A DNA stretch of 64,000 nt from Anaerolineae bacterium. Lineage in GTDB: Bacteria; Chloroflexota; Anaerolineae; CG2-30-64-16. How positions within the stretch are numbered: the first letter of the stretch is position 1; every line of letters starts with the position of its first letter. The notes below the pieces were generated by a model. It ran no database searches, had not been told where the DNA came from, and worked only from the letters and a program-made list of their open reading frames with translations. The position numbers and the translations under genes were made by a program. The DNA lies in the NCBI GenBank assembly GCA_034434235.1, contig DAOTZV010000182.1, positions 10,713-74,712 on the forward strand. Direction: 5' to 3'. This document shows positions 1 through 64,000 of this stretch, one piece after another.

Positions 1-1743
1 ACCGGCGATCCCTTGCCCCCCGGCACGAACGCGGTGATCATGGTGGAAGATGTGCAGGTGCGGGAAGAAGGCCAATCGGCAGATCAGCAAAGCGGCGAAG
101 CGACAGAGCAGCAGGCCGGCCGGGGGGCGATCGAGGTGTTGGCCGCGGTGCCGCCGTGGCAACATGTGCGGCCGATGGGCGAAGACATCGTCGCGACCGA
201 GTTGATCTTGCCGGCCAATCATTTGTTGCGGCCGCAGGATATCGGCGCGGCGGCCGGTGCCGGCCATGCGCGGCTTTGCGTGCGCCGCAAGCCGCGGGTG
301 GCCATCCAGCCGACGGGCACCGAGCTGGTGCCGCCCGGCAGCAACGTGCGGCCGGGCGACATCATCGAGTATAACTCGCTGGTGTTGGGCGCCATGATCA
401 GCGAATGGGGCGCGGCCGTCACCCGCCTGCCGCCGCTCAAGGACGACTACGCCGCGATCCGGGCGCGTATCCTGGAGGCCGGCCGCGACCATGACCTGGT
501 GATCGTCAATGCCGGCTCATCGGCCGGCTCCGAGGACTTCACCGCGCGCATCATCGCCGAGCTGGGCCAGGTGTTGGTGCACGGCATCGCCATCCGGCCG
601 GGCCACCCGGTGATCCTGGGGTTGATCGAGCTGCCGGAAGAGACGAGAAACAGCGAGCGTCAAGCGTCAAGCGTCAAACGCCGGATGCCGGTGATCGGGT
701 TGCCGGGGTATCCGGTGTCGGCCGCGATCACGTGCGAGCTGGTCGTTCGCCCCACGATTGCGCGCTGGTTGGGCCAGCCGGTGGAGCCGCCGGCCGAGAT
801 CACCGCCACGATCACGCGCAAAGTCGTGAGCCCGGAGGGGGAAGAGGAGTTCCTGCGCGTGACGGTGGGCCAGGTGGGCGATCGCGTGGTGGCCACTCCT
901 TTGCCGGGCGGCTCCGGCGTGCTGATGTCGCTGGTGCGGGCCGACGGCATCGTGCGCATTCCGCGCGGCGAGGGCGGCTTCGAGCCGGGCACGGCCGTCA
1001 CCGTGGCGCTCTACCGCTCGCCGGCCGCCATCCGCCACACGATCGTGGCCATCGGCAGCCACGACCTGACCCTCGACCTGCTGGCCGACGAGCTGGGCCG
1101 GCGCCAGCCCGGCTGGCGGCTCAGCTCGGCTAACGTCGGCAGCCTGGGCGGGCTGTTGGCGCTCGGCCGCGGCGAGGCGCACCTGGCCGGCTCGCACCTG
1201 CTCGACGAGACGACCGGCGAGTACAATCTGCCGTACATCCGGCGCTACCTGGCCGGCGTTCCCGTGCGCGTGATCGGCTTCGTGCGTCGCGTGCAGGGAT
1301 TGATCGTGCCGCGCGGCAACCCCAAGGGGATTCGCGATCTGGCCGATCTGACCCGCCCCGACGTGAGCTTCATCAACCGGCAGCGCGGCGCGGGCACGCG
1401 CATCCTGCTCGATTACCGCCTGAAACAGGCGGGCATCAACCCGCGGCAGATCCAGGGCTACGAGCGCCAGGAGTTCACGCACCTGGCCGTGGCGGCCGCG
1501 GTTGCTTCGGGCGCGGCCGATTGCGGCCTGGGCATCCTGGCCGCGGCCCGTGCGCTGGATCTCGACTTCGTGCCTCTGGACGAAGAGCGGTACGACCTCA
1601 TCGTGCCGGCGCGCTTCTACGACGAGCCGCTCCTGGCGCCGCTGCTGGCGATCGTGAGAGATCCGGCGTTCCAGGCCCGCGTGGAGGCGTTGGGCGGCTA
1701 CACGGCCGCCGACATGGGAAAGGTGTTGGCAGAAGTAGAATGA
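1..1743 (+). CDS. moeA: Molybdopterin molybdenumtransferase MoeA fused to a C-terminal PBP-like (periplasmic-binding-protein-like, molybdate/tungstate-type) domain. The 5' end is truncated by the window edge.
   Basis: The frame is open from nt 1 with no start codon; roughly 100 aa of MoeA N-terminus are missing. MoeA motifs are present: LPPGTNAVMVED, IRPGHPV, GLPGYPVSA. The C-terminal ~230 aa (HTIVAIGSHDLTLD...INRQRGAGTRILLD) resembles the PBP-like module often fused to MoeA. The stop overlaps the next gene's start (ATGATG at 1740-1745). Confidence 0.8.
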   Translation, partial: TGDPLPPGTNAVIMVEDVQVREEGQSADQQSGEATEQQAGRGAIEVLAAVPPWQHVRPMGEDIVATELILPANHLLRPQDIGAAAGAGHARLCVRRKPRVAIQPTGTELVPPGSNVRPGDIIEYNSLVLGAMISEWGAAVTRLPPLKDDYAAIRARILEAGRDHDLVIVNAGSSAGSEDFTARIIAELGQVLVHGIAIRPGHPVILGLIELPEETRNSERQASSVKRRMPVIGLPGYPVSAAITCELVVRPTIARWLGQPVEPPAEITATITRKVVSPEGEEEFLRVTVGQVGDRVVATPLPGGSGVLMSLVRADGIVRIPRGEGGFEPGTAVTVALYRSPAAIRHTIVAIGSHDLTLDLLADELGRRQPGWRLSSANVGSLGGLLALGRGEAHLAGSHLLDETTGEYNLPYIRRYLAGVPVRVIGFVRRVQGLIVPRGNPKGIRDLADLTRPDVSFINRQRGAGTRILLDYRLKQAGINPRQIQGYERQEFTHLAVAAAVASGAADCGLGILAAARALDLDFVPLDEERYDLIVPARFYDEPLLAPLLAIVRDPAFQARVEALGGYTAADMGKVLAEVE

Positions 1744-2126
1744 TGGATGAACAAACCCACGCGACCCGCGCAGAGACATCGCCGGCGCGCGTCTTGCCCC
1801 TGCCCCCGCCGACCCGGCCGATCCCGCGGCTGATCCTGTGGGATGGGTCGGGCCGGCCCGACGAAGAGACGCTGCGCGGCCGGCTTGCGGCCGCGGGCTA
1901 TCAGGTCGTGAAATGGTCGAACGAGCCGGCTACGGGCTATCCGCCGCACGCGCACATCTACCCGGAGCTGCTCTGGCTCATCAGCGGAAGCCTGACGGTG
2001 ATCCTGACGGCCGAGCGCCGGCTGCTCGAGCTGGCGCCGGGCGACCGCATCGAGATCCCCCAGGGACTGATGCACGGCACCATGGCCGGGCCGGACGGCG
2101 CCAGCTATCTCCTGGCGACGAAATAG
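1740..2126 (+). CDS. Small cupin-domain protein
   Basis: ATG at 1740 overlaps the moeA stop. Cupin motifs GYPPHAHIYPELLWLISG ... GDRIEIPQGLMHG. 128 aa. Confidence 0.6.
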   Translation: MMDEQTHATRAETSPARVLPLPPPTRPIPRLILWDGSGRPDEETLRGRLAAAGYQVVKWSNEPATGYPPHAHIYPELLWLISGSLTVILTAERRLLELAPGDRIEIPQGLMHGTMAGPDGASYLLATK

Positions 2127-2135
2127 GACGCCGGC

Positions 2136-3278
2136 TCAGCTCCGGGTCAGCTCGCGGGCGATGATCACGCGCTGGATCTGGCTGGTGCCCTCGTAGATCT
2201 GGTAGATCTTGGCGTCGCGCATCAGCTTCTCGACCGGATATTCGCGACCGTAGCCGTAGCCGCCGAAGACCTGGACCGCGTCGGTGGTGGCTTGCATGCA
2301 CATATCGGCCGCGAAGGCCTTGGCGAAGGCGGCCTCTTTGACGTTGGGTTGTCCGTGATCCACCAGCCAGGCCGCCTTCCAGGTGAGGAGGCGAGCGGCC
2401 TCGATGTTCATCGCCATGTCGGCCAACATGAAGCTGATCGCCTGGTGCGCGATGAGCGGCTTGCCGAAGGCCCGGCGCTCCTGGGCGTAGCGCAGCGCCT
2501 CCTCGAGCGCCCGGCGGGCCACGCCGACGGCTGCCGCGGCCACCGGCGGCCGGGAGTGGTCGAAGACGCGCATGGCGAGCAGAAAGCCTTCCCCTTCGCC
2601 CCCCAAACGCGCTTCCAGCGGGACGCGGACATCCTCCAGGACGATCTCGCCCGTCCAGGCCGCGTGTTGGCCCATCTTCGGGATCGGCTTGCCGCAGGCG
2701 ACCCCGGGCCGGTCGCGCTCCACGATGAACGCAGTGATGCCCTGGTGCCGCGCGGCCGGATCGGTCTTGGCGAACACGACGAAGAAGCTGGCGACCGGCG
2801 CGTTGGTGATCCAGGTCTTGGTGCCGTTCAGGATGTACTCGTCGCCGCGGCGCACCGCGGTCGCCTGGATGCCCGCCACATCGGAGCCGGCCGCGGGTTC
2901 CGTGAGCGCGTAGGCGGCCAGTTCGCCGCCGTCAGTCAGGCGCGGCAGGTATCGTTGCTTCTGCTCCTCGGTGCCGGCCAACAGGATCGGCCAGGCGGCC
3001 AGGTTGTTCAGCATGATCGCCGTCTGGATGCCCGAGCACGCCCAGGCCAGTTCCTCGTTGATGAGACATTCTTCCAGCACGCCCAATCCCGGGCCGCCGT
3101 ATTCCGGCGGGATGTTGGAGCTGAGCAAGCCCAGCTTCTGCGCCTTCTTGATGATGGGCCAGGGGTATTCGTCGCTGCGGTCGTAGTGCTCGGCGGCGGG
3201 CAAGATTTCCTTTTGCGCGAACCGCCGCGCCGTGTCGCGGATCATCTCTTGCTCTGCGGAGAGGGTGAAGTCAAGCAT
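2136..3278 (-). CDS. Acyl-CoA dehydrogenase
   Basis: Full-length ACAD fold: [22 protein letters not shown]..., GGYGY..., C-terminal [18 protein letters not shown]. The ORF's first 8 codons are trimmed to the MLDF start. Confidence 0.9.
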
Positions 3279-3289
3279 CGGAACACCTC

Positions 3290-4999
3290 CTATTCCACCC
3301 ACAACGGCACGAACTTGAATTGATCCACGTCTACCAGCCCCATGTCCGTCAGCTTTAGATGCGGGATCACCTCCAGCGCCAGGAAACTGAGGGTCATGAA
3401 AGGATCATGGAGGGCCGTGCCCAGGCTACGCGCGGCCTCGATGACCTCGTCGAGCTGGCGACGCACCTCGGTGATCGGCCGGTTGGACATCAGCCCGGCG
3501 ACCGGCAGCGGCAGGCGGGCCAGGATGCGCACTCCGTCGGCTACGGCCAATCCGCCGCCCATGTCCGCGATGGCGCCGGCCGCGGTGGAGAGCGAGATGT
3601 TGTCGGTGCCCGCGACCACCAGGTTGTGATGGTCGTGCGCGATGGTGGACGCGATCGCGCCCCGGCGCAATCCCAATCCCTGCACGAACCCCTTGCCCAC
3701 CCGGCCGGTCGCCATGTGCCGCTCGATCACGGCCATCTTGAGGATATCGCGCTCGATATCGGGCACGGCGAAGCCCGAAGCCGTGGGGATCTCCAGGATG
3801 CGGTCTTCGGTGATCAGGCTATCGGGCACCGCGCCGATGACGTGCGCATAGCGCCCTTCGGCCGGGATGGTGAAGTCTACCGTGTGCCAGTTGACGTTCA
3901 TCGAACCGCGCAGATAAGAAGGCCGATCGGGCAGATCGAAAGGCAACAACCGGCCGTTTTCGGCCACGATCTGGCCGCTGCGGATCACCAGGCGCACGCG
4001 AAACTCCTGGGGATCGTCGAACACGATCAGGTCGGCGCGGCTGCCGGGCCGGATGCCCCCGCGATCGTAGAGGCGGAACCATTCGGCCGTGTTGAGGGTC
4101 GCCATGCGGATCGCCGTCACCAGATCCACGCCCCCGCGAATGGCCGCGCGCACCAGGTGATCCACGCTCCCTTCGTCCAGCAGGTCGGCCGGGTGGCGGT
4201 CGTCGGTGCAGAAGCAGATGCGCCGCGCGTTGTCGCAGGAGAGGAGCGGCAACAGCTCGCCCAGGTTGTGCGCGTTGGTGGCCTCTCGAATGAGGACGTA
4301 CATGCCCAGGCGCAGTTTCTCGCGTGCCTCCTCTACGGTCGTGCATTCGTGATCCGAGCCGATGCCGGCGGCCAGGTAGGCATTCAGCGCCTTGCCCGTC
4401 AGGCCGGGCGCGTGGCCATCGAGCACCCGGCTCTTGAACGCCTCGATCTTCTCCAGCGTGTTCGGGTCTTCGTTGACCACCCCCGGGTAGTTCATCATCT
4501 CGCCCAGGCCGAGCACCCAGCGGTCGTTTTGCAGCGCGGCGATGTCCTTCGCCTCCAGATATGCGCCGGCGGTCGCCATGTGGGTGGCCGGGACGCACGA
4601 AGGCACCATCACGAACATGCTGAGCTGGCCGTATTTCGCCTGATCGAACATGTAACGGATGCCGTCGAGCCCCAACACGTTGGTGATCTCGTGCGGATCG
4701 GCGATGACCGAGGTGACTCCGCGCGGCACGACCGCGGCCGCGAACTGGCGCACGCCCACCATCGAGCTTTCGATGTGGACGTGCGCGTCTATCAGGCCGG
4801 GCGCCAGGTAGCTGCCGGCCAGGTCTATCTCGCGCTGTCCCTCGTAGCCGGGACCGATGCCGGCGATGCGGGCGTTGTAGATCGCCACATCGGTGGGGTA
4901 GATCTCGCCCGAATAAACGTTCACCAGTTGCGCGTTGCGCAACACCAGATCGGCCGGCGCGTCGCCCCGCGCCACGCGTATCAGGCCATTCAGTTCCAT
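3290..4999 (-). CDS. ade: Adenine deaminase
   Basis: Amidohydrolase metal-binding signature: [13 protein letters not shown], ...DHE..., [10 protein letters not shown], ~569 aa as expected for Ade. Start MELNGL has an AGGAGG RBS 7 nt upstream on the minus strand. Confidence 0.85.
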
Positions 5000-5031
5000 G
5001 ACGCCTCCTGTCGCGAAGAGATACCCGTGCC

Positions 5032-5082
5032 GCAAGCCAGAGGCTTGCACAGGCCGAAAGGGCCACAAGCCAGAGGCTTGTG
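5032..5082. repeat. Two tandem copies of a palindrome of the form (C)ACAAGCC-AGA-GGCTTGTG, lying in the ade 5' leader of the divergent ade/BMP intergenic region
   Basis: GCAAGCCAGAGGCTTGC at 5032-5048 and CACAAGCCAGAGGCTTGTG at 5064-5082. The same palindrome family (CAAGCC-TCC-GGCTTG) recurs at 49112 and 56064. Confidence 0.7.
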
Positions 5083-5138
5083 CAACCTCAACACATGCGA
5101 TTTGACCGATTATACCACATCCACATGATGCCAGTCAT

Positions 5139-5166
5139 TTGCAGAAATGCAGCTTTCGGCTAGAAT
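5139..5166 (+). promoter_or_regulatory. Candidate sigma70-type promoter for the BMP ABC transporter operon
   Basis: TTGCAG-N16-TAGAAT. It sits ~150 nt upstream of the ATG at 5314. Confidence 0.35.
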
Positions 5167-5313
5167 AGCGATTGTAATCTCAGCGGTACCGGCCGATTCA
5201 CGCATGGCAGATTGTACTCCGACAGAAAGGTGGTGATCGAGCGACCGATTTCCGTGTCTTTCCCCGTTTGCCGACGATTCAAATTCCGCATGTCACCCAG
5301 AAGGAGGAGCACC

Positions 5314-6600
5314 ATGTTGCACAAACGCTTTTGGGGCCTGGTGGCCCTGTTGACCGTCCTGTCTCTCATCGTGGGCGCCTGCGCGCCCGCCCCCACGCCC
5401 GCGCCTGCGCCGGCCGCCAAGGCCGAGCCGACCAAGGCGCCGGAAGCGCCGAAGGCGGCCGAACCGACCAAGGCCCCGGAGAAGCCGGCCTTGCAGATCC
5501 CCGATGTCGTCCAGGGCAAGTTCAACGTCGCCATGGTCTTGATCGGCCCGCACGATGACGGCGGCTGGAGCCAGGCCCACTACGAAGGCCTCGAGTACAT
5601 CAAGGCCAATGTGCCCAACGTGAATGTCGCCTACGTCGAGAACGTGCCCGAGGGCACCGACTCGGAGCAGGTGTTCCGCAGCCTGGCCCGCAAGGGCTTC
5701 AACCTGATCTTCGGCACCTCGTTCGGCTTCATGGATCCGATGGAGACGGTCGCCAACGAGTTCCCCAAGGTCATGTTCGTCCACATCAGCGGCTATAAGT
5801 CCAACGAGAAGAACTTCGGCAACCTGTTCGGCGCGATGGAAGACATGAAATACCTGGCCGGCATGATCGCCGGCGCGCGGGCCAAGAAGGACGGCAACCC
5901 CAAGCTCGGCTACATGGCCACCTTCCCCATTCCCGAAGAGCTGCGCCTGGGCAACGCCATCGCGCTCGGCATGAAGAAGACGTGCCCGGAGTGCACCATG
6001 GACGTGCGCTGGATCAACACCTGGCACGATCCGGTCATCGAGAAGCAGGCCGCCGAATCGCTATTCGATGCCGGCGCGCAGGTGGTCTTCACCGGCGCGG
6101 ATACGCCGGCCGTGGCCGATGTGGCGCAGGCCAAGGGCAAGTGGGGCGTCACCTATGACTGGGTGGGCTCCTGCAAGGTGGAGCGCTGCCTCACCGCACC
6201 GTACTGGAACTGGGGCCCCATCTATGCCGACATCACCAAGAAAGTCCAGGCCGGCACCTACAAGCCGGGGTGGCAGTATTTCGACGCGGATTCCGGCGGC
6301 CTGGGCATCTACGGCCTGATGGAAGGCCAGAAGCTGACGAAGGGCATGGAGGATCTGCCGCCCGAGGTCATCAAGGATGTCAAGGATCTGCTGGCCAAGA
6401 TGCTGAAGGGCGAGTTCACCCGCTTCGATGTCTTCGCCGGCGAGATCAAGGACAACAAGGGCAAGGTGATCGTGCCCAAGGGCGAGAAGATGCAGCAAGC
6501 CGACCTGGATCAGTTCCCGCCCGGCGCCGAGGGCCTGAAGTGCAAGTACTGCATGTACTGGTGGGCCGAGGGCATCACCGCGGAGCTGCCGAAACAATAA
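5314..6600 (+). CDS. BMP-family (basic membrane lipoprotein, Med/PnrA-like) ABC transporter substrate-binding lipoprotein, probably for purine nucleosides
   Basis: GAAGGAGGAG RBS, then a signal peptide with a LIVGAC lipobox, an Ala/Pro/Lys-rich linker, and a BMP fold (VAMVLIGPHDDGGWSQAHYEGL...). Confidence 0.85.
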   Translation: MLHKRFWGLVALLTVLSLIVGACAPAPTPAPAPAAKAEPTKAPEAPKAAEPTKAPEKPALQIPDVVQGKFNVAMVLIGPHDDGGWSQAHYEGLEYIKANVPNVNVAYVENVPEGTDSEQVFRSLARKGFNLIFGTSFGFMDPMETVANEFPKVMFVHISGYKSNEKNFGNLFGAMEDMKYLAGMIAGARAKKDGNPKLGYMATFPIPEELRLGNAIALGMKKTCPECTMDVRWINTWHDPVIEKQAAESLFDAGAQVVFTGADTPAVADVAQAKGKWGVTYDWVGSCKVERCLTAPYWNWGPIYADITKKVQAGTYKPGWQYFDADSGGLGIYGLMEGQKLTKGMEDLPPEVIKDVKDLLAKMLKGEFTRFDVFAGEIKDNKGKVIVPKGEKMQQADLDQFPPGAEGLKCKYCMYWWAEGITAELPKQ

Positions 6601-6718
6601 GCTGGAAGCTAGAAGCTGGTAGCTGGTAGGGCGGTAGATCGGCGAGCCGATTGAGTCGGCTGCCGATCTACCGGCATGTGGTCTTCGCCTACCGGCATGT
6701 GATCCTCGCGAGGTTCTG

Positions 6719-8266
6719 ATGCCCGAACCCGTGAACGCCGTGGAGATGCACGGCATCGTCAAACGGTTTCCCGGCGTCCTGGCCAACGATCACGTGGACT
6801 TCGTGCTGCGCCAGGGCGAGGTGCATGCCTTGCTCGGCGAAAACGGGGCGGGCAAGAGCACCTTGATGAACATCCTGGCCGGCCTCTATCGGCCCGACCA
6901 GGGCACGATCCTGGTGAACGGCCAGCGCGTCCACTTCAACTCCCCGCGCGATGCCATCGCCGCCGGCATCGGCATGATCCATCAACACTTCATGCTGGTC
7001 CCTTCGCAGACCGTCACCGAGAACATCGTCCTCGGCCTGGATACCCCGCGCTTCTTCCTCCGCCTGGCCGAGCTGGACCGCCAGATCCTGGAGCTGCAAG
7101 CCCGCTACGGCCTGAAGGTGGACCCCAAGGCCAAGATCTGGCAGTTGTCGGTCGGCGAACAGCAGCGCGTGGAGATCCTCAAGATGCTCTACCGCGGCGC
7201 GCGGGTGCTCATCATGGACGAGCCGACCGCGGTGTTGACCCCGCAAGAGGTCGAAGAGCTGTTCGTCACCCTGCGCGGCATGGTCGCCAGCGGACATTCG
7301 ATCGTCTTCATCAGCCACAAGCTGGACGAGGTGCTCGCCATCGCCCATCGGATCACCGTGTTGCAACATGGCCGGGTGACTGCCGCCGGGCTGGACGCCC
7401 GGTCGGTGACCAAGCGTCAGCTTGCGCAGTTGATGGTCGGCCGCGAGGTGGTGTTCACCGTGCAGAAGCCGCCGGCCCGGCGGGGCGAGGTGGTGTTGCG
7501 CATCGAAGACATCTGGGCCGACAGCGATCGCGGCCTGCCGGCCCTGAAGGGGCTTTCGCTTGAGGTGTGCAGCGGCGAGATCGTCGGCGTGGCGGGGGTG
7601 GCCGGCAACGGACAAAGCGAGCTGGCCCAGGTGATCACCGGCCTGCGCAAGTGTCGCCGCGGCCGGGTGCTCATCAACGGCCAGGACATCGCCAACCGGT
7701 CGCCGGCCGCGGCCATCGCGCAGCAGATCGCCCACGTGCCGGAAGACCGCACGGGCGTGGGCACTGCGCCCGGCCTGAGCGTGGCCGACAACCTGATCAT
7801 GAAGAGCTATCGGTTGCCGCCGGTCTCCGACGGCTGGGTGCTCAACCGCCCCGTGATCCGCCAGCAGGCCGAGAAGCTCAAGACAGATTACGACATCATC
7901 GCGCCGTCGGTGGATGTCCAGGCGCGGCTGCTGTCGGGCGGCAACCTGCAGAAGGCCATCCTGGCGCGCGAGATGTCGGCCGGACCAAAGCTGATCGTCG
8001 CGGTGCAGCCGACGCGCGGGCTCGACGTGGGCGCGATCGAGGCGGTGCAACGCGTGCTGCTCAACGAGCGCAGCCGCGGCACGGCCATCCTGCTCATCTC
8101 CGAGGAGCTCGACGAGTTGATGTCGCTCTCCGATCGCATCATCGTGATGTATGAAGGCGAGATCATGGGCGAAGTGAAGCCCGAGGAGACCACCCTGGAA
8201 CAGCTCGGCCTGATGATGGCCGGCCAGAAGCTGGAACAGGCTCAGATCACCCCTGCCGCTGAGTGA
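6719..8266 (+). CDS. ABC transporter ATP-binding protein with two fused ABC domains
   Basis: Two Walker A/signature sets: GENGAGKST...LSVGEQQRVEI...IMDEPT, and GVAGNGQSEL...LSGGNLQK. Confidence 0.9.
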   Translation: MPEPVNAVEMHGIVKRFPGVLANDHVDFVLRQGEVHALLGENGAGKSTLMNILAGLYRPDQGTILVNGQRVHFNSPRDAIAAGIGMIHQHFMLVPSQTVTENIVLGLDTPRFFLRLAELDRQILELQARYGLKVDPKAKIWQLSVGEQQRVEILKMLYRGARVLIMDEPTAVLTPQEVEELFVTLRGMVASGHSIVFISHKLDEVLAIAHRITVLQHGRVTAAGLDARSVTKRQLAQLMVGREVVFTVQKPPARRGEVVLRIEDIWADSDRGLPALKGLSLEVCSGEIVGVAGVAGNGQSELAQVITGLRKCRRGRVLINGQDIANRSPAAAIAQQIAHVPEDRTGVGTAPGLSVADNLIMKSYRLPPVSDGWVLNRPVIRQQAEKLKTDYDIIAPSVDVQARLLSGGNLQKAILAREMSAGPKLIVAVQPTRGLDVGAIEAVQRVLLNERSRGTAILLISEELDELMSLSDRIIVMYEGEIMGEVKPEETTLEQLGLMMAGQKLEQAQITPAAE

Positions 8267-8273
8267 GGAACCG

Positions 8274-9398
8274 ATGGCCATGACTGAAACGACCGCAACG
8301 GGGTTGCGCGTGCCCTTCACCCTGCGCGTCGAGCCGCGCCTCGAAGTGCCGCGCTGGCTGGGCGCTGTTACATCGGCCGGCGCGCTGATCCTGGCCTTCG
8401 TGATCGGCGGCGGGATCATCGCGCTGGCGGGCGGCGATCCGATTCGCTCGTATCAACATATCTTCAAGGCCGCGTTCGGCAGCGTGGGCGTGCTGAACGA
8501 TACGCTGGTCAAAGCGACCCCGCTCATCCTGGTGGGACTGGCGTGCGCGCTGGCGTTTCGGATGCGGCTGTGGAACATCGGCGCAGAGGGGCAGTTCTTC
8601 CTGGGCGCCTGGGGTGCCAGCGCGGTGGTCTTGATCCCCTTGCTCCCCAAGACCGCGCCGCGACCGCTCATGTTGTTCGTCATGGCGCTGGCGGGCTTCG
8701 CCTGTGGCGCGCTGTGGGCCTGGTTGCCCGGCTATCTGAGGGCCAGGTTGAACGTCAACGAAGTGGTCACCACCCTGATGATGAACTACATCGCCGTCTC
8801 GTGGGTGCTCTATTGGGTGTTCGGCGCGTGGAGCGAGGGGGGCTTCCAGATGTCCCCCGTTTTCCCGAAGAACGCCTGGTTGCCGCGGCTGACCGATTAC
8901 GCCGGCGCTGTAGAAGCCTTCGCCGGCCTGACGCTGCATTTGGGCTTCTTGTTCGGCCTGATCGCGGCCGTGCTGGTATGGTTCATCCTGCAACGCAGCC
9001 GCTGGGGCTATGAGATCCGGCTGATCGGCGACAATCCGCGCGCGGCGCATTACGCGGGCGTGAACATGGTGCGCAACACCGTGCTGGTGATGATGCTTTC
9101 GGGCGGGCTGGCCGGACTGGCCGGCATGTCGGAGATCGCCGGCGTGGTCCATCGGCTCCAGGGCGCGATCTCGCCCGGCTACGGCTTCACGGGCATCATC
9201 GTCGCCTGGCTGGCCAAGCTCAATCCGTTCGCGGTGGTATTGGTCTCGGTCCTGTTCGGCGGCCTGATCCTGGCCGGCCGCGAGATCCAGCCTTCGGGCG
9301 TGCCGCGCATGCTTCAAGGCGTCATCCTCTTCTGCGTGATCGCCAGTGATGTCCTGCTGCGCTATCGGGTGCGGATCGTGCGGCGAGGTGCCGAATGA
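8274..9398 (+). CDS. ABC transporter permease (BMP-type)
   Basis: Polytopic membrane protein in an operon with the BMP binding protein and ATPase. Its end overlaps the next permease by 4 nt. Confidence 0.85.
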   Translation: MAMTETTATGLRVPFTLRVEPRLEVPRWLGAVTSAGALILAFVIGGGIIALAGGDPIRSYQHIFKAAFGSVGVLNDTLVKATPLILVGLACALAFRMRLWNIGAEGQFFLGAWGASAVVLIPLLPKTAPRPLMLFVMALAGFACGALWAWLPGYLRARLNVNEVVTTLMMNYIAVSWVLYWVFGAWSEGGFQMSPVFPKNAWLPRLTDYAGAVEAFAGLTLHLGFLFGLIAAVLVWFILQRSRWGYEIRLIGDNPRAAHYAGVNMVRNTVLVMMLSGGLAGLAGMSEIAGVVHRLQGAISPGYGFTGIIVAWLAKLNPFAVVLVSVLFGGLILAGREIQPSGVPRMLQGVILFCVIASDVLLRYRVRIVRRGAE

Positions 9399-10363
9399 TT
9401 GACTGGATCATCGTCCTCCAGGCCGGCGTGGCCACCGGCACCGTGCTCCTCTTCGCGACCGTCGGCGAGATCCTGGCCGAGCGGTCCGGCGTCATGAACC
9501 TGGGCGTCGAGGGGATGATGCTGATCGGCGCGATGACGGCGTACAAGACGGCCGTCCTGATCGGCCAGCCGTGGCTGGGCGTCCTTTTCGCGATGCTGGC
9601 GGCCGGCGCGCTGAGCCTGCTTCATGCGCTGGTGACGATCAGCTTTCAGGCCGACCAGGTGGTGAGCGGCCTGGCGACGAACTTCATGGGGATCGGGTTG
9701 AGCCTGGTGTTGGGCGAGGGATTGAGCAAGGCCGGCACCGTGGCGTTGTTGCCTTCGTACACCGTGCCGATCCTGAGCAGCATTCCGATCATCGGGCCGA
9801 TCTTTTTCACCAATCACAGCGTGATGGTGTATGTGGGTTATTTGTTGACGCCGGCCGTCTGGTTCTACATCAATCGGACGCGGCCCGGGTTGCATCTGCG
9901 CGCAGTGGGCGAATATCCGGCTGCGGCCGATGCGCTCGGCATCAACGTCTATCGCCTGCGCTATCAGTATGTCTTCGTCGGCGGCGTATTGGCCGGACTG
10001 GCCGGCGCCACGATCAGCCTGGCGGTATCGCCCGGCTGGTTCAGCGAGCTGACCACTTCGGGCCAGGGGTGGATCGCCATCGGCCTGGTGATCTTCGCTC
10101 AGTGGGATCCGTGGCGGGCGCTCGCCGGCGCGTATATGTTCGGCGCGGTCCGCCGTCTGATCCTGGACCTGCAGGGGCCGCAGACGCTGCTCGGCCTGGC
10201 CAATCCCTTCTACTACATGCCGAAGCTGGGCTTCTTCCTCCAGATGTTGCCGTATGCCCTCGTGATCCTGATCCTTTTCATCGGTTCACGCGAGGCGATG
10301 AGAAAACGCATCGGCGCGCCGGCCGCGCTGGGCACGCCCTACGTGCGCGGGGAGCGCGGATAG
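9395..10363 (+). CDS. ABC transporter permease (BMP-type)
   Basis: Second permease of the operon, hydrophobic throughout. Confidence 0.85.
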   Translation: MIDWIIVLQAGVATGTVLLFATVGEILAERSGVMNLGVEGMMLIGAMTAYKTAVLIGQPWLGVLFAMLAAGALSLLHALVTISFQADQVVSGLATNFMGIGLSLVLGEGLSKAGTVALLPSYTVPILSSIPIIGPIFFTNHSVMVYVGYLLTPAVWFYINRTRPGLHLRAVGEYPAAADALGINVYRLRYQYVFVGGVLAGLAGATISLAVSPGWFSELTTSGQGWIAIGLVIFAQWDPWRALAGAYMFGAVRRLILDLQGPQTLLGLANPFYYMPKLGFFLQMLPYALVILILFIGSREAMRKRIGAPAALGTPYVRGERG

Positions 10364-10382
10364 ACGCGGGAGGAACGCCTCG

Positions 10383-10419
10383 TATAAAACAAAACGCCCG
10401 CCCCCTCTTCAGGGGCGGG
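10383..10419 (-). terminator. Intrinsic-terminator-like GC hairpin with a U-tract on the minus strand. It may act for both convergent genes.
   Basis: GCCCGCCCC-TCTTCA-GGGGCGGGC, preceded on the plus strand by TAAAACAAAAC (read as GTTTTGTTTTA on the minus strand). It lies between the permease end (10363) and the end of the minus-strand repeat protein (10501). Confidence 0.5.
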
Positions 10420-10500
10420 CCACGATCGGCCTGAAATCACAGCCAACATGTTCGGCCCTCGTCGGTCGAGCCGCGCCGGGATGATGTGCCGCTGTGCGCC

Positions 10501-11295
10501 TCAATCACCGTGATAGACGAGCGTGATGCCGAGTTCCTGGCAGCGTTCCCGCACCTCATCGCCGATGCTCATGGCGATCATGATGCCCTCCACCTTGACG
10601 CCCGGATTCAACGCCTGTACGAAGGCCACTTTCTCGTGTAGCCGATCTATATCTTCCCACTCGCAGTAACTTTTCACTTCAAAGACCGAGATCTGACCAT
10701 CCTGAGCAAGGATATCTATCTCGAATCGCCGTTGCCCCGGGAGGCCAACCACGCCCTTTTCGTCCACCATTCTCTGGCGCAGCCGAAGCTGATCGGGCTT
10801 GATGTCGGGCCGACGCAAGGCGACCCGCAACGCGCCGGCCACCACATCCTCCAGCCGGCGGCCCGAACGCCGCTGCAACCCTCCGACAACGCCCTCAACC
10901 CAATCGCGCAGATCGCTCATTTCTTGTTGCAGGCCTTCGAGGCGCCGATCCACCTCTTCGAAGCGCTGATCTACATGCTCGAAGCGCCGATCAATCTCTT
11001 CGAAGCGCCGGTCGATCTGCTCGAAGCGCCGATCAATCTCTTCGAAGCGCCGGTCGATCTGCTCGAAGCGTTGGTCGATCTGCTCGAAGCGTTGATCTGT
11101 CTTGGCGCTGAAGCGTCTGAATTCGCCGCGAAACTCCCGCATTTCCGCAAGGATCGCCGCCGTCTCTTCTTTGGTGGTGAAAACCCGCAGAAAAGCACGG
11201 AACGCGCGACGTTCCAGATCGGGGTCGCGTTCGATCATCTCCGGAAGCTGCTCTTCCAGAATATGCAAGACTTCTTCATCCTTCAATTTCAACAT
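10501..11295 (-). CDS. Coiled-coil protein: eight tandem heptad repeats (D-x-R-F-E-x-I) in the middle and a C-terminal PD-(D/E)xK-nuclease-like core (EIDIL...VFEVK)
   Basis: Translation reads DQRFEQI DQRFEQI DRRFEEI DRRFEQI DRRFEEI DRRFEHV DQRFEEV DRRLEGL. C-terminal RRFEIDILAQDGQISVFEVKSY fits the D...ExK nuclease motif. A hairpin plus T-tract terminator follows downstream. Confidence 0.6.
   Translation of the reverse strand: MLKLKDEEVLHILEEQLPEMIERDPDLERRAFRAFLRVFTTKEETAAILAEMREFRGEFRRFSAKTDQRFEQIDQRFEQIDRRFEEIDRRFEQIDRRFEEIDRRFEHVDQRFEEVDRRLEGLQQEMSDLRDWVEGVVGGLQRRSGRRLEDVVAGALRVALRRPDIKPDQLRLRQRMVDEKGVVGLPGQRRFEIDILAQDGQISVFEVKSYCEWEDIDRLHEKVAFVQALNPGVKVEGIMIAMSIGDEVRERCQELGITLVYHGD
10936..11096. 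repeat. Near-perfect 21-nt tandem repeat (~8 units, including an exact 42-bp duplication) inside the CDS above
   Basis: GAAGCGCCGATCAATCTCTTC and GAAGCGCCGGTCGATCTGCTC alternate. 10981-11022 is identical to 11023-11064. Confidence 0.85.
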
Positions 11296-11537
11296 CGTCT
11301 ACCTGCCGATCAATCGTATCGCAACCGCTCCGGTTCATGGGTCTCAACCAGCTTGGCTATTGCAAAGTATAACATAAAGCCCCCCTGCTTGCAAGTGCTT
11401 TTTTGCGTCTGGCCGGGTGCTCCAGCGCCGGAGCGGCCGGCCAGCGTTCCTGGCCGGCTTTCAGCCTGCTTCAGGGAACACCGAACGGTAGCACGGACAT
11501 GTCATGGCCGTGCGCTGCTGCTTGAAAGCCGATCGGG

Positions 11538-12131
11538 TCAAGGCTTTGCCAGCCGGCCGTCCAGGCCCAGCTCGGCCGCGATCCCCTTCATCGCCTCCAG
11601 CACGATCCCGACGTGCTCCCAGATGTCCAGGCCCAGCTCCCGCGCGCCCTGTTCGATGTCGGCCCGATTGACCGCGGCCGCGAAGAGCTTGTCCTTCCAT
11701 TTCTTTTTGACCGAGCTGACCTCGACATCGCGGATGTCCTTGCTCGGCCGGACATAGGCCACGGCCATGATCAACCCGGTTAGTTCGTCGGAGGCGTAGA
11801 GGGCCGAATCCATGCGGGTCGTGCGCGGCACGCCCAGGAAAGGCGCGTGCCCCTCTACCGCGTGGATCAGCTCGGCCGGCAATCCCATCTCGCGGAACAG
11901 CCGCAGCGCGGTGCGCGGGTGGCCGTTCACCGGATCGTCCATGTCGGGATACCGCTCGAAGTCCAGGTCGTGGATGAGGCCGGTAATGCCCCACAGCTCC
12001 TCATCCTCGCCGAAGCGCCGTGCATAGCCGCGCATGGCCGCTTCGACTGCCAGCACATGCTTGCGTAAGCTTTCGCTCTGAATCCACTCGCAAACCAAAT
12101 CCCAGGCTTGTTCACGCGTTAATAGTGTCAT
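11538..12131 (-). CDS. HD-domain metal-dependent phosphohydrolase
   Basis: H...HD motif (GLIHDLDFERY), size ~197 aa, GGGAG RBS. Confidence 0.75.
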   Translation of the reverse strand: MTLLTREQAWDLVCEWIQSESLRKHVLAVEAAMRGYARRFGEDEELWGITGLIHDLDFERYPDMDDPVNGHPRTALRLFREMGLPAELIHAVEGHAPFLGVPRTTRMDSALYASDELTGLIMAVAYVRPSKDIRDVEVSSVKKKWKDKLFAAAVNRADIEQGARELGLDIWEHVGIVLEAMKGIAAELGLDGRLAKP

Positions 12132-12465
12132 AATGGCTCCCGATCTCCGACATGCCGGGCACTTACTGACGCGCCCGGCACGTGATGGCTACAATCCCAT
12201 GTTCTCTTTTGCCCCCAGCACCGGTTTGGGCCGGGCGATCTTGACATCCCACCAGGCGCGCAGCGAGGCAATCGCCTCGCGCAACTGGTAGTATGGATTG
12301 CTCAGATACAGACGGCGGTCGGCCGATAGCCCGACGCTCTCCACGCCCAGGTTGTGGCAGGTAAAAAGCGCCCGCGGCAAGCGGCGCCCACGACCAATGC
12401 GCCGCTGAAAAGCACACCGCCAGGCACCCATCGCGCGGCGGCCGTCCTGGTCTGGTGTGGGCTCT

Positions 12466-13176
12466 TCATGATAACGCCTCGGCCTGCAGGCGCAACAGGT
12501 CTCCGATGCCGCCCGCGGCCAGATCGAGGAGGCGATTCAGCATCGCCCGGTCGAACGGCTTGTGCTCGGCCGTACCCTGCAATTCGACATAACGGCCATC
12601 GCGGTTCATCACCACATTCAGGTCCACTTCGGCGCGCAGGTCTTCCTCGTAACACAGGTCGAGCAGCGGCTCGCCGTCCACCACCCCCACGCTGACGGCC
12701 GCTACCGGCGCCAGAAACACCTCCGGGGGCACATAGCCGCCTGCAACCAGCTTGCGCAACGCCAGCGCCAACGCCACGTAGCCGCCGGTGATCGCGGCCG
12801 TGCGCGTCCCGCCATCGGCCTGGAGCACGTCGCAATCCACGATGATCTGGCGCCTGCCCAGCAGCTTCAGGTCCACGGCCGCGCGCAGGCTGCGGCCGAT
12901 CAGCCGACGGATCTCCTGGGTGCGCGGCTGGGGCGTCGTCTCCCGCGGGGTGCGCACCAGGGTGCTGCGCGGCAACATCGCATATTCGGCGGTGACCCAC
13001 CCGCCCTCCTCGTGATTGCGCAACATCCAGGGCGGAAGCTGCTCGTCTATCGTGGCGTTGCACAACACCACCGTATTGCCCTGGGTCACCAGCGCCGAGC
13101 CCTCGGCCCACCTGGTATAACCGATCTCCAGCCTCACCGGCCGCAACTGGTCGCTGCGCCGTCCATCGTCGCGCAT
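12466..13176 (-). CDS. rph: Ribonuclease PH
   Basis: MRDDGRRSDQLRPV... TAEYAMLPRST ... GTRTAAITGGYVAL. The ORF is trimmed to the internal Met, which has a GGGAG RBS. Confidence 0.9.
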   Translation of the reverse strand: MRDDGRRSDQLRPVRLEIGYTRWAEGSALVTQGNTVVLCNATIDEQLPPWMLRNHEEGGWVTAEYAMLPRSTLVRTPRETTPQPRTQEIRRLIGRSLRAAVDLKLLGRRQIIVDCDVLQADGGTRTAAITGGYVALALALRKLVAGGYVPPEVFLAPVAAVSVGVVDGEPLLDLCYEEDLRAEVDLNVVMNRDGRYVELQGTAEHKPFDRAMLNRLLDLAAGGIGDLLRLQAEALS

Positions 13177-13211
13177 AAGTCTCTCCCTGTATGCGTTCGC
13201 GGACAATACGC

Positions 13212-13261
13212 CCATCCACCGTAAGACGAAATTCAAATTCATTTCGTCTTACGGTGGATGG
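13212..13261. terminator. Perfect 21-bp-stem hairpin between the arabinofuranosidase 3' end and the rph start
   Basis: CCATCCACCGTAAGACGAAAT-tcaaattc-ATTTCGTCTTACGGTGGATGG. No obvious U-tract follows. Confidence 0.45.
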
Positions 13262-13265
13262 CACG

Positions 13266-14753
13266 TCACCCCAACCGAAACGTGAACGCGGCCACCGACA
13301 GCGGCGGCAGCTCGCAACTGGCCTTGCCGTTGGCGATGCGCACGTCGGCGAACGGCCGCGCGACCACCAGGTCGGGCTGCTCGAAGCTGTTGGCGGCCTG
13401 GGCGTCCGGCCCGGTGAGCAGCTCGGCGCTGTCCAGGCGAGCGATGTCGCGGTCGGCCAGATGCACCTGGACGACGGCCGGCGCATCGGTGGATCGGTTG
13501 GTGGCGAAGACGTGCACCACGCCCTGGCCCAGGATCGCGCTGGCATCCACGAAGGTCACGCGGCCGTTCGTCTTGCCTTCGTATTCCGGCCCCTGCACCA
13601 CCGTGCGCAAGGCGACGCCATCCCGACGTTTGGCGTACATCTCGAACGGATAGAAGATGGACTGGATCAACAGGTCATCGCCCCGCGTCAGGAGCGGCGC
13701 GATGACGTTGACGATCTGCGCGATGTTGGCGATCTTCACCACGTCGGCGTGGCGGATGAAGCTGTTCAGGAAGCCGGCCGCGACGAGCGCGTCCTCCAGG
13801 TTGTAGATTTCCTCGATGAGGTGCGGCGCAAACTGGCCCGCGCCGTCCATCTGCCGGTTCTTGTACCAGACGTTCCATTCGTCGAAGCACAGATAAAGCC
13901 GCTTTTTGCTTCGCCGCTTCGCCTGGACGAAACGACACGCGGCATCCATCTCCTCGATCTGGCGATCGATCGAGTTGGTGATCGCCAGATAGTCGGCCGT
14001 GTCGCCGTCGCGATTGCCCACGTAGCGGTGCAGGCTGATGTAGTCGGCGTAGTCGCCGATGTACTCCAGCACCTGGCGATCCCATTCCATATAGGTCGGC
14101 AGGCCGGTCGTGCACGAACCACAGACCACCGTTTCGATGCTCCTGTCCACGTCCTTCATCATCTTGGCGGCCTGCTGCGCGCGGATGGCATAGTGGTCGG
14201 CCGGCACGTGGCCGAGCTGCCAGGGGCCGTCCATCTCGTTGCCCAGGCACCACAACTTCACGCCGTGCGGCTCGGGGTGGCCGTTGGCCGCGCGCAGATC
14301 GGCGAACTTCGTGCCCGGCGGACAGTTGCAGTACTCTACCCAGTTGCGGGCCTCTTCGGGCGTGCCGGTGCCCAGGTTGACCGTGAGCATCGGGGTCCAG
14401 CCCATCCGCCGGCACAGCGTGATGAATTCGTCGGTGCCGAACTGGTTCGGCTCGATGCTCTGCCAGGCCAGCTCGCGCACCGCGGGCCGATTGGCCTTCG
14501 GCCCGACGCCGTCCAGCCAGTGATAGCCCGAGGCGAAGTTGCCGCCCGGATAGCGCATCGCAGTCATCCGCAGGCGTTTCAGGGCTTGCAGTACGTCCGT
14601 GCGAAAGCCGTCGGCATCCGCATGCTTCGACTGTGGATCGTAGACCCCCTCATACACCGCGCGGCCCATGTGCTCCAGAAAGCCGCCGAAGATGCGCGGG
14701 TCAACCGACCCGATCTGAAATGCAGTGTGAAGGATGATGTTCGTCTGGTTCAT
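13266..14753 (-). CDS. Alpha-L-arabinofuranosidase, GH51 family
   Basis: GH51 hallmarks: GGNFASGYHW, WCLGNEMDGPWQ, C-terminal beta-sandwich. Start MNQTNII has an AGGAG RBS. Confidence 0.85.
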   Translation of the reverse strand: MNQTNIILHTAFQIGSVDPRIFGGFLEHMGRAVYEGVYDPQSKHADADGFRTDVLQALKRLRMTAMRYPGGNFASGYHWLDGVGPKANRPAVRELAWQSIEPNQFGTDEFITLCRRMGWTPMLTVNLGTGTPEEARNWVEYCNCPPGTKFADLRAANGHPEPHGVKLWCLGNEMDGPWQLGHVPADHYAIRAQQAAKMMKDVDRSIETVVCGSCTTGLPTYMEWDRQVLEYIGDYADYISLHRYVGNRDGDTADYLAITNSIDRQIEEMDAACRFVQAKRRSKKRLYLCFDEWNVWYKNRQMDGAGQFAPHLIEEIYNLEDALVAAGFLNSFIRHADVVKIANIAQIVNVIAPLLTRGDDLLIQSIFYPFEMYAKRRDGVALRTVVQGPEYEGKTNGRVTFVDASAILGQGVVHVFATNRSTDAPAVVQVHLADRDIARLDSAELLTGPDAQAANSFEQPDLVVARPFADVRIANGKASCELPPLSVAAFTFRLG

Positions 14754-14888
14754 GAGAGGCTCCTGAATCTTGGAAAGGTCTGCAACCGTTTTGGGCATTG
14801 TAGCACCATCGCCCAGGCGAAGCAAACCCCTGAAAAATGCCTTTGCGAATTTGACGAAGGCCGCGATTTTGCACTACACTGTACTTTG

Positions 14889-14991
14889 TAGACTCAGTAG
14901 ATCACAGATTCAAGCTCAGAGGGGGTCTGTGACCCCCGACCGCCGGTCACAGACCGGCTTGGAGCAGCAAAATTGTGATCTACTGAGACTG
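14889..14991. repeat. ~100-bp MITE-like element with ~16-bp terminal inverted repeats and an internal 11-bp-stem palindrome
   Basis: TIRs AGACTCAGTAGATCAC and GTGATCTACTGAGACT. Internal palindrome GGTCTGTGACC-CCCGACCGCC-GGTCACAGACC. The core 14894-14967 recurs, inverted, at 45970-46043. Confidence 0.8.
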
Positions 14992-15019
14992 TTTACCCAC
15001 ACTTCAGGGAGGGACTTCT

Positions 15020-15364
15020 ATGGACATCGCGAAGCTGTTCAACACCGATTTTCCGGCCTGGCTGGAAGCCAACGCAGAGGCGGCCCGACGGGTGGGCGCG
15101 AAGTACATCTTCAACATCACCGGCGAAGGGGGCGGCCAGTGGTTCCTCGACCTCTCGCGCACCGGCCCCAAGATCGAGCCGGCGTCCGGTCAGCGCGCCG
15201 ACTGCACGATCACGGTGAGCGCGGCCGACTTCGAGAAGCTGTGGGCCAATCCTTACATCGGAGAGTCCATGTATTATGCCGGCAAGATCTGGATCTCGGG
15301 CGATGAGATGCTCGCCATGAGCCTGCAGAACGTCTTCGCGCGGGTCAAATCGGCGGCCGGTTAA
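15020..15364 (+). CDS. SCP2 sterol-carrier-like domain protein
   Basis: AGGGAGGGA RBS, 114 aa, SCP2-like pattern (FNITGEGGGQWFLDL...ITVSAADFEKLW...GKIWISGD). Confidence 0.65.
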   Translation: MDIAKLFNTDFPAWLEANAEAARRVGAKYIFNITGEGGGQWFLDLSRTGPKIEPASGQRADCTITVSAADFEKLWANPYIGESMYYAGKIWISGDEMLAMSLQNVFARVKSAAG

Positions 15365-15499
15365 GACCCGATGGTGTTGCGCAGCGGCGTTCGGCGGCCA
15401 CGCCAGCCCGCCGGAGGGCCGTTAGCTTGATGCCTATGGGCGCAGACCTCCTGCGAGCCAGAAGTGCGCAAGTCCGATCTTTGAACGGAGTGAAGCTCC

Positions 15500-17152
15500 A
15501 TGCCGCTACATCCTCTTGCCGGCCAGCCGGCTCCCCACGAATTGCGGATCAACGTGCCGCGGCTCGTCGCGGCCTATTATACCGACCGGCCAGACCCCCG
15601 GGAGCCGGCGAACCTGGTGGCGTTCGGCACATCGGGGCATCGCGGCACGTCGCTCGAATGCAGCTTCAACGAAGCCCACATCCTCGCCATCTCTCAAGCC
15701 ATCTGCGAGCTGCGCTGGGCGCAGGGGATCAGCGGGCCGCTCTTCATCGGCATGGACACCCATGCCCTCTCCGAGCCGGCCCTCTATACCGCGCTCGAAG
15801 TGTTCGCCGCCAACGGCGTCGAAGTGATGGTGCAAACCGGCCTGGGCTATACCCCCACGCCGGTGATCTCGCACGCCATCCTGAGCTACAACCGGGGCCG
15901 CTCGGCGCGGCTGGCCGACGGCGTGGTCATCACCCCGTCGCACAATCCGCCGGCCGACGGCGGCTTCAAGTACAATCCGCCGTCGGCCGGCCCGGCCGCG
16001 CCCGAAACCACCCGCCGCATCCAGGAGCGGGCCAACGAGCTCCTGCGCGCCGATCTGAAGGGCGTGAAGCGCATGCCGGTGGGTCGGGCGTTGCGGGCCG
16101 AGACGACCCACATGTACGACTACATCACGCCCTACGTCCGCGATCTGAGGAACGTGATCCGCCTGGATGCCATCGCAGCCGCCGGCCTGAAGATCGGCGC
16201 GGATCCGCTGGGCGGCTCGGGCGTGGCCTACTGGGGCCCGATCGCCGAGATGTACGGCCTGAACATCGAGGTGGTCAACCCGATGGTGGACCCCACTTTC
16301 TCCTTTATGACCGTGGATTGGGACGGCAAGATCCGCATGGATTGCTCGTCGCCCTACGCGATGGCCGGGCTGATCGGACTGAAGGATCGCTTCGACATCG
16401 CGTTCGGCAACGACACCGACTTCGACCGCCATGGCATCGTCACGCCCGGTGCCGGGTTGATGAACCCGAACCACTACCTGGCGGTGGCGGTCTGGTATCT
16501 CTTCCGCAATCGGCCCGGCTGGCGGCCCGACGCGGCCGTGGGCAAGACGCTCGTCTCCAGCTCGATGATCGACCGCGTGGCCGCGGCCGTCGGCCGTCCG
16601 CTGGCCGAAGTGCCGGTCGGCTTCAAGTGGTTCGTGGATGGCCTGCTGGACGGCTCCTTCGGCTTCGGCGGCGAGGAGAGCGCCGGCGCGTCCTTCCTGC
16701 GACTGGACGGCACGGCCTGGACGACCGACAAGGACGGCTTCATCATGGACCTGCTCGCGGCCGAGATCACGGCCGTGACGGGCAAGGATCCGGGCGAACA
16801 CTATCGGGATCTGGAGGCGCGGTTCGGCGCGGCGGTCTACGAACGCATAGATGCGCCGGCCAATGCGCGGCAGAAGGCGGTGTTGAGCAACCTCTCGCCG
16901 GCCCAGGTGAGCGCCACCGAGCTGGCCGGCGAGCCGATCCTGGCCAAGCTGACGCGCGCGCCCTTCAACGACGCGCCCATCGGCGGCCTGAAAGTGGTGA
17001 CCGCCAACGGCTGGTTCGCGGCCCGGCCCTCGGGCACTGAAAGCGTCTACAAGATCTACGCCGAAAGCTTCCGGGGCGTGGACCATCTGCGCCGCATCCA
17101 GGAAGAGGCGCAGGCGATCGTGGCCGCGGCGTTCCGCGAGGCCGGCGTGTGA
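15500..17152 (+). CDS. pgm: Phosphoglucomutase (alpha-D-glucose phosphate-specific)
   Basis: TSGHRG active-site serine loop, GMDTHA, overall alpha-D-phosphohexomutase architecture, ~550 aa. Confidence 0.9.
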
Positions 17153-18054
17153 TGGACGGCTGGGTCTTCGACATTCAGCGCTTTTCGATCCACGACGGTC
17201 CCGGCATCCGCACGACCGTCTTCCTCCAGGGATGTAACCTGCGTTGCTTCTGGTGCCACAATCCGGAATCGCAGGATGCGGGGCCGGTCATTCAGTTTTT
17301 CCCCGATCGCTGCATCGCGTGCGGGTTGTGCGTCTCGACCTGTGCGCAGGCCGCGCAACTGCTCGTGGACGGCCGACGGGTCTACGTGCGCGATCTGTGT
17401 CGCATGTGCGGCGCGTGCGTGGATACCTGCTACGCGGGCGCGCTGATCATCAAGGCGAAGCGCCTGTCGGTGGCCGAAGTGCTGGCGGAAATCGAAAAGG
17501 ATCGGCTGTATTACGAGGATTCCGGCGGCGGCGTGACCTTCTCCGGCGGGGAGCCGACGCTGCAAAGCGACTTCCTGGCGGCCCTGTTGGCCGGCTGCAA
17601 GGAGCGCGGGTTGCATACCGCGGTGGACACCGCGTGTCACGTGCCGTGGGAAACGCTGGCCGCCCTGTTGCCGTACACCGATCTGTTCCTGGTGGACGTG
17701 AAGGCGTTCGACGAGGGGACGCATCGAGCGGGCACGGGGACGGGCAATCGGCGCATCCTGGACAACGTGCGCCGGCTCGCGGCCGCCGGCGCGACGATGT
17801 GGGTGCGCATCCCGGTCGTGCCCGGCTTCAATGCGAACGAGGAGGAGCTCGGCCGGATCGCCGACTTCCTGGCCGGCCTGGACCATGTGCCGCCCGTCGA
17901 GCTGTTGCCGTTCCACCACCTGGGCGGCGGCAAGTACGAGAGCCTGGGCCGCGCCTATCCGGCGCGCGATCTCAAGCCGCCTTCGGACGAAGCGATGGAG
18001 AGCTTTCGGCAACTGTTCGTCGGCCGGGGCATCCCGACGATCAGGGGAACTTGA
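17152..18054 (+). CDS. Glycyl-radical enzyme activating protein (radical SAM, with an extra ferredoxin-like clusters domain)
   Basis: CNLRCFWC radical-SAM CX3CX2C motif, plus CIACGLCVSTC...CRMCGACVDTC additional clusters. The start overlaps the pgm stop (GTGATG). Confidence 0.85.
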   Translation: MDGWVFDIQRFSIHDGPGIRTTVFLQGCNLRCFWCHNPESQDAGPVIQFFPDRCIACGLCVSTCAQAAQLLVDGRRVYVRDLCRMCGACVDTCYAGALIIKAKRLSVAEVLAEIEKDRLYYEDSGGGVTFSGGEPTLQSDFLAALLAGCKERGLHTAVDTACHVPWETLAALLPYTDLFLVDVKAFDEGTHRAGTGTGNRRILDNVRRLAAAGATMWVRIPVVPGFNANEEELGRIADFLAGLDHVPPVELLPFHHLGGGKYESLGRAYPARDLKPPSDEAMESFRQLFVGRGIPTIRGT

Positions 18055-18109
18055 GCTACAAGTATTGCGAAATTTATTTCGTAAGCAGAACGTGTGGAGG
18101 TCCGTGTCC

Positions 18110-20266
18110 ATGCTTCCAGCGCCTCGCATTCCCTATCGCGAGCGGATCGCCGCGCTGACCCGCACCAAGCTGGAGTTCAACGCGGCCAAGCTGGCCCGCG
18201 ACGGCTACCACGACGTGGACGACCACGGCAACATCCCCTGGCCCGACCCGATCCCCTTCGAGCGCATCAGCAATCACCCCGACGGCGGATCGTACGGCGC
18301 GCGCTGCATCGGCCAGAACTTCCGGCGCTGGCTGGAGGTGCATCCGGTGTACATCCACCCCATGAGCGCGCTCGCCGGCGCGTGGATCACGACGTTGCCG
18401 GGCGTCGGGGGATGGCGGCCGGAGGATCGGCCCACGCATCTGTACCCTTATCACAAGAAATATCATTTCATGGCCACCGGCATCGGCGCGATGAACCACT
18501 TCGGCCCCGACATGCGCATCGGCCTGGAGCTGGGATGGGGCGGCCTGCTGGACAAGATCCGCTACTATCGCGCTCGCAACCGGCCGGCCGACACCGCGTT
18601 CTACGACGCGGAAGAGGACTTCGTGCTCGGCGTGCAGAACTGGATCGGCCGCCACGTGACGTATGCCCGCGCGCGGGCCGCGGCCGAACCGGACCCCGAA
18701 GTGCGCGCCAACTACGAAGCCATCGCGGAGATGAACGAACACCTGGTGCACGGCCCCCCGCGCACCCTGCGCGAGGCGTGTCAGTTCCTGGCCTGGTTCC
18801 AGGCGGTGGATCGCATGTGGTATCACGGCGGCGCGCTGGGCCAGCTCGACGAGCTGTTGCGGCCGTACTACGAAGCGGATGTCGCGGCCGGCATCATAGA
18901 CGACGAGATGGTGCTCTGGTTCATCGCCAGCCTCTTCTTCAACGATACGCACTACTCGCAGATCGGCGGCCCCGCGGCCGATGGGCACGATGTCACCAGC
19001 CGCATGTCGTACCTGATCCTGGAGGCCGCGCATCTGCTGAAGATCCCGTCGAACCTGGCGATCCGCCTGCACGATGGCCTCGATCCGGGCCTCTTGCGCC
19101 AGGCGCTGATCTATAACCTGGAGGACGGTACCGGGCCGAGCATCTCGTGTGCGAAGGGCCTGGACGAGGGCTATGCGCGCAACGGCGTGCCGATCCAGCT
19201 CGCCCGGCTGCGCGCGAAGGTGGGCTGCAACTGGACCGCGCTGCCGGGCATCGAGTACTGCCATCAGGATGTCACGCGGCAATGCCTCGTCGCGCCGTTT
19301 CTGCTGGCCTTCTACGAGCTGGTGGACGACCCCGCGGCCCCGCGCACCATGGATGAACTGTGGCGGCGCTACGTGGAACATCTGGCGATCTCGGTGCGGG
19401 TGCTCAAAGAGGGCTTCGACTGGCACATGCAACATCACGCCGACAACCTGATCGAGATCGTGTTGAATCTGTTCTGTCACGGGCCGATCGAGCGCGGGCT
19501 GGATGCGGCGGCCGGCGGGGTGGACATCTACTTCCTGACCGCCGATGGCCTGGGCCTGGCGACCGTGGCCGACTCGTTCGCGGCCATCGAGCAGCGGGTG
19601 GTGATCGAGAAGCGGCTGACGTGGGAGCAGTTGGCCGAACACCTGCGCAACGATTACGCCGGCGCGGAACACGTGCGGCTGATGCTCAAGAACATCCCGC
19701 GCTTCGGCGCGGGCGGCACCCGCGCCGATGGATGGGCGAAGCGCATCGCCGAGACCTATACCCGGCTCGTGCGCGGCACGCCGACCCCGCTCGGCTATAC
19801 GATCATCCCCGGCCTCTTTTCGCACGGCGGCATCGCCCAATACGGCGCGGACCTGGGCGCCACGCCCAACGGCCGCCACGCCGGCGCGCCCATCTCCCAC
19901 AGCGCCAACCCCGATCCGGGCTTCCTGCCCGGCGGCGGCGCCGCATTGACCGCCAAGGCCTCGGCCGTGGCGGCTGTGCAACCGGGCTGGGGCAACTCTG
20001 CGCCGCTGCAGCTCGATGTGGACGCGCGGCTCTTGAAGGAGGCCGGCGGCCTGGAGGCGCTCGAGGCGCTGATCCGCACCCACAACCGTCAGGGCGGCAC
20101 GCTGATCAACCTGAACATCGTCTCCAAGGAGAAGATCCTGGAGGCGCACAAAGATCCGTCGAAGTACCCCGACCTGATGGTGCGGGTCACCGGCTACAGC
20201 GCCTATTTCCAGTCGCTGTCGCCGGCCTATCGGCAGCAGATCGTAGATCGGCTGCTGGCGGCGTAA
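18110..20266 (+). CDS. Glycyl radical enzyme (PFL2/DeHy-like family), substrate unknown. It is shorter than canonical members, at ~718 aa.
   Basis: C-terminal glycyl-radical motif RVTGYSAYF ~25 aa from the end. It sits immediately downstream of a dedicated activase. GGAGG RBS 9 nt before ATG 18110. Confidence 0.7.
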   Translation: MLPAPRIPYRERIAALTRTKLEFNAAKLARDGYHDVDDHGNIPWPDPIPFERISNHPDGGSYGARCIGQNFRRWLEVHPVYIHPMSALAGAWITTLPGVGGWRPEDRPTHLYPYHKKYHFMATGIGAMNHFGPDMRIGLELGWGGLLDKIRYYRARNRPADTAFYDAEEDFVLGVQNWIGRHVTYARARAAAEPDPEVRANYEAIAEMNEHLVHGPPRTLREACQFLAWFQAVDRMWYHGGALGQLDELLRPYYEADVAAGIIDDEMVLWFIASLFFNDTHYSQIGGPAADGHDVTSRMSYLILEAAHLLKIPSNLAIRLHDGLDPGLLRQALIYNLEDGTGPSISCAKGLDEGYARNGVPIQLARLRAKVGCNWTALPGIEYCHQDVTRQCLVAPFLLAFYELVDDPAAPRTMDELWRRYVEHLAISVRVLKEGFDWHMQHHADNLIEIVLNLFCHGPIERGLDAAAGGVDIYFLTADGLGLATVADSFAAIEQRVVIEKRLTWEQLAEHLRNDYAGAEHVRLMLKNIPRFGAGGTRADGWAKRIAETYTRLVRGTPTPLGYTIIPGLFSHGGIAQYGADLGATPNGRHAGAPISHSANPDPGFLPGGGAALTAKASAVAAVQPGWGNSAPLQLDVDARLLKEAGGLEALEALIRTHNRQGGTLINLNIVSKEKILEAHKDPSKYPDLMVRVTGYSAYFQSLSPAYRQQIVDRLLAA

Positions 20267-20296
20267 AGGGGGCATTCGACCGCGGCCGATCCATCT

Positions 20297-20325
20297 TTGA
20301 CCAGCTTGCCGTTTTCGTGTATGAT
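20297..20325 (+). promoter_or_regulatory. Candidate promoter upstream of the peptide ABC substrate-binding gene
   Basis: TTGACC-N17-TATGAT, ~110 nt before ATG 20436. Confidence 0.4.
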
Positions 20326-20435
20326 TGAAACCGATTCCCATCGTTGCCAGCAATGCCGCTGATATCCCCATCGCCGTGTGGTGTTTTGCCAAACCCGTTT
20401 CCGGTCTATTCCAAAAAAAGGAGGAGTTCCGAGCC

Positions 20436-22103
20436 ATGGCCAACAGTCCAACCCGTCTCAGCCGTCGTTCGTTTTTGCGGCTGGCCGGCCTGAGCGCCGG
20501 CGCAGCCGCGCTGGCCGCCTGCGCGCCGGCTGCCACGCCGGCCCCGGCCGCGCCGCCGGCTGCCACTCAGGCGCCCGCGGCCACCCAGGCGCCCGCGGCC
20601 ACCAAGCCGGCCGCGCCCACCGCGGCCCCGCCGCCCGCGCAGCCCAAGCAGATCGTCGTCGCTCAATACGCCGACGTCGTGAGCCTTGACCCCCAGGACA
20701 CCAACGACAATGCCTCGTATGGCCCCGAGAAGCTGATGTTCGAGGGCCTGGTCGGCTTCAACGAGAAGATGGAGATGGTGCCTCAGCTCGCCGAACGCTG
20801 GGAAGCCTCGGCCGACGCCACCACCTTCACCTTCTACCTGCGCAAGGGCGTCAAGTTCCACGACGGCACGCCCTTCAACGCGGAGGCCGTCAAGTACAAC
20901 TTCGACCGCGTCACCAATCCCGACAACAAGCTCAAGCGCTATGGCCTGTACAAGATCATCGCCAAGACCGAAGTCGTGAACGAGTACACCGTCAAGTTCA
21001 CGACCTCCGAGCCGTTCGGCGCGATGATCGCGACCTTCGCGCATCCCGCGGGCGGCATCGTGAGCCCGGCCGCGGCCAAGCAGGGCGCGGAAGCGCCGGC
21101 CTTCGGCAAGAAGCCGGTCGGCACCGGGCCGTACAAGTTCGTCGAGTGGGTGCCGGGCGATCATCTGACGGTCGAGAAGTTCGCCGACTACTGGAACCCG
21201 GACCAGGGCGCGAAGGTGGATCGCTTCATCATCAAGCCGGTGCCCGAGGCCGGCACCCGCATCAACATGCTGCTCGCCGGCGACGCCCAGTTCATCAACA
21301 CCGTGCCCTATGCCCAGGTCAAGCAACTGAAGGGCAACCCGAACGTGGCCATCGCCGAGAACGAGGCGATCTACACCTTCTGGGTGGCGATGAACACGCA
21401 GAAGGAACCGTTCAAGGACAAGCGGGTGCGCCAGGCGCTCAACTATGCCATTGACAAGCAGGCGATCATTGACTCGGTGCTCGCCGGCTACGGCAAGCCG
21501 GTGGATTCGCCGCTGGCGCCGCGCGTCTGGGGCTACAAGTCGGTCAAGACCTATCCGTATGACCTGAAGAAGGCCAAGGAGCTGCTCGCCCAGGCCGGCG
21601 TCAGCGGCTTCAAGACCACCCTGTGGGCGGCCGAGAGCACCGAGGCCAAGCAGGTGGCCGTGGCGCTCCAGGCCCAGCTCAAGGAGGTGGGCTTCGACGT
21701 CGAGGTGGTGACGATGGAGGCCGCTACGCTGAGCGCCGAGCGCTTCAAGAAGTTCGAAGAGAACAAGAGCATGATGAACTACGCCGGCTGGTCCCCCTCG
21801 ACCGGCGATGCCGACTGGGGCCTGCGACCGTTGCTCGCCAAGGAGTCGTGGCCGCCGGCCTCCTTCAACCTGGCGTTCTGGGACAATCCGGAGTTCGACG
21901 CGCAGATCAAGGCCGGGTTGCAGACCGCCGATCCCGAGAAGCGCAAGGCCGCCTACGCCAAGGCGCAAGAGATCGTGATGGAAGAAGCGCCCTGGATCTT
22001 CTTGTGGGTCAACCAGGTGCTGGGCGGCATCAGCACCAAGTGCGAAGGCATGGTGATCCAGCCGGACGGCATCGCCTATCTGCGCACCGGCCGGTACAAG
22101 TAA
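20436..22103 (+). CDS. ABC transporter substrate-binding protein, family 5 (peptide/nickel/opine type), with Tat/lipoprotein-like signal
   Basis: RRSFLRLAGLSAGAAALAAC signal, AP-rich linker, SBP-5 fold. AAGGAGGAG RBS. Confidence 0.85.
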   Translation: MANSPTRLSRRSFLRLAGLSAGAAALAACAPAATPAPAAPPAATQAPAATQAPAATKPAAPTAAPPPAQPKQIVVAQYADVVSLDPQDTNDNASYGPEKLMFEGLVGFNEKMEMVPQLAERWEASADATTFTFYLRKGVKFHDGTPFNAEAVKYNFDRVTNPDNKLKRYGLYKIIAKTEVVNEYTVKFTTSEPFGAMIATFAHPAGGIVSPAAAKQGAEAPAFGKKPVGTGPYKFVEWVPGDHLTVEKFADYWNPDQGAKVDRFIIKPVPEAGTRINMLLAGDAQFINTVPYAQVKQLKGNPNVAIAENEAIYTFWVAMNTQKEPFKDKRVRQALNYAIDKQAIIDSVLAGYGKPVDSPLAPRVWGYKSVKTYPYDLKKAKELLAQAGVSGFKTTLWAAESTEAKQVAVALQAQLKEVGFDVEVVTMEAATLSAERFKKFEENKSMMNYAGWSPSTGDADWGLRPLLAKESWPPASFNLAFWDNPEFDAQIKAGLQTADPEKRKAAYAKAQEIVMEEAPWIFLWVNQVLGGISTKCEGMVIQPDGIAYLRTGRYK

Positions 22104-22113
22104 GCTTTGACTA

Positions 22114-22145
22114 CGTGCCAGGCGCCAGAGAGGGCGCCTGGCACG
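22114..22145. repeat. REP-like palindrome, family 2, just after the binding-protein stop
   Basis: CGTGCCAGGCGCC-AGAGAG-GGCGCCTGGCACG. Related copies lie at 45905 and 50559. Confidence 0.7.
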
Positions 22146-22179
22146 CACCGGTGAATTTGCTTAGCGAGGCAATCTCAGG

Positions 22180-23106
22180 GTGTTCGGCTACTTTGTTCGG
22201 CGCGTTGTAGCTCTTATCCCGACCCTGTTCGGGGTCTCGGTGGCGGTCTTCCTGCTGTTGCACCTGGTGCCCGGCGACCCCGCGCGCATGGTGGCCGGCC
22301 TGGACGCCACCGAGGCCGACCTCGTCCTGATTCGCCAGGATCTCGGCCTGGACAAATCGTTGCCCGAGCAGTACCTGACCTGGTTGAACAACCTGCTCCA
22401 CGGCAACATGGGCAAGTCCACCCGCTCGCGCAACCCCGTCACCTACGAGATCGGCCTGCGCATGCCGGCCACCTGGCAGTTGACGGCCGTGAGCATCACC
22501 ATCGCGGTGGTGATCGGCATGGTCACCGGCATCGTCGCGGCCACCCGGCGCAACTCGGTGTGGGATTACGGCAGCATGGTGGCCGCGCTGCTGGGGATCT
22601 GCACCCCTTCCTTTTGGCTCGGCCTGATGCTCATGCTGATCTTCGCCGTCCAGCTCCACTGGTTCCCCACCAGCGGCCGGGGCGACTGGCGGCATCTGGT
22701 GTTGCCGGGCTTCACCCTTGGCGCGGGCGCGGCCGCCATCATCGCACGGGTCACGCGTTCCAGTCTGCTCGAGGTGCTGAACCAGGATTACATCCGCACG
22801 GCCACGGCCAAAGGCCTGCGGCCGGCCACGGTCATCTATCGCCACGCGCTGAAGAACGCGCTCATTCCGGTCGTCACGGTGGTGGGCCTGGAGTTCGGCT
22901 ATCTGCTCGCCGGCGCGGTCATCACCGAGACCGTGTTCGCCTATCCGGGGATCGGCCGGCTGCTGGTGGACTCCATCGGCTTTCGCGATTTCCCGGTCGT
23001 CCAGGGCATCCTGCTGATCCTGGCCACGCAGTTCGTCCTGATCAACCTGGTCGTGGATCTGATCTACGCCTGGCTCGATCCGAGGATCCACTATGGCAAC
23101 GCCTAG
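22180..23106 (+). CDS. ABC transporter permease (DppB/OppB-like)
   Basis: Binding-protein-dependent permease with an EAA-like loop. GTG start. Confidence 0.8.
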   Translation: MFGYFVRRVVALIPTLFGVSVAVFLLLHLVPGDPARMVAGLDATEADLVLIRQDLGLDKSLPEQYLTWLNNLLHGNMGKSTRSRNPVTYEIGLRMPATWQLTAVSITIAVVIGMVTGIVAATRRNSVWDYGSMVAALLGICTPSFWLGLMLMLIFAVQLHWFPTSGRGDWRHLVLPGFTLGAGAAAIIARVTRSSLLEVLNQDYIRTATAKGLRPATVIYRHALKNALIPVVTVVGLEFGYLLAGAVITETVFAYPGIGRLLVDSIGFRDFPVVQGILLILATQFVLINLVVDLIYAWLDPRIHYGNA

Positions 23107-23989
23107 CACTACCGCCGGTACCGCAGTCCTGATGGCGTCCGGCCGGCCGCGCAGCCTGTGGCGCGATGCCTGGACGCGCCTGAAAAAGAACAAGGCCGCC
23201 ATGTTCGGCGGCTTCGTGGTCATCCTGCTGCTCTTCGCCGGCATCACCGCGCCGTGGATCGCGCCATATGACCCGATCAAGCAGAACCTGCGCGATAACC
23301 TGATGCCGCCTTCGGCGACGCACTGGCTGGGGACCGACGTGCACGGCCGGGACATCTTCAGCCGCATCCTGTACGGCGCGGCCATCTCGCTGCGCATCGG
23401 CTTCCTCGGCGCGCTGCTGGGCGGGGCCATCGGCGTCGTGCTGGGGCTGATCTCCGGCTATTACGGCGGCCTGGCCGACATGCTGATCATGCGCCTGGTG
23501 GACATCCAGCTGGCGTTCCCCGGCCTCCTGCTGGCGATCGCCATCATCGCCGTCATCGGGCCGGGCCTGGAGAACGTCATCATCGCGGTCGGCATCTTTT
23601 CCGTGCCGACCTTCACGCGGGTGGTGCGCGGATCGGTGCTCTCGGTCAAACAACAGGATTTCGTCATGGCCGCGCGCACGGTCGGCGCGACCGGCCCGCG
23701 CATCATGCGGGTCCATCTCTTTCCCAACATCCTGGCGCCCGTGCTCGTGCTGCTCACCATGCGTGTGGCCACGGCCATCCTGACGGCCGCCAGTTTGAGC
23801 TTCCTGGGCCTGGGCGCGCAGCCGCCCATCCCCGAATGGGGCGCCATGCTCAGCGACGGCCGCGACTACCTGGTGTTGGCCCCGCACGTGGCCACTTTCC
23901 CGGGCCTGGCGATCTTGCTCGCCGTCCTCGGCTTCAACCTGCTGGGCGACGGCCTGCGCGATGCGCTCGACCCGCGCCTGCGCATCTAA
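23093..23989 (+). CDS. ABC transporter permease (DppC/OppC-like)
   Basis: Overlaps the preceding permease by 14 nt. Typical DppC topology. Confidence 0.8.
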   Translation: MATPSTTAGTAVLMASGRPRSLWRDAWTRLKKNKAAMFGGFVVILLLFAGITAPWIAPYDPIKQNLRDNLMPPSATHWLGTDVHGRDIFSRILYGAAISLRIGFLGALLGGAIGVVLGLISGYYGGLADMLIMRLVDIQLAFPGLLLAIAIIAVIGPGLENVIIAVGIFSVPTFTRVVRGSVLSVKQQDFVMAARTVGATGPRIMRVHLFPNILAPVLVLLTMRVATAILTAASLSFLGLGAQPPIPEWGAMLSDGRDYLVLAPHVATFPGLAILLAVLGFNLLGDGLRDALDPRLRI

Positions 23990-24004
23990 CGAAGAAAATC
24001 CAAG

Positions 24005-25420
24005 ATGACCGATTTCGACCTCCTGCGCGCCACCGAATTCAGCCGCCTGGATGCGACCGGCCAGATCTACCTGGACTACACCGGCGGCGGCCTCTACGCC
24101 GAAAGCCAGCTTCGCCAACACCTCGATCTCCTCAGGGAGAACGTCTTCGGCAACCCGCATTCGCACAATCCCACCTCGCAGGCGATGACCTGCCTGGTGG
24201 ATCAGGCGCGGGCCTATGTGCTGGAGTTCTTCAACGCGCCCCCCGGCGAATACGCGGTGATCTTCACGCCGAACGCTTCGGGCGCGCTCAAGCTGGTCGG
24301 CGAGGCGTATCCGTTCGGCCCCGGCGATCACTACCTGCTCACCTTCGACAACCACAATTCGGTCAACGGCATCCGCGAGTTCGCGCGCGCCAAAGGCGCG
24401 CAGTTCACCTATCTGCCGATCGGCGGGCCGGAGCTGCGCGTGGATCCGGCGACGCTGGACGAATATCTGGCGTTGGCCGCGCCGGGCCGCCACAACCTGT
24501 TCGCGTTTCCGGCGCAATCCAACTTCACCGGCGTCCAGCACCCGTTGGAGATGATCGGCCGGGCGCACGAGCGGGGATGGGACGTGTTGGTGGACGCCGC
24601 GGCCTTCGCGCCGACCAACCGGCTCGACCTGGCCCGCTGGCGGCCCGATTTCGTGCCGCTTTCGTTTTACAAGATGTTCGGCTATCCGACCGGCATCGGG
24701 TGTCTGCTGGCGCGGCGGGAGGCGCTGGCGAAGCTGCGCCGGCCCTGGTACGCGGGCGGCACGATCACCATTTCGTCGGTGCAGGGGGATGGCCACTACC
24801 TGGCGCCGGGCGAAGCCGGCTTCGAGGACGGCACGATCAACTACCTGAACATTCCGGCCGTGGAGATCGGCCTGCGCTTTCTGGCCGGCGTGGGCATGGA
24901 GGCCATCCACGAGCACGTCATGGCCTTGACCGGCCGGCTCCTCGAGCAGCTCGTCGCGCTGCGCCATAGCAATGGCCGGCCGCTGGTCAAGATCCACGGC
25001 CCGACCGACCTGAACGCCCGCGGGGGCACGGTGACCATGACCTTCTACGACCGGGAGGGCCGGGCGATAGACGATCAACGCGTCGAGCAGCTCGCCAACC
25101 GCCAGCGGATCTCCGTGCGCACCGGTTGCTTCTGCAACCCGGGCGCGGGCGAAGTGGCCCACGGCCTGACGGCCGAGATCATGCGGACGTTCTTCGGCCG
25201 GCCGGTGGCGCCGTCGTTCCAGGAGTTGCGCCGGGAGATGCGCGAGCGCTTCGGCCGCGACATCAGCGCGGTGCGCGTGTCGGTGGGCCTTGCTTCCAAC
25301 CGCGGGGACGTGGACGCGTTCATTCGCTTCGCGGCCGGCTTTCTAGACCGCACGGCCGACGAGATCGGCGAGATGGAGCCGGGCCCCGCGCCCTGCTCCA
25401 CCGACCGCGACGCGGCATGA
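24005..25420 (+). CDS. Class V aminotransferase-fold PLP enzyme resembling the N-terminal domain of molybdenum-cofactor sulfurase (MOCOS/ABA3) or a NifS-like desulfurase
   Basis: IYLDYTGGGLYAESQL, FTGVQHP, SFYKMFGYPTGIGCL (PLP-lysine region), C-terminal TGCFCNPGAG. Confidence 0.65.
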   Translation: MTDFDLLRATEFSRLDATGQIYLDYTGGGLYAESQLRQHLDLLRENVFGNPHSHNPTSQAMTCLVDQARAYVLEFFNAPPGEYAVIFTPNASGALKLVGEAYPFGPGDHYLLTFDNHNSVNGIREFARAKGAQFTYLPIGGPELRVDPATLDEYLALAAPGRHNLFAFPAQSNFTGVQHPLEMIGRAHERGWDVLVDAAAFAPTNRLDLARWRPDFVPLSFYKMFGYPTGIGCLLARREALAKLRRPWYAGGTITISSVQGDGHYLAPGEAGFEDGTINYLNIPAVEIGLRFLAGVGMEAIHEHVMALTGRLLEQLVALRHSNGRPLVKIHGPTDLNARGGTVTMTFYDREGRAIDDQRVEQLANRQRISVRTGCFCNPGAGEVAHGLTAEIMRTFFGRPVAPSFQELRREMRERFGRDISAVRVSVGLASNRGDVDAFIRFAAGFLDRTADEIGEMEPGPAPCSTDRDAA

Positions 25421-25433
25421 GAGCAGCCAACCC

Positions 25434-26276
25434 ATGAAACTCACCCGTCATGCGACCGCAGGAGCGTTCCTGGCCCGCGCCCGGGCCGCCCTGGAGCGTC
25501 AGGAAGCCTTCAACAACCTGATGCTCGGGGTGGCCACGCGCCTGGACGAAGACCCCGAACGGATCAAAACGCCTCCCTATCTGGCGACGGTCGAGGAAGG
25601 CGATGCGCTGTTGGCCGCGGCGGTCATGACGCCGCCCCATCGGGTCATCGTCCACAGCGAGAGCACGGACCCTGCTCCGCTCCGCCTGATCGCGCATGAT
25701 CTGCACGCGAACGGCTGGGCGCCGCCCGGCGTCATCGGCCCGGCCGCGACGGCGCGGGCCTTCGCCGCGGCGTGGACTGCCGCGGCGGGCGGCTCCTTTC
25801 GCCTCTTGCGCCACGAGCGTGTCTACGAGCTGCGCCAGGTCAACCCGCCGCCCCCGACGCCGGGCGCGTTGCGCGTTGCGGTCGAGGCCGATCAGGCGCT
25901 GGTGGCGCAATGGTTCTATGCCTTCATGCACGAGGTGGGCATGGGAGGCACGGCCGAAGAGCTGGCCGAGCTGGCCGCGCAACGCATTGACCGCCGCGAG
26001 ATCTTTCTCTGGGACGACGGTGGGCCGGTATCTCTGGCCGGCCGCGGTCGCCACACCGCGCACGGCGTGGCGATCGGCCCGGTGTATACGCCGCCGGCGC
26101 TCCGCGGCCGCGGCTACGCCAGCGCGTGCGTCGCGGCCCTGAGCCAGCAGATGCTCGACGCCGGCTGGCGTTTCTGCGCGCTCTTCACCGACCTGGCCAA
26201 TCCGACCTCCAACCGCATCTACCAGAAGATCGGCTATCGGCCTCTCGGCGATTTCGACGAGTACGGGTTCACGTGA
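25434..26276 (+). CDS. GNAT-family N-acetyltransferase (two-lobed)
   Basis: C-terminal acetyl-CoA-binding motif RGRGYASACVAAL...NRIYQKIGY. Confidence 0.65.
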   Translation: MKLTRHATAGAFLARARAALERQEAFNNLMLGVATRLDEDPERIKTPPYLATVEEGDALLAAAVMTPPHRVIVHSESTDPAPLRLIAHDLHANGWAPPGVIGPAATARAFAAAWTAAAGGSFRLLRHERVYELRQVNPPPPTPGALRVAVEADQALVAQWFYAFMHEVGMGGTAEELAELAAQRIDRREIFLWDDGGPVSLAGRGRHTAHGVAIGPVYTPPALRGRGYASACVAALSQQMLDAGWRFCALFTDLANPTSNRIYQKIGYRPLGDFDEYGFT

Positions 26277-26290
26277 TGGGAGGTTTCCCG

Positions 26291-28714
26291 ATGCCCAATC
26301 TGCTCCAGACCGGCCTTTCGTGGTTGGCCCGCGGCCGCCAGCCGCGGCTCAAGGGAACGATCCGCCTGAAAGGTTTGCGCGCCCCGGTGGAGATCATCCG
26401 CGATCGCTGGGGCGTGCCGCACATCTACGCGACCAACATGGCCGACCTGCTCTTCGCGCAGGGATTCGTTCATGCGCAGGATCGCCTGTGGCAGATGGAG
26501 TTCAACCGCCGGCTGGTGGCCGGCCGGCTCTCGGAGGTGATCGGTCCGGCCACGGTGCCGGCCGACCGCTGGCTGCGCATCCTGGGCTTGCGCCGCGCGG
26601 CCGAGGCCGGCCTGGCGCTCCTCCGGCCCGAAGTGCGTGCGGAGCTGGATGCTTATGTCGCAGGCGTCAACGCCTTCATCGCCCGCGGCCCCCTGCCGAT
26701 CGAGTTCACCCTGTTGCGCTACCGGCCCGAGCCCTGGACGCTCGCCGATTCTCTGAGCTGGGCCAAGATGATGGCGTGGAGCCTTTCGATCAACTGGGAG
26801 ACCGAGCTCCTGCGCGCCCGGCTGATCGGCCGGCTTGGCCCCGAGCGCGCCGCCGAGCTGGAGGCCCCCTGGCCGACGCAATGGCCGACGATCATCCCGG
26901 AGGAGCTGCGCCAGGTATCGGCCGAACGCCTGGGCCGGCTGGCGCTGGAGCGGGCCGAGGCCGCGCGACGCTTCGTCGGCCCGGCCGCGCACGCCGGCCT
27001 GGGCAGCAACAACTGGGTCATCGCCGGCAGCCGTACGTTCAGCGGCAAGCCGCTGTTGGCCAACGACATGCACCTGCTGATGGGCATTCCGTGCATCTGG
27101 TACGAGAACCACCTGGTGTGCCAACCCGACGCCGGGGCCGATCCGGCCGACGCGCTGGAGGTGACCGGGGTCACCTTCCCCGGCACGCCGTATGTCGTCG
27201 CCGGCCACAACGCGCACGTTGCCTGGGGCTTCACGAACGGCTTCCCCGACGTGCAGGATCTCTACATGGAGCACCTGCGGCGCACCGACGACGGCCGGGT
27301 GCAATACGAGTTCCGGGGCGAATGGCACGACGCGGAGGTCTTGCGCGAAGTCATCCGCGTCAAAGGCGCGGCGCCGGTCACCGAAGAGGTGATCATCACG
27401 CGGCATGGGCCGATCATCAACGCGCTGGCGCCCGACCTGACGCGAGCGCTGTTGCCGCAGGAGGAGGAGCCGCCGCTGGCGTTGCGTTGGACCGCGCTGG
27501 AGCCCGATACGTTGATCCACGCACTGCGGGCGATGAACCGGGCGCGCTCGTGCCTGGAATTTCGCGAGGCGCTGCGCGAGTGGTCCGCGCCGATCCAGAA
27601 CACCGTCTATGCCGATACGGCCGGCCATATCGGCTACAGCTTTCCGGGCAAGGTGCCCATCCGGGCCAGGGGCGATGGCAGCGTGCCCGTGCCCGGCTGG
27701 ACGGGAGAATACGAGTGGGTGGGCTACGTGCCGTTCGACGCGCTGCCGCATCTCTACGACCCGCCGCAGGGCTACATCGTCACGGCCAACAACCGCGTGG
27801 TCGGCGACGACTATCCCTACTTCATTTCCCGCGAGTATTGCATGGGCGACCGGGCCCAGCGCATCGCCGAGCTGATCGCCGCGCGCGACAGGATCAACGT
27901 GGCCTACATCCGCCGCATGCAATTCGACCAGGTCTCGCCGACCGCCCGCGTGGTGGCGGGCCACATCGGCCGGCTGACGTGCGACGACCCCGAGCTGATG
28001 GCCGTGGCGCGGATGATGGCGGCGTGGGACGGCAATCTGGCCGTGGACAGCCCCCAGGCCGCGATCTATCAGGTGTTCATGCGCCGGATCATCGCACTGT
28101 TGTTGCGCGACCGGCTGGGGGAGGATCTCGCCGCGCGCTACGCGGGCAAGGGGCCGTTGCCGGTCCTGGCCGAGGGGAGCTTCTTCGGCCAGCGGGCATG
28201 GGAATGGGTACAACAGCTCCTGGCCATGGACGACTCGCCCTGGTTCGACCTGGGCCACGGCGAGCGCCGCAACGATGTGATTCGCCTGGCGCTGCGCGAG
28301 ACGGTGGACTTTCTGAAGGCGCGTTTGGGGCCCACGTCGGAGGATTGGGCCTGGGGCAAGCTGCACGTCTTGCGCTTCATCCATTTCGTGGGCCAGATGC
28401 CTGCGCTGGCGCCGCTCTTCAACCGCGGGCCGTTCGCGCTGGGCGGCGACGGCAACACCATCTGGGCCACCGGCAACCGCATGGACACGCTCGACTTCGA
28501 TCAGATCATCGGCCCGCCCTTCCGCCACATCTCAGACCTCGGCGACTGGAGCAACTCGTTCGGCCTGTTGGCGCCCGGCAATTCGGGCCGGCCGGGCAAT
28601 CGCCACTATGACGACCAGATCGAGGCCTGGTTCATGGGCGACTATCATCCGCTGCTCTTCGCGCGCGAGGACGTGGAGCGCGAGGCCGAGGCGCGCCTCC
28701 GGCTATTGCCCTGA
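26291..28714 (+). CDS. Penicillin acylase-family Ntn-hydrolase (S45), possibly an acyl-homoserine-lactone or beta-lactam acylase
   Basis: GVPHIYATNMADLLFAQGFVHAQDRLWQME, the GSNNW nucleophile region, ~807 aa. GGGAGG RBS. Confidence 0.8.
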   Translation: MPNLLQTGLSWLARGRQPRLKGTIRLKGLRAPVEIIRDRWGVPHIYATNMADLLFAQGFVHAQDRLWQMEFNRRLVAGRLSEVIGPATVPADRWLRILGLRRAAEAGLALLRPEVRAELDAYVAGVNAFIARGPLPIEFTLLRYRPEPWTLADSLSWAKMMAWSLSINWETELLRARLIGRLGPERAAELEAPWPTQWPTIIPEELRQVSAERLGRLALERAEAARRFVGPAAHAGLGSNNWVIAGSRTFSGKPLLANDMHLLMGIPCIWYENHLVCQPDAGADPADALEVTGVTFPGTPYVVAGHNAHVAWGFTNGFPDVQDLYMEHLRRTDDGRVQYEFRGEWHDAEVLREVIRVKGAAPVTEEVIITRHGPIINALAPDLTRALLPQEEEPPLALRWTALEPDTLIHALRAMNRARSCLEFREALREWSAPIQNTVYADTAGHIGYSFPGKVPIRARGDGSVPVPGWTGEYEWVGYVPFDALPHLYDPPQGYIVTANNRVVGDDYPYFISREYCMGDRAQRIAELIAARDRINVAYIRRMQFDQVSPTARVVAGHIGRLTCDDPELMAVARMMAAWDGNLAVDSPQAAIYQVFMRRIIALLLRDRLGEDLAARYAGKGPLPVLAEGSFFGQRAWEWVQQLLAMDDSPWFDLGHGERRNDVIRLALRETVDFLKARLGPTSEDWAWGKLHVLRFIHFVGQMPALAPLFNRGPFALGGDGNTIWATGNRMDTLDFDQIIGPPFRHISDLGDWSNSFGLLAPGNSGRPGNRHYDDQIEAWFMGDYHPLLFAREDVEREAEARLRLLP

Positions 28715-28715
28715 C

Positions 28716-28860
28716 CTGTAGGGCGAGATTTATCTCGCCCTACAGGCTATGGAGAGGCGAGATGAATCTCGCCCTACGCGCGTCTTTGGAGGGGCGAGAT
28801 GAATCTCGCCCTACGCGCGTCTTTGGAGAGGCGAGATGAATCTCGCCCTACACGCCTTCC
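28716..28860. repeat. Array of four related hairpin-containing repeats, with 37-bp units, between convergent genes
   Basis: CTGTAGGGCGAGAT-TT-ATCTCGCCCTACAG at 28716-28745. Then AGGCGAGATGAATCTCGCCCTACGCGCGTCTTTGGAG repeated ~2.9 times from 28755 to 28860. The last unit supplies the TAG stop of the receiver gene. Confidence 0.85.
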
Positions 28861-29300
28861 CCCGGCAGATGCACGATGCTCACCCAGAACTCCCGGATCT
28901 GCTTCACGACCTTGATGAACTGCTCCAGGTCCACCGGCTTGGAGATGTAGCAGTTCGCATGCAGATCATACGAGCGCAGGATGTCCTGCTCGGCCTCCGA
29001 GGTGGTCAGGATGACTACCGGGATGCGCCGCAGATCGGGATCGGCCTTGAGGATGGCCAGGCATTCGCGGCCGTCCATGCGGGGCATGTTCAGATCGAGC
29101 AGGATGAGATCGGGCCGGGGAGCATCCGCGTATTTCCCCTCGCGGCGCAGAAATTCCAGCGCCTCCACTCCGTCTGAAACCACAAAGAGACGATTGAGCA
29201 CCTTGCCGTTGCGCAACGCCTCTTGCGTCAGGCGCACGTCTCCGGGGTTGTCCTCGACGAGAAGGATGTCTATCGGCCTCAAGACTTTGGACGTGGCCAT
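28848..29300 (-). CDS. Stand-alone CheY-like response-regulator receiver domain protein
   Basis: LLVEDNPGD, phospho-acceptor D in LILLDLNMP, the T in ILTTS, conserved K in ISKP. AAGGAG RBS. It starts 33 nt after the stop of the upstream XPB-operon gene. Confidence 0.85.
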
Positions 29301-29333
29301 GTTCGACTCCTTGTGGGGTGCCAGATGAGAAAT

Positions 29334-31694
29334 TCACCGTTCCGTCAGTTCGACCCCGCGCTCGGCCAGCAGAACGCGCAGCGCGGCCACATCATCGGGT
29401 TGGACGAGCGCCAGGCCCAGGTTGGCGGCCGGCATGAAGGGCTGCATGTATTGCGCCAGGGCCGGATCGGCGCACAGCTCGTTTACCACGGCCTGATCGC
29501 GAAACTGGACCAGGGTGAACGTCTGGACCACCGCGTCGCCGTAGTGTTTGCTCCATGCCTTGATGCGCATTTGCAGCCCGGCCGGCACGCCGCCCAACGC
29601 GAGCGATTCCAGCCGGGCGATGATCCTGGTGGCATCGAGCCCGGCCGCGACGGCCCGGCGCACGCTGGAAGGCGTGATGCGCCAGCCGTCGGGGGTCTGA
29701 TCGGCCAGCGGGAACAGGTAGCCGTACACGTACAGGCTCGGCACCGCGTGGGCAAATTGGATGGCGCCATCGGCCGTCAGGGTGATGCTGGCCTTGGGGG
29801 CCTCTTCGGCGCTCGATGCGCGCACCGGCAGCTCGCCGGCCGCCAACAGGCGCTGCTCGATCAGATCCACCTTGTCGGCGTGTACCATGAGCGAGGTGGC
29901 ATCCACGCGCTTGATGATCGCCGCGTCCAAGACGGGATCCGCCATCAGATGCTCGGCCAGCTCGGCCGTGGCCGTCTGCACCCAGCCGACGCGCGGCCGG
30001 ACGACGATGCGCTCGAACGCGGCCTGCCATTCGAAGAGGCTGCGCAGGACGTTTTGCGGCATTGCCGCGCCGGTCGTGTTTTCCAGCCAGCGGATGATCT
30101 CGGCCACCTGCTGGCCGTTCTGCTGGGCGCGATAGACCGACGCGGCGGTCAGCTCGTATTCTATGGCCCGCTCGGCATTCAGCCGCGTCGCGAAGCTGTC
30201 GAGCCGGGCCAACACCGCATCGGAGATCGGATCGAAGGCGAAGATGTGAAAATTCGGCTGGACGACGACCCGGCCGGTCTCGGCGGGGATGGCGGGCGGC
30301 TCGGCGTCCAGGAGCAGCCAGCGCCCCATATCGGTCAGGCGCACCGCCTGCAAACCCGCGGGCGCGGCGCCCCCCGCGGCCGTCACCGGCCGCAGATAGC
30401 CCAGATCCACCAGCCCCAACCAGTAGAGCCCTTCGGTCAAGACCGCGCGAATGAAGGCCCCTTCCACGCCATCCCAGCCGGCCTCCAGATCCTGGGCATA
30501 CTTCTCCCATACCCAGCCCAGCGCGTTCTGCTGGTAAGGCGAGATAACCGAAGGACGGGAATAATAGTAATAAGAACTGGGGCGGTGTTCGGCGGTCTCC
30601 CGATCGACCAGGAACTCCTCGTCGTGATCGTGCAGATAATCGGAGATGGCGTCGAGCGAGATCCACTCCGCGCCGTCGCGCGCGAAGCGCGCCAGCAGAT
30701 CGAGCACCGTGCGCCGCGCCTTTACCACCGGATTCGGCGCAAAATCGATCACGGAGCCGCTGGCCCGCGTCGAGCCGGGGTCGTAAGTGGCCCACAGCTC
30801 GTGCCACCAGGCGCCATCGCGCCAGCTCTGGTAACAGGTTTGCACGCGCTGCGTGGCGCCGCTCTCCCAGAACTCCATGTCCGGCGCAGCGGTCAACGTG
30901 TTGGCGTTGGCTCCTTCGCCGGCGACGAGGAGGCCCAACGCCATCAGCAGGCGACGCAAGAAAAAGATGCGCCGGAAGTCGCTCTCCTTGCTGCCGGTCG
31001 AATAGGTTTCGGTCACCAGGAGCTGGCCGCTCAATCGCTTGACATCGGCCGCCCGGAGCAGTCCGGCGTTGGTGAGCTGCAACGGCGACTCGCGCGCGGC
31101 GCTCCACATCAGATAGAGGTCGCGCTGGCAGGTGCGGGCCGAGCCGGGGAGCACATGGGCGATCGACGGCTCGGTGCGCGGGAGCGAGGCTACCGGCGGC
31201 AGGTGGACGGCCACTTCCTGCGGGATGTAGACGAAGCGGCCGCCATCGAAGCCGAGCTTGGCAGTGGTGATGGTGCCTGCGGACAGGCTGTGCGTCCAGA
31301 TCAGCCCGTATTTGAGCAGCGCGGCCAATACCTCCTCGAACGTCATGGGGTCGCTGGCGTGCTCCGGGTGTTGCCCATAAGAGGAATATGTCGCGCGGCG
31401 CTTGCCGGGAGCAGGCTCCTTGACGATGCCGGCGCGCGTGAGCAGCGCGCGATAGCGCTCGGTGCGCAGCTCGCCGTCGGCCCGTTGCAACACTTCGAGC
31501 GCCTTGCGACAACGATTGTTGATCTGACGTAAGGCCGTCTGGATGCGCTGGGGATCGGCGATCAGTTTGGCCCATAGCGCGGCCTTCTCATCCTTGAACT
31601 TCGGGATATCGCGGACGCCGGCCGTGCGCAGAATGGTATTCAGATCGTTGGCTCGAAAGGCATCAATGGCCTGGCGCAAAGGTGGAGGGGTCAT
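29334..31694 (-). CDS. XPB-associated large protein 2 (uncharacterised, ~786 aa)
   Basis: Start ATG overlaps the stop of the upstream gene (ATGA). The C-terminal modules look loosely like the XPB N-terminal winged-helix/DRD region. No catalytic motif recognised. Confidence 0.6.
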   Translation of the reverse strand: MTPPPLRQAIDAFRANDLNTILRTAGVRDIPKFKDEKAALWAKLIADPQRIQTALRQINNRCRKALEVLQRADGELRTERYRALLTRAGIVKEPAPGKRRATYSSYGQHPEHASDPMTFEEVLAALLKYGLIWTHSLSAGTITTAKLGFDGGRFVYIPQEVAVHLPPVASLPRTEPSIAHVLPGSARTCQRDLYLMWSAARESPLQLTNAGLLRAADVKRLSGQLLVTETYSTGSKESDFRRIFFLRRLLMALGLLVAGEGANANTLTAAPDMEFWESGATQRVQTCYQSWRDGAWWHELWATYDPGSTRASGSVIDFAPNPVVKARRTVLDLLARFARDGAEWISLDAISDYLHDHDEEFLVDRETAEHRPSSYYYYSRPSVISPYQQNALGWVWEKYAQDLEAGWDGVEGAFIRAVLTEGLYWLGLVDLGYLRPVTAAGGAAPAGLQAVRLTDMGRWLLLDAEPPAIPAETGRVVVQPNFHIFAFDPISDAVLARLDSFATRLNAERAIEYELTAASVYRAQQNGQQVAEIIRWLENTTGAAMPQNVLRSLFEWQAAFERIVVRPRVGWVQTATAELAEHLMADPVLDAAIIKRVDATSLMVHADKVDLIEQRLLAAGELPVRASSAEEAPKASITLTADGAIQFAHAVPSLYVYGYLFPLADQTPDGWRITPSSVRRAVAAGLDATRIIARLESLALGGVPAGLQMRIKAWSKHYGDAVVQTFTLVQFRDQAVVNELCADPALAQYMQPFMPAANLGLALVQPDDVAALRVLLAERGVELTER

Positions 31695-33514
31695 GAAAGC
31701 ACCTGCGGAGTATAGCCTTTGCGGCGCAGCTCTTCGACGAGGACAGGGACCGTTTCGGGCCGCAACACGACCAGATGCCGCGAGGAGATCGGGTAACAAT
31801 CGCCCTGGCTCAGGCCGATGGACGCCTGCACTTCGGACATGGTTTGCTCATCGCCGAACTCGATCACGGCCAGGTTGTCATAGAGCTGATGGCGCCCCAG
31901 GCGCCCCTGCCATTCCTTCAGCCGGTTTTGCATTTCGGCGGGCAACGGAAAACCGGCCTCGGCGAACGCCTGGATCACCTGATCGGCCGATTGCCCGCTG
32001 CGCAGCGTCTGCCGGAAGGCCGCGGGGTCAAGCGCATAGAGGATCGCCTGGCGATCGCGCGTGACTTCGGAAGCGATCTTCAAGATGAGCTGGCGCAGCT
32101 CGCCGGTCTGCCACGTGTTGCGCAGGCTCAACCGGCCGTCGGGAAGGAAGCTCAACATGTCGGCCGGAAGCCGCTGCGGTCCGCTCGGCGTTGCCTGTTC
32201 GCCCGGCCGGCTGATCGCCATCACGCGCTCGTTGGTCACCGCCATCTGGATGAAGCCCAACCAGTACGCCGGCCCCAGCCATCCCTCGAAGAGGCCGCCG
32301 AAGAGGTCGTTCCAGACGCGACGCTGGAAGTGCTGCGGATCGAGCTGCTCCTCGCCGTCATACCAGGCCCAACCGGCATAAACAGAAAGGGCAAAAGTGA
32401 GGTGGTCGCGACGCAAGCGATGGATCAGGTCCAACCAGCGCGTCGTGCTGATCCACACTTCGGGCTTGATGGCCGAGAGCAAACCGGCCAGCCAAACGCG
32501 CTGGCTTTGCACCTGCCGATCCAGATACTCGCGATTGCTCCAGCCGGCATTCTGGCGCAGGCTGAATCGGTTCTGCGTGGTCAGGAAGAAATCGAGCTCA
32601 TCCCAGGTCATCAACGACCGCACCGCGGCCGGAATGTCGAGCGGCCAGCCTTCCAGCCACCAGTGGTGTAGTTGAGCGCGCCGCGCGGCCGGCGATAGGC
32701 CACGCCAGACATCTATCTGTGTCGCGTCGGTCAGGAGATATGGCTTGCCCCCCGTCTCTTGCACGTGCAGCAGCTTGCCGACCGCCAACAGAGATAACAG
32801 GGTGCGTGCCAGGGCCCGTTCTTCGGCCGCGTTGTAGCCCCAGGCGGCCAACTGCTCGTCGGCCACGATCCCGGCGTGCGGTTCCGCGCGCTGATAGGCC
32901 ACCGATACATTGCGCCCCGGTTGCGCGACGGTGACCGGGCGTAGCAGGGCCGTGCGCTTCACTTCGGGCCGATCGGTCTCGACAGCCGCCAACAGCCGCG
33001 CGATGTGATCGTCGAGGAAGCCCGGTGCCGGCGCCGGCATCACGTCCGCGGCCAGGTCACGATAGACCAGGCCCGGCGCATCCGTCTCCGGCAACCAGTC
33101 GAGGTAGATCGTCGGCACATGAAAGGCGCCGGTAATGGAATCCGTCAAGATGAATAGCTTCTGATGAAGATCGCCGAGGGCCTGCGTCACGGCCTCTTTG
33201 GTCGTCCGCAGCTCTTCGGCGATCTCCAGGATCGGCGCCAGGACTTCGACCTGGCCGTCGTTCCTGCTCAGACGGCCGAGCCAGATCAGGATCTTGCGGT
33301 GCAGGGATGGAAGCTGCTCGAACCCCGCCGACATCTCGGCGGCGTTGGTCAGATGCTCCATGATCCCCTGGACGACATCGGCCTTGGCCGTGCCCCGAAG
33401 CGACCATCCCCACGCGCGCGCGGCGCTGCGCAGGTCTTGCAAGACGATCGCCTGCAATGCGGTGCGGAGCTGGTGCAGGGCATTGGCTCGGGAGGGCGAT
33501 TCCGTCGTGTTCAC
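31691..33514 (-). CDS. XPB-associated large protein 1 (uncharacterised, ~607 aa)
   Basis: GTG start overlaps the XPB stop (GTGA). Trp-rich central region. C-terminus (...RHLVVLRPETVPVLVEELRRKGY) resembles the XPB N-terminal module. Confidence 0.6.
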   Translation of the reverse strand: MNTTESPSRANALHQLRTALQAIVLQDLRSAARAWGWSLRGTAKADVVQGIMEHLTNAAEMSAGFEQLPSLHRKILIWLGRLSRNDGQVEVLAPILEIAEELRTTKEAVTQALGDLHQKLFILTDSITGAFHVPTIYLDWLPETDAPGLVYRDLAADVMPAPAPGFLDDHIARLLAAVETDRPEVKRTALLRPVTVAQPGRNVSVAYQRAEPHAGIVADEQLAAWGYNAAEERALARTLLSLLAVGKLLHVQETGGKPYLLTDATQIDVWRGLSPAARRAQLHHWWLEGWPLDIPAAVRSLMTWDELDFFLTTQNRFSLRQNAGWSNREYLDRQVQSQRVWLAGLLSAIKPEVWISTTRWLDLIHRLRRDHLTFALSVYAGWAWYDGEEQLDPQHFQRRVWNDLFGGLFEGWLGPAYWLGFIQMAVTNERVMAISRPGEQATPSGPQRLPADMLSFLPDGRLSLRNTWQTGELRQLILKIASEVTRDRQAILYALDPAAFRQTLRSGQSADQVIQAFAEAGFPLPAEMQNRLKEWQGRLGRHQLYDNLAVIEFGDEQTMSEVQASIGLSQGDCYPISSRHLVVLRPETVPVLVEELRRKGYTPQVLS

Positions 33515-35292
33515 CAGTGCGCCTCGTCGTGTGCCGGATCGAAGTCGGCCAGGTCGTCTTCGTACAGGATCTCGTATTTGTAGCCCTGCTCGGTCAGGAA
33601 CATCTGCCGGTGCGCGCCGTAGAGCTGATCCTTGGTATCGCGCATGACGATGGCGTAGAAGTGGGCCGGCCGGCCGTCGCTCTTCGGCCGCAGGATGCGG
33701 CCCAGGCGCTGCGCCTCTTCCTGTCGCGAGCCGAAGGTGCCGCTGATCTCGATGGCGACGCTGACATCGGGCAGGTCAATGGCGAAGTTGGCGACCTTCG
33801 AGACGACCAGCAGCCGCAATGTGCCTTCGCGCATCTGCTGGTAGAGCTTCTGGCGCTCGCGCACCGGCGTCTTGCCCGTGAGGAGCGGCGCGTTGAAGCG
33901 CTTCGCGGCCTCTTCGAGCTGGTCCAGGTAGGTGCCGATGATCAGGATCTGGTCGTCGGGGTGCTTGGCGATCAACTGCTCGACCACGGGCAGCTTGGCG
34001 GGATCGGTGGCGGCGATGGCATATTGCAGCTTGCTGTCGGCCAGGGCATATTCCATCCGGCGCTCGCGCGACATGCTCAGGCGCACTTCGTGGCAGTGCG
34101 CGGTGGCGATCCATCCCTGGCGCTCCAGGTCTTTCCACGGCACGTCGTACTTCTTGGGGCCGATGAGCGCGAACACGTCCTCTTCGCGGCCGTCTTCGCG
34201 CACCAGGGTGGCCGTGAGGCCCAGACGACGCTTGCCTTGCAGCTCGGCCGTCATGCGGAACACCGGCGCCGGCAGCAGGTGCACCTCGTCGTAGACGATC
34301 AGGCCCCAATTGCGCTCGTTGAACAGCCGGAAATGGGGGAAGTCCTCGATGGAGAGCGGCTTCGGCGCGCCGTTCTCATCCCACCCCAGCTCATCTTCCT
34401 TGCCGTTCCGGCCGCGGCGCTTGTGATAGGTCAGGATCTGGTAGGTGGTGACGGTGATCGGCCGGATCTCTTTGACATCGCCGGTGTACTCGCCGATTTC
34501 GTCGGAGGTAAGCGATGTCTTGTCGAGCAGCTCCTCGATCCACTGGCGCACCGCGACGGTGTTGGTGGTGAGGATCAGCGTGTTGGTTTGCAGGCGGTCC
34601 ATGGCGCCCATGCCGACCATCGTCTTGCCGGCGCCGCACGGCAACACGATGACGCCCGAGCCGCCCTGCGGCGCGCCGTTGGCGTGGAATGTGTCCACGG
34701 CATCTTGCTGATAGTGCCGCAGGCGGAACACCTCGCCGGTCGTGCGCCGGGCCGGCAAGAGCCGAAACGAGATCGGCGCGCCTTCCACGTAGCCGGCCAG
34801 GTCTTCGGCCGGATAGCCGATGTCTACCAGCGCCTTCTTGATGTGGCCGCGCATGGCGGGGTTGACGCGCACCGTGCGCGGATCTATCTCTTCGAGGATG
34901 AACTGGCGGACCTTGCGCTGGCGGCTCACCTCCATCATCAGGAGGGGATCGTCGGCCGTCAGGAGCAGCGCGCCGGTGGGATCTTTGTGCAGCTTGACCC
35001 GGCCGAACCGGCTGACGTAATCGCGCACGTCGGCCTGGATGTTGCCGGGCACATCGTATTTGCTGTATTGCGCCAGGCTCGCCAGGATGGCGTCGGCCGT
35101 GAGGCCGCTGGCGGCCGCGTTCCAGAGGGAAAGCGGCGACAGCCGATAGGTATGGATATGTTCGGGGCTTTTTTCCAGCTCAGCGAAGCGCGCCAGCGCG
35201 TCGCGCGCTTCGCTGTAGAGCGGGTTATCTACTTCGAGCAGCACCGTCCGGTCGCTCTGCACGACCATCGGGTTCAACGGGTTAACAGCCAT
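33511..35292 (-). CDS. XPB/ERCC3/Ssl2-type superfamily-2 DNA helicase (bacterial XPB homologue)
   Basis: N-terminal damage-recognition-like domain, Walker A PCGAGKT, DEVH box (VYDEVHLLPA), RED-like and thumb regions, HD2 with RPKSDGRPAHFYA. Confidence 0.9.
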   Translation of the reverse strand: MAVNPLNPMVVQSDRTVLLEVDNPLYSEARDALARFAELEKSPEHIHTYRLSPLSLWNAAASGLTADAILASLAQYSKYDVPGNIQADVRDYVSRFGRVKLHKDPTGALLLTADDPLLMMEVSRQRKVRQFILEEIDPRTVRVNPAMRGHIKKALVDIGYPAEDLAGYVEGAPISFRLLPARRTTGEVFRLRHYQQDAVDTFHANGAPQGGSGVIVLPCGAGKTMVGMGAMDRLQTNTLILTTNTVAVRQWIEELLDKTSLTSDEIGEYTGDVKEIRPITVTTYQILTYHKRRGRNGKEDELGWDENGAPKPLSIEDFPHFRLFNERNWGLIVYDEVHLLPAPVFRMTAELQGKRRLGLTATLVREDGREEDVFALIGPKKYDVPWKDLERQGWIATAHCHEVRLSMSRERRMEYALADSKLQYAIAATDPAKLPVVEQLIAKHPDDQILIIGTYLDQLEEAAKRFNAPLLTGKTPVRERQKLYQQMREGTLRLLVVSKVANFAIDLPDVSVAIEISGTFGSRQEEAQRLGRILRPKSDGRPAHFYAIVMRDTKDQLYGAHRQMFLTEQGYKYEILYEDDLADFDPAHDEAHW

Positions 35293-35299
35293 ACAAACT

Positions 35300-35340
35300 T
35301 GCTTATCCTTTGACTAAAACATCAGTACAAATGATAAGCA
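35300..35340. promoter_or_regulatory. Inverted repeat TGCTTATC-N25-GATAAGCA overlapping the -10 and leader of the XPB operon; candidate operator
   Basis: 8-bp perfect arms at 35300-35307 and 35333-35340. Confidence 0.4.
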
Positions 35341-35365
35341 TACCGCATTTCGTTATTATTCGCAA
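35337..35365 (-). promoter_or_regulatory. Candidate promoter of the XPB operon inside an AT-rich island
   Basis: Read on the minus strand: TTGCGA-N17-TATGCT. The island 35293-35381 is ~40% GC against ~67% background. Confidence 0.35.
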
Positions 35366-35381
35366 CTTATCGAAAGCCTCT

Positions 35382-35765
35382 CTACCGATCGGCCGCGACG
35401 CGCGTCAGGCGCACCGGATCGCCATCGCGCACGGCCCGGAACGCGGTCGCGTCGTCGAGCACCCGGCCCAGGATGTTGACCGGGCTGTAGGCGCGCGGCG
35501 CGGGGCCGCTGCTGGCGGGGGTCGGGCCGAAGAAGATGCAGAAGGCATGGCCCGGCGGCCAGTAGCCCAGCTCGCCCACGGCCACGTCGTCGCGCGCGTC
35601 GGCGGCCTGGCGCGCGACGACGGGGATCTCGAAGTAGATCTCGTCGCCCCAGGTATTGGCGCGGCCCTCGATGGGCAACGCATCCCACACCTGCTGCGCG
35701 GTCGGGCTGTCGTTCAGTTCGGCCGGCAATGAGACCGGGCCGGCCGTGATCAGGATGCGCTGCAT
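35382..35765 (-). CDS. Cyclophilin-like-fold protein (DUF3830 / Cyclophil_like family)
   Basis: 127 aa, motif ELGYWPPGHAFCIFFGPTP. Recognised from memory of the family only. Confidence 0.5.
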   Translation of the reverse strand: MQRILITAGPVSLPAELNDSPTAQQVWDALPIEGRANTWGDEIYFEIPVVARQAADARDDVAVGELGYWPPGHAFCIFFGPTPASSGPAPRAYSPVNILGRVLDDATAFRAVRDGDPVRLTRVAADR

Positions 35766-35776
35766 CGGTCCCTCCT

Positions 35777-36781
35777 TCAGCGGATGCGGCTATCCGCGCC
35801 CGATTGCCACAGATCGGCGTTGGCTCCCAGCTTTGCCTTGACGGGCTGCGTCAAGCGGTCCAGCTCGGCCAACACGTCGGCCGAGAGCTGGCGGCCGATT
35901 CCGCGCAGCGAGTCCTCGAGCTGCGCGACCGTGCGCGTGCCCGCGATCACCGTGGCGACCCCCTCTTGCGCCGCCACCCAGGCCAGCGCCAGATCGGCCA
36001 TCGGCATGCCGAGCTCGTCGGCAAGGCGGGCAATGCCGTTGATGGCGGCGAACACCTCCTCTTCGGCGCCGGGCTCGCCGTGACGGGTGCCGGGCCGCGC
36101 GCTGCTGAAGTGCCGGGTGCGTCGGCGGATGGGCGGGATCTCGTCGGCGCTGCGCCAACGGCCGGTGAGCAGCCCCTGCATCAGCGGCATGTACGCGGTC
36201 ACCGCCACACCTCGTTGCCGACACAGGGGCAAGATCTCGAACTCGATGGCCCGATGCAACAGGCTATAGCCGAGCTGATTTACCTCGATGGCCGCGCCGG
36301 TGGCCAGCGCTTCTTGCAGTTGTTGCACGCCGAAGTTGCTCACGCCGATGGCGCGGATTTTGCCTTCGGCGCGCAGATCGGCCAGCGCGCCGAAGGCGTC
36401 GGCCACCGGATAGTCGGTGATGGGCCAGTGCACCATGTAGATGTCTATCACATCGGTGCCCAGCCGGCGCAGGCTCGCCTCGCAGTGGCGGCGCAGGGTC
36501 TTCGGCTCGGTGTTTTGCGGGCTGATCTTCGTGCCGATGATGGCCTCTCCGCGTCGGCCCTTCAGCGCCCGGCCCAACGCCTCCTCGCTGCGGCCGTCGT
36601 TGTAACCCTCGGCCGTGTCGAAGTAGTTGGCCCCGTGGGCCAGCGCCCGCGCGATGATCTCGGCGGCCTCGCGATCGTCGTGGGGACCCCAATAATCCCC
36701 CTCCTGGCCGCCGAAGGACCAGCAGCCCAGCCCCAAGAGGGGAAGCCGGATGCCCGATGGAACAAGAACGGTTGTCCTCAT
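35777..36781 (-). CDS. Aldo/keto reductase
   Basis: GLGCWSFGG, YFDTAEGY, GTKISP, IGVSNF. The start overlaps the stop of the upstream dipeptidase (ATGA). The longer ORF 35777..37945 is an in-frame artefact. Confidence 0.85.
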   Translation of the reverse strand: MRTTVLVPSGIRLPLLGLGCWSFGGQEGDYWGPHDDREAAEIIARALAHGANYFDTAEGYNDGRSEEALGRALKGRRGEAIIGTKISPQNTEPKTLRRHCEASLRRLGTDVIDIYMVHWPITDYPVADAFGALADLRAEGKIRAIGVSNFGVQQLQEALATGAAIEVNQLGYSLLHRAIEFEILPLCRQRGVAVTAYMPLMQGLLTGRWRSADEIPPIRRRTRHFSSARPGTRHGEPGAEEEVFAAINGIARLADELGMPMADLALAWVAAQEGVATVIAGTRTVAQLEDSLRGIGRQLSADVLAELDRLTQPVKAKLGANADLWQSGADSRIR

Positions 36782-38160
36782 TGTCTTCTCCCTTCGCCAA
36801 GGAGTTCCCAGTAGCGTGCCCAGCCCTCCAGGCCCTGGTATAGCCGGGAGATGCGGAAGAATTCGTTCGGCGCGTGGAAGTCTTCGTCGGCGGTCGAGAA
36901 CGAGAAAAAGACCGTCTCCAGGCCCATCACCCGCTTGAACACCTCGCACACCGGCACGGTGCCGCCCATGCGCACCACGACCGGCCGGACGCCGAAGGTT
37001 TGCTCCAGCGCCTTGCCGGCCACGACCAGGCCGAAGTGATCGGCCGGGATGGCGTAGGGAAGCGCGGCATGGGTTTCGGGGTTGATGGTCAGGCGAACGC
37101 CGGCCGGCACATGCGCTTCCAGATGGCGCACGATCTTCGCGATGATGTCGGCCGGGTCCTGGTTGGGCACCAGGCGGCAGGTGATCTTGGCGTGCGCTTC
37201 GGAGGGCGTGACGGTCTTGACGCCCGGCCCCTGGTAGCCGCCCCACAGGCCGTTCACCTCCAGCGTGGGCCGGATCCACTGGCGTTCGAGCGTGCTGTAG
37301 CCCGGCTCGCCGAAGAGGGCCGGCGCGCCCACCTCGGCCAGATACGCGGCTTCGTCGAACGGCAGCGCGGCGATGGCGGCCCGTTCCTCGGCCGAGAGCT
37401 CGACCACATCGTCGTAAAAGCCGGCCACGGCCACGCGGCCATCCGGGGTGTGCAGGCCGGCGATCAGCTCGGCCAGCGCGTGCAGGGGATTGGCCACCGC
37501 GCCGCCGTGCCGGCCCGAGTGCAGGTCCTTGGCCGCGCCGGTCAGCGTGAACTCCAGCCCGGCAAGCCCGCGGCTGGACACCGTCAGCGACGGCTCCTCG
37601 ACGCGCCACATGCCGCCGTCGGCCGAGATCACGAAGTCGGCCGCCAGCAGATCGGTGTGCGCCCGGATGAACGGCTCCAGGCTGGGGCTGCCGATCTCTT
37701 CCTCCCCCTCGAACATGAACTTGACGTTGATGGGCAACGCGCCCCGCGTGGCGAAGAACGCCTGCGCGGCCTTGATGGCCTGAAAGATCGGCGCCTTGTC
37801 GTCGGATATGCCGCGCGCGTAGAGCCGATCCTGGCGGATGGTCGGCGTGAAGGGCGGGCTGATCCATTTGTCCAGCGGGTCGGGCGGCTGAACGTCGTAG
37901 TGGCCGTAGATCAGCACGGTGGGCTTGCCCACCGCGCCGAGCCACTGGCCGAAGACGACCGGATGCCGGCCGGTCGGCATGATCTGCACGTCGAACGGCC
38001 CGGCGGCCGCGATCTGATCGGCGACCCAGGCCGCAGCCCGCTCGATGTCGGCCCGATGGGCCGGGTCGGTGCTGATGCTGGGAATGGCCGCGAACTCGAT
38101 CAGCTCGGCCAGGATGCGCTCGCGATGAGCGGCAAAGTAAGCGAAAGGTGTCTGTGTCAT
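36778..38160 (-). CDS. M20-family dipeptidase / metallopeptidase
   Basis: GHYDVQPP, ARGISDDK, dimerisation-domain pattern. GGGAG RBS before MTQTPF. Confidence 0.8.
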   Translation of the reverse strand: MTQTPFAYFAAHRERILAELIEFAAIPSISTDPAHRADIERAAAWVADQIAAAGPFDVQIMPTGRHPVVFGQWLGAVGKPTVLIYGHYDVQPPDPLDKWISPPFTPTIRQDRLYARGISDDKAPIFQAIKAAQAFFATRGALPINVKFMFEGEEEIGSPSLEPFIRAHTDLLAADFVISADGGMWRVEEPSLTVSSRGLAGLEFTLTGAAKDLHSGRHGGAVANPLHALAELIAGLHTPDGRVAVAGFYDDVVELSAEERAAIAALPFDEAAYLAEVGAPALFGEPGYSTLERQWIRPTLEVNGLWGGYQGPGVKTVTPSEAHAKITCRLVPNQDPADIIAKIVRHLEAHVPAGVRLTINPETHAALPYAIPADHFGLVVAGKALEQTFGVRPVVVRMGGTVPVCEVFKRVMGLETVFFSFSTADEDFHAPNEFFRISRLYQGLEGWARYWELLGEGRRQ

Positions 38161-38331
38161 GATGTAAGCTCCCGGTAAAGACTTGAGTTTTATTATACTC
38201 CAGGCCATCGGCGGGGAAAAAGAAGCCGACTCGATTTTAGATTGTGGTGGCCAGATGGGGCCGCGGCAATTTCAAATGGCGCAGATCAGCCCCGTTCACG
38301 GGACGTTGCTCCCGTAGCCCGGCGATTGATC

Positions 38332-38420
38332 GCCGGGCGGCCCCGATTGACGCACAGACGGCCGCACGACCATGAATGGATCGTGCTTTACTGAGCCGGG
38401 CGGCCCCGATTGACGCACAG
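38332..38420. repeat. Two perfect 26-bp direct repeats flanking a hairpin, upstream of rmlA
   Basis: GCCGGGCGGCCCCGATTGACGCACAG at 38332-38357 and again at 38395-38420. Hairpin GCACGACCATGAATGGATCGTGC at 38365-38387. Confidence 0.8.
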
Positions 38421-38474
38421 CGCGCCGGCAAACGCGCGCGGCACATTTGGAATTGCTGGCTTGTCATCGAACAG

Positions 38475-38504
38475 TTGGCGCGGTCGCGCAGATTGTGCTA
38501 CAAT
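38475..38504 (+). promoter_or_regulatory. Candidate promoter with an extended -10 for rmlA
   Basis: TTGGCG-N18-(TGC)TACAAT, ~45 nt before ATG 38548. Confidence 0.4.
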
Positions 38505-38547
38505 CGGTCCGGGTTTGCCGAGAGTCATACCTCCACCAGGAGCGCAC

Positions 38548-39438
38548 ATGAAAGGGATCATCCTCGCGGGCGGAGCGGGCACGCGCCTCTATCCGCTCAC
38601 CATCAGCATCAGCAAGCAGTTGCTGCCGGTCTACGATAAGCCGATGATCTATTACCCGCTCTCCATGCTCATGCTGGCGGGCATCACCGAGATCCTGATC
38701 ATCAGCACGCCCGAAGCGCTGCCGCAGTTTCGCACGTTGCTGCGCGATGGCCGGCAATGGGGGCTGAAGTTCTCGTATGCCGAGCAGCCGACCCCGCGCG
38801 GCCTGGCCGACGCGTTCATCGTGGGCCGCGAGTTCGTCGGCGATCAACCGTCGTGCCTGATCCTGGGCGACAACATCTTCTACGGCCACGGCCTGCCCGG
38901 CCGGCTGCGCGCCGCCGCGCGCCTCACCGAGGGCGCGCTCGTGTTCGCGTATCCGGTCAAAGACCCGGAGCGCTACGGCGTGATCGAGTTCGACGCCTCG
39001 GGCCGCGCGATCAGCATCGAGGAGAAGCCGCAGAAGCCCCGCTCTCACTATGCCGTCCCCGGCCTCTACTTCTACGACGCGCAGGTCGTCGAGATCGCGG
39101 CCAACCTGAAGCCCTCGGCGCGGGGAGAGCTGGAGATCACCGATGTCAATCGCGTGTACCTGGAGCGGGGCCAGTTGCGCGTCGAGCCGCTGGGCCGGGG
39201 CTTCGCCTGGCTCGACGCCGGCACGCACGAGTCGTTGTTGCAGGCGGCCAACTTCGTGCAGGCGATGGAGGAGCGCCAGGGGATGATGATCTCGTGCCCC
39301 GAGGAGATCGCGTATCGGATGGGCTATATCGGCCGGGACGAGCTGCGCCGGCTCGGCGAGGCGATGCGCAGCAACGGCTACGGCCAGTATCTGCTGCGGC
39401 TGGCGGAAGAGGAACTGCCGCCGCCCGACAACGGATAA
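38548..39438 (+). CDS. rfbA: Glucose-1-phosphate thymidylyltransferase
   Basis: [18 protein letters not shown]..., [19 protein letters not shown]. The whole length matches RmlA. AGGAG RBS. Confidence 0.9.
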
Positions 39439-39480
39439 GGGTTGGCGATCCGTCCCGCGGATCGCCAACCCCCGCCTCGG

Positions 39481-40449
39481 CTACGGCACCAGCACGATCT
39501 TGCCGGTCGTCTGGCGGCCGGCCAGCGCATGATGTGCGGCCGCGGCTTCGGCCAGCGGATAGGTCGCGCCGATGCGCACCCGCAGCTCGCCGTCGCGGAT
39601 CATCGCGAGCACCGCGTTGGCGTGGGCCAGATAGGCGTCGCGGGTGCGGGTGTAGGCAAACAGCGACGGCCGGGTGACGAAGAGCGAGCGCATTCCGCCC
39701 AGGCGTTGGATATCGAGCGGCGGCGGGAACCCGCTCGACTGGCCGAACGAGACCAGATAGCCCAGGGGCGCCAGGCACTCCAGGCTCCTGTCAAACGTGT
39801 CCTTGCCCACCGAGTCGTACACCACCTGCACGCCCTGGCCGTCGGTGATCCGTTGCACCTCGGCCAGGAAATCCTGCTGCGTATAGAGGATCACCTCTTC
39901 GGCGCCGGCCTCGCGCGCCAGCTTCGCCTTCTCCTCCGTAGAGACCGTGCCGATCACCCGACCGCCCTGCCGACGGGCGATCTGCGTCAACAACAGGCCC
40001 ACCCCGCCGGCCGCCGCGTGGATCAGGCACCAGTCCCCCGGCTTGACCGGATACGTGCGCGTGGCCAACACGTGCGCGGTCATGCCCTGGATCATGGCCG
40101 CCACCCCCTGCTCGAAGCTCACCTCGTCGGGCAAGGCCACCAGCCGATCGGCCGGCACCAGGCAATGCGTGGCGTAGGTGCCCAGCCCGCCGATGAACGC
40201 CACGCGATCGCCCGGCCGCGCGGCGGTCACCCCCGGGCCGACCGCCTCCACGATCCCCGCGGCCTCGCTGCCCGGCACCGAGGGCAACGGAACCTTGTAC
40301 CATCCCAGCCGCTGATAGATCTCGATGAAATTGACGCCCGTCGCCATGATCTTGACCAGCGCCTGGTCCGCGCCGGGCGTCGGGGTCGGCCGTTCTTCCA
40401 GCTTCATGACCTCTGGACCGCCGAATTCGGATACAACGATCGCTTTCAT
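39481..40449 (-). CDS. NADPH:quinone oxidoreductase (zinc-ADH superfamily, Qor-like)
   Basis: MKAIVV...GPEV..., VNFIE, AAGGVG Rossmann motif. Confidence 0.85.
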   Translation of the reverse strand: MKAIVVSEFGGPEVMKLEERPTPTPGADQALVKIMATGVNFIEIYQRLGWYKVPLPSVPGSEAAGIVEAVGPGVTAARPGDRVAFIGGLGTYATHCLVPADRLVALPDEVSFEQGVAAMIQGMTAHVLATRTYPVKPGDWCLIHAAAGGVGLLLTQIARRQGGRVIGTVSTEEKAKLAREAGAEEVILYTQQDFLAEVQRITDGQGVQVVYDSVGKDTFDRSLECLAPLGYLVSFGQSSGFPPPLDIQRLGGMRSLFVTRPSLFAYTRTRDAYLAHANAVLAMIRDGELRVRIGATYPLAEAAAAHHALAGRQTTGKIVLVP

Positions 40450-40452
40450 CGC

Positions 40453-41142
40453 TTACCCCTCCGTATTTTTGTCGAAGACATCCGCCATTGTTGCATCTGG
40501 CATGTGCACGGTCTGTAACAGAGCCACCAACTCGCTCAGCACCATCGCGGTCGCGCCCCACACCTTATGCTCGCCCACCGCGTAGAAGGGCACCTGCACG
40601 GCCGCGCCGCGGATCTCCCAGGTCTCCTCGCGGCGGGTCTCTTCCTCCAGGAAGAGCGCCAGGGGCGCCTCGATCACCTCCGCGACCTCGTGTGGATTGG
40701 GGATGAAATCGGGCCGCGCGGCCGCGTAGGCCACCGTCGGATAGATGCAGAAGCGGCTGTTCGGGATGTACAGCGGCGACAGCGTGCCGAGCACTTCTAC
40801 CGCGTCCGGTGCAATGCCCAGCTCCTCCTGCGCTTCCCGCAGCGCGGCGGCCTCGGCGTCCTCGGCCGGCTCCAGGCTTCCGCCCGGAAACGAGATCTGC
40901 CCGCGGTGATTGTCCACCGACTCGGTGCGCCGGGTGAGCACCAGGCACAGCTCGCCGGCGCGCGGGTAGATCAGCACCAACACGCCCGCCCGGCGGCAAT
41001 CGAGCTGCGGGTCGAGGATCCGTTCGGTGCCGGGCCGCGGCCGCGGAGACATGCGGAGCTGCGCCGCCAGGCCGGGCAAGGGTTGCGCCAGGGCGGCCCG
41101 CACCTGGGACAAAGTGATACGATAACAGGACGAAGTTCTCAT
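40453..41142 (-). CDS. NUDIX hydrolase, CoA-pyrophosphatase-like
   Basis: NUDIX box GGSLEPAEDAEAAALREAQEELGI, and the upstream LTRR...ISFPGG pattern typical of NudL. Confidence 0.75.
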   Translation of the reverse strand: MRTSSCYRITLSQVRAALAQPLPGLAAQLRMSPRPRPGTERILDPQLDCRRAGVLVLIYPRAGELCLVLTRRTESVDNHRGQISFPGGSLEPAEDAEAAALREAQEELGIAPDAVEVLGTLSPLYIPNSRFCIYPTVAYAAARPDFIPNPHEVAEVIEAPLALFLEEETRREETWEIRGAAVQVPFYAVGEHKVWGATAMVLSELVALLQTVHMPDATMADVFDKNTEG

Positions 41143-41190
41143 CGAAAATCCAACCGACGTTGATGTGTGCGGCGTTCAAACGGCACGGCG

Positions 41191-41246
41191 CGTCGAACGC
41201 TGAGCGTCGGGCGTCGGGCGTCAAGCGTCAAACGTCAGGCGTCGGG
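41191..41246. repeat. Heptanucleotide CGTCRRR microsatellite (8 units) in the NUDIX 5' region, overlapping the DUF4129 gene's 3' end
   Basis: cgtcgaa cgctgag cgtcggg cgtcggg cgtcaag cgtcaaa cgtcagg cgtcggg. Confidence 0.8.
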
Positions 41247-42932
41247 GCCGGCTGTCCGGCGTCGGAGTTCTTGCATCAGCCGGCGCCAGATCGCCTGGAC
41301 GCCTTGGGCCTCGTCGGCCGAGATGGGCCGGCGATCGTAGCGGGCGGCCAGAAAGGCCGATGTGAGCGCCTCGACCTCGGCCCCGGCTTCGGGCCATGCG
41401 GCCTCGAGCTGCTGCGCGAACTCGGACGGGGTGCGGTGCGCCGGCCGGGCCACGCCCCGTTCGGCCGCGTGGCCGACCATCCGCAGGTAAAAGTAGCGCA
41501 CGCGCTCGCGCGGGGCCAGTGCACCCACGCGCACGCCGGCCGGGCGGAGCGAGGCGGCCGCGCGGCCGCGCGCTGCGGCCATCCGCCGGCGCACCGCGCC
41601 GGCCGCGGCCTGGAGCGCCGCGCCGGCCCGCGCCCAGCGCGCCCGCCACCAGTAGCGCAGCCGCATCAGCCAATCGCCGAGGCGCCCCCGCAACATGCCG
41701 TGCGCGCCGAGATAGGATAGCCCGAAATAAACGGCCACCAGCGCGATGATGCTCCACAGCACCGCGCCGCCCAGCCAATCGGGAAGCCAGCTCAGCGCTT
41801 CGGCCTGCGACGGCACCTGGGGCATCGCCGACAGGTCGGGCCGCGACCCCGCATCGATCTGCGTCAGGAAGCGCAGGGGCCACAGGAGCAGCGCCAGGAA
41901 CACCGCCAGCAGAAACATCAGCAGATAGCCCAGGCGCATGACCAGGGCCAACAGCGCCTCCACCGCGGCCGAGAGCCAGCTCGTCGTGCCCATGGGCAGA
42001 AACGCCGCGACCAGGCCGATCAACAGTACGGCGAGCAGGCTGTTCACGTGCCAGCGGCGGAGCACGACCGGCTGCACTTCCACATCCTGATTGTACCAGC
42101 GGCCGCGCAAGACCGCCAGCCGCGCCTGACTGATCAGCAGGAGGCCGGCCAGGAAATAGGCCAGCAACGCGGCGAGCAGTCCGGCCGGCAAGCCGAGGCC
42201 GCGCACGCCCAGCCGCAGGGCGCTGGCGGCGAAGTCCACGCGCGCCAGCGCCGCGAAGAGGACCAGGATCGCGCCGCCGGCCGTCCAATGCGCAACGAAG
42301 CGCGCCAGGATCTCGCTGCGCGGCATGGCCCGGCCGGCGCGCAACTGGCTGCGGCTTTCCCCCCACAGCACGCTCTCGTGCGCGGCGATCTCGTCCGGCT
42401 GCAACGCCAGGTCCAGGAAATCGCCGGCCATGCCCACCGCCAGCCCCCAGGCGATGAGGATCCAGACGCCGAAGATGGCGAACGGCGCGTCCAGGAACGC
42501 GAACGGCTCGCGCAACCAGAGCTGTACCTCGGCCATGCCGGGCCAACCGCTCCCGAAGGTCCACACGGCCAACCGGAACAGGATCAGCAGCACGGCGACC
42601 TCGCCCAGGCGATACGCCAGGCCGCGGCGATCGCGCCAGCTCGGCCGGCCGAGCTGCAACGTGCTGTAGACCCCCTCGAGCGCGGCCGCGAACGCGCCCG
42701 GCAACACATATCCCATGCGCCACGGCGCACCGATCAGATGCAACAGCGCCAGAGGACCGGCCACGACGCTTGCCGCCACCAGGGCGATCAACAGCGGCCG
42801 GAAGGCGCTGCTCACCCAGGCCGCGTCGAAGAAGTCCTGGTACGCGGGCCGCCGGCCGGGGAGAGGCCCCGTGACCCGACCGCCGTCGCGAGCTTCGGTC
42901 GCCGGGCTCGAAGCATCAGGCGTATGCGCCAC
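41235..42932 (-). CDS. DUF4129-domain polytopic membrane protein (partner of MoxR/DUF58)
   Basis: GAGGAGG RBS, then GTG at 42932. Multiple TM helices. C-terminal RYFYLRMVGHAAERG...RTPSEFAQQL...FLAARYDRRP matches the DUF4129 pattern. The in-frame upstream 180 codons of the ORF-track entry overlap DUF58 and look non-coding. Confidence 0.7.
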   Translation of the reverse strand: MAHTPDASSPATEARDGGRVTGPLPGRRPAYQDFFDAAWVSSAFRPLLIALVAASVVAGPLALLHLIGAPWRMGYVLPGAFAAALEGVYSTLQLGRPSWRDRRGLAYRLGEVAVLLILFRLAVWTFGSGWPGMAEVQLWLREPFAFLDAPFAIFGVWILIAWGLAVGMAGDFLDLALQPDEIAAHESVLWGESRSQLRAGRAMPRSEILARFVAHWTAGGAILVLFAALARVDFAASALRLGVRGLGLPAGLLAALLAYFLAGLLLISQARLAVLRGRWYNQDVEVQPVVLRRWHVNSLLAVLLIGLVAAFLPMGTTSWLSAAVEALLALVMRLGYLLMFLLAVFLALLLWPLRFLTQIDAGSRPDLSAMPQVPSQAEALSWLPDWLGGAVLWSIIALVAVYFGLSYLGAHGMLRGRLGDWLMRLRYWWRARWARAGAALQAAAGAVRRRMAAARGRAAASLRPAGVRVGALAPRERVRYFYLRMVGHAAERGVARPAHRTPSEFAQQLEAAWPEAGAEVEALTSAFLAARYDRRPISADEAQGVQAIWRRLMQELRRRTAGPDA

Positions 42933-42943
42933 GATCCACCTCC

Positions 42944-44149
42944 TCACGCTGCCAGGGGAAGCGATCGGCCGGCCGCCCAGCGCTTGAGATCGGCCTCGTT
43001 CGCCACCAGATGCGCGGCCACGCCGAGTTGCCGGGCCCGCTCGCGAATGACCCCGAACTGGCCGTGCGGCTCGATCACCACCAGCACGGGGTTGAGGCCG
43101 GCCCGCAGCAGGCGGTGCGCCGCCCGGCAGATGGCCTCGTCGCCGGTCGGGCTGACGATGATCACGGTGGTGCCCCATCCCAGCCCCAGCGCGGCGGTCG
43201 GCAGCCAGTCGGCCAGCGGCGCCAGGTCGGCCGTCTGGACGCGCGCCAGCCATTCCAACAGCTTCATCAGATGGACGCGGCCCGGCCGCGGGGGGATCAG
43301 CCAGCGGCCGGCGCCGGAAAGGGAATCCACGCCGTTGCAGCCCAGGCCCACCGCCTGGCGTTGTTCGGCCAGATAGCCGGCCAGCGACGCCGCCACCACG
43401 ATGCCCCATTCGCTGGCGCCGTAGCGCAACTGGGTCGTATAGGCCCGCGCGCTGAGCTCCAGAAAGATCATGCTGGTCAACGACACGGCCGGCGCGTATT
43501 GCTTCACCTGGAGGGTGTTCGTGTGCGCGCTGCTCTTCCAGTCAATTGTCCGCAGCGGATCGCCGGGCCGATATTCGCGCTTGCCGATCACGCGCGTCGG
43601 GTCGGCGAAGATGCGTTGTTGGCTGGCGATGGACCCGTGCGGCGAGCGCGACGTCAGATCCACGTGCATGAGCGGGATCACGCGCGGATAGACCGTCAGA
43701 TGGTCGAGCGTCTCCACCCGGCCCTGGACCTCGGCGAAGCCGAAGAGGTCGCCGACCGTCATGGCGGCCGGGCCGATCTGATAGTACCCGCGCTGGCGAC
43801 CGATCAGGTCGTAGTGCACCGTCAGGCGTTCCTTGGGCCGCAGCGACACGACCCGACGCACCCCCGCGCCGGCGGCAATCGCCAACGGCGGCGACTCCTC
43901 CAGCCGCAACCAGGGCACCGGCCACCAGCTCGTGTTCTCGATCTCGATCTCGACCCGGCTCGTCTCGCCCGGAAAGATGTGATCGGTGAAGTTGCGGCGC
44001 ACCTGCAGGCGCGGGAGGCTACGGCCGGTCCACCAGCGCGCCAACAGATACGAGCCGGCCAACACATAGACCAGATAGAAGACGAAGTCCACCTGCAAGA
44101 TGACGGCGATCAACAGCAAGAACAACAACAGGAGCAAGATGTCCGACAT
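42944..44149 (-). CDS. DUF58 (vWA-like) protein
   Basis: N-terminal TM hairpin, then REYRPGDPLRTIDWKSSA (the DUF58 hallmark). The ATG lies 4 nt after the rsmI stop. Confidence 0.8.
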   Translation of the reverse strand: MSDILLLLLFLLLIAVILQVDFVFYLVYVLAGSYLLARWWTGRSLPRLQVRRNFTDHIFPGETSRVEIEIENTSWWPVPWLRLEESPPLAIAAGAGVRRVVSLRPKERLTVHYDLIGRQRGYYQIGPAAMTVGDLFGFAEVQGRVETLDHLTVYPRVIPLMHVDLTSRSPHGSIASQQRIFADPTRVIGKREYRPGDPLRTIDWKSSAHTNTLQVKQYAPAVSLTSMIFLELSARAYTTQLRYGASEWGIVVAASLAGYLAEQRQAVGLGCNGVDSLSGAGRWLIPPRPGRVHLMKLLEWLARVQTADLAPLADWLPTAALGLGWGTTVIIVSPTGDEAICRAAHRLLRAGLNPVLVVIEPHGQFGVIRERARQLGVAAHLVANEADLKRWAAGRSLPLAA

Positions 44150-44153
44150 GGCG

Positions 44154-44843
44154 CTATGCTTCGACCTCGGCCGGCGTGCGGCCGGCGCCGGCAATGACGA
44201 GCACGTATTCGCCCCTGGGCGGACTGGCGCGCACCGCGGCCAACAGCTCGGAGAGCCGGCCGCGCAAGACCGACTCGTGGATCTTGGTCAGCTCGTGCGC
44301 CAGGGCCGCCTGGCGGTCGCCGTACACCTCCAGCGCATCGGCCAGCAGCGCCTCGACGCGGTAGGGGCTCTCGTAGAAGACCAGGGTGTGCGGCGAATCG
44401 CGGTCCACCTCCAGGAAGCGCCGCCGCGGGCCGGGCCTGTGCGGCGGAAAGCCGCGATAGGTGAAGCTGTGCACCGGCAGGCCCGAAAGCACCAGGGCCA
44501 TCACCAGCGCGGTCGGGCCGGGGATCATCGTCACCTCGGCTCCCGCGGCGATGGCCCGGCGCACGAGCGAGAAGCCCGGATCGGAGATGCCCGGGGTGCC
44601 GGCCTCGCTCACCACGGCCACCGACTTGCCCTCTGCCAACAGGGCCATGATCCGTTCGCCGGCGCGCTCTTCGTTGTGCTCATGAAACGCGATCTGTGGC
44701 TTCTGGATCCCGAAGTGCTTCAGGAGCAGGCCCGTCTTGCGCGTGTCTTCGCTGGCGATCACATCCACCGCGCGCAGCGTTTCGAGCGCCCGCAACGTGA
44801 TGTCGCCCAGGTTGCCGATGGGAGTGGCGACCAGATACAGCAT
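44154..44843 (-). CDS. rsmI: 16S rRNA (cytidine1402-2'-O)-methyltransferase RsmI
   Basis: [30 protein letters not shown], tetrapyrrole-methylase fold. It lies between moxR and DUF58 with 4-nt gaps. Confidence 0.85.
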
Positions 44844-44847
44844 GGCG

Positions 44848-45846
44848 CTACGCGATCTTGCCCAGATCAAGGGGCACGCTGTTCAGCAGATCGGCGATGA
44901 TCTTGCCCGCGGTGCGGCCGCGCAGCGAGCTTTCCGGGTGCACCAGGCAACGGTGCGCCAGACAGAACGGCGCCAGCTTCTTGACGTCGTCCGGCAACAC
45001 GTAATCGCGGCCGTGGATCAGCGCCCACGCCTGGCTGGCCTTGTAGAGCGCCAGGCTCCCGCGCGGACTGGCGCCGAGCAGCAGATCGGGCTGGGAACGG
45101 GTGGCCTGCACCAGGCGCACGATGTAATCGCGCACGGTGTCGTCCACGTGCACGTCCCACACCTGCCGCGCCAGCTCGGGCAATTGCGTGCCGTCCACCA
45201 CCGGCTTCAGCGTCTCGATGGGGTGCTGTTGGCGCAGGTTGAGCAGCATCCGGCTCTCGGTCGCCGCGTCCAGATAGCCCAGCTTCAGCTTGAACAGAAA
45301 ACGGTCCAGTTGCGCCTCGGGCAACGGAAAGGTGCCCTCGTATTCCACCGGATTTTGGGTCGCCAGCACGATGAAGGGCCGGCTGAGCGGTCGGGTCACG
45401 CCGTCCACGGTGATCTGGCGCTCGCCCATGCACTCGAGGAGGGCCGCCTGGGTGCGCGGGGTGGCGCGATTGATCTCGTCGGCCAGGAGGACGTTGGCGA
45501 AGGCCGGCCCCGGGATGAACTCGAAGCGGCCCGCCGACTGGTTGTACACCGACACGCCGGTCACATCGTTGGGCAACAGGTCGGGGGTGCACTGGAGGCG
45601 CTTGAAGGTGACCCCCAACGAGATGGCCAGCGCCCGCGCGAGCATCGTCTTGCCCACGCCCGGCACATCCTCGATGAGCACGTGGCCTTCGCACAGCAGC
45701 GCGGCGAGCAGCAATTCAATGGCTTCTCGCTGCCCGACGATGACCTTCTCGATGTTGGCCACGATCTTTTCGCTGAAAGTCTGGATCGTATCCACCGAAC
45801 GCTCCCGCCACAGGGATTGGCTCGCACGCGTCAGATTGTACCACAC
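44848..45846 (-). CDS. MoxR-family AAA+ ATPase
   Basis: [48 protein letters not shown]. Confidence 0.9.
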
Positions 45847-45904
45847 CCGGCGGGCCGCGACAAGCGTTTTGTGGTATACTCAGACATCACGATTTCGTCA
45901 TCCA

Positions 45905-45936
45905 CGTGCCTGGCACTTCCGGAAGTGCCAGGCACG
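45905..45936. repeat. REP-like palindrome, family 2, upstream of the moxR cluster
   Basis: CGTGCCTGGCAC-TTCCGGAA-GTGCCAGGCACG. Confidence 0.7.
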
Positions 45937-45969
45937 TTCGGGAGATACCGGCGACACTCCTATTCGTTT

Positions 45970-46043
45970 CTGCTCCAAGCCGGTCTGTGACCGGCGGTCG
46001 GGGGTCACAGACCCCCTCTGAGCTTGAATCTGTGATCTACTGA
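45970..46043. repeat. Second (inverted, partial) copy of the 74-bp core of the MITE-like element, flanked by ~26-bp imperfect direct repeats
   Basis: Exact reverse complement of 14894-14967. Flanks GATACCGGCGACACTCCTATTCGTTTC (45944-45970) and GATACTGGCGACACTCCTATCTGTTCG (46042-46068). Confidence 0.85.
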
Positions 46044-46079
46044 TACTGGCGACACTCCTATCTGTTCGCGGAGGCCGAG

Positions 46080-46421
46080 ATGGCTCGCATTGTCTATTCG
46101 ACCGATCCCGATCCGGTTGTCCTGTGTCCGCGCTGCGGCCGCTCGCCGTGCGTGTGTCGGCAGATCAACCTGCCGCCGCACCAGCAGACCGCCTACATCA
46201 AGCGGGATCGCAAGGGTCGTGCCGGCAAGACCGTCACGGTGATCTACGGCCTGCAGCATACGCCGGCCGCCTTCAAGGAGCTATTGGTTGCGCTGAAGGA
46301 GACCTGCGGCGCCGGCGGCACGCTCAAGGAGAACGAGCTGGAGATCCAGGGCGATCAGCGGGAGAAGGTGGCCGCAAAGCTGAAGGCGCTGGGCTACAAG
46401 GTGAAGCTGGTGGGCGGCTGA
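46080..46421 (+). CDS. SUI1/YciH-family translation initiation factor
   Basis: 113 aa. N-terminal Cys cluster, then SUI1 fold (GRAGKTVTVI...TCGAGGTLKENELEIQGDQREKV). Confidence 0.8.
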   Translation: MARIVYSTDPDPVVLCPRCGRSPCVCRQINLPPHQQTAYIKRDRKGRAGKTVTVIYGLQHTPAAFKELLVALKETCGAGGTLKENELEIQGDQREKVAAKLKALGYKVKLVGG

Positions 46422-46479
46422 AGCGGTCGCTTCCCCGCGTCTACGGCGCCCCGCCAGCACATGCCGCCGCGAAGCCGCC

Positions 46480-46710
46480 CTATTCGCCGGCCCAGCGCTC
46501 CATCAGCGTCAGGATCAGCCACAGCAGGCCGAACAACCCCGAACCCGCCAGCAGACACGTCAGGCCCAGGATCAGCGCGCTGCTGCCGTAGATTGCCGCA
46601 ATCAGCGCGCCCCCCACCCCCACCAGGAAGATCACGACCGCCAGGGCCAGGTTGCGGTCGTTCTTGCGGCGAAACGCGCGGTAGTCCGTCGGCGGACGCA
46701 CAGAGGACAT
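46480..46710 (-). CDS. Small hypothetical membrane protein (2 TM)
   Basis: 76 aa, two hydrophobic helices, GGGAG RBS. Confidence 0.45.
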   Translation of the reverse strand: MSSVRPPTDYRAFRRKNDRNLALAVVIFLVGVGGALIAAIYGSSALILGLTCLLAGSGLFGLLWLILTLMERWAGE

Positions 46711-46801
46711 GATCTTTCTCCCGTTATCCGTTCCTATCCGTTACCCCGTTGCGATTATACCACCGTTCCACCGCGCGGCGCACTTATGGTACAATAAGCC
46801 C

Positions 46802-49111
46802 ATGCAGAAGTCCGAGAGCCTTTTCGACGCGCGGCGCGCCGAGCTGACCGAGAAAGAAGCGCCCCTGGCCGCGCGCATGCGGCCACGCACCCTGGACGAA
46901 TTCATCGGCCAGGAGCACATCGTGGGGCCGGGGCGATTGCTGCGTCGCGCCATCCAGGCCGACCAGCTCAGCTCGATCATCTTCTACGGGCCGCCCGGCA
47001 CCGGCAAGACGACCCTGGCGCGCATCATCGCCAACACCACGCGGGCGCACTTCATCGCCATCAACGCGGTGCTCGCCGGCGTGGCCGACATCCGCAACGC
47101 CATCGCCGAGGCCCAGGAGCGCCGCGGCCAGTTCGGCCAGCGCACCATCCTCTTCGTGGATGAAGTGCATCGTTTCAACAAAGCCCAACAGGACGCCCTG
47201 TTGCCGTGGGTCGAGAACGGCACCGTCATCCTGATCGGCGCGACGACCGAAAACCCCTACTTCGAGGTGAACAAGGCCCTGGTGAGCCGGAGCCGCATCT
47301 TCCAGCTCAAGCCGCTCACCAAAGAGGACCTCTATGCCGTGGCGCGGCAGGCGCTGAGCGATCCCGAACGCGGCTACGGCCGGCTCAAGGTGCAGATTGA
47401 CGACGACGCGCTGGAGCACCTGGTGGATGTGGCCAACGGCGACGCCCGCGGGGTGCTCAACGCGCTCGAGCTGGCCGTCGAAACCACTCCGCCCGGCCCC
47501 GACGGCGTGATCCACGTGGATCTGGCCGTGGCCGAAGAGAGCATCCAGCGCCGCGCCGTGCTCTACGACAAGGAAGGGGACGTCCACTACGACACGATCA
47601 GCGCGTTCATCAAGAGCCTGCGCGGGTCCGATCCCGACGCGGCCCTCTACTGGATGGCGCGCATGGTCTACGCGGGCGAGGATCCCCGCTTCATCTTCCG
47701 GCGCATGATGATCCTGGCGGCCGAAGACATCGGCCTGGCCGATCCGAACGCGCTCCAGGTGGTGGTGGCGGCCGCGCAGGCGTTCGACTACGTGGGGATG
47801 CCCGAGGGCCGCTTTCACCTGGCCGAGGCCGCGCTCTATCTGGCCACCGCACCCAAGAGCAACTCGACGATGGCCTTCTTCGACGCGCTCCAGACGGTGG
47901 AGAACGAGCAAGAGGCCGAGGTGCCCGCGCACTTGCGCGACGCCAGCCGCGACCGCGAGGGCTTCGGCCACGGCGAGGGGTACCTGTATCCCCACGCCTG
48001 GCGCGATCACTGGGTGGCGCAACAGTACCTGCCCGACGCGCTCCAGGGTCGCGTCTTTTATCAGCCGGGCGCGTTGGGCTACGAGGCCAGGGTCAAGGCC
48101 GAGGTCGAGCGCCGTCGCGAGGCGCAACTGGCCGCCATGTTGGAGGGCGGCGCGGGGTTCGGCGCCACCGAGACCCTCACCTTCACGGGCGAGCTGGCCC
48201 GCGGCGACCGCGATCGCTGGCTACAACGCGCCATCGGCGGCGCGGGCGAGCGGTTGGCCGCGTTGCGCGATCGCGTGCTCGACGCGGCCCGGCTCCAGCG
48301 CCATCACCTGGTGCTCGACGTGAACGCCGGCAGCGGGCTGCTCACCTGGGAGGCGTTGCGCCGCGTGCCGGAAGGCGGGGTATGGGCTTTGACCGCCACC
48401 GCCGCGGAGGCCGACGCCCTGCGCGAGATCGCCGCCCGGCTGCCGCCGATCGAGCGGCCGGCCGTCCTGCAAGGCGCGCTCGTCGAGCTGCCGGATCTGC
48501 TGGCCCTGCGCGGAGAGGGCGACGTCCGCTTCGATGCCATCGTCGGCCGCGGCGTCGTCGCCTTCTACCACCGCGGCCGCGGCGCCGCGTCGCGCGGCGA
48601 TCCGGGCCGCGGCGCCGATCACCTGTCGCACATCGCCCGCCTCCTCGCCGGCCTCCTGCACGCCGGCGGGGTGATCAGCCTGGCGGAGCCGGTGCCGCGC
48701 CATACCCAGCGCCTCTACGCGCTCGTGGATCTCTCGTCGCTGGGCGATGACCTGGCGGCCCGGGTGCGCGCGGCCGAAGAGGCGATCTACGCCGCAGCCG
48801 ACGATCCGCTGGTCAACTGGGCCGAGGCGGATCTGGCCGACGCGTTGCGCGCGGCCGGCCTGGCCGACGTAACGGTCGAGGCGGTGGAGTCCACGGCCGA
48901 CATGCGCATCGGCCCGGCCCTGCTCGACCGCTGGTTCACGCCCGCGGCCGCGGATGCCCGGCCCGCCTACGTGCAACATCTGGCCGGCCACCTGAGCGCC
49001 GATGAGATCGCCGATGTAGAGGCGCTCTATCGCCGCAAGCTCACCGGCGCCACCGTGCCCTGGCGTTCGGTGACCGCCTATCTGGTCGCCAGAGCCACAC
49101 ATCCATCGTAA
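46802..49111 (+). CDS. rarA: Replication-associated recombination protein A (RarA/MgsA) fused to a C-terminal class-I SAM-methyltransferase-like domain
   Basis: N-terminal ~440 aa is a complete RarA ([23 protein letters not shown], MgsA C-terminal helical domain). It continues in-frame for ~330 aa containing [13 protein letters not shown] (methyltransferase motif I). Confidence 0.8.
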
Positions 49112-49130
49112 CACAAGCCTCCGGCTTGTG
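49112..49130. repeat. Palindrome, family 1, immediately after the rarA-fusion stop
   Basis: CACAAGCC-TCC-GGCTTGTG. Confidence 0.7.
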
Positions 49131-49192
49131 ATGCAAAAGCGGCATCACCATGCCGCAATCCAAAGATGCCGCAATCCAAAGCAGGGACGATC

Positions 49193-50158
49193 ATGACCGA
49201 CTGTCTGGTGTTGGGCGCGACGGGTTTCATCGGCGGCCAGGTGGCGCGCGCCGCGCTGAGCCGCGGGTGGCGGGTGGCCGGCCTGCGCCGCCGGCCTGCG
49301 GCGACCGGCGACCTGGGGGATGCGGCCATCACCTGGCTTCAGGGCAATCTCGACGACCCCGAAAGCCTGGCGAACGCCATGCGCGGCCGGGCCGTAGTGT
49401 TCCACTGCGCGGGCGCGTATCCGCACAATCCCCGCACCATGGCGCGCGACCTCGGCCGGGCCGTCGCGCAGATGCGCAACGTCCTGGCCGCGGCGCGGCG
49501 CGCGGGCGTCGAGCGGCTGGTCTATACCAGCTCCTACACCACGATCGGCCGGCCGCGCGAGCCGGGCCGCCTGGCCGACGAACGCGACTTCTACGTCCCC
49601 GGCTCGACCCGCGACCCGTACTACGAAACCAAATGGGCCATGGAGGCCGAGGCGCTGGCCGCCGCGCGCGCGGGCCTGCCGGTGGTGGTGCTGTGTCCGG
49701 TGGCGGTCTTCGGCCCGGGCGATGTCCACATGTCGGTCAGCGGGCCGCTGCTGATGGCCGCGCGGGGCCGGTTGCCCGTCTATCCCGACGCCACCCTCGG
49801 CGTGATTGACGTGCGCGATGCCGCGGCCGGCCACATCGCCGCGGCCGAGCGCGGCCCGGCTGGCGAACGCTTCATCCTCAGCGCGCACAACGTCACCCTG
49901 TACGATGTGTTCGCCGAAATGGCCCGCGCGGCCGGCGTCCGGCCCCCGCGGATCAGGCTCGGCCCCCGGCTCCTGGCCATAGCCGCCGCCATCGGCCAGC
50001 TCGCGCCGGGCGGCCAGGCCAGCTTCCTGAAGACCGTCCCCCTCTGGCAGCCGGTCAACAACGCCAAAGCAGTGGCCGTGCTGGGCTTGACAACCCGGCC
50101 CCTCTCGGAGACAATGGCCGATACATTGACCTGGTTTCGTGCACGAGGATACCTGTGA
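49193..50158 (+). CDS. NAD-dependent epimerase/dehydratase (extended SDR)
   Basis: VLGATGFIGG Rossmann motif, YxxxK region (YYETKWAME). Confidence 0.8.
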   Translation: MTDCLVLGATGFIGGQVARAALSRGWRVAGLRRRPAATGDLGDAAITWLQGNLDDPESLANAMRGRAVVFHCAGAYPHNPRTMARDLGRAVAQMRNVLAAARRAGVERLVYTSSYTTIGRPREPGRLADERDFYVPGSTRDPYYETKWAMEAEALAAARAGLPVVVLCPVAVFGPGDVHMSVSGPLLMAARGRLPVYPDATLGVIDVRDAAAGHIAAAERGPAGERFILSAHNVTLYDVFAEMARAAGVRPPRIRLGPRLLAIAAAIGQLAPGGQASFLKTVPLWQPVNNAKAVAVLGLTTRPLSETMADTLTWFRARGYL

Positions 50159-50538
50159 GCCCGCTGCGACTATCGCCCGAAGACTTCGAGGCGCTGGTGG
50201 CCGAGGCCGTGGACGCGCTGCCGGACGTCTTCCTCGAGATGCTCGACAACGTGGATATCGTCGTGGAAGACTGGCCCGATCGCCGCACGATGGCCCTGGC
50301 CGGCGCCGCATCGCGCTACGACCTTCTCGGCTTCTATCACGGCGTGCCGCAGACCGCCCGGCCGCACGACTACGGCAATGTGGCGCCGGACAAAATCAGC
50401 ATCTATCAACGTCCGATCGAGGCGCAATGTCGCACGCTGGACGAAGTGCGCGATCTGGTCGGCCGCGTGGTGCGCCACGAGATCGCCCATCACTTCGGCA
50501 TAGACGACGACCGCCTGCGGGAGATCGGCGCATACTGA
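50155..50538 (+). CDS. Zincin-like metallopeptidase-fold protein (DUF1025-type)
   Basis: HEIAHHFG HExxH motif. GTG start overlapping the previous stop (GTGA). Confidence 0.6.
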   Translation: MSPLRLSPEDFEALVAEAVDALPDVFLEMLDNVDIVVEDWPDRRTMALAGAASRYDLLGFYHGVPQTARPHDYGNVAPDKISIYQRPIEAQCRTLDEVRDLVGRVVRHEIAHHFGIDDDRLREIGAY

Positions 50539-50558
50539 CCTGAAAACAGCGCGCCGGA

Positions 50559-50590
50559 CGTGCCAGGCACCTTGGAGGGTGCCTGGCACG
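50559..50590. repeat. REP-like palindrome, family 2
   Basis: CGTGCCAGGCACC-TTGGAGG-GTGCCTGGCACG, between the metallopeptidase-like gene and the FAD oxidase. Confidence 0.7.
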
Positions 50591-50626
50591 TGAAGCGCCG
50601 GCCATTTTCATCATGCAAGGAAGACC

Positions 50627-52081
50627 ATGACACCGTACAATCCCGTCACGCCCTCCATCGTCGAACGACTGGCCGCCATCGTCGGCCCGCAAAACCTGAT
50701 CTATGCCGACCCGGAGCGGATGCTCGACTACGCGCACGATGAATCGTTCGAGAACGAACACTACATGCCCGAAGTGGTGGTCAAGCCGGCCACCGCTCGA
50801 GAGGTGGCCGCCATCATGCGCCTGGCCAATCGAGAGCTCATTCCGGTTACCCCGCGCGGGGCCGGCTCGGGGCTATCGGGCGGCGCGGTGCCGATCTTCG
50901 GCGGCATCCTCCTCTCGGTCGAGCGGATGAACCGCATCCTGGAGATAGACTTGAAGAACCTGGTCGCGGTCGTCGAGCCCGGGGTGATCACCAACGAGCT
51001 GAGCGAGGCGGTGCGGGCGCATGGCCTCTTCTACGCCGGCTATCCGATGAGCGTGGAGCTGTGTTACATCGGCGGCAACGTGGCCGAGAACGCCGGCGGC
51101 GGCCGGGCCATCAAATACGGCGTGACGGGCCGTTATGTTCTGGGGCTGGAGGTGGTGTTGCCGACGGGCGATATCGTGCAGTTGGGCGGCAAGCGGCTGA
51201 AGGACGTAACCGGCTACGACCTGGTGCACCTGATGGTCGGCTCGGAGGGGACGCTGGGGATCTTCACCAAGATCATCTTGCGCCTGTTGCCGGCGCCGGC
51301 CGCCAGCGCGGTGCTCCTGGCGCCGTTCGACGATCCCTACATCGCCATCCACGCGGTGCCGCGCATCATCCAACAGGGCCACCTGATCCCCTCGGCGGTG
51401 GAGTTCATGGACTATGCCGCCATGAAGCTGGCGTATGAGTATACGCAGGAGAAGCTGCCGCACCGCGCGGCCCGGGCGCTGCTGCTGGTGGAGGTAGATG
51501 GCTACACCGCGTCCGATGTCGAGGCGCAACTGGAGACCCTGGCCCGACTGTTGAACGAGGCGGGCGCGCTGGACATTTACGTGGGCAACACGCCCGATCT
51601 GGCCCGCAAGATGTGGCGGCCGCGGCAGAAGATCGGCGATGCGTTCAGCTCGCTGGCCGTGGAACAATTGGACGAGGACATGGTGGTGCCGCTGTCGGAG
51701 ATCCCGGAGCTGTTGCCCAAAGTTGAAGAGCTCGCGGCCCGCCACCACATGAAGCCGTTCTGCTTCGGCCACGTGGCCGACGGCAACATGCACCTGCACA
51801 CCATCGCCGAGCCCGGAGTCGGCCGCGAGGAATGGCGCGCGGCCTGTCGGGCGTTCCTCACCGAGCTGTACACGCTGGTCGTCGGCCTGGGCGGCACGAT
51901 CACCGGCGAGCACGGCATCGGCTCGAAGCGCGCGGCCTACCTGCCCATCGCGCTCGACCCGACCTCGATCGCGCTGCACCGGCGCATCAAGGCGGCCTTC
52001 GATCCGTTGAACATCCTCAATCCGGGCAAGATCATCAACGGCGTCACGGCTTCGGGGTGGACGCCAGGGGCGGACCGATGA
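50627..52081 (+). CDS. FAD-linked oxidase (GlcD / D-lactate dehydrogenase-like)
   Basis: FAD-binding PCMH domain (PRGAGSGLSGGAV), C-terminal FAD-oxidase_C domain with HVADGNMH. Confidence 0.85.
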   Translation: MTPYNPVTPSIVERLAAIVGPQNLIYADPERMLDYAHDESFENEHYMPEVVVKPATAREVAAIMRLANRELIPVTPRGAGSGLSGGAVPIFGGILLSVERMNRILEIDLKNLVAVVEPGVITNELSEAVRAHGLFYAGYPMSVELCYIGGNVAENAGGGRAIKYGVTGRYVLGLEVVLPTGDIVQLGGKRLKDVTGYDLVHLMVGSEGTLGIFTKIILRLLPAPAASAVLLAPFDDPYIAIHAVPRIIQQGHLIPSAVEFMDYAAMKLAYEYTQEKLPHRAARALLLVEVDGYTASDVEAQLETLARLLNEAGALDIYVGNTPDLARKMWRPRQKIGDAFSSLAVEQLDEDMVVPLSEIPELLPKVEELAARHHMKPFCFGHVADGNMHLHTIAEPGVGREEWRAACRAFLTELYTLVVGLGGTITGEHGIGSKRAAYLPIALDPTSIALHRRIKAAFDPLNILNPGKIINGVTASGWTPGADR

Positions 52082-53927
52082 TCGCATCGGCCGGCAAAGT
52101 GGCGCCTGGGCCGTACAGGAAGACCGACCGCCACGGCTGATACTTGCTGACGAAGCGATCTTCCGTGACCTTGCCGTCGCCGGTGCGGACGATGCGCCGG
52201 ACGACCACATCCTGGCCGTCCCTGGCCCATTCCACCTGCTTGATCGTCCCGCGCGGCAGGGAACTGTCTTCCTGATAGATCGGCGGCTCCGGCGGCCGCA
52301 CGTTGCTGATCTCCGGCTTGCTCAGCTCGACCGTGCGGTCGGGCCGCGTGCCGTAGAACGAGAAGGTGATCCGCCCCTTCGCCTTGTCCACTTCCGGCTT
52401 GATCAGCAGGAACGCGGATGTGTCGTTCTTGAAGCGCAGGTCAACGTTCGGCGTGTAGATCGTTGCATCCAGGCCGGGCTCGCCGTACCAGCTCACCACA
52501 TAGCCGTGCGCGTGGCGTTCGGTGATCGGGAAGCCGCCCTGCACCGCGGCCCGGAACACCGTGGTGGACACCTGGCACACGCCGCCGCCGATCCCCACGG
52601 CCGTCCGGTCGCCCCAGATGATCAACCCGTCAATGAAGCCGTTGGCCGCGCTGATGTCGCCGACGTAGCGGTTGAACGAGAATTCCTCGCCGGGCGGAAT
52701 GACGACTCCGACGAATTTCTGGGCCGCGGTGACGATATTGTGGACTCGCTCCGGGCTGGAACCGGCGAAATAGGTCGTGCCCTGGGTCACCAGCTCCTTG
52801 ATCCCCAGCGCGGCCGGGTCGCTGCTATCTACCCGTGGCCTGATCGGCTGCCAGGAGAGGGTCACGGTGGCCAGCGCATTCGGCGCCAGCTCGAGCAGGC
52901 CGGCCAACGTCTGCGAGATGGCGCGCGTGGCCGCCTCCACGTCGAGGGCCCGGCCGGGCCGGCTGGGCTTGAGCACGACGATCTGTTTGGCCGCCACGTC
53001 GTAATCCAAGGCCGCGTCCTGGGCCGGCCGATCGAATTGCTTCGCCAGCTCTTCCACATATGCCCGCACCCGGCCGGCCTCCACCTGGACATCCAGGTCG
53101 AGCGCGCTGTCGGGGCCCGGCCGCGGGACAAGCCTGAGCCACGTCCGCAGCGCGTCGCGGCCGACCGCTCGCGATGTGACCTCTTCCCCGGTTTGGATCG
53201 CCACCGTGAGCGGATGGCTCAACACGGCGTTCGCCTTTGCGGCGGCGGCCTCGGCCGACATCACGGCCGGCAACCGTTCCTCTACCGGCAACGAGACAAC
53301 GCCGCCCCTTCTGCTGCTCAGGAGCGAGAGCACGGCCGCGCGCGTCGCCTCCAGGTCCACCGTCCGGCCGGGCGCGCCGGCCACGGCGACGGCGCCGGCC
53401 TCGGTGATGCTCAGCGCGCCTTCGCGTGGGGCCTGATCAACCTCGCGGGCGATCTGTTTGAGCACGAGCGCCAGGCGATTTTCGTCCACCTGCAAGACGG
53501 GCGCGACCGGGTAGCCGTGGCGCCACGCCTGCCACTGGTCGGCCAGATCCTGGCGCAGGCCGTCCAGCGGCGAACCGCGCGCGGCGCCGCTGCGGCCCAC
53601 CCGATAGGCCGCGGTGGCCGTCGCGCGCGCATCCACCGCAACGCCCAGATCGGCCGGAGAGAAGGTCCACGAGCGCGTGCCGTAGCGCAAGGTGATTGCG
53701 GCGGAGGGCAGAAAGGTCGCCGTTCGATTGCGCAAGACGAGCGTGGCATCTTCGAGCGTCAGGCCACCGAGCGCCACGCCGGCCACTTCGACCCCCTCGT
53801 AGATGCGGCCGGCGTGGCGAAGTTGGTAGATGAAGGGCGCGGCGATCATCGCGGCCGCCGCCAGGCAGATCATCCACCAGGCGACGATCCATCCCCAGGA
53901 CCACTTCGAACGGATTCGACCGGCCAT
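52044..53927 (-). CDS. VanW-family protein with N-terminal membrane anchor
   Basis: TM segment, repeated PG-binding-like modules, C-terminal VanW domain (FSFNRYVGDISAANGF...GGGVCQVSTTVF). Confidence 0.75.
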   Translation of the reverse strand: MAGRIRSKWSWGWIVAWWMICLAAAAMIAAPFIYQLRHAGRIYEGVEVAGVALGGLTLEDATLVLRNRTATFLPSAAITLRYGTRSWTFSPADLGVAVDARATATAAYRVGRSGAARGSPLDGLRQDLADQWQAWRHGYPVAPVLQVDENRLALVLKQIAREVDQAPREGALSITEAGAVAVAGAPGRTVDLEATRAAVLSLLSSRRGGVVSLPVEERLPAVMSAEAAAAKANAVLSHPLTVAIQTGEEVTSRAVGRDALRTWLRLVPRPGPDSALDLDVQVEAGRVRAYVEELAKQFDRPAQDAALDYDVAAKQIVVLKPSRPGRALDVEAATRAISQTLAGLLELAPNALATVTLSWQPIRPRVDSSDPAALGIKELVTQGTTYFAGSSPERVHNIVTAAQKFVGVVIPPGEEFSFNRYVGDISAANGFIDGLIIWGDRTAVGIGGGVCQVSTTVFRAAVQGGFPITERHAHGYVVSWYGEPGLDATIYTPNVDLRFKNDTSAFLLIKPEVDKAKGRITFSFYGTRPDRTVELSKPEISNVRPPEPPIYQEDSSLPRGTIKQVEWARDGQDVVVRRIVRTGDGKVTEDRFVSKYQPWRSVFLYGPGATLPADAIIGPPLASTPKP

Positions 53928-54087
53928 CGCGCATCCATGTTGACAGGACGATGAAATCGTGCGATGATTGTAACAGACCGTCGGCGGATTGACAAGGCCG
54001 TCATGTAACCGTTCGCGCATTCGCTCATCTAATCAAGCGAGATGGGCAGATGCCCATCCTTTTTTTCCAAAGGAGGTTCATTATCCT

Positions 54088-54738
54088 ATGGCGCTCTTGA
54101 ACGACGCGATCCGCAAGGAAGTGCGACAGGCGCTGGCCGATCTGAAGGATCCGGTGACCTTGAAGGTCTTCACCCAGGCCTTCGAATGCCAGTATTGCAA
54201 GGAGACGCGCGAGCTGGTGGAGGAGGTTGCCGCGCTTTCCGATAAGCTCTCGGTCGAAGTCTACGATTTCGTCAAGGACAGCGACGTGGCTCAAAGCTAC
54301 GGCATAGACAAGGTGCCCGCGGTTGCCGTCATCGGCAAGAAGGACTACGGAGTCCGGCTCTACGGCATTCCGGCCGGCTACGAGTTCGGCTCGCTGATCG
54401 AAGATATCCGCATGGTATCGGAGGGGGATTCGGGGTTGACGCCGGAGACGCGGGCGGCCGTCGCCAAACTGACCAAACCGATCCGCATCCAGGTGTTCGT
54501 CACACCCACCTGCCCGTACTGCCCGCGAGCCGTGGTGCTCGCCCATCAACTGGCCATCGAGAGCGATCTGATCACGTCCGACATGGTCGAGGTAACCGAG
54601 TTCCCGCATCTGGGCCACAAGTACGACGTAATGGGGGTGCCGCGCACCGTCATAGACGAGACGATCCACATCGAGGGCGCCGTGCCCGAGCAGTGGTTGA
54701 TGCAGGAATTTCGCAAGGTGTTGACCTCCGCCTCGTAA
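54088..54738 (+). CDS. Protein-disulfide oxidoreductase with two thioredoxin-like folds
   Basis: Two CxxC motifs (CQYC and CPYC), ~216 aa. AAGGAGG RBS. Confidence 0.75.
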
Positions 54739-54891
54739 TGTCGAAACTGAGATAACGATCACTTGACGCGCCCAGAGGATTGAGCTACATTTGTACTATA
54801 GCGTCCGGCCTGGGCGCGTCGTGGTTTAAATCATGAGTTCGCGCAGCGATCACGAAGCATCCATCGTTGCGACTTCAGGGAGGAGGTTTCG

Positions 54892-56043
54892 GTGAGCAAT
54901 TCGGAAACAACAGCGACCAAAGGATTGGCCGGCATCGTCGTCGCCGACACCAGCATCAGCTATGTGGACGGCAACCAGGGCATCCTGGAGTATCGGGGCT
55001 ACGATATTCGCGTCTTGGCCGAACACAGCACGTTCGAAGAGGTCGCCTATCTGCTGTGGAACGGCAAGCTTCCCACCGTCCAGGAGCTACAGGCGATGAA
55101 GGCTCAGGCGCGCGCCTGTCGCTTCCTGCCGCCCGAGATCATCGTGGCTTTGCGCAACATGCCGAAGAACGCCGATCCGATGGCGGTGATGCGGACGGCG
55201 GTTTCCATGTTGGCGCACTACGACCCGGAGGCCGAGGACAACACGCCGCTGGCGCATCAGCACAAGGCATGTCGCCTGTTGGGGCAGATCTCGGGCGTGG
55301 TGGCGGCCTATGAGCGGATCCGCCGCGGCGAGGAGCCGATCAAGCCGCGCATGGACCTGGATCATGCCGCGAATTTCCTCTGGATGCTCACGGGCGAAGA
55401 CCCGGAGCCGCTGGCGGCCAAGGCGCTCGACCAGTATCTGCTGTTGCTGGCCGAGCACGAGCTGAACGCCTCCACTTTTACGGCGCGGGTGATCGCCTCG
55501 ACCGGTTCGGAGCTGCACTCGGCGATCACGGGCGCGCTCGGCGCGCTGAAAGGCCCGGCCCACGGCGCGGCCGTGCAGGAAGCCATGATGCAGTTTTTGG
55601 AGATCGGCTCGGCCGACAACGTGGAAGCGTGGTTCAAGAAGGCGCGCGCCGAGGGCCGACGGATCATGGGGATCGGCCATCGCGTCTACAAGGTGCGCGA
55701 TCCGCGCGCCGGTCCGCTGATGAAGAACGTGGAGATGATGGTTGACGCCACGGGCGAGCGCCAATGGTTCGACATCGCCCGTCGCCTGGAAGCGGTGGCC
55801 ACGCAAGACCCGTACTTCAAGGAACGCAACTTGAGCGCCAACGTGGACTTCTACTCCGCGCCGCTGCTCTATTCCATCGGCATTCCGGTGGATGCGTTCA
55901 CCTGTATGTTCGCCATGAGCCGCATCGTGGGCTGGACGGCGCACGTGTACGAGCAGCAGGCCGACAATCGCCTGATCCGGCCGCTCGGCAATTACACGGG
56001 GCAACACCAGTTGCCGTGGGTGCCGCTGGAAGAGCGGCAGTAG
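54892..56043 (+). CDS. Citrate synthase (short ~380-aa type; could be 2-methylcitrate synthase)
   Basis: Conserved GHRVYK..DPR and acetyl-CoA/oxaloacetate site residues. GGGAGGAGG RBS, GTG start. Confidence 0.85.
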   Translation: MSNSETTATKGLAGIVVADTSISYVDGNQGILEYRGYDIRVLAEHSTFEEVAYLLWNGKLPTVQELQAMKAQARACRFLPPEIIVALRNMPKNADPMAVMRTAVSMLAHYDPEAEDNTPLAHQHKACRLLGQISGVVAAYERIRRGEEPIKPRMDLDHAANFLWMLTGEDPEPLAAKALDQYLLLLAEHELNASTFTARVIASTGSELHSAITGALGALKGPAHGAAVQEAMMQFLEIGSADNVEAWFKKARAEGRRIMGIGHRVYKVRDPRAGPLMKNVEMMVDATGERQWFDIARRLEAVATQDPYFKERNLSANVDFYSAPLLYSIGIPVDAFTCMFAMSRIVGWTAHVYEQQADNRLIRPLGNYTGQHQLPWVPLEERQ

Positions 56044-56063
56044 GGGCCATCTATCCTCCACCC

Positions 56064-56090
56064 GTAGCGCAAGCCTCCGGCTTGCGCTAC
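56064..56090. repeat. Palindrome, family 1, after the citrate synthase stop
   Basis: GTAGCGCAAGCC-TCC-GGCTTGCGCTAC. Confidence 0.7.
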
Positions 56091-56111
56091 GGTCCTCTCC
56101 GGGCAAGCTGC

Positions 56112-57632
56112 TCAACCGCGCGCCAGTTGCGGCACGATGAAGCGCAGCAGCGCGTAAAGGGACAAGATCGGCAGACCGGCAAACGGCAACGCAAACAGCA
56201 GGCCGTGCAAGACAGGCAACGGACGGCCGACCACCCGCTCGATCAGCGCCGGGCCGAAATCCAGGACCGCCACGCCGGCCGCAAACGCCACGGTGATCGC
56301 CAGCGGCCATTTCGGCAATCCCGCGCCGCTCAAGACCCCCCAGGCGGCCAGCGCAACGGTCAAGACCCCCAATCCCGCCGCCAGATAGCGCCCCACTCCC
56401 CCGGCCACCACCGCCTCCCAACCCACCGCAAACGCGAACGCCAGCGGGATCAGCGCGGTGAACAGATAGCGGCCCTGATGCTGCACGAACTGGGTGTTAT
56501 ACCAGACGTAGGTGAGGAGCGTCAGGAGCACGGATGAGAGCAGAAGGAGAAAGGCGCGGCGCTGTGAAACGTGAAACGTGAAATGTGAAACGTGATGTTT
56601 GACGTTTGACGTTTGACGTTCGACGCGCATGATCGCGCCGGCCGCGGCCAGGCCGCTCAGCAGGGCCAGGGCGAAGTAGATGCGGCTATCCATAAAGACG
56701 CCCAGCCAGCCGAAGACTCCCCAGAAGCTCTTGAAGGTGAACTCGATCGCGCGGCGGAGATACGCGGCCCAGCCGACCTGCGCCAGAAACTCGCCGGTGC
56801 GGGTTTGCCCCACCACGATTTGGTCGTGCCGGATCAACCCCAGGAAATCGGGCCAACCGTAGACCGCCAGATTGCGCGCATACCACGGCAGGGCGATCAG
56901 CGCCAGCGGCCCGACGACCAGGGCCGCCTCCAGGAGCATGGGGCGCCATCCGACCCGCAGCCGACGCCAACGCCAGATCAGCACGCCCGCGGCAAGCGCC
57001 ACCGCGATGTAGGCCGTCGTCTTGGTGATCAGGATCAGGCCCAACAGGATGCCCAGGATGGCCGATGAACGTCGGCCCGCGGCCGCGGGCGCCAACACCT
57101 GGCCGATCAAGATGTAGAGCACGACTGCGAAGAGCAGCTCGGCCAATACATCGTTGCCCACCTGCGAGACGGTCGCCAGATGTTGGGGCAAAAACGCCAC
57201 GAAAGCCGCCGTGGCCAGCGCCAGATGCCCGCGGCGCGGGGCCAGCCGCCGCGCGATCGCGTAGGCCGGCAACACCACGCCCGCGCCCAACAACACCGAA
57301 ACCAGCCGCAACGGCAACAGCGCGCCTTGCGTCAGGCCATACACCGGCGCCAGCAACGCGTAGTAGAGCGGCGGCTGATGGAATTCGTAGCGGATCGGAT
57401 CGATGCTCAGCCCGGCCGGAAACCGGCGGCTCTTGATTTCTTCCAGATATCCATGCGGATAGTCGCCCATTTGCAGCACGGGAAAGCTGGCCGTCGTGGC
57501 GACGAAACGGATATAGTTGTAATGCGCCGGCTCGTCGGGCGCCTGCCAGGCCGGCGTGCGCCACGCGAAGAGGGTGGCGAGCGCCAGATACGCAATGAGG
57601 ACGACCAGGAGGACGAAATGACGAAAACGCAT
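56112..57632 (-). CDS. GT-C-fold glycosyltransferase (PMT/ArnT-like, GT39/GT83-type) membrane protein
   Basis: ~11 TM helices, N-terminal DE-containing first loop (WQAPDEPAHY). A heptamer-repeat tract is inserted in-frame. Confidence 0.7.
   Translation of the reverse strand: MRFRHFVLLVVLIAYLALATLFAWRTPAWQAPDEPAHYNYIRFVATTASFPVLQMGDYPHGYLEEIKSRRFPAGLSIDPIRYEFHQPPLYYALLAPVYGLTQGALLPLRLVSVLLGAGVVLPAYAIARRLAPRRGHLALATAAFVAFLPQHLATVSQVGNDVLAELLFAVVLYILIGQVLAPAAAGRRSSAILGILLGLILITKTTAYIAVALAAGVLIWRWRRLRVGWRPMLLEAALVVGPLALIALPWYARNLAVYGWPDFLGLIRHDQIVVGQTRTGEFLAQVGWAAYLRRAIEFTFKSFWGVFGWLGVFMDSRIYFALALLSGLAAAGAIMRVERQTSNVKHHVSHFTFHVSQRRAFLLLLSSVLLTLLTYVWYNTQFVQHQGRYLFTALIPLAFAFAVGWEAVVAGGVGRYLAAGLGVLTVALAAWGVLSGAGLPKWPLAITVAFAAGVAVLDFGPALIERVVGRPLPVLHGLLFALPFAGLPILSLYALLRFIVPQLARG
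56564..56624. repeat. Heptanucleotide repeats (GTGAAAC x4 followed by GTTTGAC x4) inside the glycosyltransferase CDS
   Basis: gtgaaac gtgaaac gtgaaat gtgaaac gtga tgtttgac gtttgac gtttgac gttcgac. Reverse complement gives CGTCAAA units, as at 658-678 and 41191-41246. They encode ...RQTSNVKHHVSHFTFHV... in the protein. Confidence 0.85.
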
Positions 57633-57651
57633 GATGGCGGCCTTTCTGAAA

Positions 57652-58632
57652 CTAACACTCATCGCCGAACACGAACAAACTCCCGATAGATTGCCGCGAC
57701 GAATTGCGCCAGATCGCTTCGCCGAAGACCGGCGCCACCGAGAGGACGGTCAACTTCGACGGCGGATTGGCAGGGGGCGGCACCGTGTCGGTCGTGATGA
57801 TCTCGCGGATCTGCTCGATCGCCAGCAGCCGATTCAGCGCGTTGCCGGCAAAGAGGCCATGCGTGCAGACCACGACGATCTCCTCGATCCCGCTGGCGAT
57901 CAGATGTCGGCTCAGCTCGATCATCGAGCCGCCGGTGGCGATCTCATCGTCGTAAATGACTGCCCGGCGATATCCCGTTACCTGGCGATCAATGGAGACG
58001 CTGATGCGCACCTCGGTGTCGGAGACGCGCGTCTTATCGGCCGAAACGACCGACAGGCCCAGCTGGCCGGCCAGGCGGGTCGCCGATCCCGCGCGGCCGA
58101 AGTCGGGCGCCACCACCAGCGTATCCCGTGGGCTGAAATCGTAACGCCGAAGGTAGTTGGCGAACAGGGCGCGGGCGGTCAGGGGATCGCAGGGGATGCT
58201 GAAGAAGCCGTGTACCTGCGGCGAATGCAGGGTCATCGTCATCACGTGCGTGGCGCCGGCGGTCTGGATCAGATCGGCGATCAGCCGGGCCGTGATCGAA
58301 ATGCGCGGCGCGTCCTTCTTGTCGGAGCGGGCATAGGAAAAGTACGGGATGATGGCATGGATCTCGCGCGCCGCGGCGCCGCGGGCGGCATCCAACATCA
58401 TGAACAGCTCCAACAGATGATCGCTGACGGGCGGCACGAGCGATTGCACGATGAACACCGCCCGCCCCCGCACACTGGCGCCCAACTGGACGTAGAGGTT
58501 GTCGTTGCTGAAGCGCCGAAAATGAGTTGGGTCGAGCGGCACCGACAGGTACGCCGCAATGCCGGCCGCCAGCGCGGGATGAGACCGGCCGCTGAAGAAA
58601 CGCACATCGTTCGGGTCCAACGCGTGACACAT
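57652..58632 (-). CDS. prs: Ribose-phosphate pyrophosphokinase
   Basis: PRPP synthetase motifs: IPYFSYARSDKK, PRPP-binding loop VIYDDEIATGGS. Confidence 0.9.
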   Translation of the reverse strand: MCHALDPNDVRFFSGRSHPALAAGIAAYLSVPLDPTHFRRFSNDNLYVQLGASVRGRAVFIVQSLVPPVSDHLLELFMMLDAARGAAAREIHAIIPYFSYARSDKKDAPRISITARLIADLIQTAGATHVMTMTLHSPQVHGFFSIPCDPLTARALFANYLRRYDFSPRDTLVVAPDFGRAGSATRLAGQLGLSVVSADKTRVSDTEVRISVSIDRQVTGYRRAVIYDDEIATGGSMIELSRHLIASGIEEIVVVCTHGLFAGNALNRLLAIEQIREIITTDTVPPPANPPSKLTVLSVAPVFGEAIWRNSSRQSIGSLFVFGDEC

Positions 58633-58689
58633 GGAGGCCTCCGATGGATCTGAAATGGGATCTAACGGGCCGGGGCGACAGGGCACGGC

Positions 58690-61098
<2,409 letters not shown>

Positions 61099-61173
61099 CG
61101 TTCCGCCTCACCATCCGCGCAAATGTTCTATGGCTATTATACACCCACCCTGCAAGCGGCCGAAAAGCGAAAA

Positions 61174-62844
61174 CTACACATCTATCACCAGCGGCAGGAT
61201 GAGCGGCCGTCGGCCGGTACGCGCGTAACAGTATTGGCTGAGCACGTCCTTGATCTTGTTGCGGATCGCCGAGCCGGTCGCCGGCACCCGCAACACCTCC
61301 CACATGCGATCCTTGGCGCCTTCGATCAGGTCGTCGGCCTCGGCCACGTAGACGAACCCGCGCGTCAGGATCTCCGGGTCGGCCACGATCTCGCCCGTGG
61401 CCGTGTTGCGCGCCACGATCGCCACCAGGAAGCCGTCGCGGGCCAGGTGTTGGCGATCGCGCAGCACGGCCGATCCGATGTCGCCGACGCTCAACCCATC
61501 CACCAGCACGTGGCCTTCGCTCACCCGTTCCCCCGGCCGGATGCCGTTTGGCCCCACCTCGACGACCTGGCCGCTCTCCACGATGACGATGTGATCGGCC
61601 GGGATGCCCATCTCCTGGGCCGTGCGGGCATGGAGCACCAGATGGCGATATTCGCCGTGCATCGGCACGAAGAAGCGGGGCCGCACGAGCGAGATCATCA
61701 TCTTGTGATCCTCGCGACTGCCGTGGCCCGACACGTGCACGTCGGACAGGTCGGAATAGATCACATCCGCGCCCAGCCGGAAGAGATCGTCTATGACGTG
61801 GTTGATCGTTTCCTCGTTGCCGGGGATCGGCGTGGCCGAAAGCACCACCGTATCGCCGGGCACGATCTGCAACTGCGCGTGTTCCTCGTTGGCCAGCCGC
61901 GCCAGCACCGAGGTCGGCTCGCCCTGGCTGCCGGTGCATACGATGACCACCTCTTCGCGCGGCAGGTTGTTCATCTCCGAGGTGGTCAACAGGTCCTCCG
62001 CGGCGATGTCCAGATAGCCCAGCTTGATCGCCATGCGCACGTTGTTGACCATGCTTCGGCCCACCACGCCCACGCGGCGGCCATAGCGCCGCGCCACCTG
62101 GATCACCTGCTGGATGCGGGAGATGTTGGACGCAAAGGTGGCCACCACCACCCGGCCCGCGGCGCGAGCCATGATGCGATCGAGGGCCTCCGTAACCCGC
62201 TGCTCCGAGGGGGTGAAGCCTTCGGTGTCGGCGTTGGTCGAATCGGAAAGGAGCAGCAGCACGCCTCGATCGCCGAGCGCGCGCAGCTTTGCCACGTCCG
62301 TCAGCCGGCCATCTACCGGCTGCTGGTCGAACTTGTAGTCGCTGGCATGGATCACCAGGCCCACCGGGGTCGTCACGGCCACGCCGACCGCGTCGGGGAT
62401 GCTGTGACACACGTGGAAGAACTCGACCTGAAACGGGCCGAAGGTCAACACATCGTCGGCCGTGATCGTGTGGAGCTCGGCGTCGGCCAGGAGGCCGGCC
62501 TCCTTGAGCTTCACCTCGGCCAGGCCGCGCGTCAGCGGGGTCGCGTAAACGGGCACGTCCAGGTACTTGAGCAGATACGGCAGAGCGCCGATGTGATCCT
62601 CGTGGCCGTGGGTCAGGATCACGGCCTGCACCCGGTCCGCCCGATTGGTCAGGTAGGTGATGTCCGGATAGACCAGGTCAATGCCGGGCATGTCGCCTTC
62701 GGGGAACATCAGGCCGACATCTATGACCAGGATCTCGCCATCATACTCCAACACCATCAAGTTCTTGCCGATCTCGCCGACGCCGCCGAGAGGGATCACC
62801 CGCAACGGATATTCCGACAAAGAGACCTCCCCTTCAAGATGCAC
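61174..62844 (-). CDS. rnj: Ribonuclease J
   Basis: Metallo-beta-lactamase motif HGHEDHIG, beta-CASP and C-terminal domain. N-terminus VIPLGGVGEIGKN. Confidence 0.9.
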   Translation of the reverse strand: MHLEGEVSLSEYPLRVIPLGGVGEIGKNLMVLEYDGEILVIDVGLMFPEGDMPGIDLVYPDITYLTNRADRVQAVILTHGHEDHIGALPYLLKYLDVPVYATPLTRGLAEVKLKEAGLLADAELHTITADDVLTFGPFQVEFFHVCHSIPDAVGVAVTTPVGLVIHASDYKFDQQPVDGRLTDVAKLRALGDRGVLLLLSDSTNADTEGFTPSEQRVTEALDRIMARAAGRVVVATFASNISRIQQVIQVARRYGRRVGVVGRSMVNNVRMAIKLGYLDIAAEDLLTTSEMNNLPREEVVIVCTGSQGEPTSVLARLANEEHAQLQIVPGDTVVLSATPIPGNEETINHVIDDLFRLGADVIYSDLSDVHVSGHGSREDHKMMISLVRPRFFVPMHGEYRHLVLHARTAQEMGIPADHIVIVESGQVVEVGPNGIRPGERVSEGHVLVDGLSVGDIGSAVLRDRQHLARDGFLVAIVARNTATGEIVADPEILTRGFVYVAEADDLIEGAKDRMWEVLRVPATGSAIRNKIKDVLSQYCYARTGRRPLILPLVIDV

Positions 62845-63391
62845 ACAACGAGCAACGTTCCATCTTCGCGCGCGCCTCCTGCCGCGCCAGGGCCAACCGA
62901 CCCTGCATGGCCGGCTCGGCCAGCGGCGGCGTCGTCATGATCAAGGCGTCCTCGCCGTCGCGATAGTAGCGGCGCCGCCGGCCGGCCACCTGGTAGCCGA
63001 GCTTGAGGTAGAGCTGCTGCGCCGCCGCATTGCCGGCGCGCACTTCCAGCGTCGAAAGCCGCGCGCCGCGCGCCATCGCGGCGTCGAGCAGGCCGAGCAT
63101 CAGATAAAGCCCCAGGCCGCATCCGCGCCAGTCGGGATGGGTGGCCACGGTCGCGATATGCGCCTCGTCCACCATCAGCCAGAACCCGCCGTAGGCCAGG
63201 ATCGCCGGCAGGGATGCCTGAGCCGGGTGAGACGCCGGCGGCCGCACCACCAGGTACGTGGCCAGGTTATTCTCCGTCAGGTCGGTCAGGTACATCCGCC
63301 GCGTCCAGGGATCCTTGAAGCAGGCCCGTTCGAGCGGCATGATGAGATCCAGGTCCTCGACCGTCATCGGCGCGATCAGAGGCAACGCCAT
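62834..63391 (-). CDS. rimI: Ribosomal-protein-alanine N-acetyltransferase
   Basis: GNAT motif IATVATHPDWRGCGLG...QLYLKLGY. It sits directly downstream of tsaB. The ORF-track N-terminal 107 aa overlap tsaB and are spurious. Confidence 0.75.
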   Translation of the reverse strand: MALPLIAPMTVEDLDLIMPLERACFKDPWTRRMYLTDLTENNLATYLVVRPPASHPAQASLPAILAYGGFWLMVDEAHIATVATHPDWRGCGLGLYLMLGLLDAAMARGARLSTLEVRAGNAAAQQLYLKLGYQVAGRRRRYYRDGEDALIMTTPPLAEPAMQGRLALARQEARAKMERCSLCAS

Positions 63392-63393
63392 CG

Positions 63394-64000
63394 TCAATCC
63401 GTCCTGGCCGGCGGCGGTTCGTGCAGGTAGATGGGGCTCAGGGTGGTCGGATCGTCGGCCTGGCCCGCGGCATAGCGTTGCCATGCCAGTTCCGCGAGAT
63501 AGCCCGCCCGGCGCACAGAGAGGGCCGGCGGCCGGAACTGCACGCGCGCCCGGCCGCTGCGCGCGGCCAACGCCGCGCGATCGGCCGGCAACAGCTCGCC
63601 GACCACCACCATCGGCCGGCCGATGGTGTCGGCGAGCGCTTCGATCGTCGAAAGCCGATAGGGGGTTTGCGCGGCCCAGCCGGCCGGGCCGTGCGCGTAG
63701 AGCGCCCAGCACACCCGGCCCCGTCCCGCCTGGATGACCGCGATCACGGGAGCCGGCGCATCCTGATGGCCGTACGCCACCGCGTCGAGGGTGGGCACGC
63801 CGAGCAGCGGCACGCCATTGGCCAGCGCGATCCCCTTGGCCGCGGCGAGCGCCACGCGCAGGCCGGTGAAGGAGCCGGGCCCGAGCGCCACGCCCACCGC
63901 CCGCAGATCCTGCGGCCCGGCGCCGGCCAGCTCCATCACGCGTGCCACCTGCGGCATCAGCTCGACCGTGTGCCGGTTGGCCGAATGCCAGTTGTATTCG
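63394..64000 (-). CDS. tsaB: tRNA threonylcarbamoyladenosine biosynthesis protein TsaB (YeaZ), N-terminus beyond the window edge
   Basis: HTVELMPQVARVMELAGAG..., GPGSFTGLRV. The reading frame stays open to nt 64000. Confidence 0.75.
   Translation of the reverse strand, partial: EYNWHSANRHTVELMPQVARVMELAGAGPQDLRAVGVALGPGSFTGLRVALAAAKGIALANGVPLLGVPTLDAVAYGHQDAPAPVIAVIQAGRGRVCWALYAHGPAGWAAQTPYRLSTIEALADTIGRPMVVVGELLPADRAALAARSGRARVQFRPPALSVRRAGYLAELAWQRYAAGQADDPTTLSPIYLHEPPPARTD

Follow-up and report, generated by a model that had tools for sequence, protein, structure and literature searches.

Can an array of seven-nucleotide repeats persist inside a protein-coding gene and, if so, is it a switch, the trace of a spreading process, a feature kept for its own function, or simply tolerated? 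The question is raised by a 64,000-nt stretch of DNA (“the window”) from an uncultured member of the Anaerolineae (Chloroflexota). An earlier note on this DNA had listed three tracts of one CGTCRRR unit, two of them within genes, and had offered the latter as either candidate slipped-strand contingency loci or tolerated in-frame insertions. We consider it probable that these are simple-sequence repeats (SSRs) of a heptanucleotide unit that protein loops and spacers can accommodate, rather than contingency loci; they have the appearance of tolerated by-products of slippage during DNA copying.

Heptanucleotide tracts in genes and spacers

All three tracts exist and are non-random relative to shuffled sequences, and the genes assigned to them agree with Pfam. 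The first, T1 (positions 644–685, forward strand), lies in loop 2 of MoeA, within a gene for a MoeA-PBP_like fusion protein (13–1743, forward strand; assigned from Pfam and homologues, with its 5′ end cut by the window edge). T1 consists of six 7-nt units (42 nt; CGAGAAA, CAGCGAG, CGTCAAG, CGTCAAG, CGTCAAA, and CGCCGGA), placed at about residue 320 of 680. It had been described as three units at 658–678. This perfect core (CGTCAAG CGTCAAG CGTCAAA, encoding ERQASSVK; called by TRF at 656–677) is real, but it is the homogenised part of the six-unit array. When aligned with solved MoeA structures (PDB 1uz5 and 2nqk), MoeA residues ~206–223 form an insertion, and the tract maps to a loop insertion, as had been anticipated. 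MoeA loop 1 carries a further insert, EEGQSADQQSGEATEQQAGRG (64–126, forward strand), recognized by comparison with orthologues and probably a decayed 8-nt repeat array.

The second tract, T2 (41191–41246, forward strand), comprises eight CGTCRRR units, one of them degenerate (CGCTGAG), with an outlying unit beyond it at 41260–41266. T2 occupies the spacer between a DUF4129 gene (Pfam; ORF 41235–43409, reverse strand) and a downstream NUDIX gene (Pfam; 40453–41142, reverse strand), as previously noted, but it also overlaps the 3′ end of the DUF4129 gene. CGTCAAR and GTTTCAC are free of stop codons in the coding orientation only; the reverse orientation yields TGA. The reverse complement of CGTCAGG ×3, for example, translates to PDA*RLT. 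Because the CGTCRRR repeat is read in this stop-containing orientation, the DUF4129 ORF ends inside T2, which supplies both the TGA stop codon (41235–41237, reverse strand) and the final three sense codons.

The third tract, T3, lies within a GT39/PMT_2 (GT-C) glycosyltransferase (GT) gene (Pfam; 56112–57662, reverse strand) and consists of two inverted arms that together encode RQTSNVKHHVSHFTFHV. On the coding strand, the 5′ arm (about 56597–56624) reads CGTCGAA CGTCAAA CGTCAAA CGTCAAA, i.e., GTTTGAC ×3 plus GTTCGAC on the forward strand, and encodes ERQTSNVK. The 3′ arm (about 56564–56595) reads GTTTCAC ×4.6, i.e., GTGAAAC ×4.6 on the forward strand, and encodes HHVSHFTFHVS. A shared CGTCRRR unit is thus found in T1, T2, and one half of T3, but the GTGAAAC half is a different unit. 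GTTTCAC differs by one base per unit from the reverse complement of the 5′ arm (GTTTGAC), and this departure removes the in-frame TGA that a perfect complement would contain; selection against that stop codon may have caused the mismatch between the arms. The arms and their GC-rich flanks are predicted to fold into an imperfect hairpin of ~80 nt (56553–56639, reverse strand), with −34.9 kcal/mol and z −5.9 as RNA, and z −4.2 as DNA. In the protein, T3 corresponds to residues 347–366 of 516 and lies between two predicted helices (326–351 and 365–391). It covers a stretch with pLDDT <50 (353–362); no other inter-helix loop of the model falls in the very-low-confidence range.

A fourth tract, T4 (6601–6628, forward strand; GCTGGAA GCTAGAA GCTGGTA GCTGGTA, i.e., GCTGGWA ×4), was absent from the earlier note. 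It is intergenic, has a unit unrelated to CGTCRRR, and begins directly after the TAA stop codon of a Bmp gene; a long hairpin follows at 6634–6672. T1, T2, and T4 themselves form no hairpins, leaving T3 as the sole palindromic tract of the four. The tracts had also been described as AT-rich throughout, which fits T1 (GC 0.52) and T3 (GC 0.44) but not T2 (GC 0.70, versus 0.667 for the window).

Seven-nucleotide periodicity and array turnover

The window contains 5–6 repeat runs with 7-base spacing, compared with 0–2 for other spacings and 0 in shuffles. Exact self-match runs of ≥10 occur six times at lag 7 versus 0–1 times at the other lags from 4 to 12, and a degenerate scan with a cut-off of 18/21 matches finds five regions at lag 7, two at lag 9, and none at the remaining lags, with none in 50 shuffles. 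With up to one mismatch, CGTCRRRCGTCRRR matches the window 15 times against an expectation of 2.6, a count reached by 0 of 100 shuffles. The same bias extends to relatives. Related Anaerolineae loci (693 kb) yield 44 lag-7 runs, with diverse units, against at most 12 for any other lag; arrays of 8-nt units are also present in the lineage, less often than those of 7-nt units. Exact 7-residue periodic runs occur in 25 of 128 GT homologues and 6 of 120 MoeA homologues (≤2 at other lags). At least 18 of 48 tracts in the clade lie within genes with the frame kept, and their hosts include proteins besides GT and MoeA.

Orthologous sites differ between related genomes in their units and copy numbers, as seen at the T2 site, the GT loop, and the MoeA loop. 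In two relatives of the MoeA gene (L092 and L093), the array is 42 nt long, as in the window, and consists of different units (lag-7 self-match 0.54–0.66); its identity to the window array is 52–64%, versus 87–90% gene-wide. For T1, the units of relatives include CGTCCAG and CGGCCAA, one or two changes from CGTCAAG. In loop 1, the insert is missing from L093, and other orthologues carry SANQRINE (8-nt ×3) or ANGKWQM (7-nt) arrays; both MoeA loops are variable across orthologues, in sequence as well as in length, and heptamer-derived peptides fill them. The GT loop ranges from ~12 to ~85 residues, with heptamer-derived fillings such as ANGKWQM, AIRNTQH, and THHAPRT. One orthologue has the 3′ arm only (L082), another has CGTCGGG-type units (L081), and a third has 14 perfect units inside the gene (L017). 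In L083, the orthologous T2 site has ~11 GACYTTY units; L084 has no units there. The in-gene tracts are, therefore, not conserved residues of their protein families but insertions in hypervariable loops, missing or minimal in some orthologues, and the suggestion that they are tolerated in-frame insertions is supported.

These patterns are consistent with the following series of events. Short direct repeats would seed local arrays and let them grow, through slippage during replication or through misaligned repair, and the arrays would persist only where they are nearly harmless: in intergenic spacers and in surface or inter-helix protein loops, which is where they are positioned. Within genes, as orientation and frame indicate, survival would be limited to arrays that are stop-free and have a total length divisible by three. 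In relatives at 80–90% identity, both the units and their copy numbers are different but the 7-nt period is retained, which suggests concerted turnover, presumably through gain and loss of units or conversion within the array. Turnover of this kind would explain why orthologous arrays keep their periodicity and, in MoeA, also their length, even though their units change at several times the rate of the flanking gene. Since a change of one unit in a gene is a frameshift, length-neutral turnover needs paired events or conversion, which are assumed here. Inverted arms, as in T3, might arise if an existing arm were copied from the complementary strand, i.e., by template switching.

Stability among strains and possible functions

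A unit of seven nucleotides is not a multiple of three, and it follows from the sequence, as the earlier note had stated, that a single-unit change within a gene shifts the frame. Gain or loss of units could, in principle, switch MoeA and GT on or off, and T2 could tune NUDIX or DUF4129 expression. There are precedents: 7-bp repeats drive phase variation at the Haemophilus influenzae hmw promoters (PMC8262952), and the 14 perfect units of L017 lie within a GT gene. However, out-of-frame alleles are absent among homologues. Tract lengths are the same in all close strains and assemblies available for comparison (one for T1, seven for T2, and eight for T3). T1 and T4 are unchanged in a 99.65%-identical strain (L091), where the sole indel in an 11-kb comparison is in a hexamer repeat, which slipped where the heptamer tracts did not. 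T2 is identical and ungapped in seven independent assemblies with 99.6–99.96% identity, and the T3 loop is invariant in all eight other members of its 90% protein cluster, which come from several sources. The lack of length variants among close strains also means that slippage of the heptamer tracts was not directly observed. Moreover, perfect units number just 3–4, the hosts are housekeeping genes, and the tracts are mid-gene or C-terminal, whereas phase-variable repeats are concentrated at the N-terminus (PMC3315296). None of the tracts is a long array close to the promoter or the 5′ end of a surface, restriction-modification, or similar gene. We conclude that, at 3–4 perfect units, the tracts are apparently stable over the divergence of the strains assembled, with no phase-variation switch, and that a role as contingency loci is the least probable of the readings considered here.

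The tracts could instead be kept for a function of their own: as loop peptides; as a hairpin, in mRNA or DNA, that pauses translation or replication; as protein-binding iterons; or as a source of TTGACG, which resembles a −35 hexamer, upstream of NUDIX. The peptides are hydrophilic and basic (RQTSNVK), as would suit a cytoplasmic loop between membrane helices; T3 folds well; and MoeA array length is constant across three lineages. A promoter scan gives one promoter-like match, inside T3 on the strand opposite the GT gene. Against these points, close orthologues show the loops to be hypervariable and dispensable, and model confidence at the GT insert is very low. Scans find neither a promoter-like nor a terminator-like site at T2, and T3 has no terminator match either; T2 is no more structured than its shuffles (z −0.08), and there is no Rfam match. 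Retention for function is, thus, highly improbable.

Origin of the arrays and relation to known repeats

The three CGTCRRR tracts might also be copies of one family, spread between loci by an active process, for example a mobile hairpin element or a templated, enzyme-driven synthesis of arrays like that suspected for cyanobacterial STRR and small dispersed repeats. Of the four heptamer tracts in the 64-kb window, three have CGTCRRR, and T1 and T2 have the exact 17-mer GCGTCAAGCGTCAAACG in common. The T3 hairpin is strong, and inverted arm pairs one mismatch off complementarity recur in L004 and L032. Unit composition is biased, with units rich in AAT and CAA words, and unit families such as TACGCAA or GGCAAAT reappear in many genomes at loops that are not homologous, among them loops of GT, MoeA, and further proteins. 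Nevertheless, the T4 unit is unrelated, T1, T2, and T4 lack hairpins, other genomes are not restricted to a single unit (L082 and L093; L081 and L083), and in-place divergence accounts for orthologous arrays, as in the CGTCCAG and CGGCCAA units of T1 relatives. By eye, filled and empty sites show no target-site duplication, conserved ends, or precise boundary, either at the T2 site (window and L083 versus L084) or in the GT loop (window versus L082). A candidate enzyme gene is absent from the window, and a scan of 34 window proteins finds no transposase, integrase, or reverse transcriptase. Taken together, this makes a family-specific spreading process unlikely.

A REP- or MITE-like palindromic element, with a conserved sequence in many near-identical copies, also fits poorly: only T3 is palindromic, units and lengths differ, and orthologous sites diverge gradually.

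The recurrence of unit families at non-homologous loci is not obviously predicted by neutral local slippage. CGTCAAR is present at three sites in the window, and the bias of units toward AAT and CAA words is likewise not obviously expected from a purely local process. A broader possibility, which we regard as doubtful, is a lineage process that favours certain sequence families, builds 7–8-nt arrays, often as inverted hairpin pairs, and spreads them between unlinked sites. If such a process did exist, it would supply much of the new loop sequence in otherwise conserved proteins and could involve a dedicated enzyme; the cyanobacterial STRR and small-dispersed-repeat systems would then have their equivalent in the Chloroflexota.

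Tolerated SSRs, the reading we favour, have clear precedents. In surveys of SSRs with 5–11-nt units, heptamers are the most abundant class in most genomes, and polymerase slippage has been proposed as their origin (Mrázek 2007, as summarized in PMC4679880 and PMC4692102). According to the same summaries, the long SSRs of Mrázek, Guo & Shah 2007 have head-to-tail 7-nt units, are over-represented at 7 nt, occur in free-living bacteria, and differ in length and sequence between species. The tracts described here are likewise head-to-tail 7-nt copies that run longer than chance (TRF, shuffles), with a 7-nt excess in the window, related loci, and proteins. In such surveys, as summarized, non-triplet units are mostly outside genes, whereas about half of the arrays sampled here are in-gene and in-frame, in recurrent loop hot spots. 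The STRRs of Calothrix, Anabaena, and Nostoc (Mazel et al. 1990, cited in PMC4692102) also have 7-nt tandem units; like Nostoc GGGGAYT, they consist of a few unit families at many loci per genome, with occasional inversions. They differ in phylum and units and are mainly described as intergenic; for CGTCRRR, the present count covers one 64-kb window.

For TAACTGA repeats of marine Beggiatoaceae and some cyanobacteria (PMC4679880), the stop-carrying orientation is limited to gene ends and the other is translatable as a 7-residue repeat, and the same logic accounts for the stop codon in T2 and for the coding orientation of T1 and T3. TAACTGA is one favoured unit, concentrated directly before start codons and proposed to act in translational regulation (PMC4679880), unlike the many drifting units seen here, for which in-gene loops are a major site. 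Xanthomonas GGGAATC arrays are flanked by the same genes from one related species to the next, vary extensively in length and sequence, and in some cases form inverted pairs, as here; they are, however, intergenic, G-rich, and capable of forming G-quadruplexes (PMC4692102), whereas CGTCRRR and GTTTCAC lack G-runs. Contingency loci of Haemophilus and Neisseria (e.g., the hmw1A/hmw2A promoters, PMC8262952) share a non-triplet unit in or beside a gene, but they are long arrays biased toward N-termini and promoters of surface or restriction-modification genes, with copy numbers that vary between and within strains, and none of these features was found here. We found no report of heptamer repeats from Anaerolineae in the literature searched. 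The tracts belong to a known kind of repeat, now seen in uncultured Anaerolineae, and reveal no new mechanism.

For annotation, peptides such as RQTSNVK, AIRNTQH, and ANGKWQM in Anaerolineae proteins are translated 7-nt repeats in dispensable loops, not domains, and such low-complexity loops are not phase-variation switches either. For evolution, the lineage provides many natural examples of non-triplet repeats within essential-looking genes, including one array of constant period and length in which sequence turnover is about four times as fast as in the gene, and a gene whose stop codon comes from a repeat. The lineage could help to address why a length of 7 nt is favoured in bacteria and whether arrays spread between loci.

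Heptanucleotide tracts in the window and across the clade

Tandem Repeats Finder assigns a period of 7 nt to all three heptamer tracts described in the earlier note. T1 (658–678) reads CGTCAAG CGTCAAG CGTCAAA and forms the homogenised core of a longer array (644–685; six units, 42 nt). T2 (41191–41246) comprises eight CGTCRRR units, and T3 comprises 4.6 GTGAAAC units (56564–56595) followed by three GTTTGAC units and one GTTCGAC (56597–56624). The idea of one common unit holds for T1, T2, and the first T3 arm, read on the coding strand, but the second T3 arm consists of a different unit. The AT-richness proposed for all three tracts holds for T1 (GC 0.52) and T3 (0.44) relative to the window (0.667), whereas T2 (0.70) is not AT-rich. 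A fourth tract (6601–6628), with four units of a GCTGGWA type unrelated to CGTCRRR (GCTGGAA GCTAGAA GCTGGTA GCTGGTA), lies directly after the stop codon of a gene for a Bmp-family binding protein; a long hairpin (6634–6672) and a 21-nt direct repeat (6668–6709) follow it, all upstream of an ABC ATPase gene. An assembly artefact was rejected, since independent assemblies contain the tracts as well.

A two-unit CGTCRRR pattern with at most one mismatch matches the window 15 times, compared with 2.6 expected, and 0 of 100 shuffles reach 15. Exact self-match runs number six at lag 7 and 0–1 at the other lags from 4 to 12, while a degenerate scan finds five regions at lag 7, two at lag 9, and none at other lags, with none in 50 shuffles.

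Period 7 is dominant across the clade. The T3-bearing glycosyltransferase (GT) has relatives encoded in 80 metagenomic loci, 693 kb in total, where exact runs of ≥12 matches number 44 at lag 7; lag 8 comes next, with 12. The units are very diverse (AGATGGC, AATCCGC, AATACGC, AAATCGT, AAACGTC, and others), and many are single-base neighbors (e.g., CGTCAAA, CGTCAAT, CGTAAAT, CGCAAAT, GGCAAAT). Among the loci fetched for comparison (L001–L093), the 47 distinct units average 55% GC, versus 63% for the loci themselves, and are enriched in AAT/ATT (z 5.4) and CAA/TTG (z 4.5) words. Three 7-nt units translated in all three frames leave a signature of 7-residue periodicity, and exact runs with this period occur in 25 of 128 GT homologs and 6 of 120 MoeA homologs; other lags occur in two homologs at most. 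By third-codon-position GC of the flanks, at least 18 of 48 clade tracts lie in genes with the frame kept; this figure is a biased lower bound, as the test is crude and overlooks in-gene cases already known, and the loci had been picked via the GT gene. In-gene tracts are also found in proteins other than GT and MoeA.

The window has 66.7% GC and ordinary chromosomal gene content, and its nearest homologs carry the source names of Anaerolineae, Anaerolineales, or Chloroflexota MAGs. Among the 34 window proteins scanned, none was recognised as a transposase, integrase, or reverse transcriptase, and the window has no tRNAs. It does contain repeats of other kinds. Between convergent penicillin-amidase and response-regulator genes, a 37-nt unit is repeated four times in tandem (28722–28855), every copy containing the hairpin GGGCGAGAT-nnn-ATCTCGCCC; the arrangement resembles a cluster of REP/BIME-type palindromic elements. 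A 21-nt repeat of 7.4 copies (10937–11091) in ORF 10501..11295 (−), whose 264-residue product is encoded with atypically low third-position GC, specifies the heptad repeats DRRFEQI and EEIDRRF; here the periodicity truly belongs to the protein and does not stem from a 7-nt unit. In the N-terminal region of an SBP_bac_5 binding protein, 18-nt and 36-nt repeats (20484–20635; CGCCCGCGGCCACCCAGG) probably encode a Pro/Ala-rich linker. Elsewhere (29334–35313), an XPB/RAD25-type helicase gene (33511–35292, −) adjoins a 607-residue ORF of lower GC3 (31691–33514) and a Helicase_C_3 protein (29334–31847).

Protein loops, reading frames, and stop codons

Pfam supports the gene names given previously: T1 lies in a MoeA protein fused to a PBP_like domain (ORF 13..1743, +), T3 in a PMT_2/GT39 glycosyltransferase (ORF 56112..57662, −), and T2 near a protein ending in DUF4129 (ORF 41235..43409, −) and a NUDIX hydrolase (ORF 40453..41142, −). 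T2 had been placed between the latter two genes; it is partly spacer, but the DUF4129 stop codon (TGA, 41235–41237, −) and the last three sense codons lie inside it. The in-gene tracts are insertions in hypervariable, dispensable loops rather than conserved residues of orthologs, in keeping with the suggestion that they are tolerated in frame.

The conserved RPGHPVILG and GLPGYPVS motifs of MoeA flank the T1 site, which on solved structures maps to a gap of 17 residues (1uz5) or 11 residues (E. coli, 2nqk). Orthologs have from a few to ~70 extra, heptamer-like residues at this site. A second MoeA site, loop 1 (window ~64–126), has an insert of ~21 residues (EEGQSADQQSGEATEQQAGRG) that is absent from the related locus L093; in orthologs this loop is occupied by arrays of 8-nt units (SANQRINE) or 7-nt units (ANGKWQM), and the window's insert looks like a decayed 8-nt repeat array.

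The array around T1 can be compared unit by unit. It reads CGAGAAA CAGCGAG CGTCAAG CGTCAAG CGTCAAA CGCCGGA in the window, CGGCCGA CGGCCAA CAGCCAA CGACCCA CGGCCAA CGGTGGG in L092, and CGCCCAA CGTCCAG GGCCCAG GGTCACA GGCCCAA CGCCGGG in L093, i.e., 42 nt in equal register with different units. Gene-wide nucleotide identity to the window is 90% for L092 and 87% for L093, whereas identity within the array is 52–64%, and the lag-7 self-match of every copy is 0.54–0.66. Since adjacent units have changed in parallel with total length kept, the alignment points to concerted homogenisation, rather than independent substitutions, as the likely mode of evolution. Paired slippage or within-array conversion could bring this about.

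Orientation matters for such arrays. (CGTCAAR)3 is translated without stops as RQ(A/T)S(S/N)VK, and its reverse complement has TGA; (GTTTCAC)3 also lacks stops, and its complement has them. Both in-gene tracts have the stop-free orientation. Relative to the DUF4129 frame, T2 lies in the orientation with stops, and the ORF terminates at the first TGA, as it does in the related locus L083. TAACTGA repeats follow the same rule, with stop codons in one orientation and a translatable heptapeptide in the other (PMC4679880).

In coding (minus-strand) orientation, T3 is CGTCGAA CGTCAAA CGTCAAA CGTCAAA C ATCAC GTTTCAC ATTTCAC GTTTCAC GTTTCAC, and its second arm departs from the reverse complement of the first by one base per unit. 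With the GC-rich sequence on either side, the arms make a hairpin of ~80 nt (RNA −34.9 kcal/mol, z −5.9; DNA z −4.2), whose imperfection the stop-codon orientation rule would explain. Four orthologs (L082, L001, L002, and L003) retain a 3′ arm (ACGTTTG) of ~2.5 units (SRLTFDV), where further growth would create TGA. In the window, a G-to-C change from GTTTGAC to GTTTCAC abolishes the stop, and we infer that it permitted growth to 4.6 units, the price being a C-C mismatch in every unit.

T3 encodes GT residues 347–366, which an alignment of 30 orthologs shows to be hypervariable and flanked by two conserved hydrophobic segments. In an AlphaFold2 model (mean pLDDT 83, pTM 0.88), T3 spans the end of helix 326–351, the loop 353–362 (pLDDT <50), and the start of helix 365–391. 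Loop length ranges from ~12 residues (L007–L011) to ~85 (L024), and in many lineages the loop is full of translated-heptamer peptides (ANGKWQI, AIRNTQHA, SYCVVRG, THHAPRT, and five copies of LRTTHYA). A second GT loop (alignment columns 197–255) is likewise hypervariable. One relative, L017, has 14 perfect GCACTAC units (98 nt; 997–1097) in the T3 loop; given this length, no other array in the data is as good a candidate for real slippage-driven switching.

The tracts might instead be kept for a selected function of the peptide, the hairpin, or a −35-like TTGACG. A promoter scan finds one promoter-like site at T3, on the strand opposite the GT gene, and none at T2; a terminator scan has no match at T2 or T3. 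T2 shows no hairpin beyond those of shuffles, and no Rfam family reaches the gathering threshold across the whole window. A selected function is very unlikely. The T3 hairpin and a downstream U-rich stretch were also considered as an attenuator, a reading rejected because the codons of that stretch specify the membrane helix that follows.

Stability between strains and turnover between species

The in-gene tracts had also been proposed as slipped-strand contingency loci. As far as the assemblies show, however, tract lengths are identical in all close strains compared, the first of two observations named in the note as refuting this idea; the second, a match of the tracts to conserved residues of orthologs, does not hold. 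L091, a near-identical strain taken from another data set, matches window positions 1–11094 at 99.65% identity, with T1 and the fourth tract unchanged. T2 is identical and ungapped in seven independent assemblies (99.6–99.96% identity), with only point changes outside the tract. Looking up the exact products GT, P0001, and P0127 of the window gave no match, so T3 was compared at the protein level only. In a 90%-identity GT cluster of nine members (from JGI, ENA, NCBI, and Logan), lengths are 516 or 506 residues by start-codon choice alone, except for one 275-residue fragment; residues 242–516 vary at three positions, and no part of the loop varies. Great length and a bias toward the N-terminus characterise phase-variable repeats (PMC3315296), whereas these arrays are short, are located mid-gene or at the C-terminus, and occur in housekeeping genes. 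As far as assemblies can show, phase variation is very unlikely.

The single indel between L091 and the window over 11 kb is the loss of one CGCGCC unit (6 nt; 5401–5406) from a hexamer repeat (5382–5411) near the 5′ end of the Bmp-family gene. Triplet-compatible repeats, therefore, do slip at the strain level.

More distant relatives differ at the same sites. At the T2 site, L083 (NUDIX 86% identical) has ~11 GACYTTY units where the window has GACGYYY, and L084 (NUDIX 79% identical) is without an array. At the GT site, L081 reads CGTCGGC CGTCGGG AGTCAGG ... TTTGACG, and L082 has the 3′ arm alone. Because relatives hold arrays with altered unit or number at the MoeA, T2, and GT sites, the arrays are apparently old at their sites, growing, shrinking, and switching unit on a species time scale but stable on a strain time scale.

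Origin of the repeats

The best-supported reading is that the tracts are heptanucleotide simple-sequence repeats (SSRs), which we consider probable. Arrays would be generated locally through slippage or misaligned repair, with template switching adding inverted arms, and selection would leave them only in loops or spacers, in the orientation without stops, and at total lengths that keep the frame. The tracts share the defining features of heptanucleotide SSRs. They differ from contingency loci in their shortness, position, and constant length between close strains, and from REP/MITE-like elements in their divergent units, with T3 alone being palindromic.

STRR is a dispersed heptamer family of Calothrix and Nostoc, and for these cyanobacterial repeats, an active spreading or templating process has long been suspected. 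There is room for such a process here, because the SSR reading explains neither the 7-nt preference nor the recurrence of unit families at unlinked loci: CGTCAAR occurs at three window sites, T1 and T2 have an exact 17-mer in common, and TACGCAA and GGCAAAT recur in several proteins of many genomes. By contrast, conserved ends or target duplications are not evident by eye, relatives of T1 hold units that differ from CGTCAAG by one or two changes, the unit of the fourth tract is unrelated, and related genomes do not carry one unit throughout. We regard active spreading as unlikely.

Other dispersed heptamer families are GGGAATC in Xanthomonas (PMC4692102) and TAACTGA in Beggiatoaceae (PMC4679880). 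Among SSRs of 5–11 nt, heptamers are reported to be the most abundant class in the majority of bacterial genomes surveyed, and polymerase slippage has been proposed to generate them (Mrázek 2007, summarised in PMC4679880 and PMC4692102). Unlike the SSRs of those surveys, as far as the summaries describe them, the present repeats have colonised recurrent hot spots in protein loops to a greater extent. We found no report of heptanucleotide or simple-sequence repeats of this kind in Chloroflexota or Anaerolinea in the searchable literature. The tracts of this window are, thus, probably further members of a class known from other bacteria.

Follow-up and report, generated by a model that had tools for sequence, protein, structure and literature searches.

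A predicted coiled-coil PD-(D/E)XK protein of the DUF3782/PDDEXK_10 group in an Anaerolineae bacterium, and the variable length of its heptad array

The prokaryotic coiled-coil nucleases closest to the protein considered here carry two Pfam names. DUF1626 (now PDDEXK_10, PF07788; COG5493) is a PD-(D/E)XK domain preceded by a coiled coil; it occurs in Chloroflexus and Roseiflexus and is linked to Hjc/Hje by meta-profiles (PMC1913061). DUF3782 (PF12644) is the stalk, itself a coiled coil, that such prokaryotic endonucleases carry (PMC4786415). For DUF1626, a 2012 survey inferred multiple horizontal gene transfer (HGT) events (PMC3424549), and archaeal DUF1626 genes occur in operons with HEPN/MNT modules (PMC3710099). 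These nucleases have been catalogued since 2007, with no function, substrate or oligomeric state reported.

Here we describe a gene of this kind in a 64,000-nucleotide stretch of Anaerolineae DNA, which we call the window. On balance we favour reading its product as a stand-alone "head-neck-stalk-nuclease" protein of the DUF3782/PDDEXK_10 group. Three things are added to what was known of the group: a divergent clade with a canonical E-x-K motif that is missed by Pfam thresholds, variation in stalk length that is quantised in heptads and occurs at the level of strains, and an N-terminus that may correspond to the head and beta-layer neck of stalk proteins known as trimers.

The gene, its family and its nuclease domain

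The gene (10501..11295, minus strand) is complete in the program-made list of open reading frames (ORFs) and encodes 264 amino acids plus a stop codon; an identical protein (P0001) is present in public data. From the N-terminus, the parts are a head, a neck, a heptad stalk, a linker and a PD-(D/E)XK domain. It is flanked on one side by a Bmp/ABC transporter operon (plus strand, with its end at 10363) and on the other by an HD-domain gene (minus strand, 11538-12131). About 80 nt past its stop codon is an intrinsic-terminator-like hairpin (10386..10420, minus strand) with a 10-bp stem (10420-10396, nine of the pairs G-C), a 5-nt loop and then GTTTTGTTTT, and the hairpin is seen in the centroid fold too. 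The ORF list and this hairpin bear out the initial annotation, which had described a gene standing alone with its own terminator. A promoter-like site (TTGCAA, 17-nt spacer, TG-TATACT; 11366..11394, minus strand), identified by consensus match only, lies about 70 nt upstream of the ATG, with one such site found against 0.3 expected. A search of the 64-kb window for a LexA-type box (GAACN4GTTC) gave no match, so SOS control is unsupported.

Residues 67-122 (10930..11097, minus strand) form eight consecutive in-register heptads of the pattern D-x-R-F/L-E-x-I/V/L, in which position a is F and position d is I/V. The units are, in order, DQRFEQI, DQRFEQI, DRRFEEI, DRRFEQI, DRRFEEI, DRRFEHV, DQRFEEV and DRRLEGL. 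Tandem Repeats Finder reports the underlying array at 10937-11091, either with a 21-nt period (7.4 copies, 80% matches) or with a 42-nt period (3.7 copies, 87% matches). A string identity check finds an exact 42-bp tandem duplication within it (10981..11064, copies at 10981-11022 and 11023-11064). Eight near-identical heptads encoded by 21-nt units, with an exact 42-bp duplication among them, are what had been claimed for this gene, and both analyses agree with that description.

Judged by its sequence, the window protein is a member of the DUF3782/PDDEXK_10 coiled-coil PD-(D/E)XK group, the architecture of which was described already in 2007 and 2016. Proteins of this group have an N-terminal helical region, a coiled-coil stalk and a small PD-(D/E)XK domain, and the same order is found here as a single predicted helix (residues 42-133), a heptad array (67-122) and a nuclease domain (145-262). 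Heptads of the form [DN]-x-R-F-E-x-h are also common to both. Comparison of profiles by hhalign gives a 99.2% probability (E 2.2e-19, 128 columns), across the entire catalytic region, between the clade that contains the window protein (alignment A3) and members with PF07788 and PF12644 matches (alignment A2). The initial annotation's suggestion of an uncharacterised, DUF3782-like group is thus upheld by the match to a Pfam-positive clade, and the function is given as unknown in the literature (PMC3424549).

The window protein itself falls below both Pfam gathering scores. PDDEXK_10 scores 16.1 bits on the full protein and 17.6 bits on a C-terminal fragment (threshold 21.2), in a match that spans profile positions 3-73 of 74, and DUF3782 (threshold 24.4 bits) has no match at E ≤ 1 to residues 102-181. 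Among 49 relatives, 26 match PF07788 at E ≤ 0.01 (best 4e-12), and four relatives (P0082, P0086, P0098 and P0103) have DUF3782 at 35-61 bits directly N-terminal of PDDEXK_10. The window clade differs from these proteins in two ways. It keeps the canonical lysine of E-x-K, whereas many PF07788 members have T, A or S there, with a basic patch in the helix that follows (PMC1913061; alignment A2), and the insert that separates its helix 1 from strand 1 is longer (PDIKPDQLRLRQ).

Coiled coils readily attract spurious matches, and several candidates were set aside for this reason. Whole-protein matches in Pfam, NCBIfam and the PDB (Phage_GPO, EzrA, SMC, haemagglutinin HA2 etc.) are coiled-coil noise, which disappeared when the query was trimmed to the C-terminal domain, and similarity to JetA is an artefact of the same kind. 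So is the RmuC match (PF02646), which scores 17.5 bits against a threshold of 26 and covers only residues 71-122. RmuC does follow a similar general plan, in which a long coiled coil precedes a restriction-endonuclease-like domain, but the window protein has no membrane anchor, is much smaller and belongs to a different nuclease subfamily.

The PD-(D/E)XK domain spans residues 145-262 (10510..10863, minus strand). Its catalytic candidates are E149 (10849-10851), D194 (10714-10716), E206 (10678-10680) and K208 (10672-10674), all on the minus strand, with the last three in an EID...FEVK motif (residues 192-194 and 205-208). In alignments of 49 and 38 sequences, E149, D194 and E206 are invariant, and K208 and K222 are at least 90% conserved. 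The PD-(D/E)XK catalytic signature is therefore present: helix 1 carries an acidic residue, strand 2 the D and strand 3 the (D/E)-x-K. A PD-(D/E)xK-like C-terminus had been proposed from the outset, and the conserved E...D...ExK residues agree with this. The proposed size of about 70 residues does not hold: the domain has about 118, because an N-terminal helix with a conserved Glu belongs to it.

Both structure and sequence put NucS/EndoMS (PF01939; PDB 2vld and 5gke) closest to this catalytic domain, and Foldseek with the full-length model returns matches to the nuclease domain only, with none to the 6h9l or 5apz head/neck. The C-terminal domain is thus a restriction-endonuclease-like domain most similar to the NucS/EndoMS catalytic domain, with the E...D...ExK residues intact, at a sequence identity of just 14-19%. 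An orthologue of NucS is ruled out: the match is confined to the C-terminal domain, the N-terminal 133 residues are all-helical, and a coiled coil stands in place of the NucS DNA-binding/dimerisation domain. From its conserved residues, we predict metal-dependent nuclease activity, and the candidate substrate is probably DNA.

Distribution, genomic context and candidate roles

The family is rare, with 167 clusters (50% identity, E ≤ 1e-3) among 1.84 billion representatives in a single-sequence search. It is spread patchily over Chloroflexota, Gemmatimonadota-like lineages, Desulfobacterales, Poribacteria, Schekmanbacteria and archaea. Paralogues can co-occur in one genome, two of them lying 9 kb apart on one contig, and one orthologue is frameshifted. 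The gene stands by itself: in each lineage checked it has a different set of unrelated housekeeping genes around it (e.g., RNase PH and the HD hydrolase, or RRF, UMP kinase, EF-Ts and S2 in one relative), and no neighbour is conserved.

Such a pattern would suit a conflict system. The protein would then be a selfish nuclease, or an effector that acts alone against phages or plasmids, and its head would sense a trigger and free clustered nuclease domains. The patchy distribution over bacterial phyla and archaea, multiple paralogues per genome, neighbours that change with every lineage and a frameshifted orthologue all point that way, as do the HGT events inferred for DUF1626 (PMC3424549) and the archaeal operons with HEPN/MNT modules (PMC3710099). 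However, defence, integrase and phage genes are absent from all seven neighbourhoods inspected (the archaeal locus has one transposase, 4.5 kb away), and no immunity or methylase partner is present. PADLOC-DB gives only coiled-coil matches (JetC, LmuB, ZorA, PbeC and DruC, at residues ~40-140), and the PHROG matches (phrog_6701 and phrog_12015) fall on the heptads, so neither database has a match to the nuclease domain. We consider a conflict role, with a logic like that of Shedu (SduA) or of the ligand-gated nucleases Can2, Card1 and NucC, unlikely.

The other role that the neighbours might suggest is housekeeping DNA repair or recombination. The protein would then be a structure-specific endonuclease like NucS or Hjc, in which the coiled coil merely dimerises two catalytic domains, and thus an analogue of RmuC. 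The proximity to NucS/EndoMS, the meta-profile links of DUF1626 to Hjc/Hje (PMC1913061) and the housekeeping neighbours are all consistent with this. However, the N-terminus is all-helical and lacks the NucS DNA-binding domain, the RmuC match is sub-threshold and limited to the coiled coil, no LexA-type box is found in the window, and a family that is rare, patchy and paralogous is unlike a core repair gene. The gene is also absent where its neighbour is present: 80 metagenome loci carry the neighbouring HD-hydrolase gene, at up to 93% identity, and all of them lack the nuclease gene downstream. In the closest of these (L093) the ABC transporter is missing too, so the nuclease gene is at a synteny break and is not a clean insertion. 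A housekeeping repair role is, in our judgement, quite improbable.

Head, neck and oligomeric state

The N-terminal helical head (residues 1-38; 11182..11295, minus strand) has helices at 6-23 and 26-39 in the full-length AlphaFold2 (AF2) model. Its L17-P18 motif is near-invariant: P18 is invariant in alignment A5 and reaches at least 90% conservation in A4, and L17 and L21 reach that level in A5. The neck motif F39-T-T-K-E-E44 (11164..11181, minus strand) follows, with a break in the AF2 secondary structure at T40-T41 and the column pattern F-x-[TSR]-[KR]-[ED]-[ED] in A4. The stalk (residues 42-133; 10897..11172, minus strand) is one continuous predicted helix (pLDDT 88-96 over residues 50-110 of the AF2 monomer), and it leads to a linker (residues 125-144, DLRDWVEGVVGGLQRRS; 10864..10923, minus strand) in which G138 and R143 are at least 90% conserved (A4) and pLDDT is below 50 in the monomer model.

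The neck motif resembles that of a beta-layer, for which the consensus is [aliphatic]-A-T-K-[polar]-[D/E] and which occurs in homotrimers (PMC4786415), the trimer being the only state in which a beta-layer forms; the FTTKEE motif fits this consensus except for T in place of A. The roughly 90-residue single predicted helix bears a perfect heptad array, in which R at position g and D at position e are positioned to form salt bridges between the helices of a parallel bundle. We propose that the stalk is a parallel homo-oligomer larger than a dimer, most likely a trimer: a beta-layer-type neck motif opens the stalk, such necks are found in trimers in solved structures, and beta-branched residues at d disfavour dimers. 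By analogy with GCN4-pLI, the combination of F at a and I at d might instead give a tetramer. A trimer would be unusual, since PD-(D/E)XK nucleases mostly act as dimers; NucC is trimeric.

Proteins of the DUF1640/CCDC90-like type (MCUR1 and CCDC90B) and Tcar0761 have a small helical head and an x-[AT]-T-K-[polar]-[DE] neck that opens a long stalk, to which the head and neck here may correspond. Bacterial DUF1640/CCDC90-like members share DxRFExh heptads with the window protein, and a connection to DUF3782 has been drawn (PMC4786415). For MCUR1, the domain order is described as head-neck-stalk-anchor (PMC6801532). The window protein has no C-terminal transmembrane anchor, its C-terminus being the soluble nuclease domain, and a further difference is that bacterial endonuclease stalks have no internal nonads (PMC4786415).

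Profile searches give these similarities at low strength. The best PDB matches of the N-terminal profile A5 are 5apz (Tcar0761, E 0.7) and 6h9l (E 1.9), neither of them significant, and its hhalign match to the 6h9l head/neck fragment is weak (70%, pairwise E 3.9e-5). PF07798 has no match to the window protein, and a Pfam scan of heptad-only proteins from other phyla gave only a sub-threshold CCDC90-like match in Pantoea. The N-terminus nevertheless looks like the head and neck of proteins with trimeric stalks, which points to a modular plan of the "head-neck-stalk-X" kind: the X module would be a nuclease in the window protein and a membrane anchor in other proteins. In the proposed bundle, one end would carry several metal-dependent nuclease domains and the opposite end the small helical head, which would probably bind a partner or ligand, as in the MCUR1/DUF1640-type proteins that end in an anchor.

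Variation in heptad number

The initial annotation had expected repeat number to be variable, and strain comparison shows that it is. The window and three independent metagenome assemblies are syntenic and 99.8-100% identical over 12.8 kb, and they have six, eight or nine heptads. The sole large indel across those 12.8 kb falls in the array: a loss of 42 nt gives six heptads and a gain of 21 nt gives nine. Compared unit by unit, strain L082 is missing one copy of the 42-bp duplication, and the nine-heptad allele carries a chimeric unit (GACCGGCGCTTCGAGCAGATC). The eight-heptad form was recovered twice independently (in the window and in L083). Array copy number thus shifts in whole units between otherwise identical strains.

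Short-read assemblers can collapse or expand tandem repeats, so the gene could in principle have a fixed form and the alleles be artefacts. All of the sequences come from metagenome assemblies, and the 42-nt deletion is the exact loss of one copy of a perfect duplication, as collapse would give. However, the chimeric unit of the nine-heptad allele is no simple copy, the eight-heptad form has its two independent sources, the array is only about 160 nt long, and the perfect repeat is 84 nt, which is shorter than the final k-mer in the contig ids (k141). The variation also extends to seven lineages and several assemblers, including a clade on contigs of 4.9-10 Mb with heptads too divergent to collapse. 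We therefore regard an assembly artefact as highly improbable.

The same behaviour recurs elsewhere in the family. Six further protein groups, making seven with that of the window, have identical flanks and unequal heptad numbers, and the count across the whole family ranges from about 2 to 16. In another clade, proteins of 211, 218, 225 and 232 amino acids differ by heptad-sized indels at several stalk positions, some of them on Mb-size contigs. In all cases the indels are whole heptads, even between units of unlike sequence. At the nucleotide level, 11 of 12 homologous loci have 21-nt arrays with 79-95% unit identity and lineage-specific codons; the exception (L004) has 61-67% at the 21-nt period and 86% at 42 nt. 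The arrays are thus homogenised within each lineage, i.e., they undergo concerted evolution by slippage or unequal recombination. In the literature searched, we found no report of strain-level heptad copy-number variation in DUF3782/PDDEXK_10 proteins.

That whole-heptad change recurs across lineages means that stalk length is either unconstrained or under diversifying selection. Selection would apply if the tract were hypermutable and its copy number were selected, with stalk length setting the distance from the head, as a sensor or recognition module, to the nuclease domains, and so altering the cut site or target or allowing escape from an inhibitor. In favour of such a ruler are the position of the array as the sole large polymorphism in 12.8 kb of near-identical DNA, recurrent copy-number change in at least seven lineages, indels of whole heptads throughout (non-identical units included), the upkeep of near-perfect arrays in many lineages and the range of about 2-16 heptads. 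However, neutral slippage of a 21-nt tandem repeat gives whole-unit change and homogenisation anyway, there is no partner gene or methyltransferase, and one heptad (~1 nm, ~3 bp) is not an obvious DNA-geometric unit. We consider an adaptive ruler or contingency locus doubtful, and give slightly less credence to the more specific proposal in which rapid heptad gain and loss would tune the length of a trimeric stalk, and hence how far a sensor-coupled nuclease reaches or where it cuts.

Under the head-neck-stalk-nuclease account that we favour, stalk length (~1 nm per heptad) would be free to drift in heptad steps, and such drift would be tolerated because register matters and length does not. 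If stalk length has no effect on activity, the gene is a clean case of concerted evolution in a protein-coding minisatellite, and if it does have an effect, the gene offers a simple natural system for the study of coiled-coil rulers. A contingency locus, if it were one, would provide near-clonal Anaerolineae populations with standing diversity in a conflict or genome-maintenance enzyme, and would offer a first way into the function of the DUF3782/DUF1626 family as a whole. It would also be a protein-length analogue of the specificity switch made by the HsdS spacer repeat.

That switch is one known parallel. In type IC HsdS, a 4-aa TAEL repeat in the coiled-coil spacer reportedly occurs in two or three copies, which switches EcoR124 from an N6 to an N7 spacer (Price et al. 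1989). The HsdS repeat, with a proven effect on function, sets how far apart the two DNA-recognition domains lie. Both HsdS (EcoR124/EcoR124-3) and the window gene have a short in-frame tandem repeat in a coiled coil that varies in copy number, which in HsdS changes by unequal recombination. The two proteins are not homologous, and an effect of length, proven for HsdS, is hypothetical for the window gene.

Heptad number variation between strains

The gene (10501-11295, minus strand) encodes a 264-aa protein in which residues 67-122 form eight in-register heptads: DQRFEQI, DQRFEQI, DRRFEEI, DRRFEQI, DRRFEEI, DRRFEHV, DQRFEEV and DRRLEGL, read on the coding strand. Tandem Repeats Finder describes the underlying array (10937-11091) at period 21 (7.4 copies, 80% matches) and at period 42 (3.7 copies, 87% matches), and the exact 42-bp tandem duplication noted in the initial annotation is present, 10981-11022 being identical to 11023-11064. 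Neither a second gene copy nor a copy of the unit outside the array exists in the 64-kb window, where a loose scan allowing four mismatches gave one isolated match, at 25073.

A database search found P0001, identical to the window protein, together with P0002 (271 aa) and P0003 (250 aa), which differ from it by whole heptads only. Their contigs come from three separate metagenome assemblies (JGI 3300003891, JGI 3300060601 and ENA ERZ27296003) and share one gene order: Bmp lipoprotein, ABC ATPase, two permeases, nuclease gene, HD hydrolase, 80-aa ORF, RNase PH and arabinofuranosidase. The array is the sole large indel in a 12.8-kb alignment of these three with the window (5-27 mismatches per pair). 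Repeat number is variable, as had been predicted from the window alone, with 6, 8 and 9 heptads in strains that are 99.8-100% identical over this length. The 6-heptad strain has just a single copy of the duplicated 42 bp, and the 9-heptad strain has one additional 21-nt unit, a chimera of two adjacent units (GACCGGCGCTTCGA + GCAGATC). Such a chimera is the product expected of unequal recombination or slippage, and not of an assembly collapse. An assembly artefact is very unlikely to account for the polymorphism.

When heptads were stripped from all retrieved proteins, seven groups had identical flanks and differing heptad numbers, among them sets of 279/286/314 aa, 271/243 aa and 236/229/222 aa. 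Members of a separate clade of 67 proteins are exactly 211, 218, 225 or 232 aa long, with heptad-sized indels at several stalk positions, and some lie on 4.9-10 Mb contigs. The 21-nt units within an array are 79-95% identical in 10 of 12 homologous loci; locus L004 has 61-67% at period 21 and 86% at period 42, and in locus L086 no array was detected by TRF. Codon choice is lineage-dependent (CGCTTC vs CGCTTT), the signature of concerted evolution.

In the model we favour, the stalk is encoded by a minisatellite within the gene, whose copy number rises and falls by whole heptads. Stalk length, at approximately 1 nm per heptad (approximately 6-9 nm among the strains compared), could then drift freely because register is kept. 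That length is selected, with the stalk serving as a ruler or contingency locus, we regard as improbable; across the family, heptad number ranges from approximately 2 to 16 by strict pattern count.

The same 12.8 kb holds a second small in-frame length polymorphism, a 6-nt indel (GGCGCA) at 5405-5411, where GC-rich sequence close to the 5' end of the Bmp lipoprotein gene encodes Ala and Pro. The lipoprotein is 426 aa long in the near-identical strains L081 and L082 and 428 aa long in L083, and the window has the longer form. The gap separating the genes for arabinofuranosidase and RNase PH contains a perfect 20-bp inverted repeat (13212-13262; CCATCCACCGTAAGACGAAA ... TTTCGTCTTACGGTGGATGG) whose loop varies among these strains, being TGAATTTGAA in the window and L082 and TTCA in L081 and L083.

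DxRFExI/V arrays 50-80% identical to that of the window also occur in many short nuclease-less proteins (loci L012-L080, e.g., L016, L017, L025, L041, L053, L058 and L061), with hosts that include Bacillota, Actinomycetota, Bacteroidota, Patescibacteria and Pseudomonadota. Several of these proteins finish in a transmembrane helix, one from Pantoea matches PF07798 (CCDC90-like) over its full length but below threshold (24.1 bits vs 33.5), and in a Binatia locus (L014) the array is joined to a different D...E-x-S nuclease-like C-terminus. Arrays with differing C-termini suggest a modular design, in which a stalk may carry an exchangeable C-terminal module. Two PHROG families of unknown function (phrog_6701, E 2.9e-14; phrog_12015, E 7e-11) match the heptad array only (residues 61-126, window 10918-11115), and phage proteins therefore also carry such stalk repeats.

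The C-terminal domain and its family

Full-protein searches returned mostly coiled-coil noise, the only relevant matches being sub-threshold (PDDEXK_10, E 0.011; NucS_C, E 0.012). We therefore aligned the C-terminal 144 residues of 49 sequences, clustered to <75% mutual identity. G145, E149, D194 and E206 (full-protein numbering) are invariant, and G138, D178, G181, E192, K208 and K222 are at least 90% conserved. This is the classical pattern of a helix-1 Glu, a strand-2 Asp and a strand-3 E-x-K. The PD-(D/E)XK fold proposed in the initial annotation stands on the predicted model, which has structural similarity to such folds.

A Pfam scan of the 49 members found PDDEXK_10 (PF07788, formerly DUF1626) in 26 (best 4e-12) and DUF3782 and NucS_C in seven each. 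DUF3782 (78 positions) sits directly N-terminal of PDDEXK_10 in threshold-passing relatives and therefore spans the final heptads, the linker rich in Gly and catalytic helix 1. The window protein scores 16.1-17.6 bits against PDDEXK_10, below the gathering score of 21.2, and has no DUF3782 match at E<=1 in the Pfam scan. A profile of its clade (22 sequences) matches that of 13 Pfam-positive proteins at 99.2% probability (E 2.2e-19, 128 columns), so the window protein is a homologue, and its divergent clade falls below curated thresholds. The window clade has the canonical lysine, whereas several Pfam-positive members have A or S and a basic helix, a replacement already remarked for DUF1626 in 2007 (PMC1913061). 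A single-sequence scan of 1.84 billion representatives gave 167 clusters at E<=1e-3, so the group is rare. Overall, what was first observed and proposed for this gene held up in the array, duplication, strain variation, fold assignment and family link.

Head, neck and oligomeric state

In a full-length AF2 model (pLDDT 86.3), two helices (6-23 and 26-39) precede a break that falls precisely on T40-T41, after which come a single unbroken helix at 42-133 and then the nuclease domain; the linker (125-144) is conserved but modelled with low confidence. The break sits inside F39-T-T-K-E-E44 (family pattern F-x-[TSR]-[KR]-[ED]-[ED]), a close match to [aliphatic]-A-T-K-[polar]-[D/E], the consensus that Hartmann et al. 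give for beta-layers (PMC4786415).

A Foldseek search with this model was uninformative for the N-terminus. When a profile of the first 65 residues was run against every PDB sequence, four marginal matches came up. The first (E 0.7) is to Tcar0761 (5apz), a DUF3782-type alpha/beta coiled coil, and the fourth (E 1.9) is to the three-chain entry 6h9l; neither of these E-values is significant alone. Residues 15-59 of 6h9l (RKDEELRRALAEELIPEVLRNRELRRAILLALSREMATKEDIEAL) align to the window head and neck, and hhalign scores this fragment at 70% probability (pairwise E 3.9e-5). PMC6801532, citing Adlakha 2019, gives the MCUR1 domain order as head, beta-layer neck, stalk and membrane anchor. From the neck motif, the weak 5apz and 6h9l matches and this domain order, we infer a parallel head-neck-stalk protein, probably trimeric, with the anchor replaced by a nuclease.

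The heptads have F at a and I/V at d, which puts D at e and R at g; by standard coiled-coil rules this would fit inter-helix salt bridges in a parallel bundle. Under the Harbury rules, beta-branched residues at d disfavour dimers, and I/V at every d position therefore argues against a dimer, while a tetramer is possible. A NucS/Hjc-like repair enzyme dimerised through the coiled coil is an unlikely reading.

Genomic setting and known systems

The gene's own strong terminator, described in the initial annotation, is a hairpin with a T-run 3' of the gene on its strand (10420-10396), and a sigma-70-like consensus match (TTGCAA, 17 nt, TG-TATACT) lies approximately 70 nt upstream. The 243-bp gap to the HD gene (11538-12131, minus strand) contains an 18-nt inverted repeat without spacer (11409-11444). 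This hairpin is followed on the coding strand by an A-run rather than a T-run, making it non-canonical as a terminator, so read-through and co-transcription from the HD gene are possible. In 80 loci with relatives of the HD gene (one 93% identical), the nuclease gene was found in none. The closest also lacks the transporter, so synteny is broken there and the locus does not qualify as a clean empty site.

In other lineages the flanking genes are wholly different each time: ZnuA and CdsA-UppS-RRF-PyrH-Tsf-RpsB; glycosyltransferase and methyltransferase; NHL-repeat protein and RNase II; pyruvate formate-lyase-like and ROK; VWA/CoxE and ABC permeases; and, in an archaeon, RNase P subunits and SecY. 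Paralogues also occur. L004 and L006 come from one MAG, and P0017 and P0051, which like the window protein are Pfam-negative, lie approximately 9 kb apart on one 26-kb contig (ERZ27296006 k141_148136), each solitary amid housekeeping genes. P0017 (L084 8001-8732, 243 aa) is approximately 71% identical to the window protein; P0051 (L088 186-854, 222 aa) is approximately 43% identical and forms, together with P0046 and P0044, a separate heptad series of 222/229/236 aa. An orthologue in an Anaerolineae MAG (CAKZKT010000055.1, L003 6001-6733; 73% identity by tblastn) is frameshifted (+1) within its head (CCCGGATCTGG vs CCCGATCTGG), leaving a 192-aa ORF with stalk and nuclease that starts at an internal ATG; database gene calls for this and similar loci are 150-158 aa (P0031, P0033, P0034). 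The frameshift may mark a pseudogene, reflect an error in sequencing or give rise to a head-less isoform.

On balance we favour a solitary nuclease, probably catalytically competent and metal-dependent, with several catalytic domains grouped at the C-terminal end of a parallel coiled-coil stalk and a small head at the far end as an interaction module. A conflict or defence nuclease gated via the head would be compatible with this model. Archaeal DUF1626 genes share operons with HEPN/MNT modules (PMC3710099); neither a conserved partner nor a methyltransferase, integrase or defence gene recurred in the neighbourhoods inspected (window and listed homologue loci), and we consider such a role unlikely.

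Knizewski et al. (2007) placed DUF1626 (COG5493) in the PD-(D/E)XK superfamily and reported an N-terminal coiled coil in most members, with hosts including Chloroflexus and Roseiflexus (PMC1913061). A 2012 survey gave its function as unknown and its distribution as patchy, with multiple HGT events (PMC3424549). Hartmann et al. (2016) described a prokaryotic endonuclease family with N-terminal coiled-coil stalks grouped as DUF3782, beta-layer nonads in crenarchaeal members, plain heptads in bacterial ones, and related bacterial proteins without nuclease (PMC4786415). Full-text literature on DUF3782, DUF1626/PF07788 and COG5493 yielded no report of function or of repeat-number variation. The window protein is a new sub-threshold member of a catalogued, functionally uncharacterised family, and the kind of system is itself not new. 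What goes beyond the searchable literature is recurrent, strain-level, heptad-quantised variation in stalk length and, as a second and weaker addition, the resemblance of head and neck to trimeric stalk proteins.

Follow-up and report, generated by a model that had tools for sequence, protein, structure and literature searches.

The Correia/NEMIS elements of Neisseria, the ERIC/IRU elements and the RUP elements of S. pneumoniae are miniature inverted-repeat elements (MITEs) located in mRNA leaders, where they form long hairpins. Correia and RUP elements show TA duplications and have IS630-type partners. Another prokaryotic MITE is QMITE2 of Coxiella (PMC10969869). The element described here shares with Correia/NEMIS, ERIC/IRU, RUP and QMITE a length of about 100 bp, terminal inverted repeats (TIRs), target site duplications (TSDs), the lack of coding sequence and an intergenic position, together with a transcript for which a very stable stem-loop is predicted and a presumed mobilisation in trans by the transposase of an insertion sequence (IS). 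It differs from them in the IS family of its partner, in being GC-rich instead of AT-rich, and in having as its interior two REP-like hairpins, which are exchanged as a pair between subfamilies.

The second system to be compared is that of the REPINs, or GTAG-tagged REP dimers, mobilised by RAYTs (Bertels & Rainey 2011, PMC3116915; Di Nocera et al. 2013, PMC3733652). Like the interior of the present element, REPINs consist of two inverted palindromes forming one long or two short hairpins, and GTAG...CTAC at the outer ends is common to both. Unlike REPINs, however, the element has 5-bp TSDs, TIRs of the type carried by DDE ISs, and a GTAG located away from the stem. In the passages of PMC3733652 that deal with the GTAG-15 dimers of Anabaena variabilis, an outer long inverted repeat surrounds a REP-like dimer and the two occur only as a unit, as in the present element; those passages give neither a transposase nor a TSD for the Anabaena composite, whereas the outer repeat of the present element is an IS end plus TSD.

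The ends link the element with one particular IS family, ISH3, of which the archaeal and cyanobacterial members are better known. ISfinder gives the TSD of this family as 4-5 bp. Halobacterium ISH3-class elements were reported with the 5-bp TSDs AAATT, ATGAT, AGTTT and AGTAT (PMC7002104), and a 5-bp TSD with targets starting with A and ending with T is what ISH3-family ISs and the present element have in common (PMC7002104). ISs of the family (ISH3B/C and ISHsal1 of Halobacterium; 'ISH3 family transposase ISMbu7' in NCBI) are also alike in their ends, CAGTAGATC[A/G]CAAATT, at 15 of 16 positions. They are 1238-1257 bp long and code for a DDE transposase of 384-386 aa, whereas the present element has 91 bp and encodes nothing. 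When compared by eye, its interior had no obvious resemblance to the IS outside the ends, so that no simple internal deletion is apparent.

The stretch of DNA analysed here, called the window below, is 64 kb long and comes from an Anaerolineae bacterium. A repeated element of ~100 bp with an inverted second copy had been noticed in it from the letters alone (the sequence-only reading), and our analysis confirmed this as a 91-bp element and a 72-73-nt inverted copy. From the ISH3-type ends and the shared 5-bp duplications of the form A...T, we conclude that the element is very probably a MITE, either a 91-bp non-coding derivative or an end-sharing parasite of an ISH3-family IS. It is an ordinary active mobile element, and involves no new kind of gene and no new mechanism. 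The features at the first locus (locus A, with copy A) are as follows.

14851..14880, plus strand: promoter-like site TTGACG-18-TACACT (consensus match only; 1 site against 0.2 expected; context, not part of the element)
14890..14894, no strand: left TSD copy of copy A, AGACT (single AGACT in the empty allele L111, present on both sides in filled alleles)
14895..14985, plus strand: copy A of the probable MITE, full length, 91 bp (CAGTAGATCAC…GTGATCTACTG ends, fold, identical copies elsewhere)
14895..14907, plus strand: left TIR of copy A (11 bp perfect and 2 further pairs; matches IS ends)
14921..14937, plus strand: interior hairpin 1, GGGGGTC-TGT-GACCCCC (MFE structure; compensatory changes)
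14943..14957, plus strand: interior hairpin 2, CCGGTC-ACA-GACCGG (MFE structure; subfamily comparison)
14973..14985, minus strand: right TIR of copy A (TIR match, fold)
14986..14990, no strand: right TSD copy of copy A, AGACT (allele comparison)

The TIRs of copy A (CAGTAGATCAC / GTGATCTACTG) are perfect over 11 bp and extend to 13 pairs with an A-T and a G.T pair. They had been described earlier as TIRs of 16 bp (AGACTCAGTAGATCAC / GTGATCTACTGAGACT, 15 of 16 positions), which are actually composed of the directly repeated 5-bp TSD AGACT and the 11-bp perfect TIR. The 11-mer CAGTAGATCAC was found in the window at 14895 (plus strand), 14975-14985 (minus) and 46032-46042 (minus), with 0.32 occurrences expected by chance, and a scan of the window for the TIR with 2 mismatches allowed returned only noise. 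The predicted fold of copy A has an energy of -48 to -54.4 kcal/mol (z = -7.1). Coding capacity of the 91 bp is nil, as it is too short for the ~386-aa transposase of the partner IS.

In the interior, two short hairpins lie within a GCTC/GAGC stem, conserved in shape but variable in sequence between subfamilies. Compensatory changes were observed at 4 of the 7 pairs of hairpin 1, and across subfamilies 93% of cells were paired in the hairpins, compared with 27-43% when the partners were slid. A hairpin with an 11-bp stem, as proposed in the sequence-only reading, is possible, but the comparative data favour two separate hairpins of 6-7 bp.

Copies 100% identical to the 91-bp element were present at at least 12 distinct flanks in metagenome contigs, which are not necessarily from one genome. 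When both ends were searched for at a spacing of 55-85 nt, at least 118 metagenome loci were obtained; about 2 such end pairs would be expected by chance according to our own arithmetic, which is a rough estimate. A perfect 5-bp TSD was observed at 79 of 108 unique sites, and at only 0-3 in controls with shifted offsets. The counts among the 79 TSDs (A76 G56 W69 C47 T77) gave the consensus AGWCT. Since the rare TSDs without the initial A and the final T were likewise duplicated, the duplication is truly 5 bp long, and a target-site rule was thus obtained: AGWCT with a 5-bp duplication. The ends are constant across subfamilies, whereas the interior is exchanged for unrelated sequence. The element is not limited to just two copies with no TIR/TSD pattern elsewhere, a result that had been named as evidence against a mobile element; copies are many, and their TIRs and TSDs are consistent. 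In a search of the literature, the sequence strings GGTCTGTGACC and CAGTAGATCAC matched unrelated primers only, and no paper was found on a MITE with TSD in Chloroflexi.

The partner IS was located via a solo end in the contig L130. At position 11694 of this contig, CAGTAGATCACAAAGC is followed 80 nt on by an ORF matching NCBIfam NF033541 'ISH3 family transposase' (E = 1.8e-9), and the IS is then truncated by the contig end. Relics homologous to this IS (L243-L247) have the same end at the same distance to the start codon, and the relic ends are spelled CAGTAGATCACAAAG, which is the exact spelling of the MITE. Complete ISs were recovered from three loci.

L249: 1241 bp, TSD AAGCT, TIR CAGTAGATCGCAAATT
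L250: 1257 bp, TSD ATAGT, TIR CAGTAGATCGCAAATT
L254: 1238 bp, TSD AGATT, TIR CAGTAGATCGCAAATT

The 16-bp TIR of the IS, CAGTAGATCGCAAATT, and the corresponding end of the MITE, CAGTAGATCACAAATT, are alike at 15 of 16 positions; similarity of the TIRs to IS families, a point raised by the sequence-only reading, was therefore found with the ISH3 family. Two ORFs of L249 match positions 2-128 and 128-297 of the 298 positions of NF033541, with PF01609 also present, and individually these split ORFs score 96 and 117.6 bits, below the NCBIfam curated cut-off of 225. Intact homologues of 384-386 aa with 64-83% identity, named 'ISH3 family transposase' by NCBI, were reached with a frameshift-repaired query of 387 aa. 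A protein search with a 122-aa N-terminal fragment returned only fragments or relics of up to 204 aa. In the full-length ISs recovered, TIR position 10 is G instead of A, and most of the named ones are cyanobacterial; wherever an IS end was spelled exactly as in the MITE, the IS was truncated, either by the contig end (L130) or by decay (L244-L247). Several metagenome copies of the IS had non-matching flanks, which are probably due to chimeric assembly and which weaken the TSD count of the IS itself. No full-length IS was found between TIR pairs in the MITE loci, where only nested or dimeric MITEs (L125, L126, L199) and chance pairs were observed.

An ISH3-family transposase was encoded neither in the 64-kb window nor in a further ~60 kb of conspecific contigs. 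The earlier statement that no transposase is present thus holds in the window for this family, and the element is non-autonomous here. Most likely, the MITE would be mobilised in trans by an ISH3-family transposase, which we assume to be present in the source genome. A DDE transposase encoded elsewhere in the genome, or by a co-resident genome, would bind the 11-16-bp TIRs (CAGTAGATCAC[A/G]AATT) and would cut the MITE out or copy it. Insertion would take place at a 5-bp staggered cut in targets resembling Y-AGWCT-R, and those 5 bp would be duplicated.

Natural alleles of both window loci were compared using metagenome contigs of the same Anaerolineae species. At locus A, L111 was uninterrupted (TTTGTAGACTGTTTACC, with a single AGACT), and the window, L105-L108, L110 and L112 were filled. 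At locus B, where the second copy lies, L117, L121 and L122 were empty, L116 carried the full 91-bp element flanked by ATACT on both sides, and the window and L115 had a truncated form. Sample 3300014149 had locus A empty and locus B full; samples 3300060601 and ERZ27247220 had locus A filled and locus B empty. The empty sites at both loci and the full-length copy at locus B indicated that the element is mobile. Both window sites are presence/absence polymorphic among strains of one Anaerolineae species, which shows that the mobility is recent. With its empty, full and rearranged alleles, this pair of loci is a population-level case of an active MITE in an uncultured Anaerolineae lineage. Many metagenome contigs break within the element, and it explains the assembly breaks of this organism at these intergenic regions. 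TIRs, 5-bp TSDs, empty and filled alleles, further copies and ISH3 ends all agree with the non-autonomous miniature inverted-repeat element that the sequence-only reading had proposed.

The features at locus B are more complex.

45881..45937, plus strand: decayed older copy from a sister subfamily (aligned to L188 and L193, which are complete MITEs)
45945..45970, no strand: left direct repeat, ATACC GGCGACACTCCTATTCGTTTC (allele comparison)
45971..46042, minus strand: copy B of the probable MITE, 72 nt, inverted relative to copy A (inverted-repeat alignment, BLAST; allele comparison)
46043..46047, no strand: ATACT, retained TSD copy (comparison with L116)
46043..46069, no strand: right direct repeat, ATACT GGCGACACTCCTATCTGTTCG (allele comparison)

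Copies A and B form the longest inverted repeat of the window, with arms at 14894-14970 and 45967-46043 (77 nt, 99% complementary). BLAST aligned them over 73 nt at 100% (45970-46042), in line with the 74-bp core that had been reported as 100% identical in reverse complement, and the window contains exactly two occurrences of the 32-nt hairpin core, where 100 shuffles gave an expectation of 0. Copy B has kept both hairpins and one TIR (46032-46042), and the other terminal 18-19 nt are missing. The left direct repeat (45945-45970) stands in place of the missing arm and is a second copy of the DNA normally found after the insertion site, in the spelling of the empty alleles. The right direct repeat (46043-46069) is the original flank in the spelling of the filled allele L116, which at locus B reads GGGAG[ATACT]CAGTAG…CTACTG[ATACT]GGCGAC. 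The missing terminus and the imperfect direct repeats had both been seen correctly before; the repeats, however, are duplicated target DNA and not a TSD of transposition.

By comparison of these alleles, copy B is the same element inserted at locus B, which later lost one end when ~21 nt of flanking target DNA were duplicated in a rearrangement, probably an illegitimate recombination or repair between filled and empty alleles. Because copy B lacks one TIR, it should be immobile. A model of the copy B junction based on TTTGC microhomology was rejected, since it predicts CGTTTGCTGCTCC, with one extra G that is absent from the window sequence, CGTTTCTGCTCC. The decayed sister copy at 45881..45937 consists of a degenerate left end (CAG-ACATCAC) and a 34-nt palindromic core, ACGTGCCTGGCACTTCCGGAAGTGCCAGGCACGT (45904-45937), with no right end recognisable. 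Its core is the same as in L188 and L193, in which the CAGTAGATCAC ends are perfect, and it is present in every allele of locus B, including the "empty" ones.

Pfam matches agreed with the neighbours named in the sequence-only reading, namely a GH51-type arabinofuranosidase and SCP2 at locus A, and a MoxR-type AAA protein and SUI1 at locus B. Copy A lies 30 nt upstream of the SCP2 start codon (ATG 15020) and copy B 33 nt upstream of the SUI1 start codon, in opposite orientations relative to their downstream genes and both within divergent intergenic regions. With the promoter-like site upstream of it, copy A would lie in what is presumably the 5ʹ leader of the SCP2 gene, to whose mRNA it would probably add a very stable hairpin of ~90 nt. 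The natural alleles with and without the element are material to test the effect of such a ~90-nt leader hairpin on the expression of the SCP2-domain and SUI1/YciH genes. By a rough measure, a long ORF ran across the insertion site in 25 of 54 cases, compared with 86 of 108 control positions 350 nt away.

The very stable predicted fold (z about -7), the compensatory hairpin changes across subfamilies and the position of both copies just upstream of start codons, with copy A probably transcribed in a leader behind a promoter-like site, could also be expected if the element were a gene for a small structured RNA, or a cis-regulatory leader, with two copies kept identical by selection on the RNA. 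However, palindromic DNA keeps its pairing on both strands with or without RNA selection, the two copies are oppositely oriented relative to the downstream genes and have no terminator-like site, and at each of the two sites there are strains of this species that do not carry the element. The interior is swapped for unrelated sequence between subfamilies with the ends fixed, and the copies are flanked by target duplications, which are not expected of a gene family. Rfam gave 0 matches at gathering thresholds in the whole window, and only chance-level miRNA and lncRNA matches when both loci were searched at relaxed thresholds with E up to 10; a search for tRNA and tmRNA genes found none. The element is thus not part of a known RNA family, which was the other result that had been named as evidence against a mobile element. 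We give very little credence to an RNA gene or leader. The structured small-RNA gene family that had been offered as an alternative is not needed, and it fits poorly with the polymorphism, the occurrence in either orientation and the swapped interior. Even less probable is a regulatory DNA cassette, in which the palindromes GGTC-N3-GACC would be operators for a dimeric transcription factor in divergent promoter regions. Their centres at 14929 and 14950 are 21 bp apart, equal to two helical turns, both copies lie in divergent intergenic regions, and the 11-mer recurs in many phyla, but 100% identity over 73-77 nt including the spacers would be unexpected for operators, and the hairpin sequences are wholly different between sister subfamilies, as is the inter-hairpin spacing. 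Presence/absence polymorphism, TSDs and IS-type ends explain the distribution without a regulator.

Mobilisation by a RAYT was considered because of the GTAG...CTAC ends and of the Pseudomonas-like frame, TGTAGGAGC-palindrome-GCGAA, that was found in the Methylophilaceae matches. The element would then be of the REP/REPIN type, with two inverted REP hairpins and a GTAG tag, moved as single-stranded DNA by a RAYT (Y1 HUH) transposase. Its interior doublet of inverted short palindromes has the architecture of a REPIN, GTAG...CTAC is on the outside of the ends (CAGTAGATCAC), GGTCTGTGACC...GGTCACAGACC occurs in GTAG-tagged REP-like hairpins of five other lineages, and dimers of GTAG and palindrome are inside some sister MITE subfamilies (L196, L200). 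Y1 HUH transposition, however, which is single-strand transposition of the IS200/IS605-like kind, makes no target duplication and inserts beside a fixed short target, whereas a variable 5-bp direct duplication flanks the element at 79 of 108 sites and the target is single-copy in empty alleles. What is conserved family-wide is the ends, which match those of a DDE (ISH3) IS, and what varies is the hairpins that a RAYT would need to recognise. REP dimers embedded in longer palindromes are on record (PMC3733652), but the GTAG of the present element is inside the TIR and 26 nt from hairpin 1, in contrast to REPs, in which the GTAG or CGTC tag is next to the stem, directly or at a distance of 2 nt in the described families (PMC3733652). 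No HUH motif was found in a six-frame scan of 104 loci and the window, and tblastn with an approximate E. coli YafM sequence as the RAYT probe gave no match in the same 104 loci and window. All-against-all clustering of ORFs near the hairpins yielded no recurrent transposase. We regard the REP/RAYT reading as very unlikely; it was rejected for the whole element in view of the TSDs and the IS ends, and may hold for the origin of the interior alone.

Within the element, which we take to be an ISH3-type MITE, the doublet GGTC-TGT-GACC / GGTC-ACA-GACC might be an independent portable module and not just filler of the MITE, a possibility that we consider rather doubtful. If it were true, REPIN-like elements may repeatedly insert into, or be captured by, MITEs; alternatively, a widely conserved RAYT or a host factor may recognise the hairpin, in which case MITEs would disseminate a structure with a function, for example in mRNA stabilisation, termination or protein binding. 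Wider significance is possible in this one point, that a REP-like hairpin pair recurs in unrelated mobile repeats across phyla. The 11-mer pair of this doublet, GGTCTGTGACC...GGTCACAGACC, was found in GTAG-tagged, REP-like multi-copy hairpins in Methylophilaceae, Opitutales, Planctomycetes, Chthoniobacterales and Acidobacteria. In 'Chloroflexi bacterium HGW-Chloroflexi-1', it was also found within a MITE family that is unrelated to the present one, with a different TIR (GTATCTTCTCA) and an 8-9-bp TSD. In sister subfamilies of the ISH3-type MITE, the position of the doublet is taken by other REP-like doublets, and in some of them, for example L196 and L200, these are typical GTAG and palindrome dimers.

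The window holds one intact, one rearranged and one decayed copy of a MITE:

14895-14985 (+): copy A, the full-length 91-bp element, in a divergent intergenic region, with a GH51-type arabinofuranosidase gene (- strand) on one side and an SCP2-domain gene (ATG 15020) on the other
45971-46042 (-): copy B, an inverted 72-73-nt partial copy, in a divergent intergenic region, with a MoxR-type AAA gene (- strand) on one side and a SUI1/YciH gene (ATG 46080) on the other
45881-45937: decayed sister-subfamily copy, with a 34-nt perfect palindrome at 45904-45937, the same as in contigs L188/L193, and a degenerate left end, CAG-ACATCAC, at 45881

The identical inverted repeat described in the sequence-only reading was recovered as a 77-nt reverse-complement pair (14894-14970 and 45967-46043, 99%), the longest inverted repeat of the window, and as a BLAST alignment of copies A and B (73 nt, 100% identity), flanked by the genes it had named, GH51, SCP2, moxR and SUI1. 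The 32-nt hairpin core occurred exactly twice in the window versus none across 100 shuffles, and copy A had a predicted fold of -54.4 kcal/mol (z = -7.1 against shuffled sequence); the G+C content of the window is 66.7%. Database proteins sharing 90% identity or more with those of the window carry the name 'Anaerolineae bacterium' in NCBI MAGs.

The upstream regions of 20 metagenome contigs encoding exactly the SCP2 and SUI1 proteins of the window were compared as a same-species set. The insertion site of copy A (locus A) was empty in L111 (...CACTGTACTTTGTAGACTGTTTACCCAC...) and filled in the window and six further contigs (...TTTGT-AGACT-CAGTAGATCAC...GTGATCTACTG-AGACT-GTTTACC...), so the insertion consisted of 91 bp plus a 5-bp duplication. 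The site of copy B (locus B) was empty in three contigs, L117, L121 and L122 (...GGGAGATACCGGCGACACTCC...), carried a complete 91-bp element with ATACT on either side in L116, and carried the truncated form in the window and L115. Locus A was empty and locus B full in JGI sample 3300014149, while samples 3300060601 and ERZ27247220 had locus A filled and locus B empty, so each insertion segregates independently of the other. We concluded that the MITE moves, or moved until recently, in an Anaerolineae population. Many contigs ended inside the element, as expected of an assembly-breaking repeat. In some contigs (L114:786-876 and L109:1-240; L229 compared with L192:6855), the two flanks of a MITE copy came from different loci, for example, the left flank of L114 from L230 and the right from locus A of the window; either the repeat produced chimeric assemblies or copies have recombined with one another. 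A separate insertion was found in the locus B neighbourhood of one population variant (L117:1-2814), where moxR is cut to 165 aa and has as neighbours genes for a phage integrase and for a 510-aa DDE transposase of the IS1595 family.

The 16-bp terminal inverted repeat (TIR) proposed for copy A (AGACTCAGTAGATCAC / GTGATCTACTGAGACT) contains the true TIR, but 5 bp of it is the duplicated target AGACT, and inclusion of this direct duplication left the match imperfect at 15/16. The 26-bp imperfect direct repeats noted around copy B are likewise present, but they are repeated target DNA and no signature of transposition. Where L116 has the terminal 19 nt of the element (CAGTAGATCACAATTTTGC), the window has 21 nt (GGCGACACTCCTATTCGTTTC) that duplicate the DNA normally found after the insertion site. 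Of the two direct repeats, the left one is spelled as in the empty alleles (ATACC..., TATTCGTT) and the right one as in the filled allele L116 (ATACT..., TATCTGTT). Copy B looks like the product of illegitimate recombination or repair involving one filled and one empty allele. For its junction, a model of simple TTTGC microhomology was off by one base. Being one TIR short, copy B should be immobile.

A metagenome scan for the two TIR 11-mers spaced 55-85 nt apart matched at least 118 loci, with about 2 expected by chance by our own estimate. Among the matches listed, a perfect 5-bp direct repeat was present at 79 of 108 unique sites with both flanks, and most of the others were one base off; controls with shifted offsets gave 0-3. 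The consensus of this target-site duplication (TSD) is palindromic, A-G-W-C-T, with A first in 76/79 and T last in 77/79, preceded by a pyrimidine and followed by a purine. Pentamers without the A...T frame were duplicated too (GGTCT, AGACC twice, GGTTT, TTTAT), so the TSD is truly 5 bp and not 3 bp with a longer TIR. Copies of 91 bp identical to that of the window had at least 12 different flanks, which indicates recent bursts. The copy number that the sequence-only reading had proposed to check in the genome was followed in metagenome contigs, where copies well in excess of two share a consistent TIR/TSD pattern. A long ORF crossed the reconstructed empty site in 25/54 cases versus 86/108 control positions 350 nt off, a rough measure in GC-rich DNA. 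Three composites of 180-243 bp (L125:6-185, L126:362-587, L199:1698-1940), with the same TIRs and matching 5-bp TSDs at their bounds, look like MITEs inserted into, or in tandem with, other MITEs.

Among the solo ends examined, one at L130:11694 (CAGTAGATCACAAAGC) was followed 80 nt later by the start of an ORF, whose first 122 residues matched NCBIfam NF033541, 'ISH3 family transposase' (E = 1.8e-9, profile positions 2-82), before the contig ended within the IS. Homologues of this fragment led to relics in L243-L247, in which this end recurs equally far from the start codon, and to two complete IS:

L249, Chroococcidiopsis cubana: 1241 bp, TIR CAGTAGATCGA, TSD AAGCT
L250, Logan assembly: 1257 bp, TSD ATAGT

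The transposase of both is split in two ORFs, which jointly span positions 2-297 of 298 of the ISH3 profile and carry PF01609. A protein search with the frameshift-repaired query returned 2573 relatives, mostly 384-388 aa among the matches listed, and those named by NCBI were 'ISH3 family transposase'. Intact IS of 1238 bp in L252-L258 have a perfect 16-bp TIR (CAGTAGATCGCAAATT) and flanks with A first and T last, with a clean TSD (AGATT) in one contig. Some MITE copies (e.g. L133, L151) start with CAGTAGATCACAAATT, identical to this TIR at 15/16 positions. Halobacterium ISH3-class elements make 5-bp duplications (AAATT, ATGAT, AGTTT, AGTAT; PMC7002104). Ends, duplication length and target preference all agree between the ISH3-family IS and the MITE. 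A Y1_Tnp (PF01797) fragment about 140 bp from an ISH3-family IS in Chroococcidiopsis cubana (L248:1960-2301), among several other transposase genes, is probably there by chance, as the region is rich in IS.

No ISH3-family transposase is encoded in the window, in line with the earlier remark that no transposase is present there, or in the same-species contigs compared, and the element is therefore non-autonomous here; a resident partner transposase in the host genome is assumed. An ISH3-family DDE transposase would act on the MITE in trans, binding its TIRs and inserting it into AGWCT-like targets through a staggered cut of 5 bp. No earlier description of this MITE family was found in the literature searched.

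Between the constant ends, 78 distinct sequences had at least eight unrelated types of interior, all strongly self-complementary. The group of the window and three related groups share a GCTC/GAGC stem around two short hairpins. When 35 two-hairpin elements were aligned, 93% of cells were paired versus 27-43% with partners slid, and both partners had changed in eight pairs (in hairpin 1, for instance, A-T to G-C and T-A to C-G, ten sequences each). The single 11-bp stem of the sequence-only reading is possible, but this pairing and these double changes support two separate hairpins better. As palindromic DNA pairs on both strands, pairing is no proof of selection on RNA. The palindrome of the L188/L193 subfamily (ACGTGCCTGGCAC...GTGCCAGGCACGT) and the degenerate end at 45881 identify a further copy in the window, the third, which is older and decayed. 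It directly adjoins copy B and occurs in all alleles; the younger element was inserted beside it.

The 11-mers of the two hairpins (GGTCTGTGACC-N4-20-GGTCACAGACC) matched at least 104 loci of a genome collection versus fewer than one expected by chance on our own estimate; the scan fixed the 11-mers, so their conservation is by construction, while their abundance is not. Matches included Anaerolineae relatives of the MITE, such as the nearly identical L067 (TSD AATCT), and over 25 loci of a single MAG, 'Chloroflexi bacterium HGW-Chloroflexi-1' (PHCA01 contigs, L017-L095). The latter has a different MITE of about 100-115 bp (e.g. L039:4255-4355), with TIR GTATCTTCTCA, the same pair at its centre and TSDs of 8-9 bp, perfect in 5/16. 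Multi-copy hairpins with GTAG...CTAC ends around the pair, for example TGTAGGAGC-GGTCTGTGACC-GCGAA…TTCGC-GGTCACAGACC-GCTCCTACA, were found in Methylophilaceae, Opitutales, Planctomycetes, Chthoniobacterales and Acidobacteria.

Loci with GTAG...CTAC hairpins
Methylophilaceae/Methylotenera: L002, L012, L022, L029, L041, L044, L056, L062, L070, L079, L086, L091
Opitutales: L005, L016, L030, L072, L075, L084, L092, L099
Planctomycetes: L009, L023, L046, L050

Classical Pseudomonas REPs have the same frame but a different palindrome, and the 8-kb flanks of these loci showed no RAYT. MITEs may have captured REPIN-like modules, one protein may bind all of these hairpins, or the pair may have arisen convergently. 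In Streptomyces (L004, L045, L049, L052, L058, L096), a 17-bp-stem hairpin with the same 11-mers adjoins a tRNA gene, at its 3' end, in what seems to be an orthologous locus shared by several species; the hairpin is probably a terminator unrelated to the MITE.

These GTAG-tagged repeats, together with a GTAG...CTAC within the ends of the element itself, would fit a REP/REPIN mobilised by RAYT. For the element as a whole, that origin is improbable, because the target is duplicated, the conserved part is the ends and not the hairpins, and no HUH protein was found in the 104 loci and the window. A small-RNA or riboswitch-like structure is slightly less probable still, and an operator pair hardly credible; polymorphism, TSDs and swapped interiors make both needless. 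Rfam gave no family at threshold, and relaxed searches of both loci returned only chance-level miRNA and lncRNA matches; no tRNA or tmRNA genes were found in the window. The anatomy, mobility and IS link of the element are established, and it is very probably a MITE of the ISH3 family. The non-autonomous miniature element first proposed thus agrees with the TIR and 5-bp TSD, the empty and filled alleles and the IS-type ends.

Copy A lies 9 nt past the end of a promoter-like site (TTGACG-18-TACACT, 14851-14880). As the SCP2 start codon lies 30 nt downstream of copy A, the SCP2 leader probably gains from the element a predicted hairpin of about -48 kcal/mol. The SUI1 start codon is 33 nt downstream of the locus B insertion.

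Other repeats were observed in the window. A 37-nt unit in four tandem copies at 28722-28857, each with a hairpin (GGCGAGAT-(G/T)(A/T)-ATCTCGCC) followed by CTAC, is unrelated in sequence to the MITE and may be another REP-like or terminator-like array. At least seven tandem copies of a 21-nt unit (TCGAAGCGCCGATCAATCTCT/GC…) at 10916-11123 would be in-frame heptad-like repeats, if coding. The motif GCGTCAAGCGTCAAACG is repeated, direct and inverted, at 654-691, 41208-41259 and 56600-56626.
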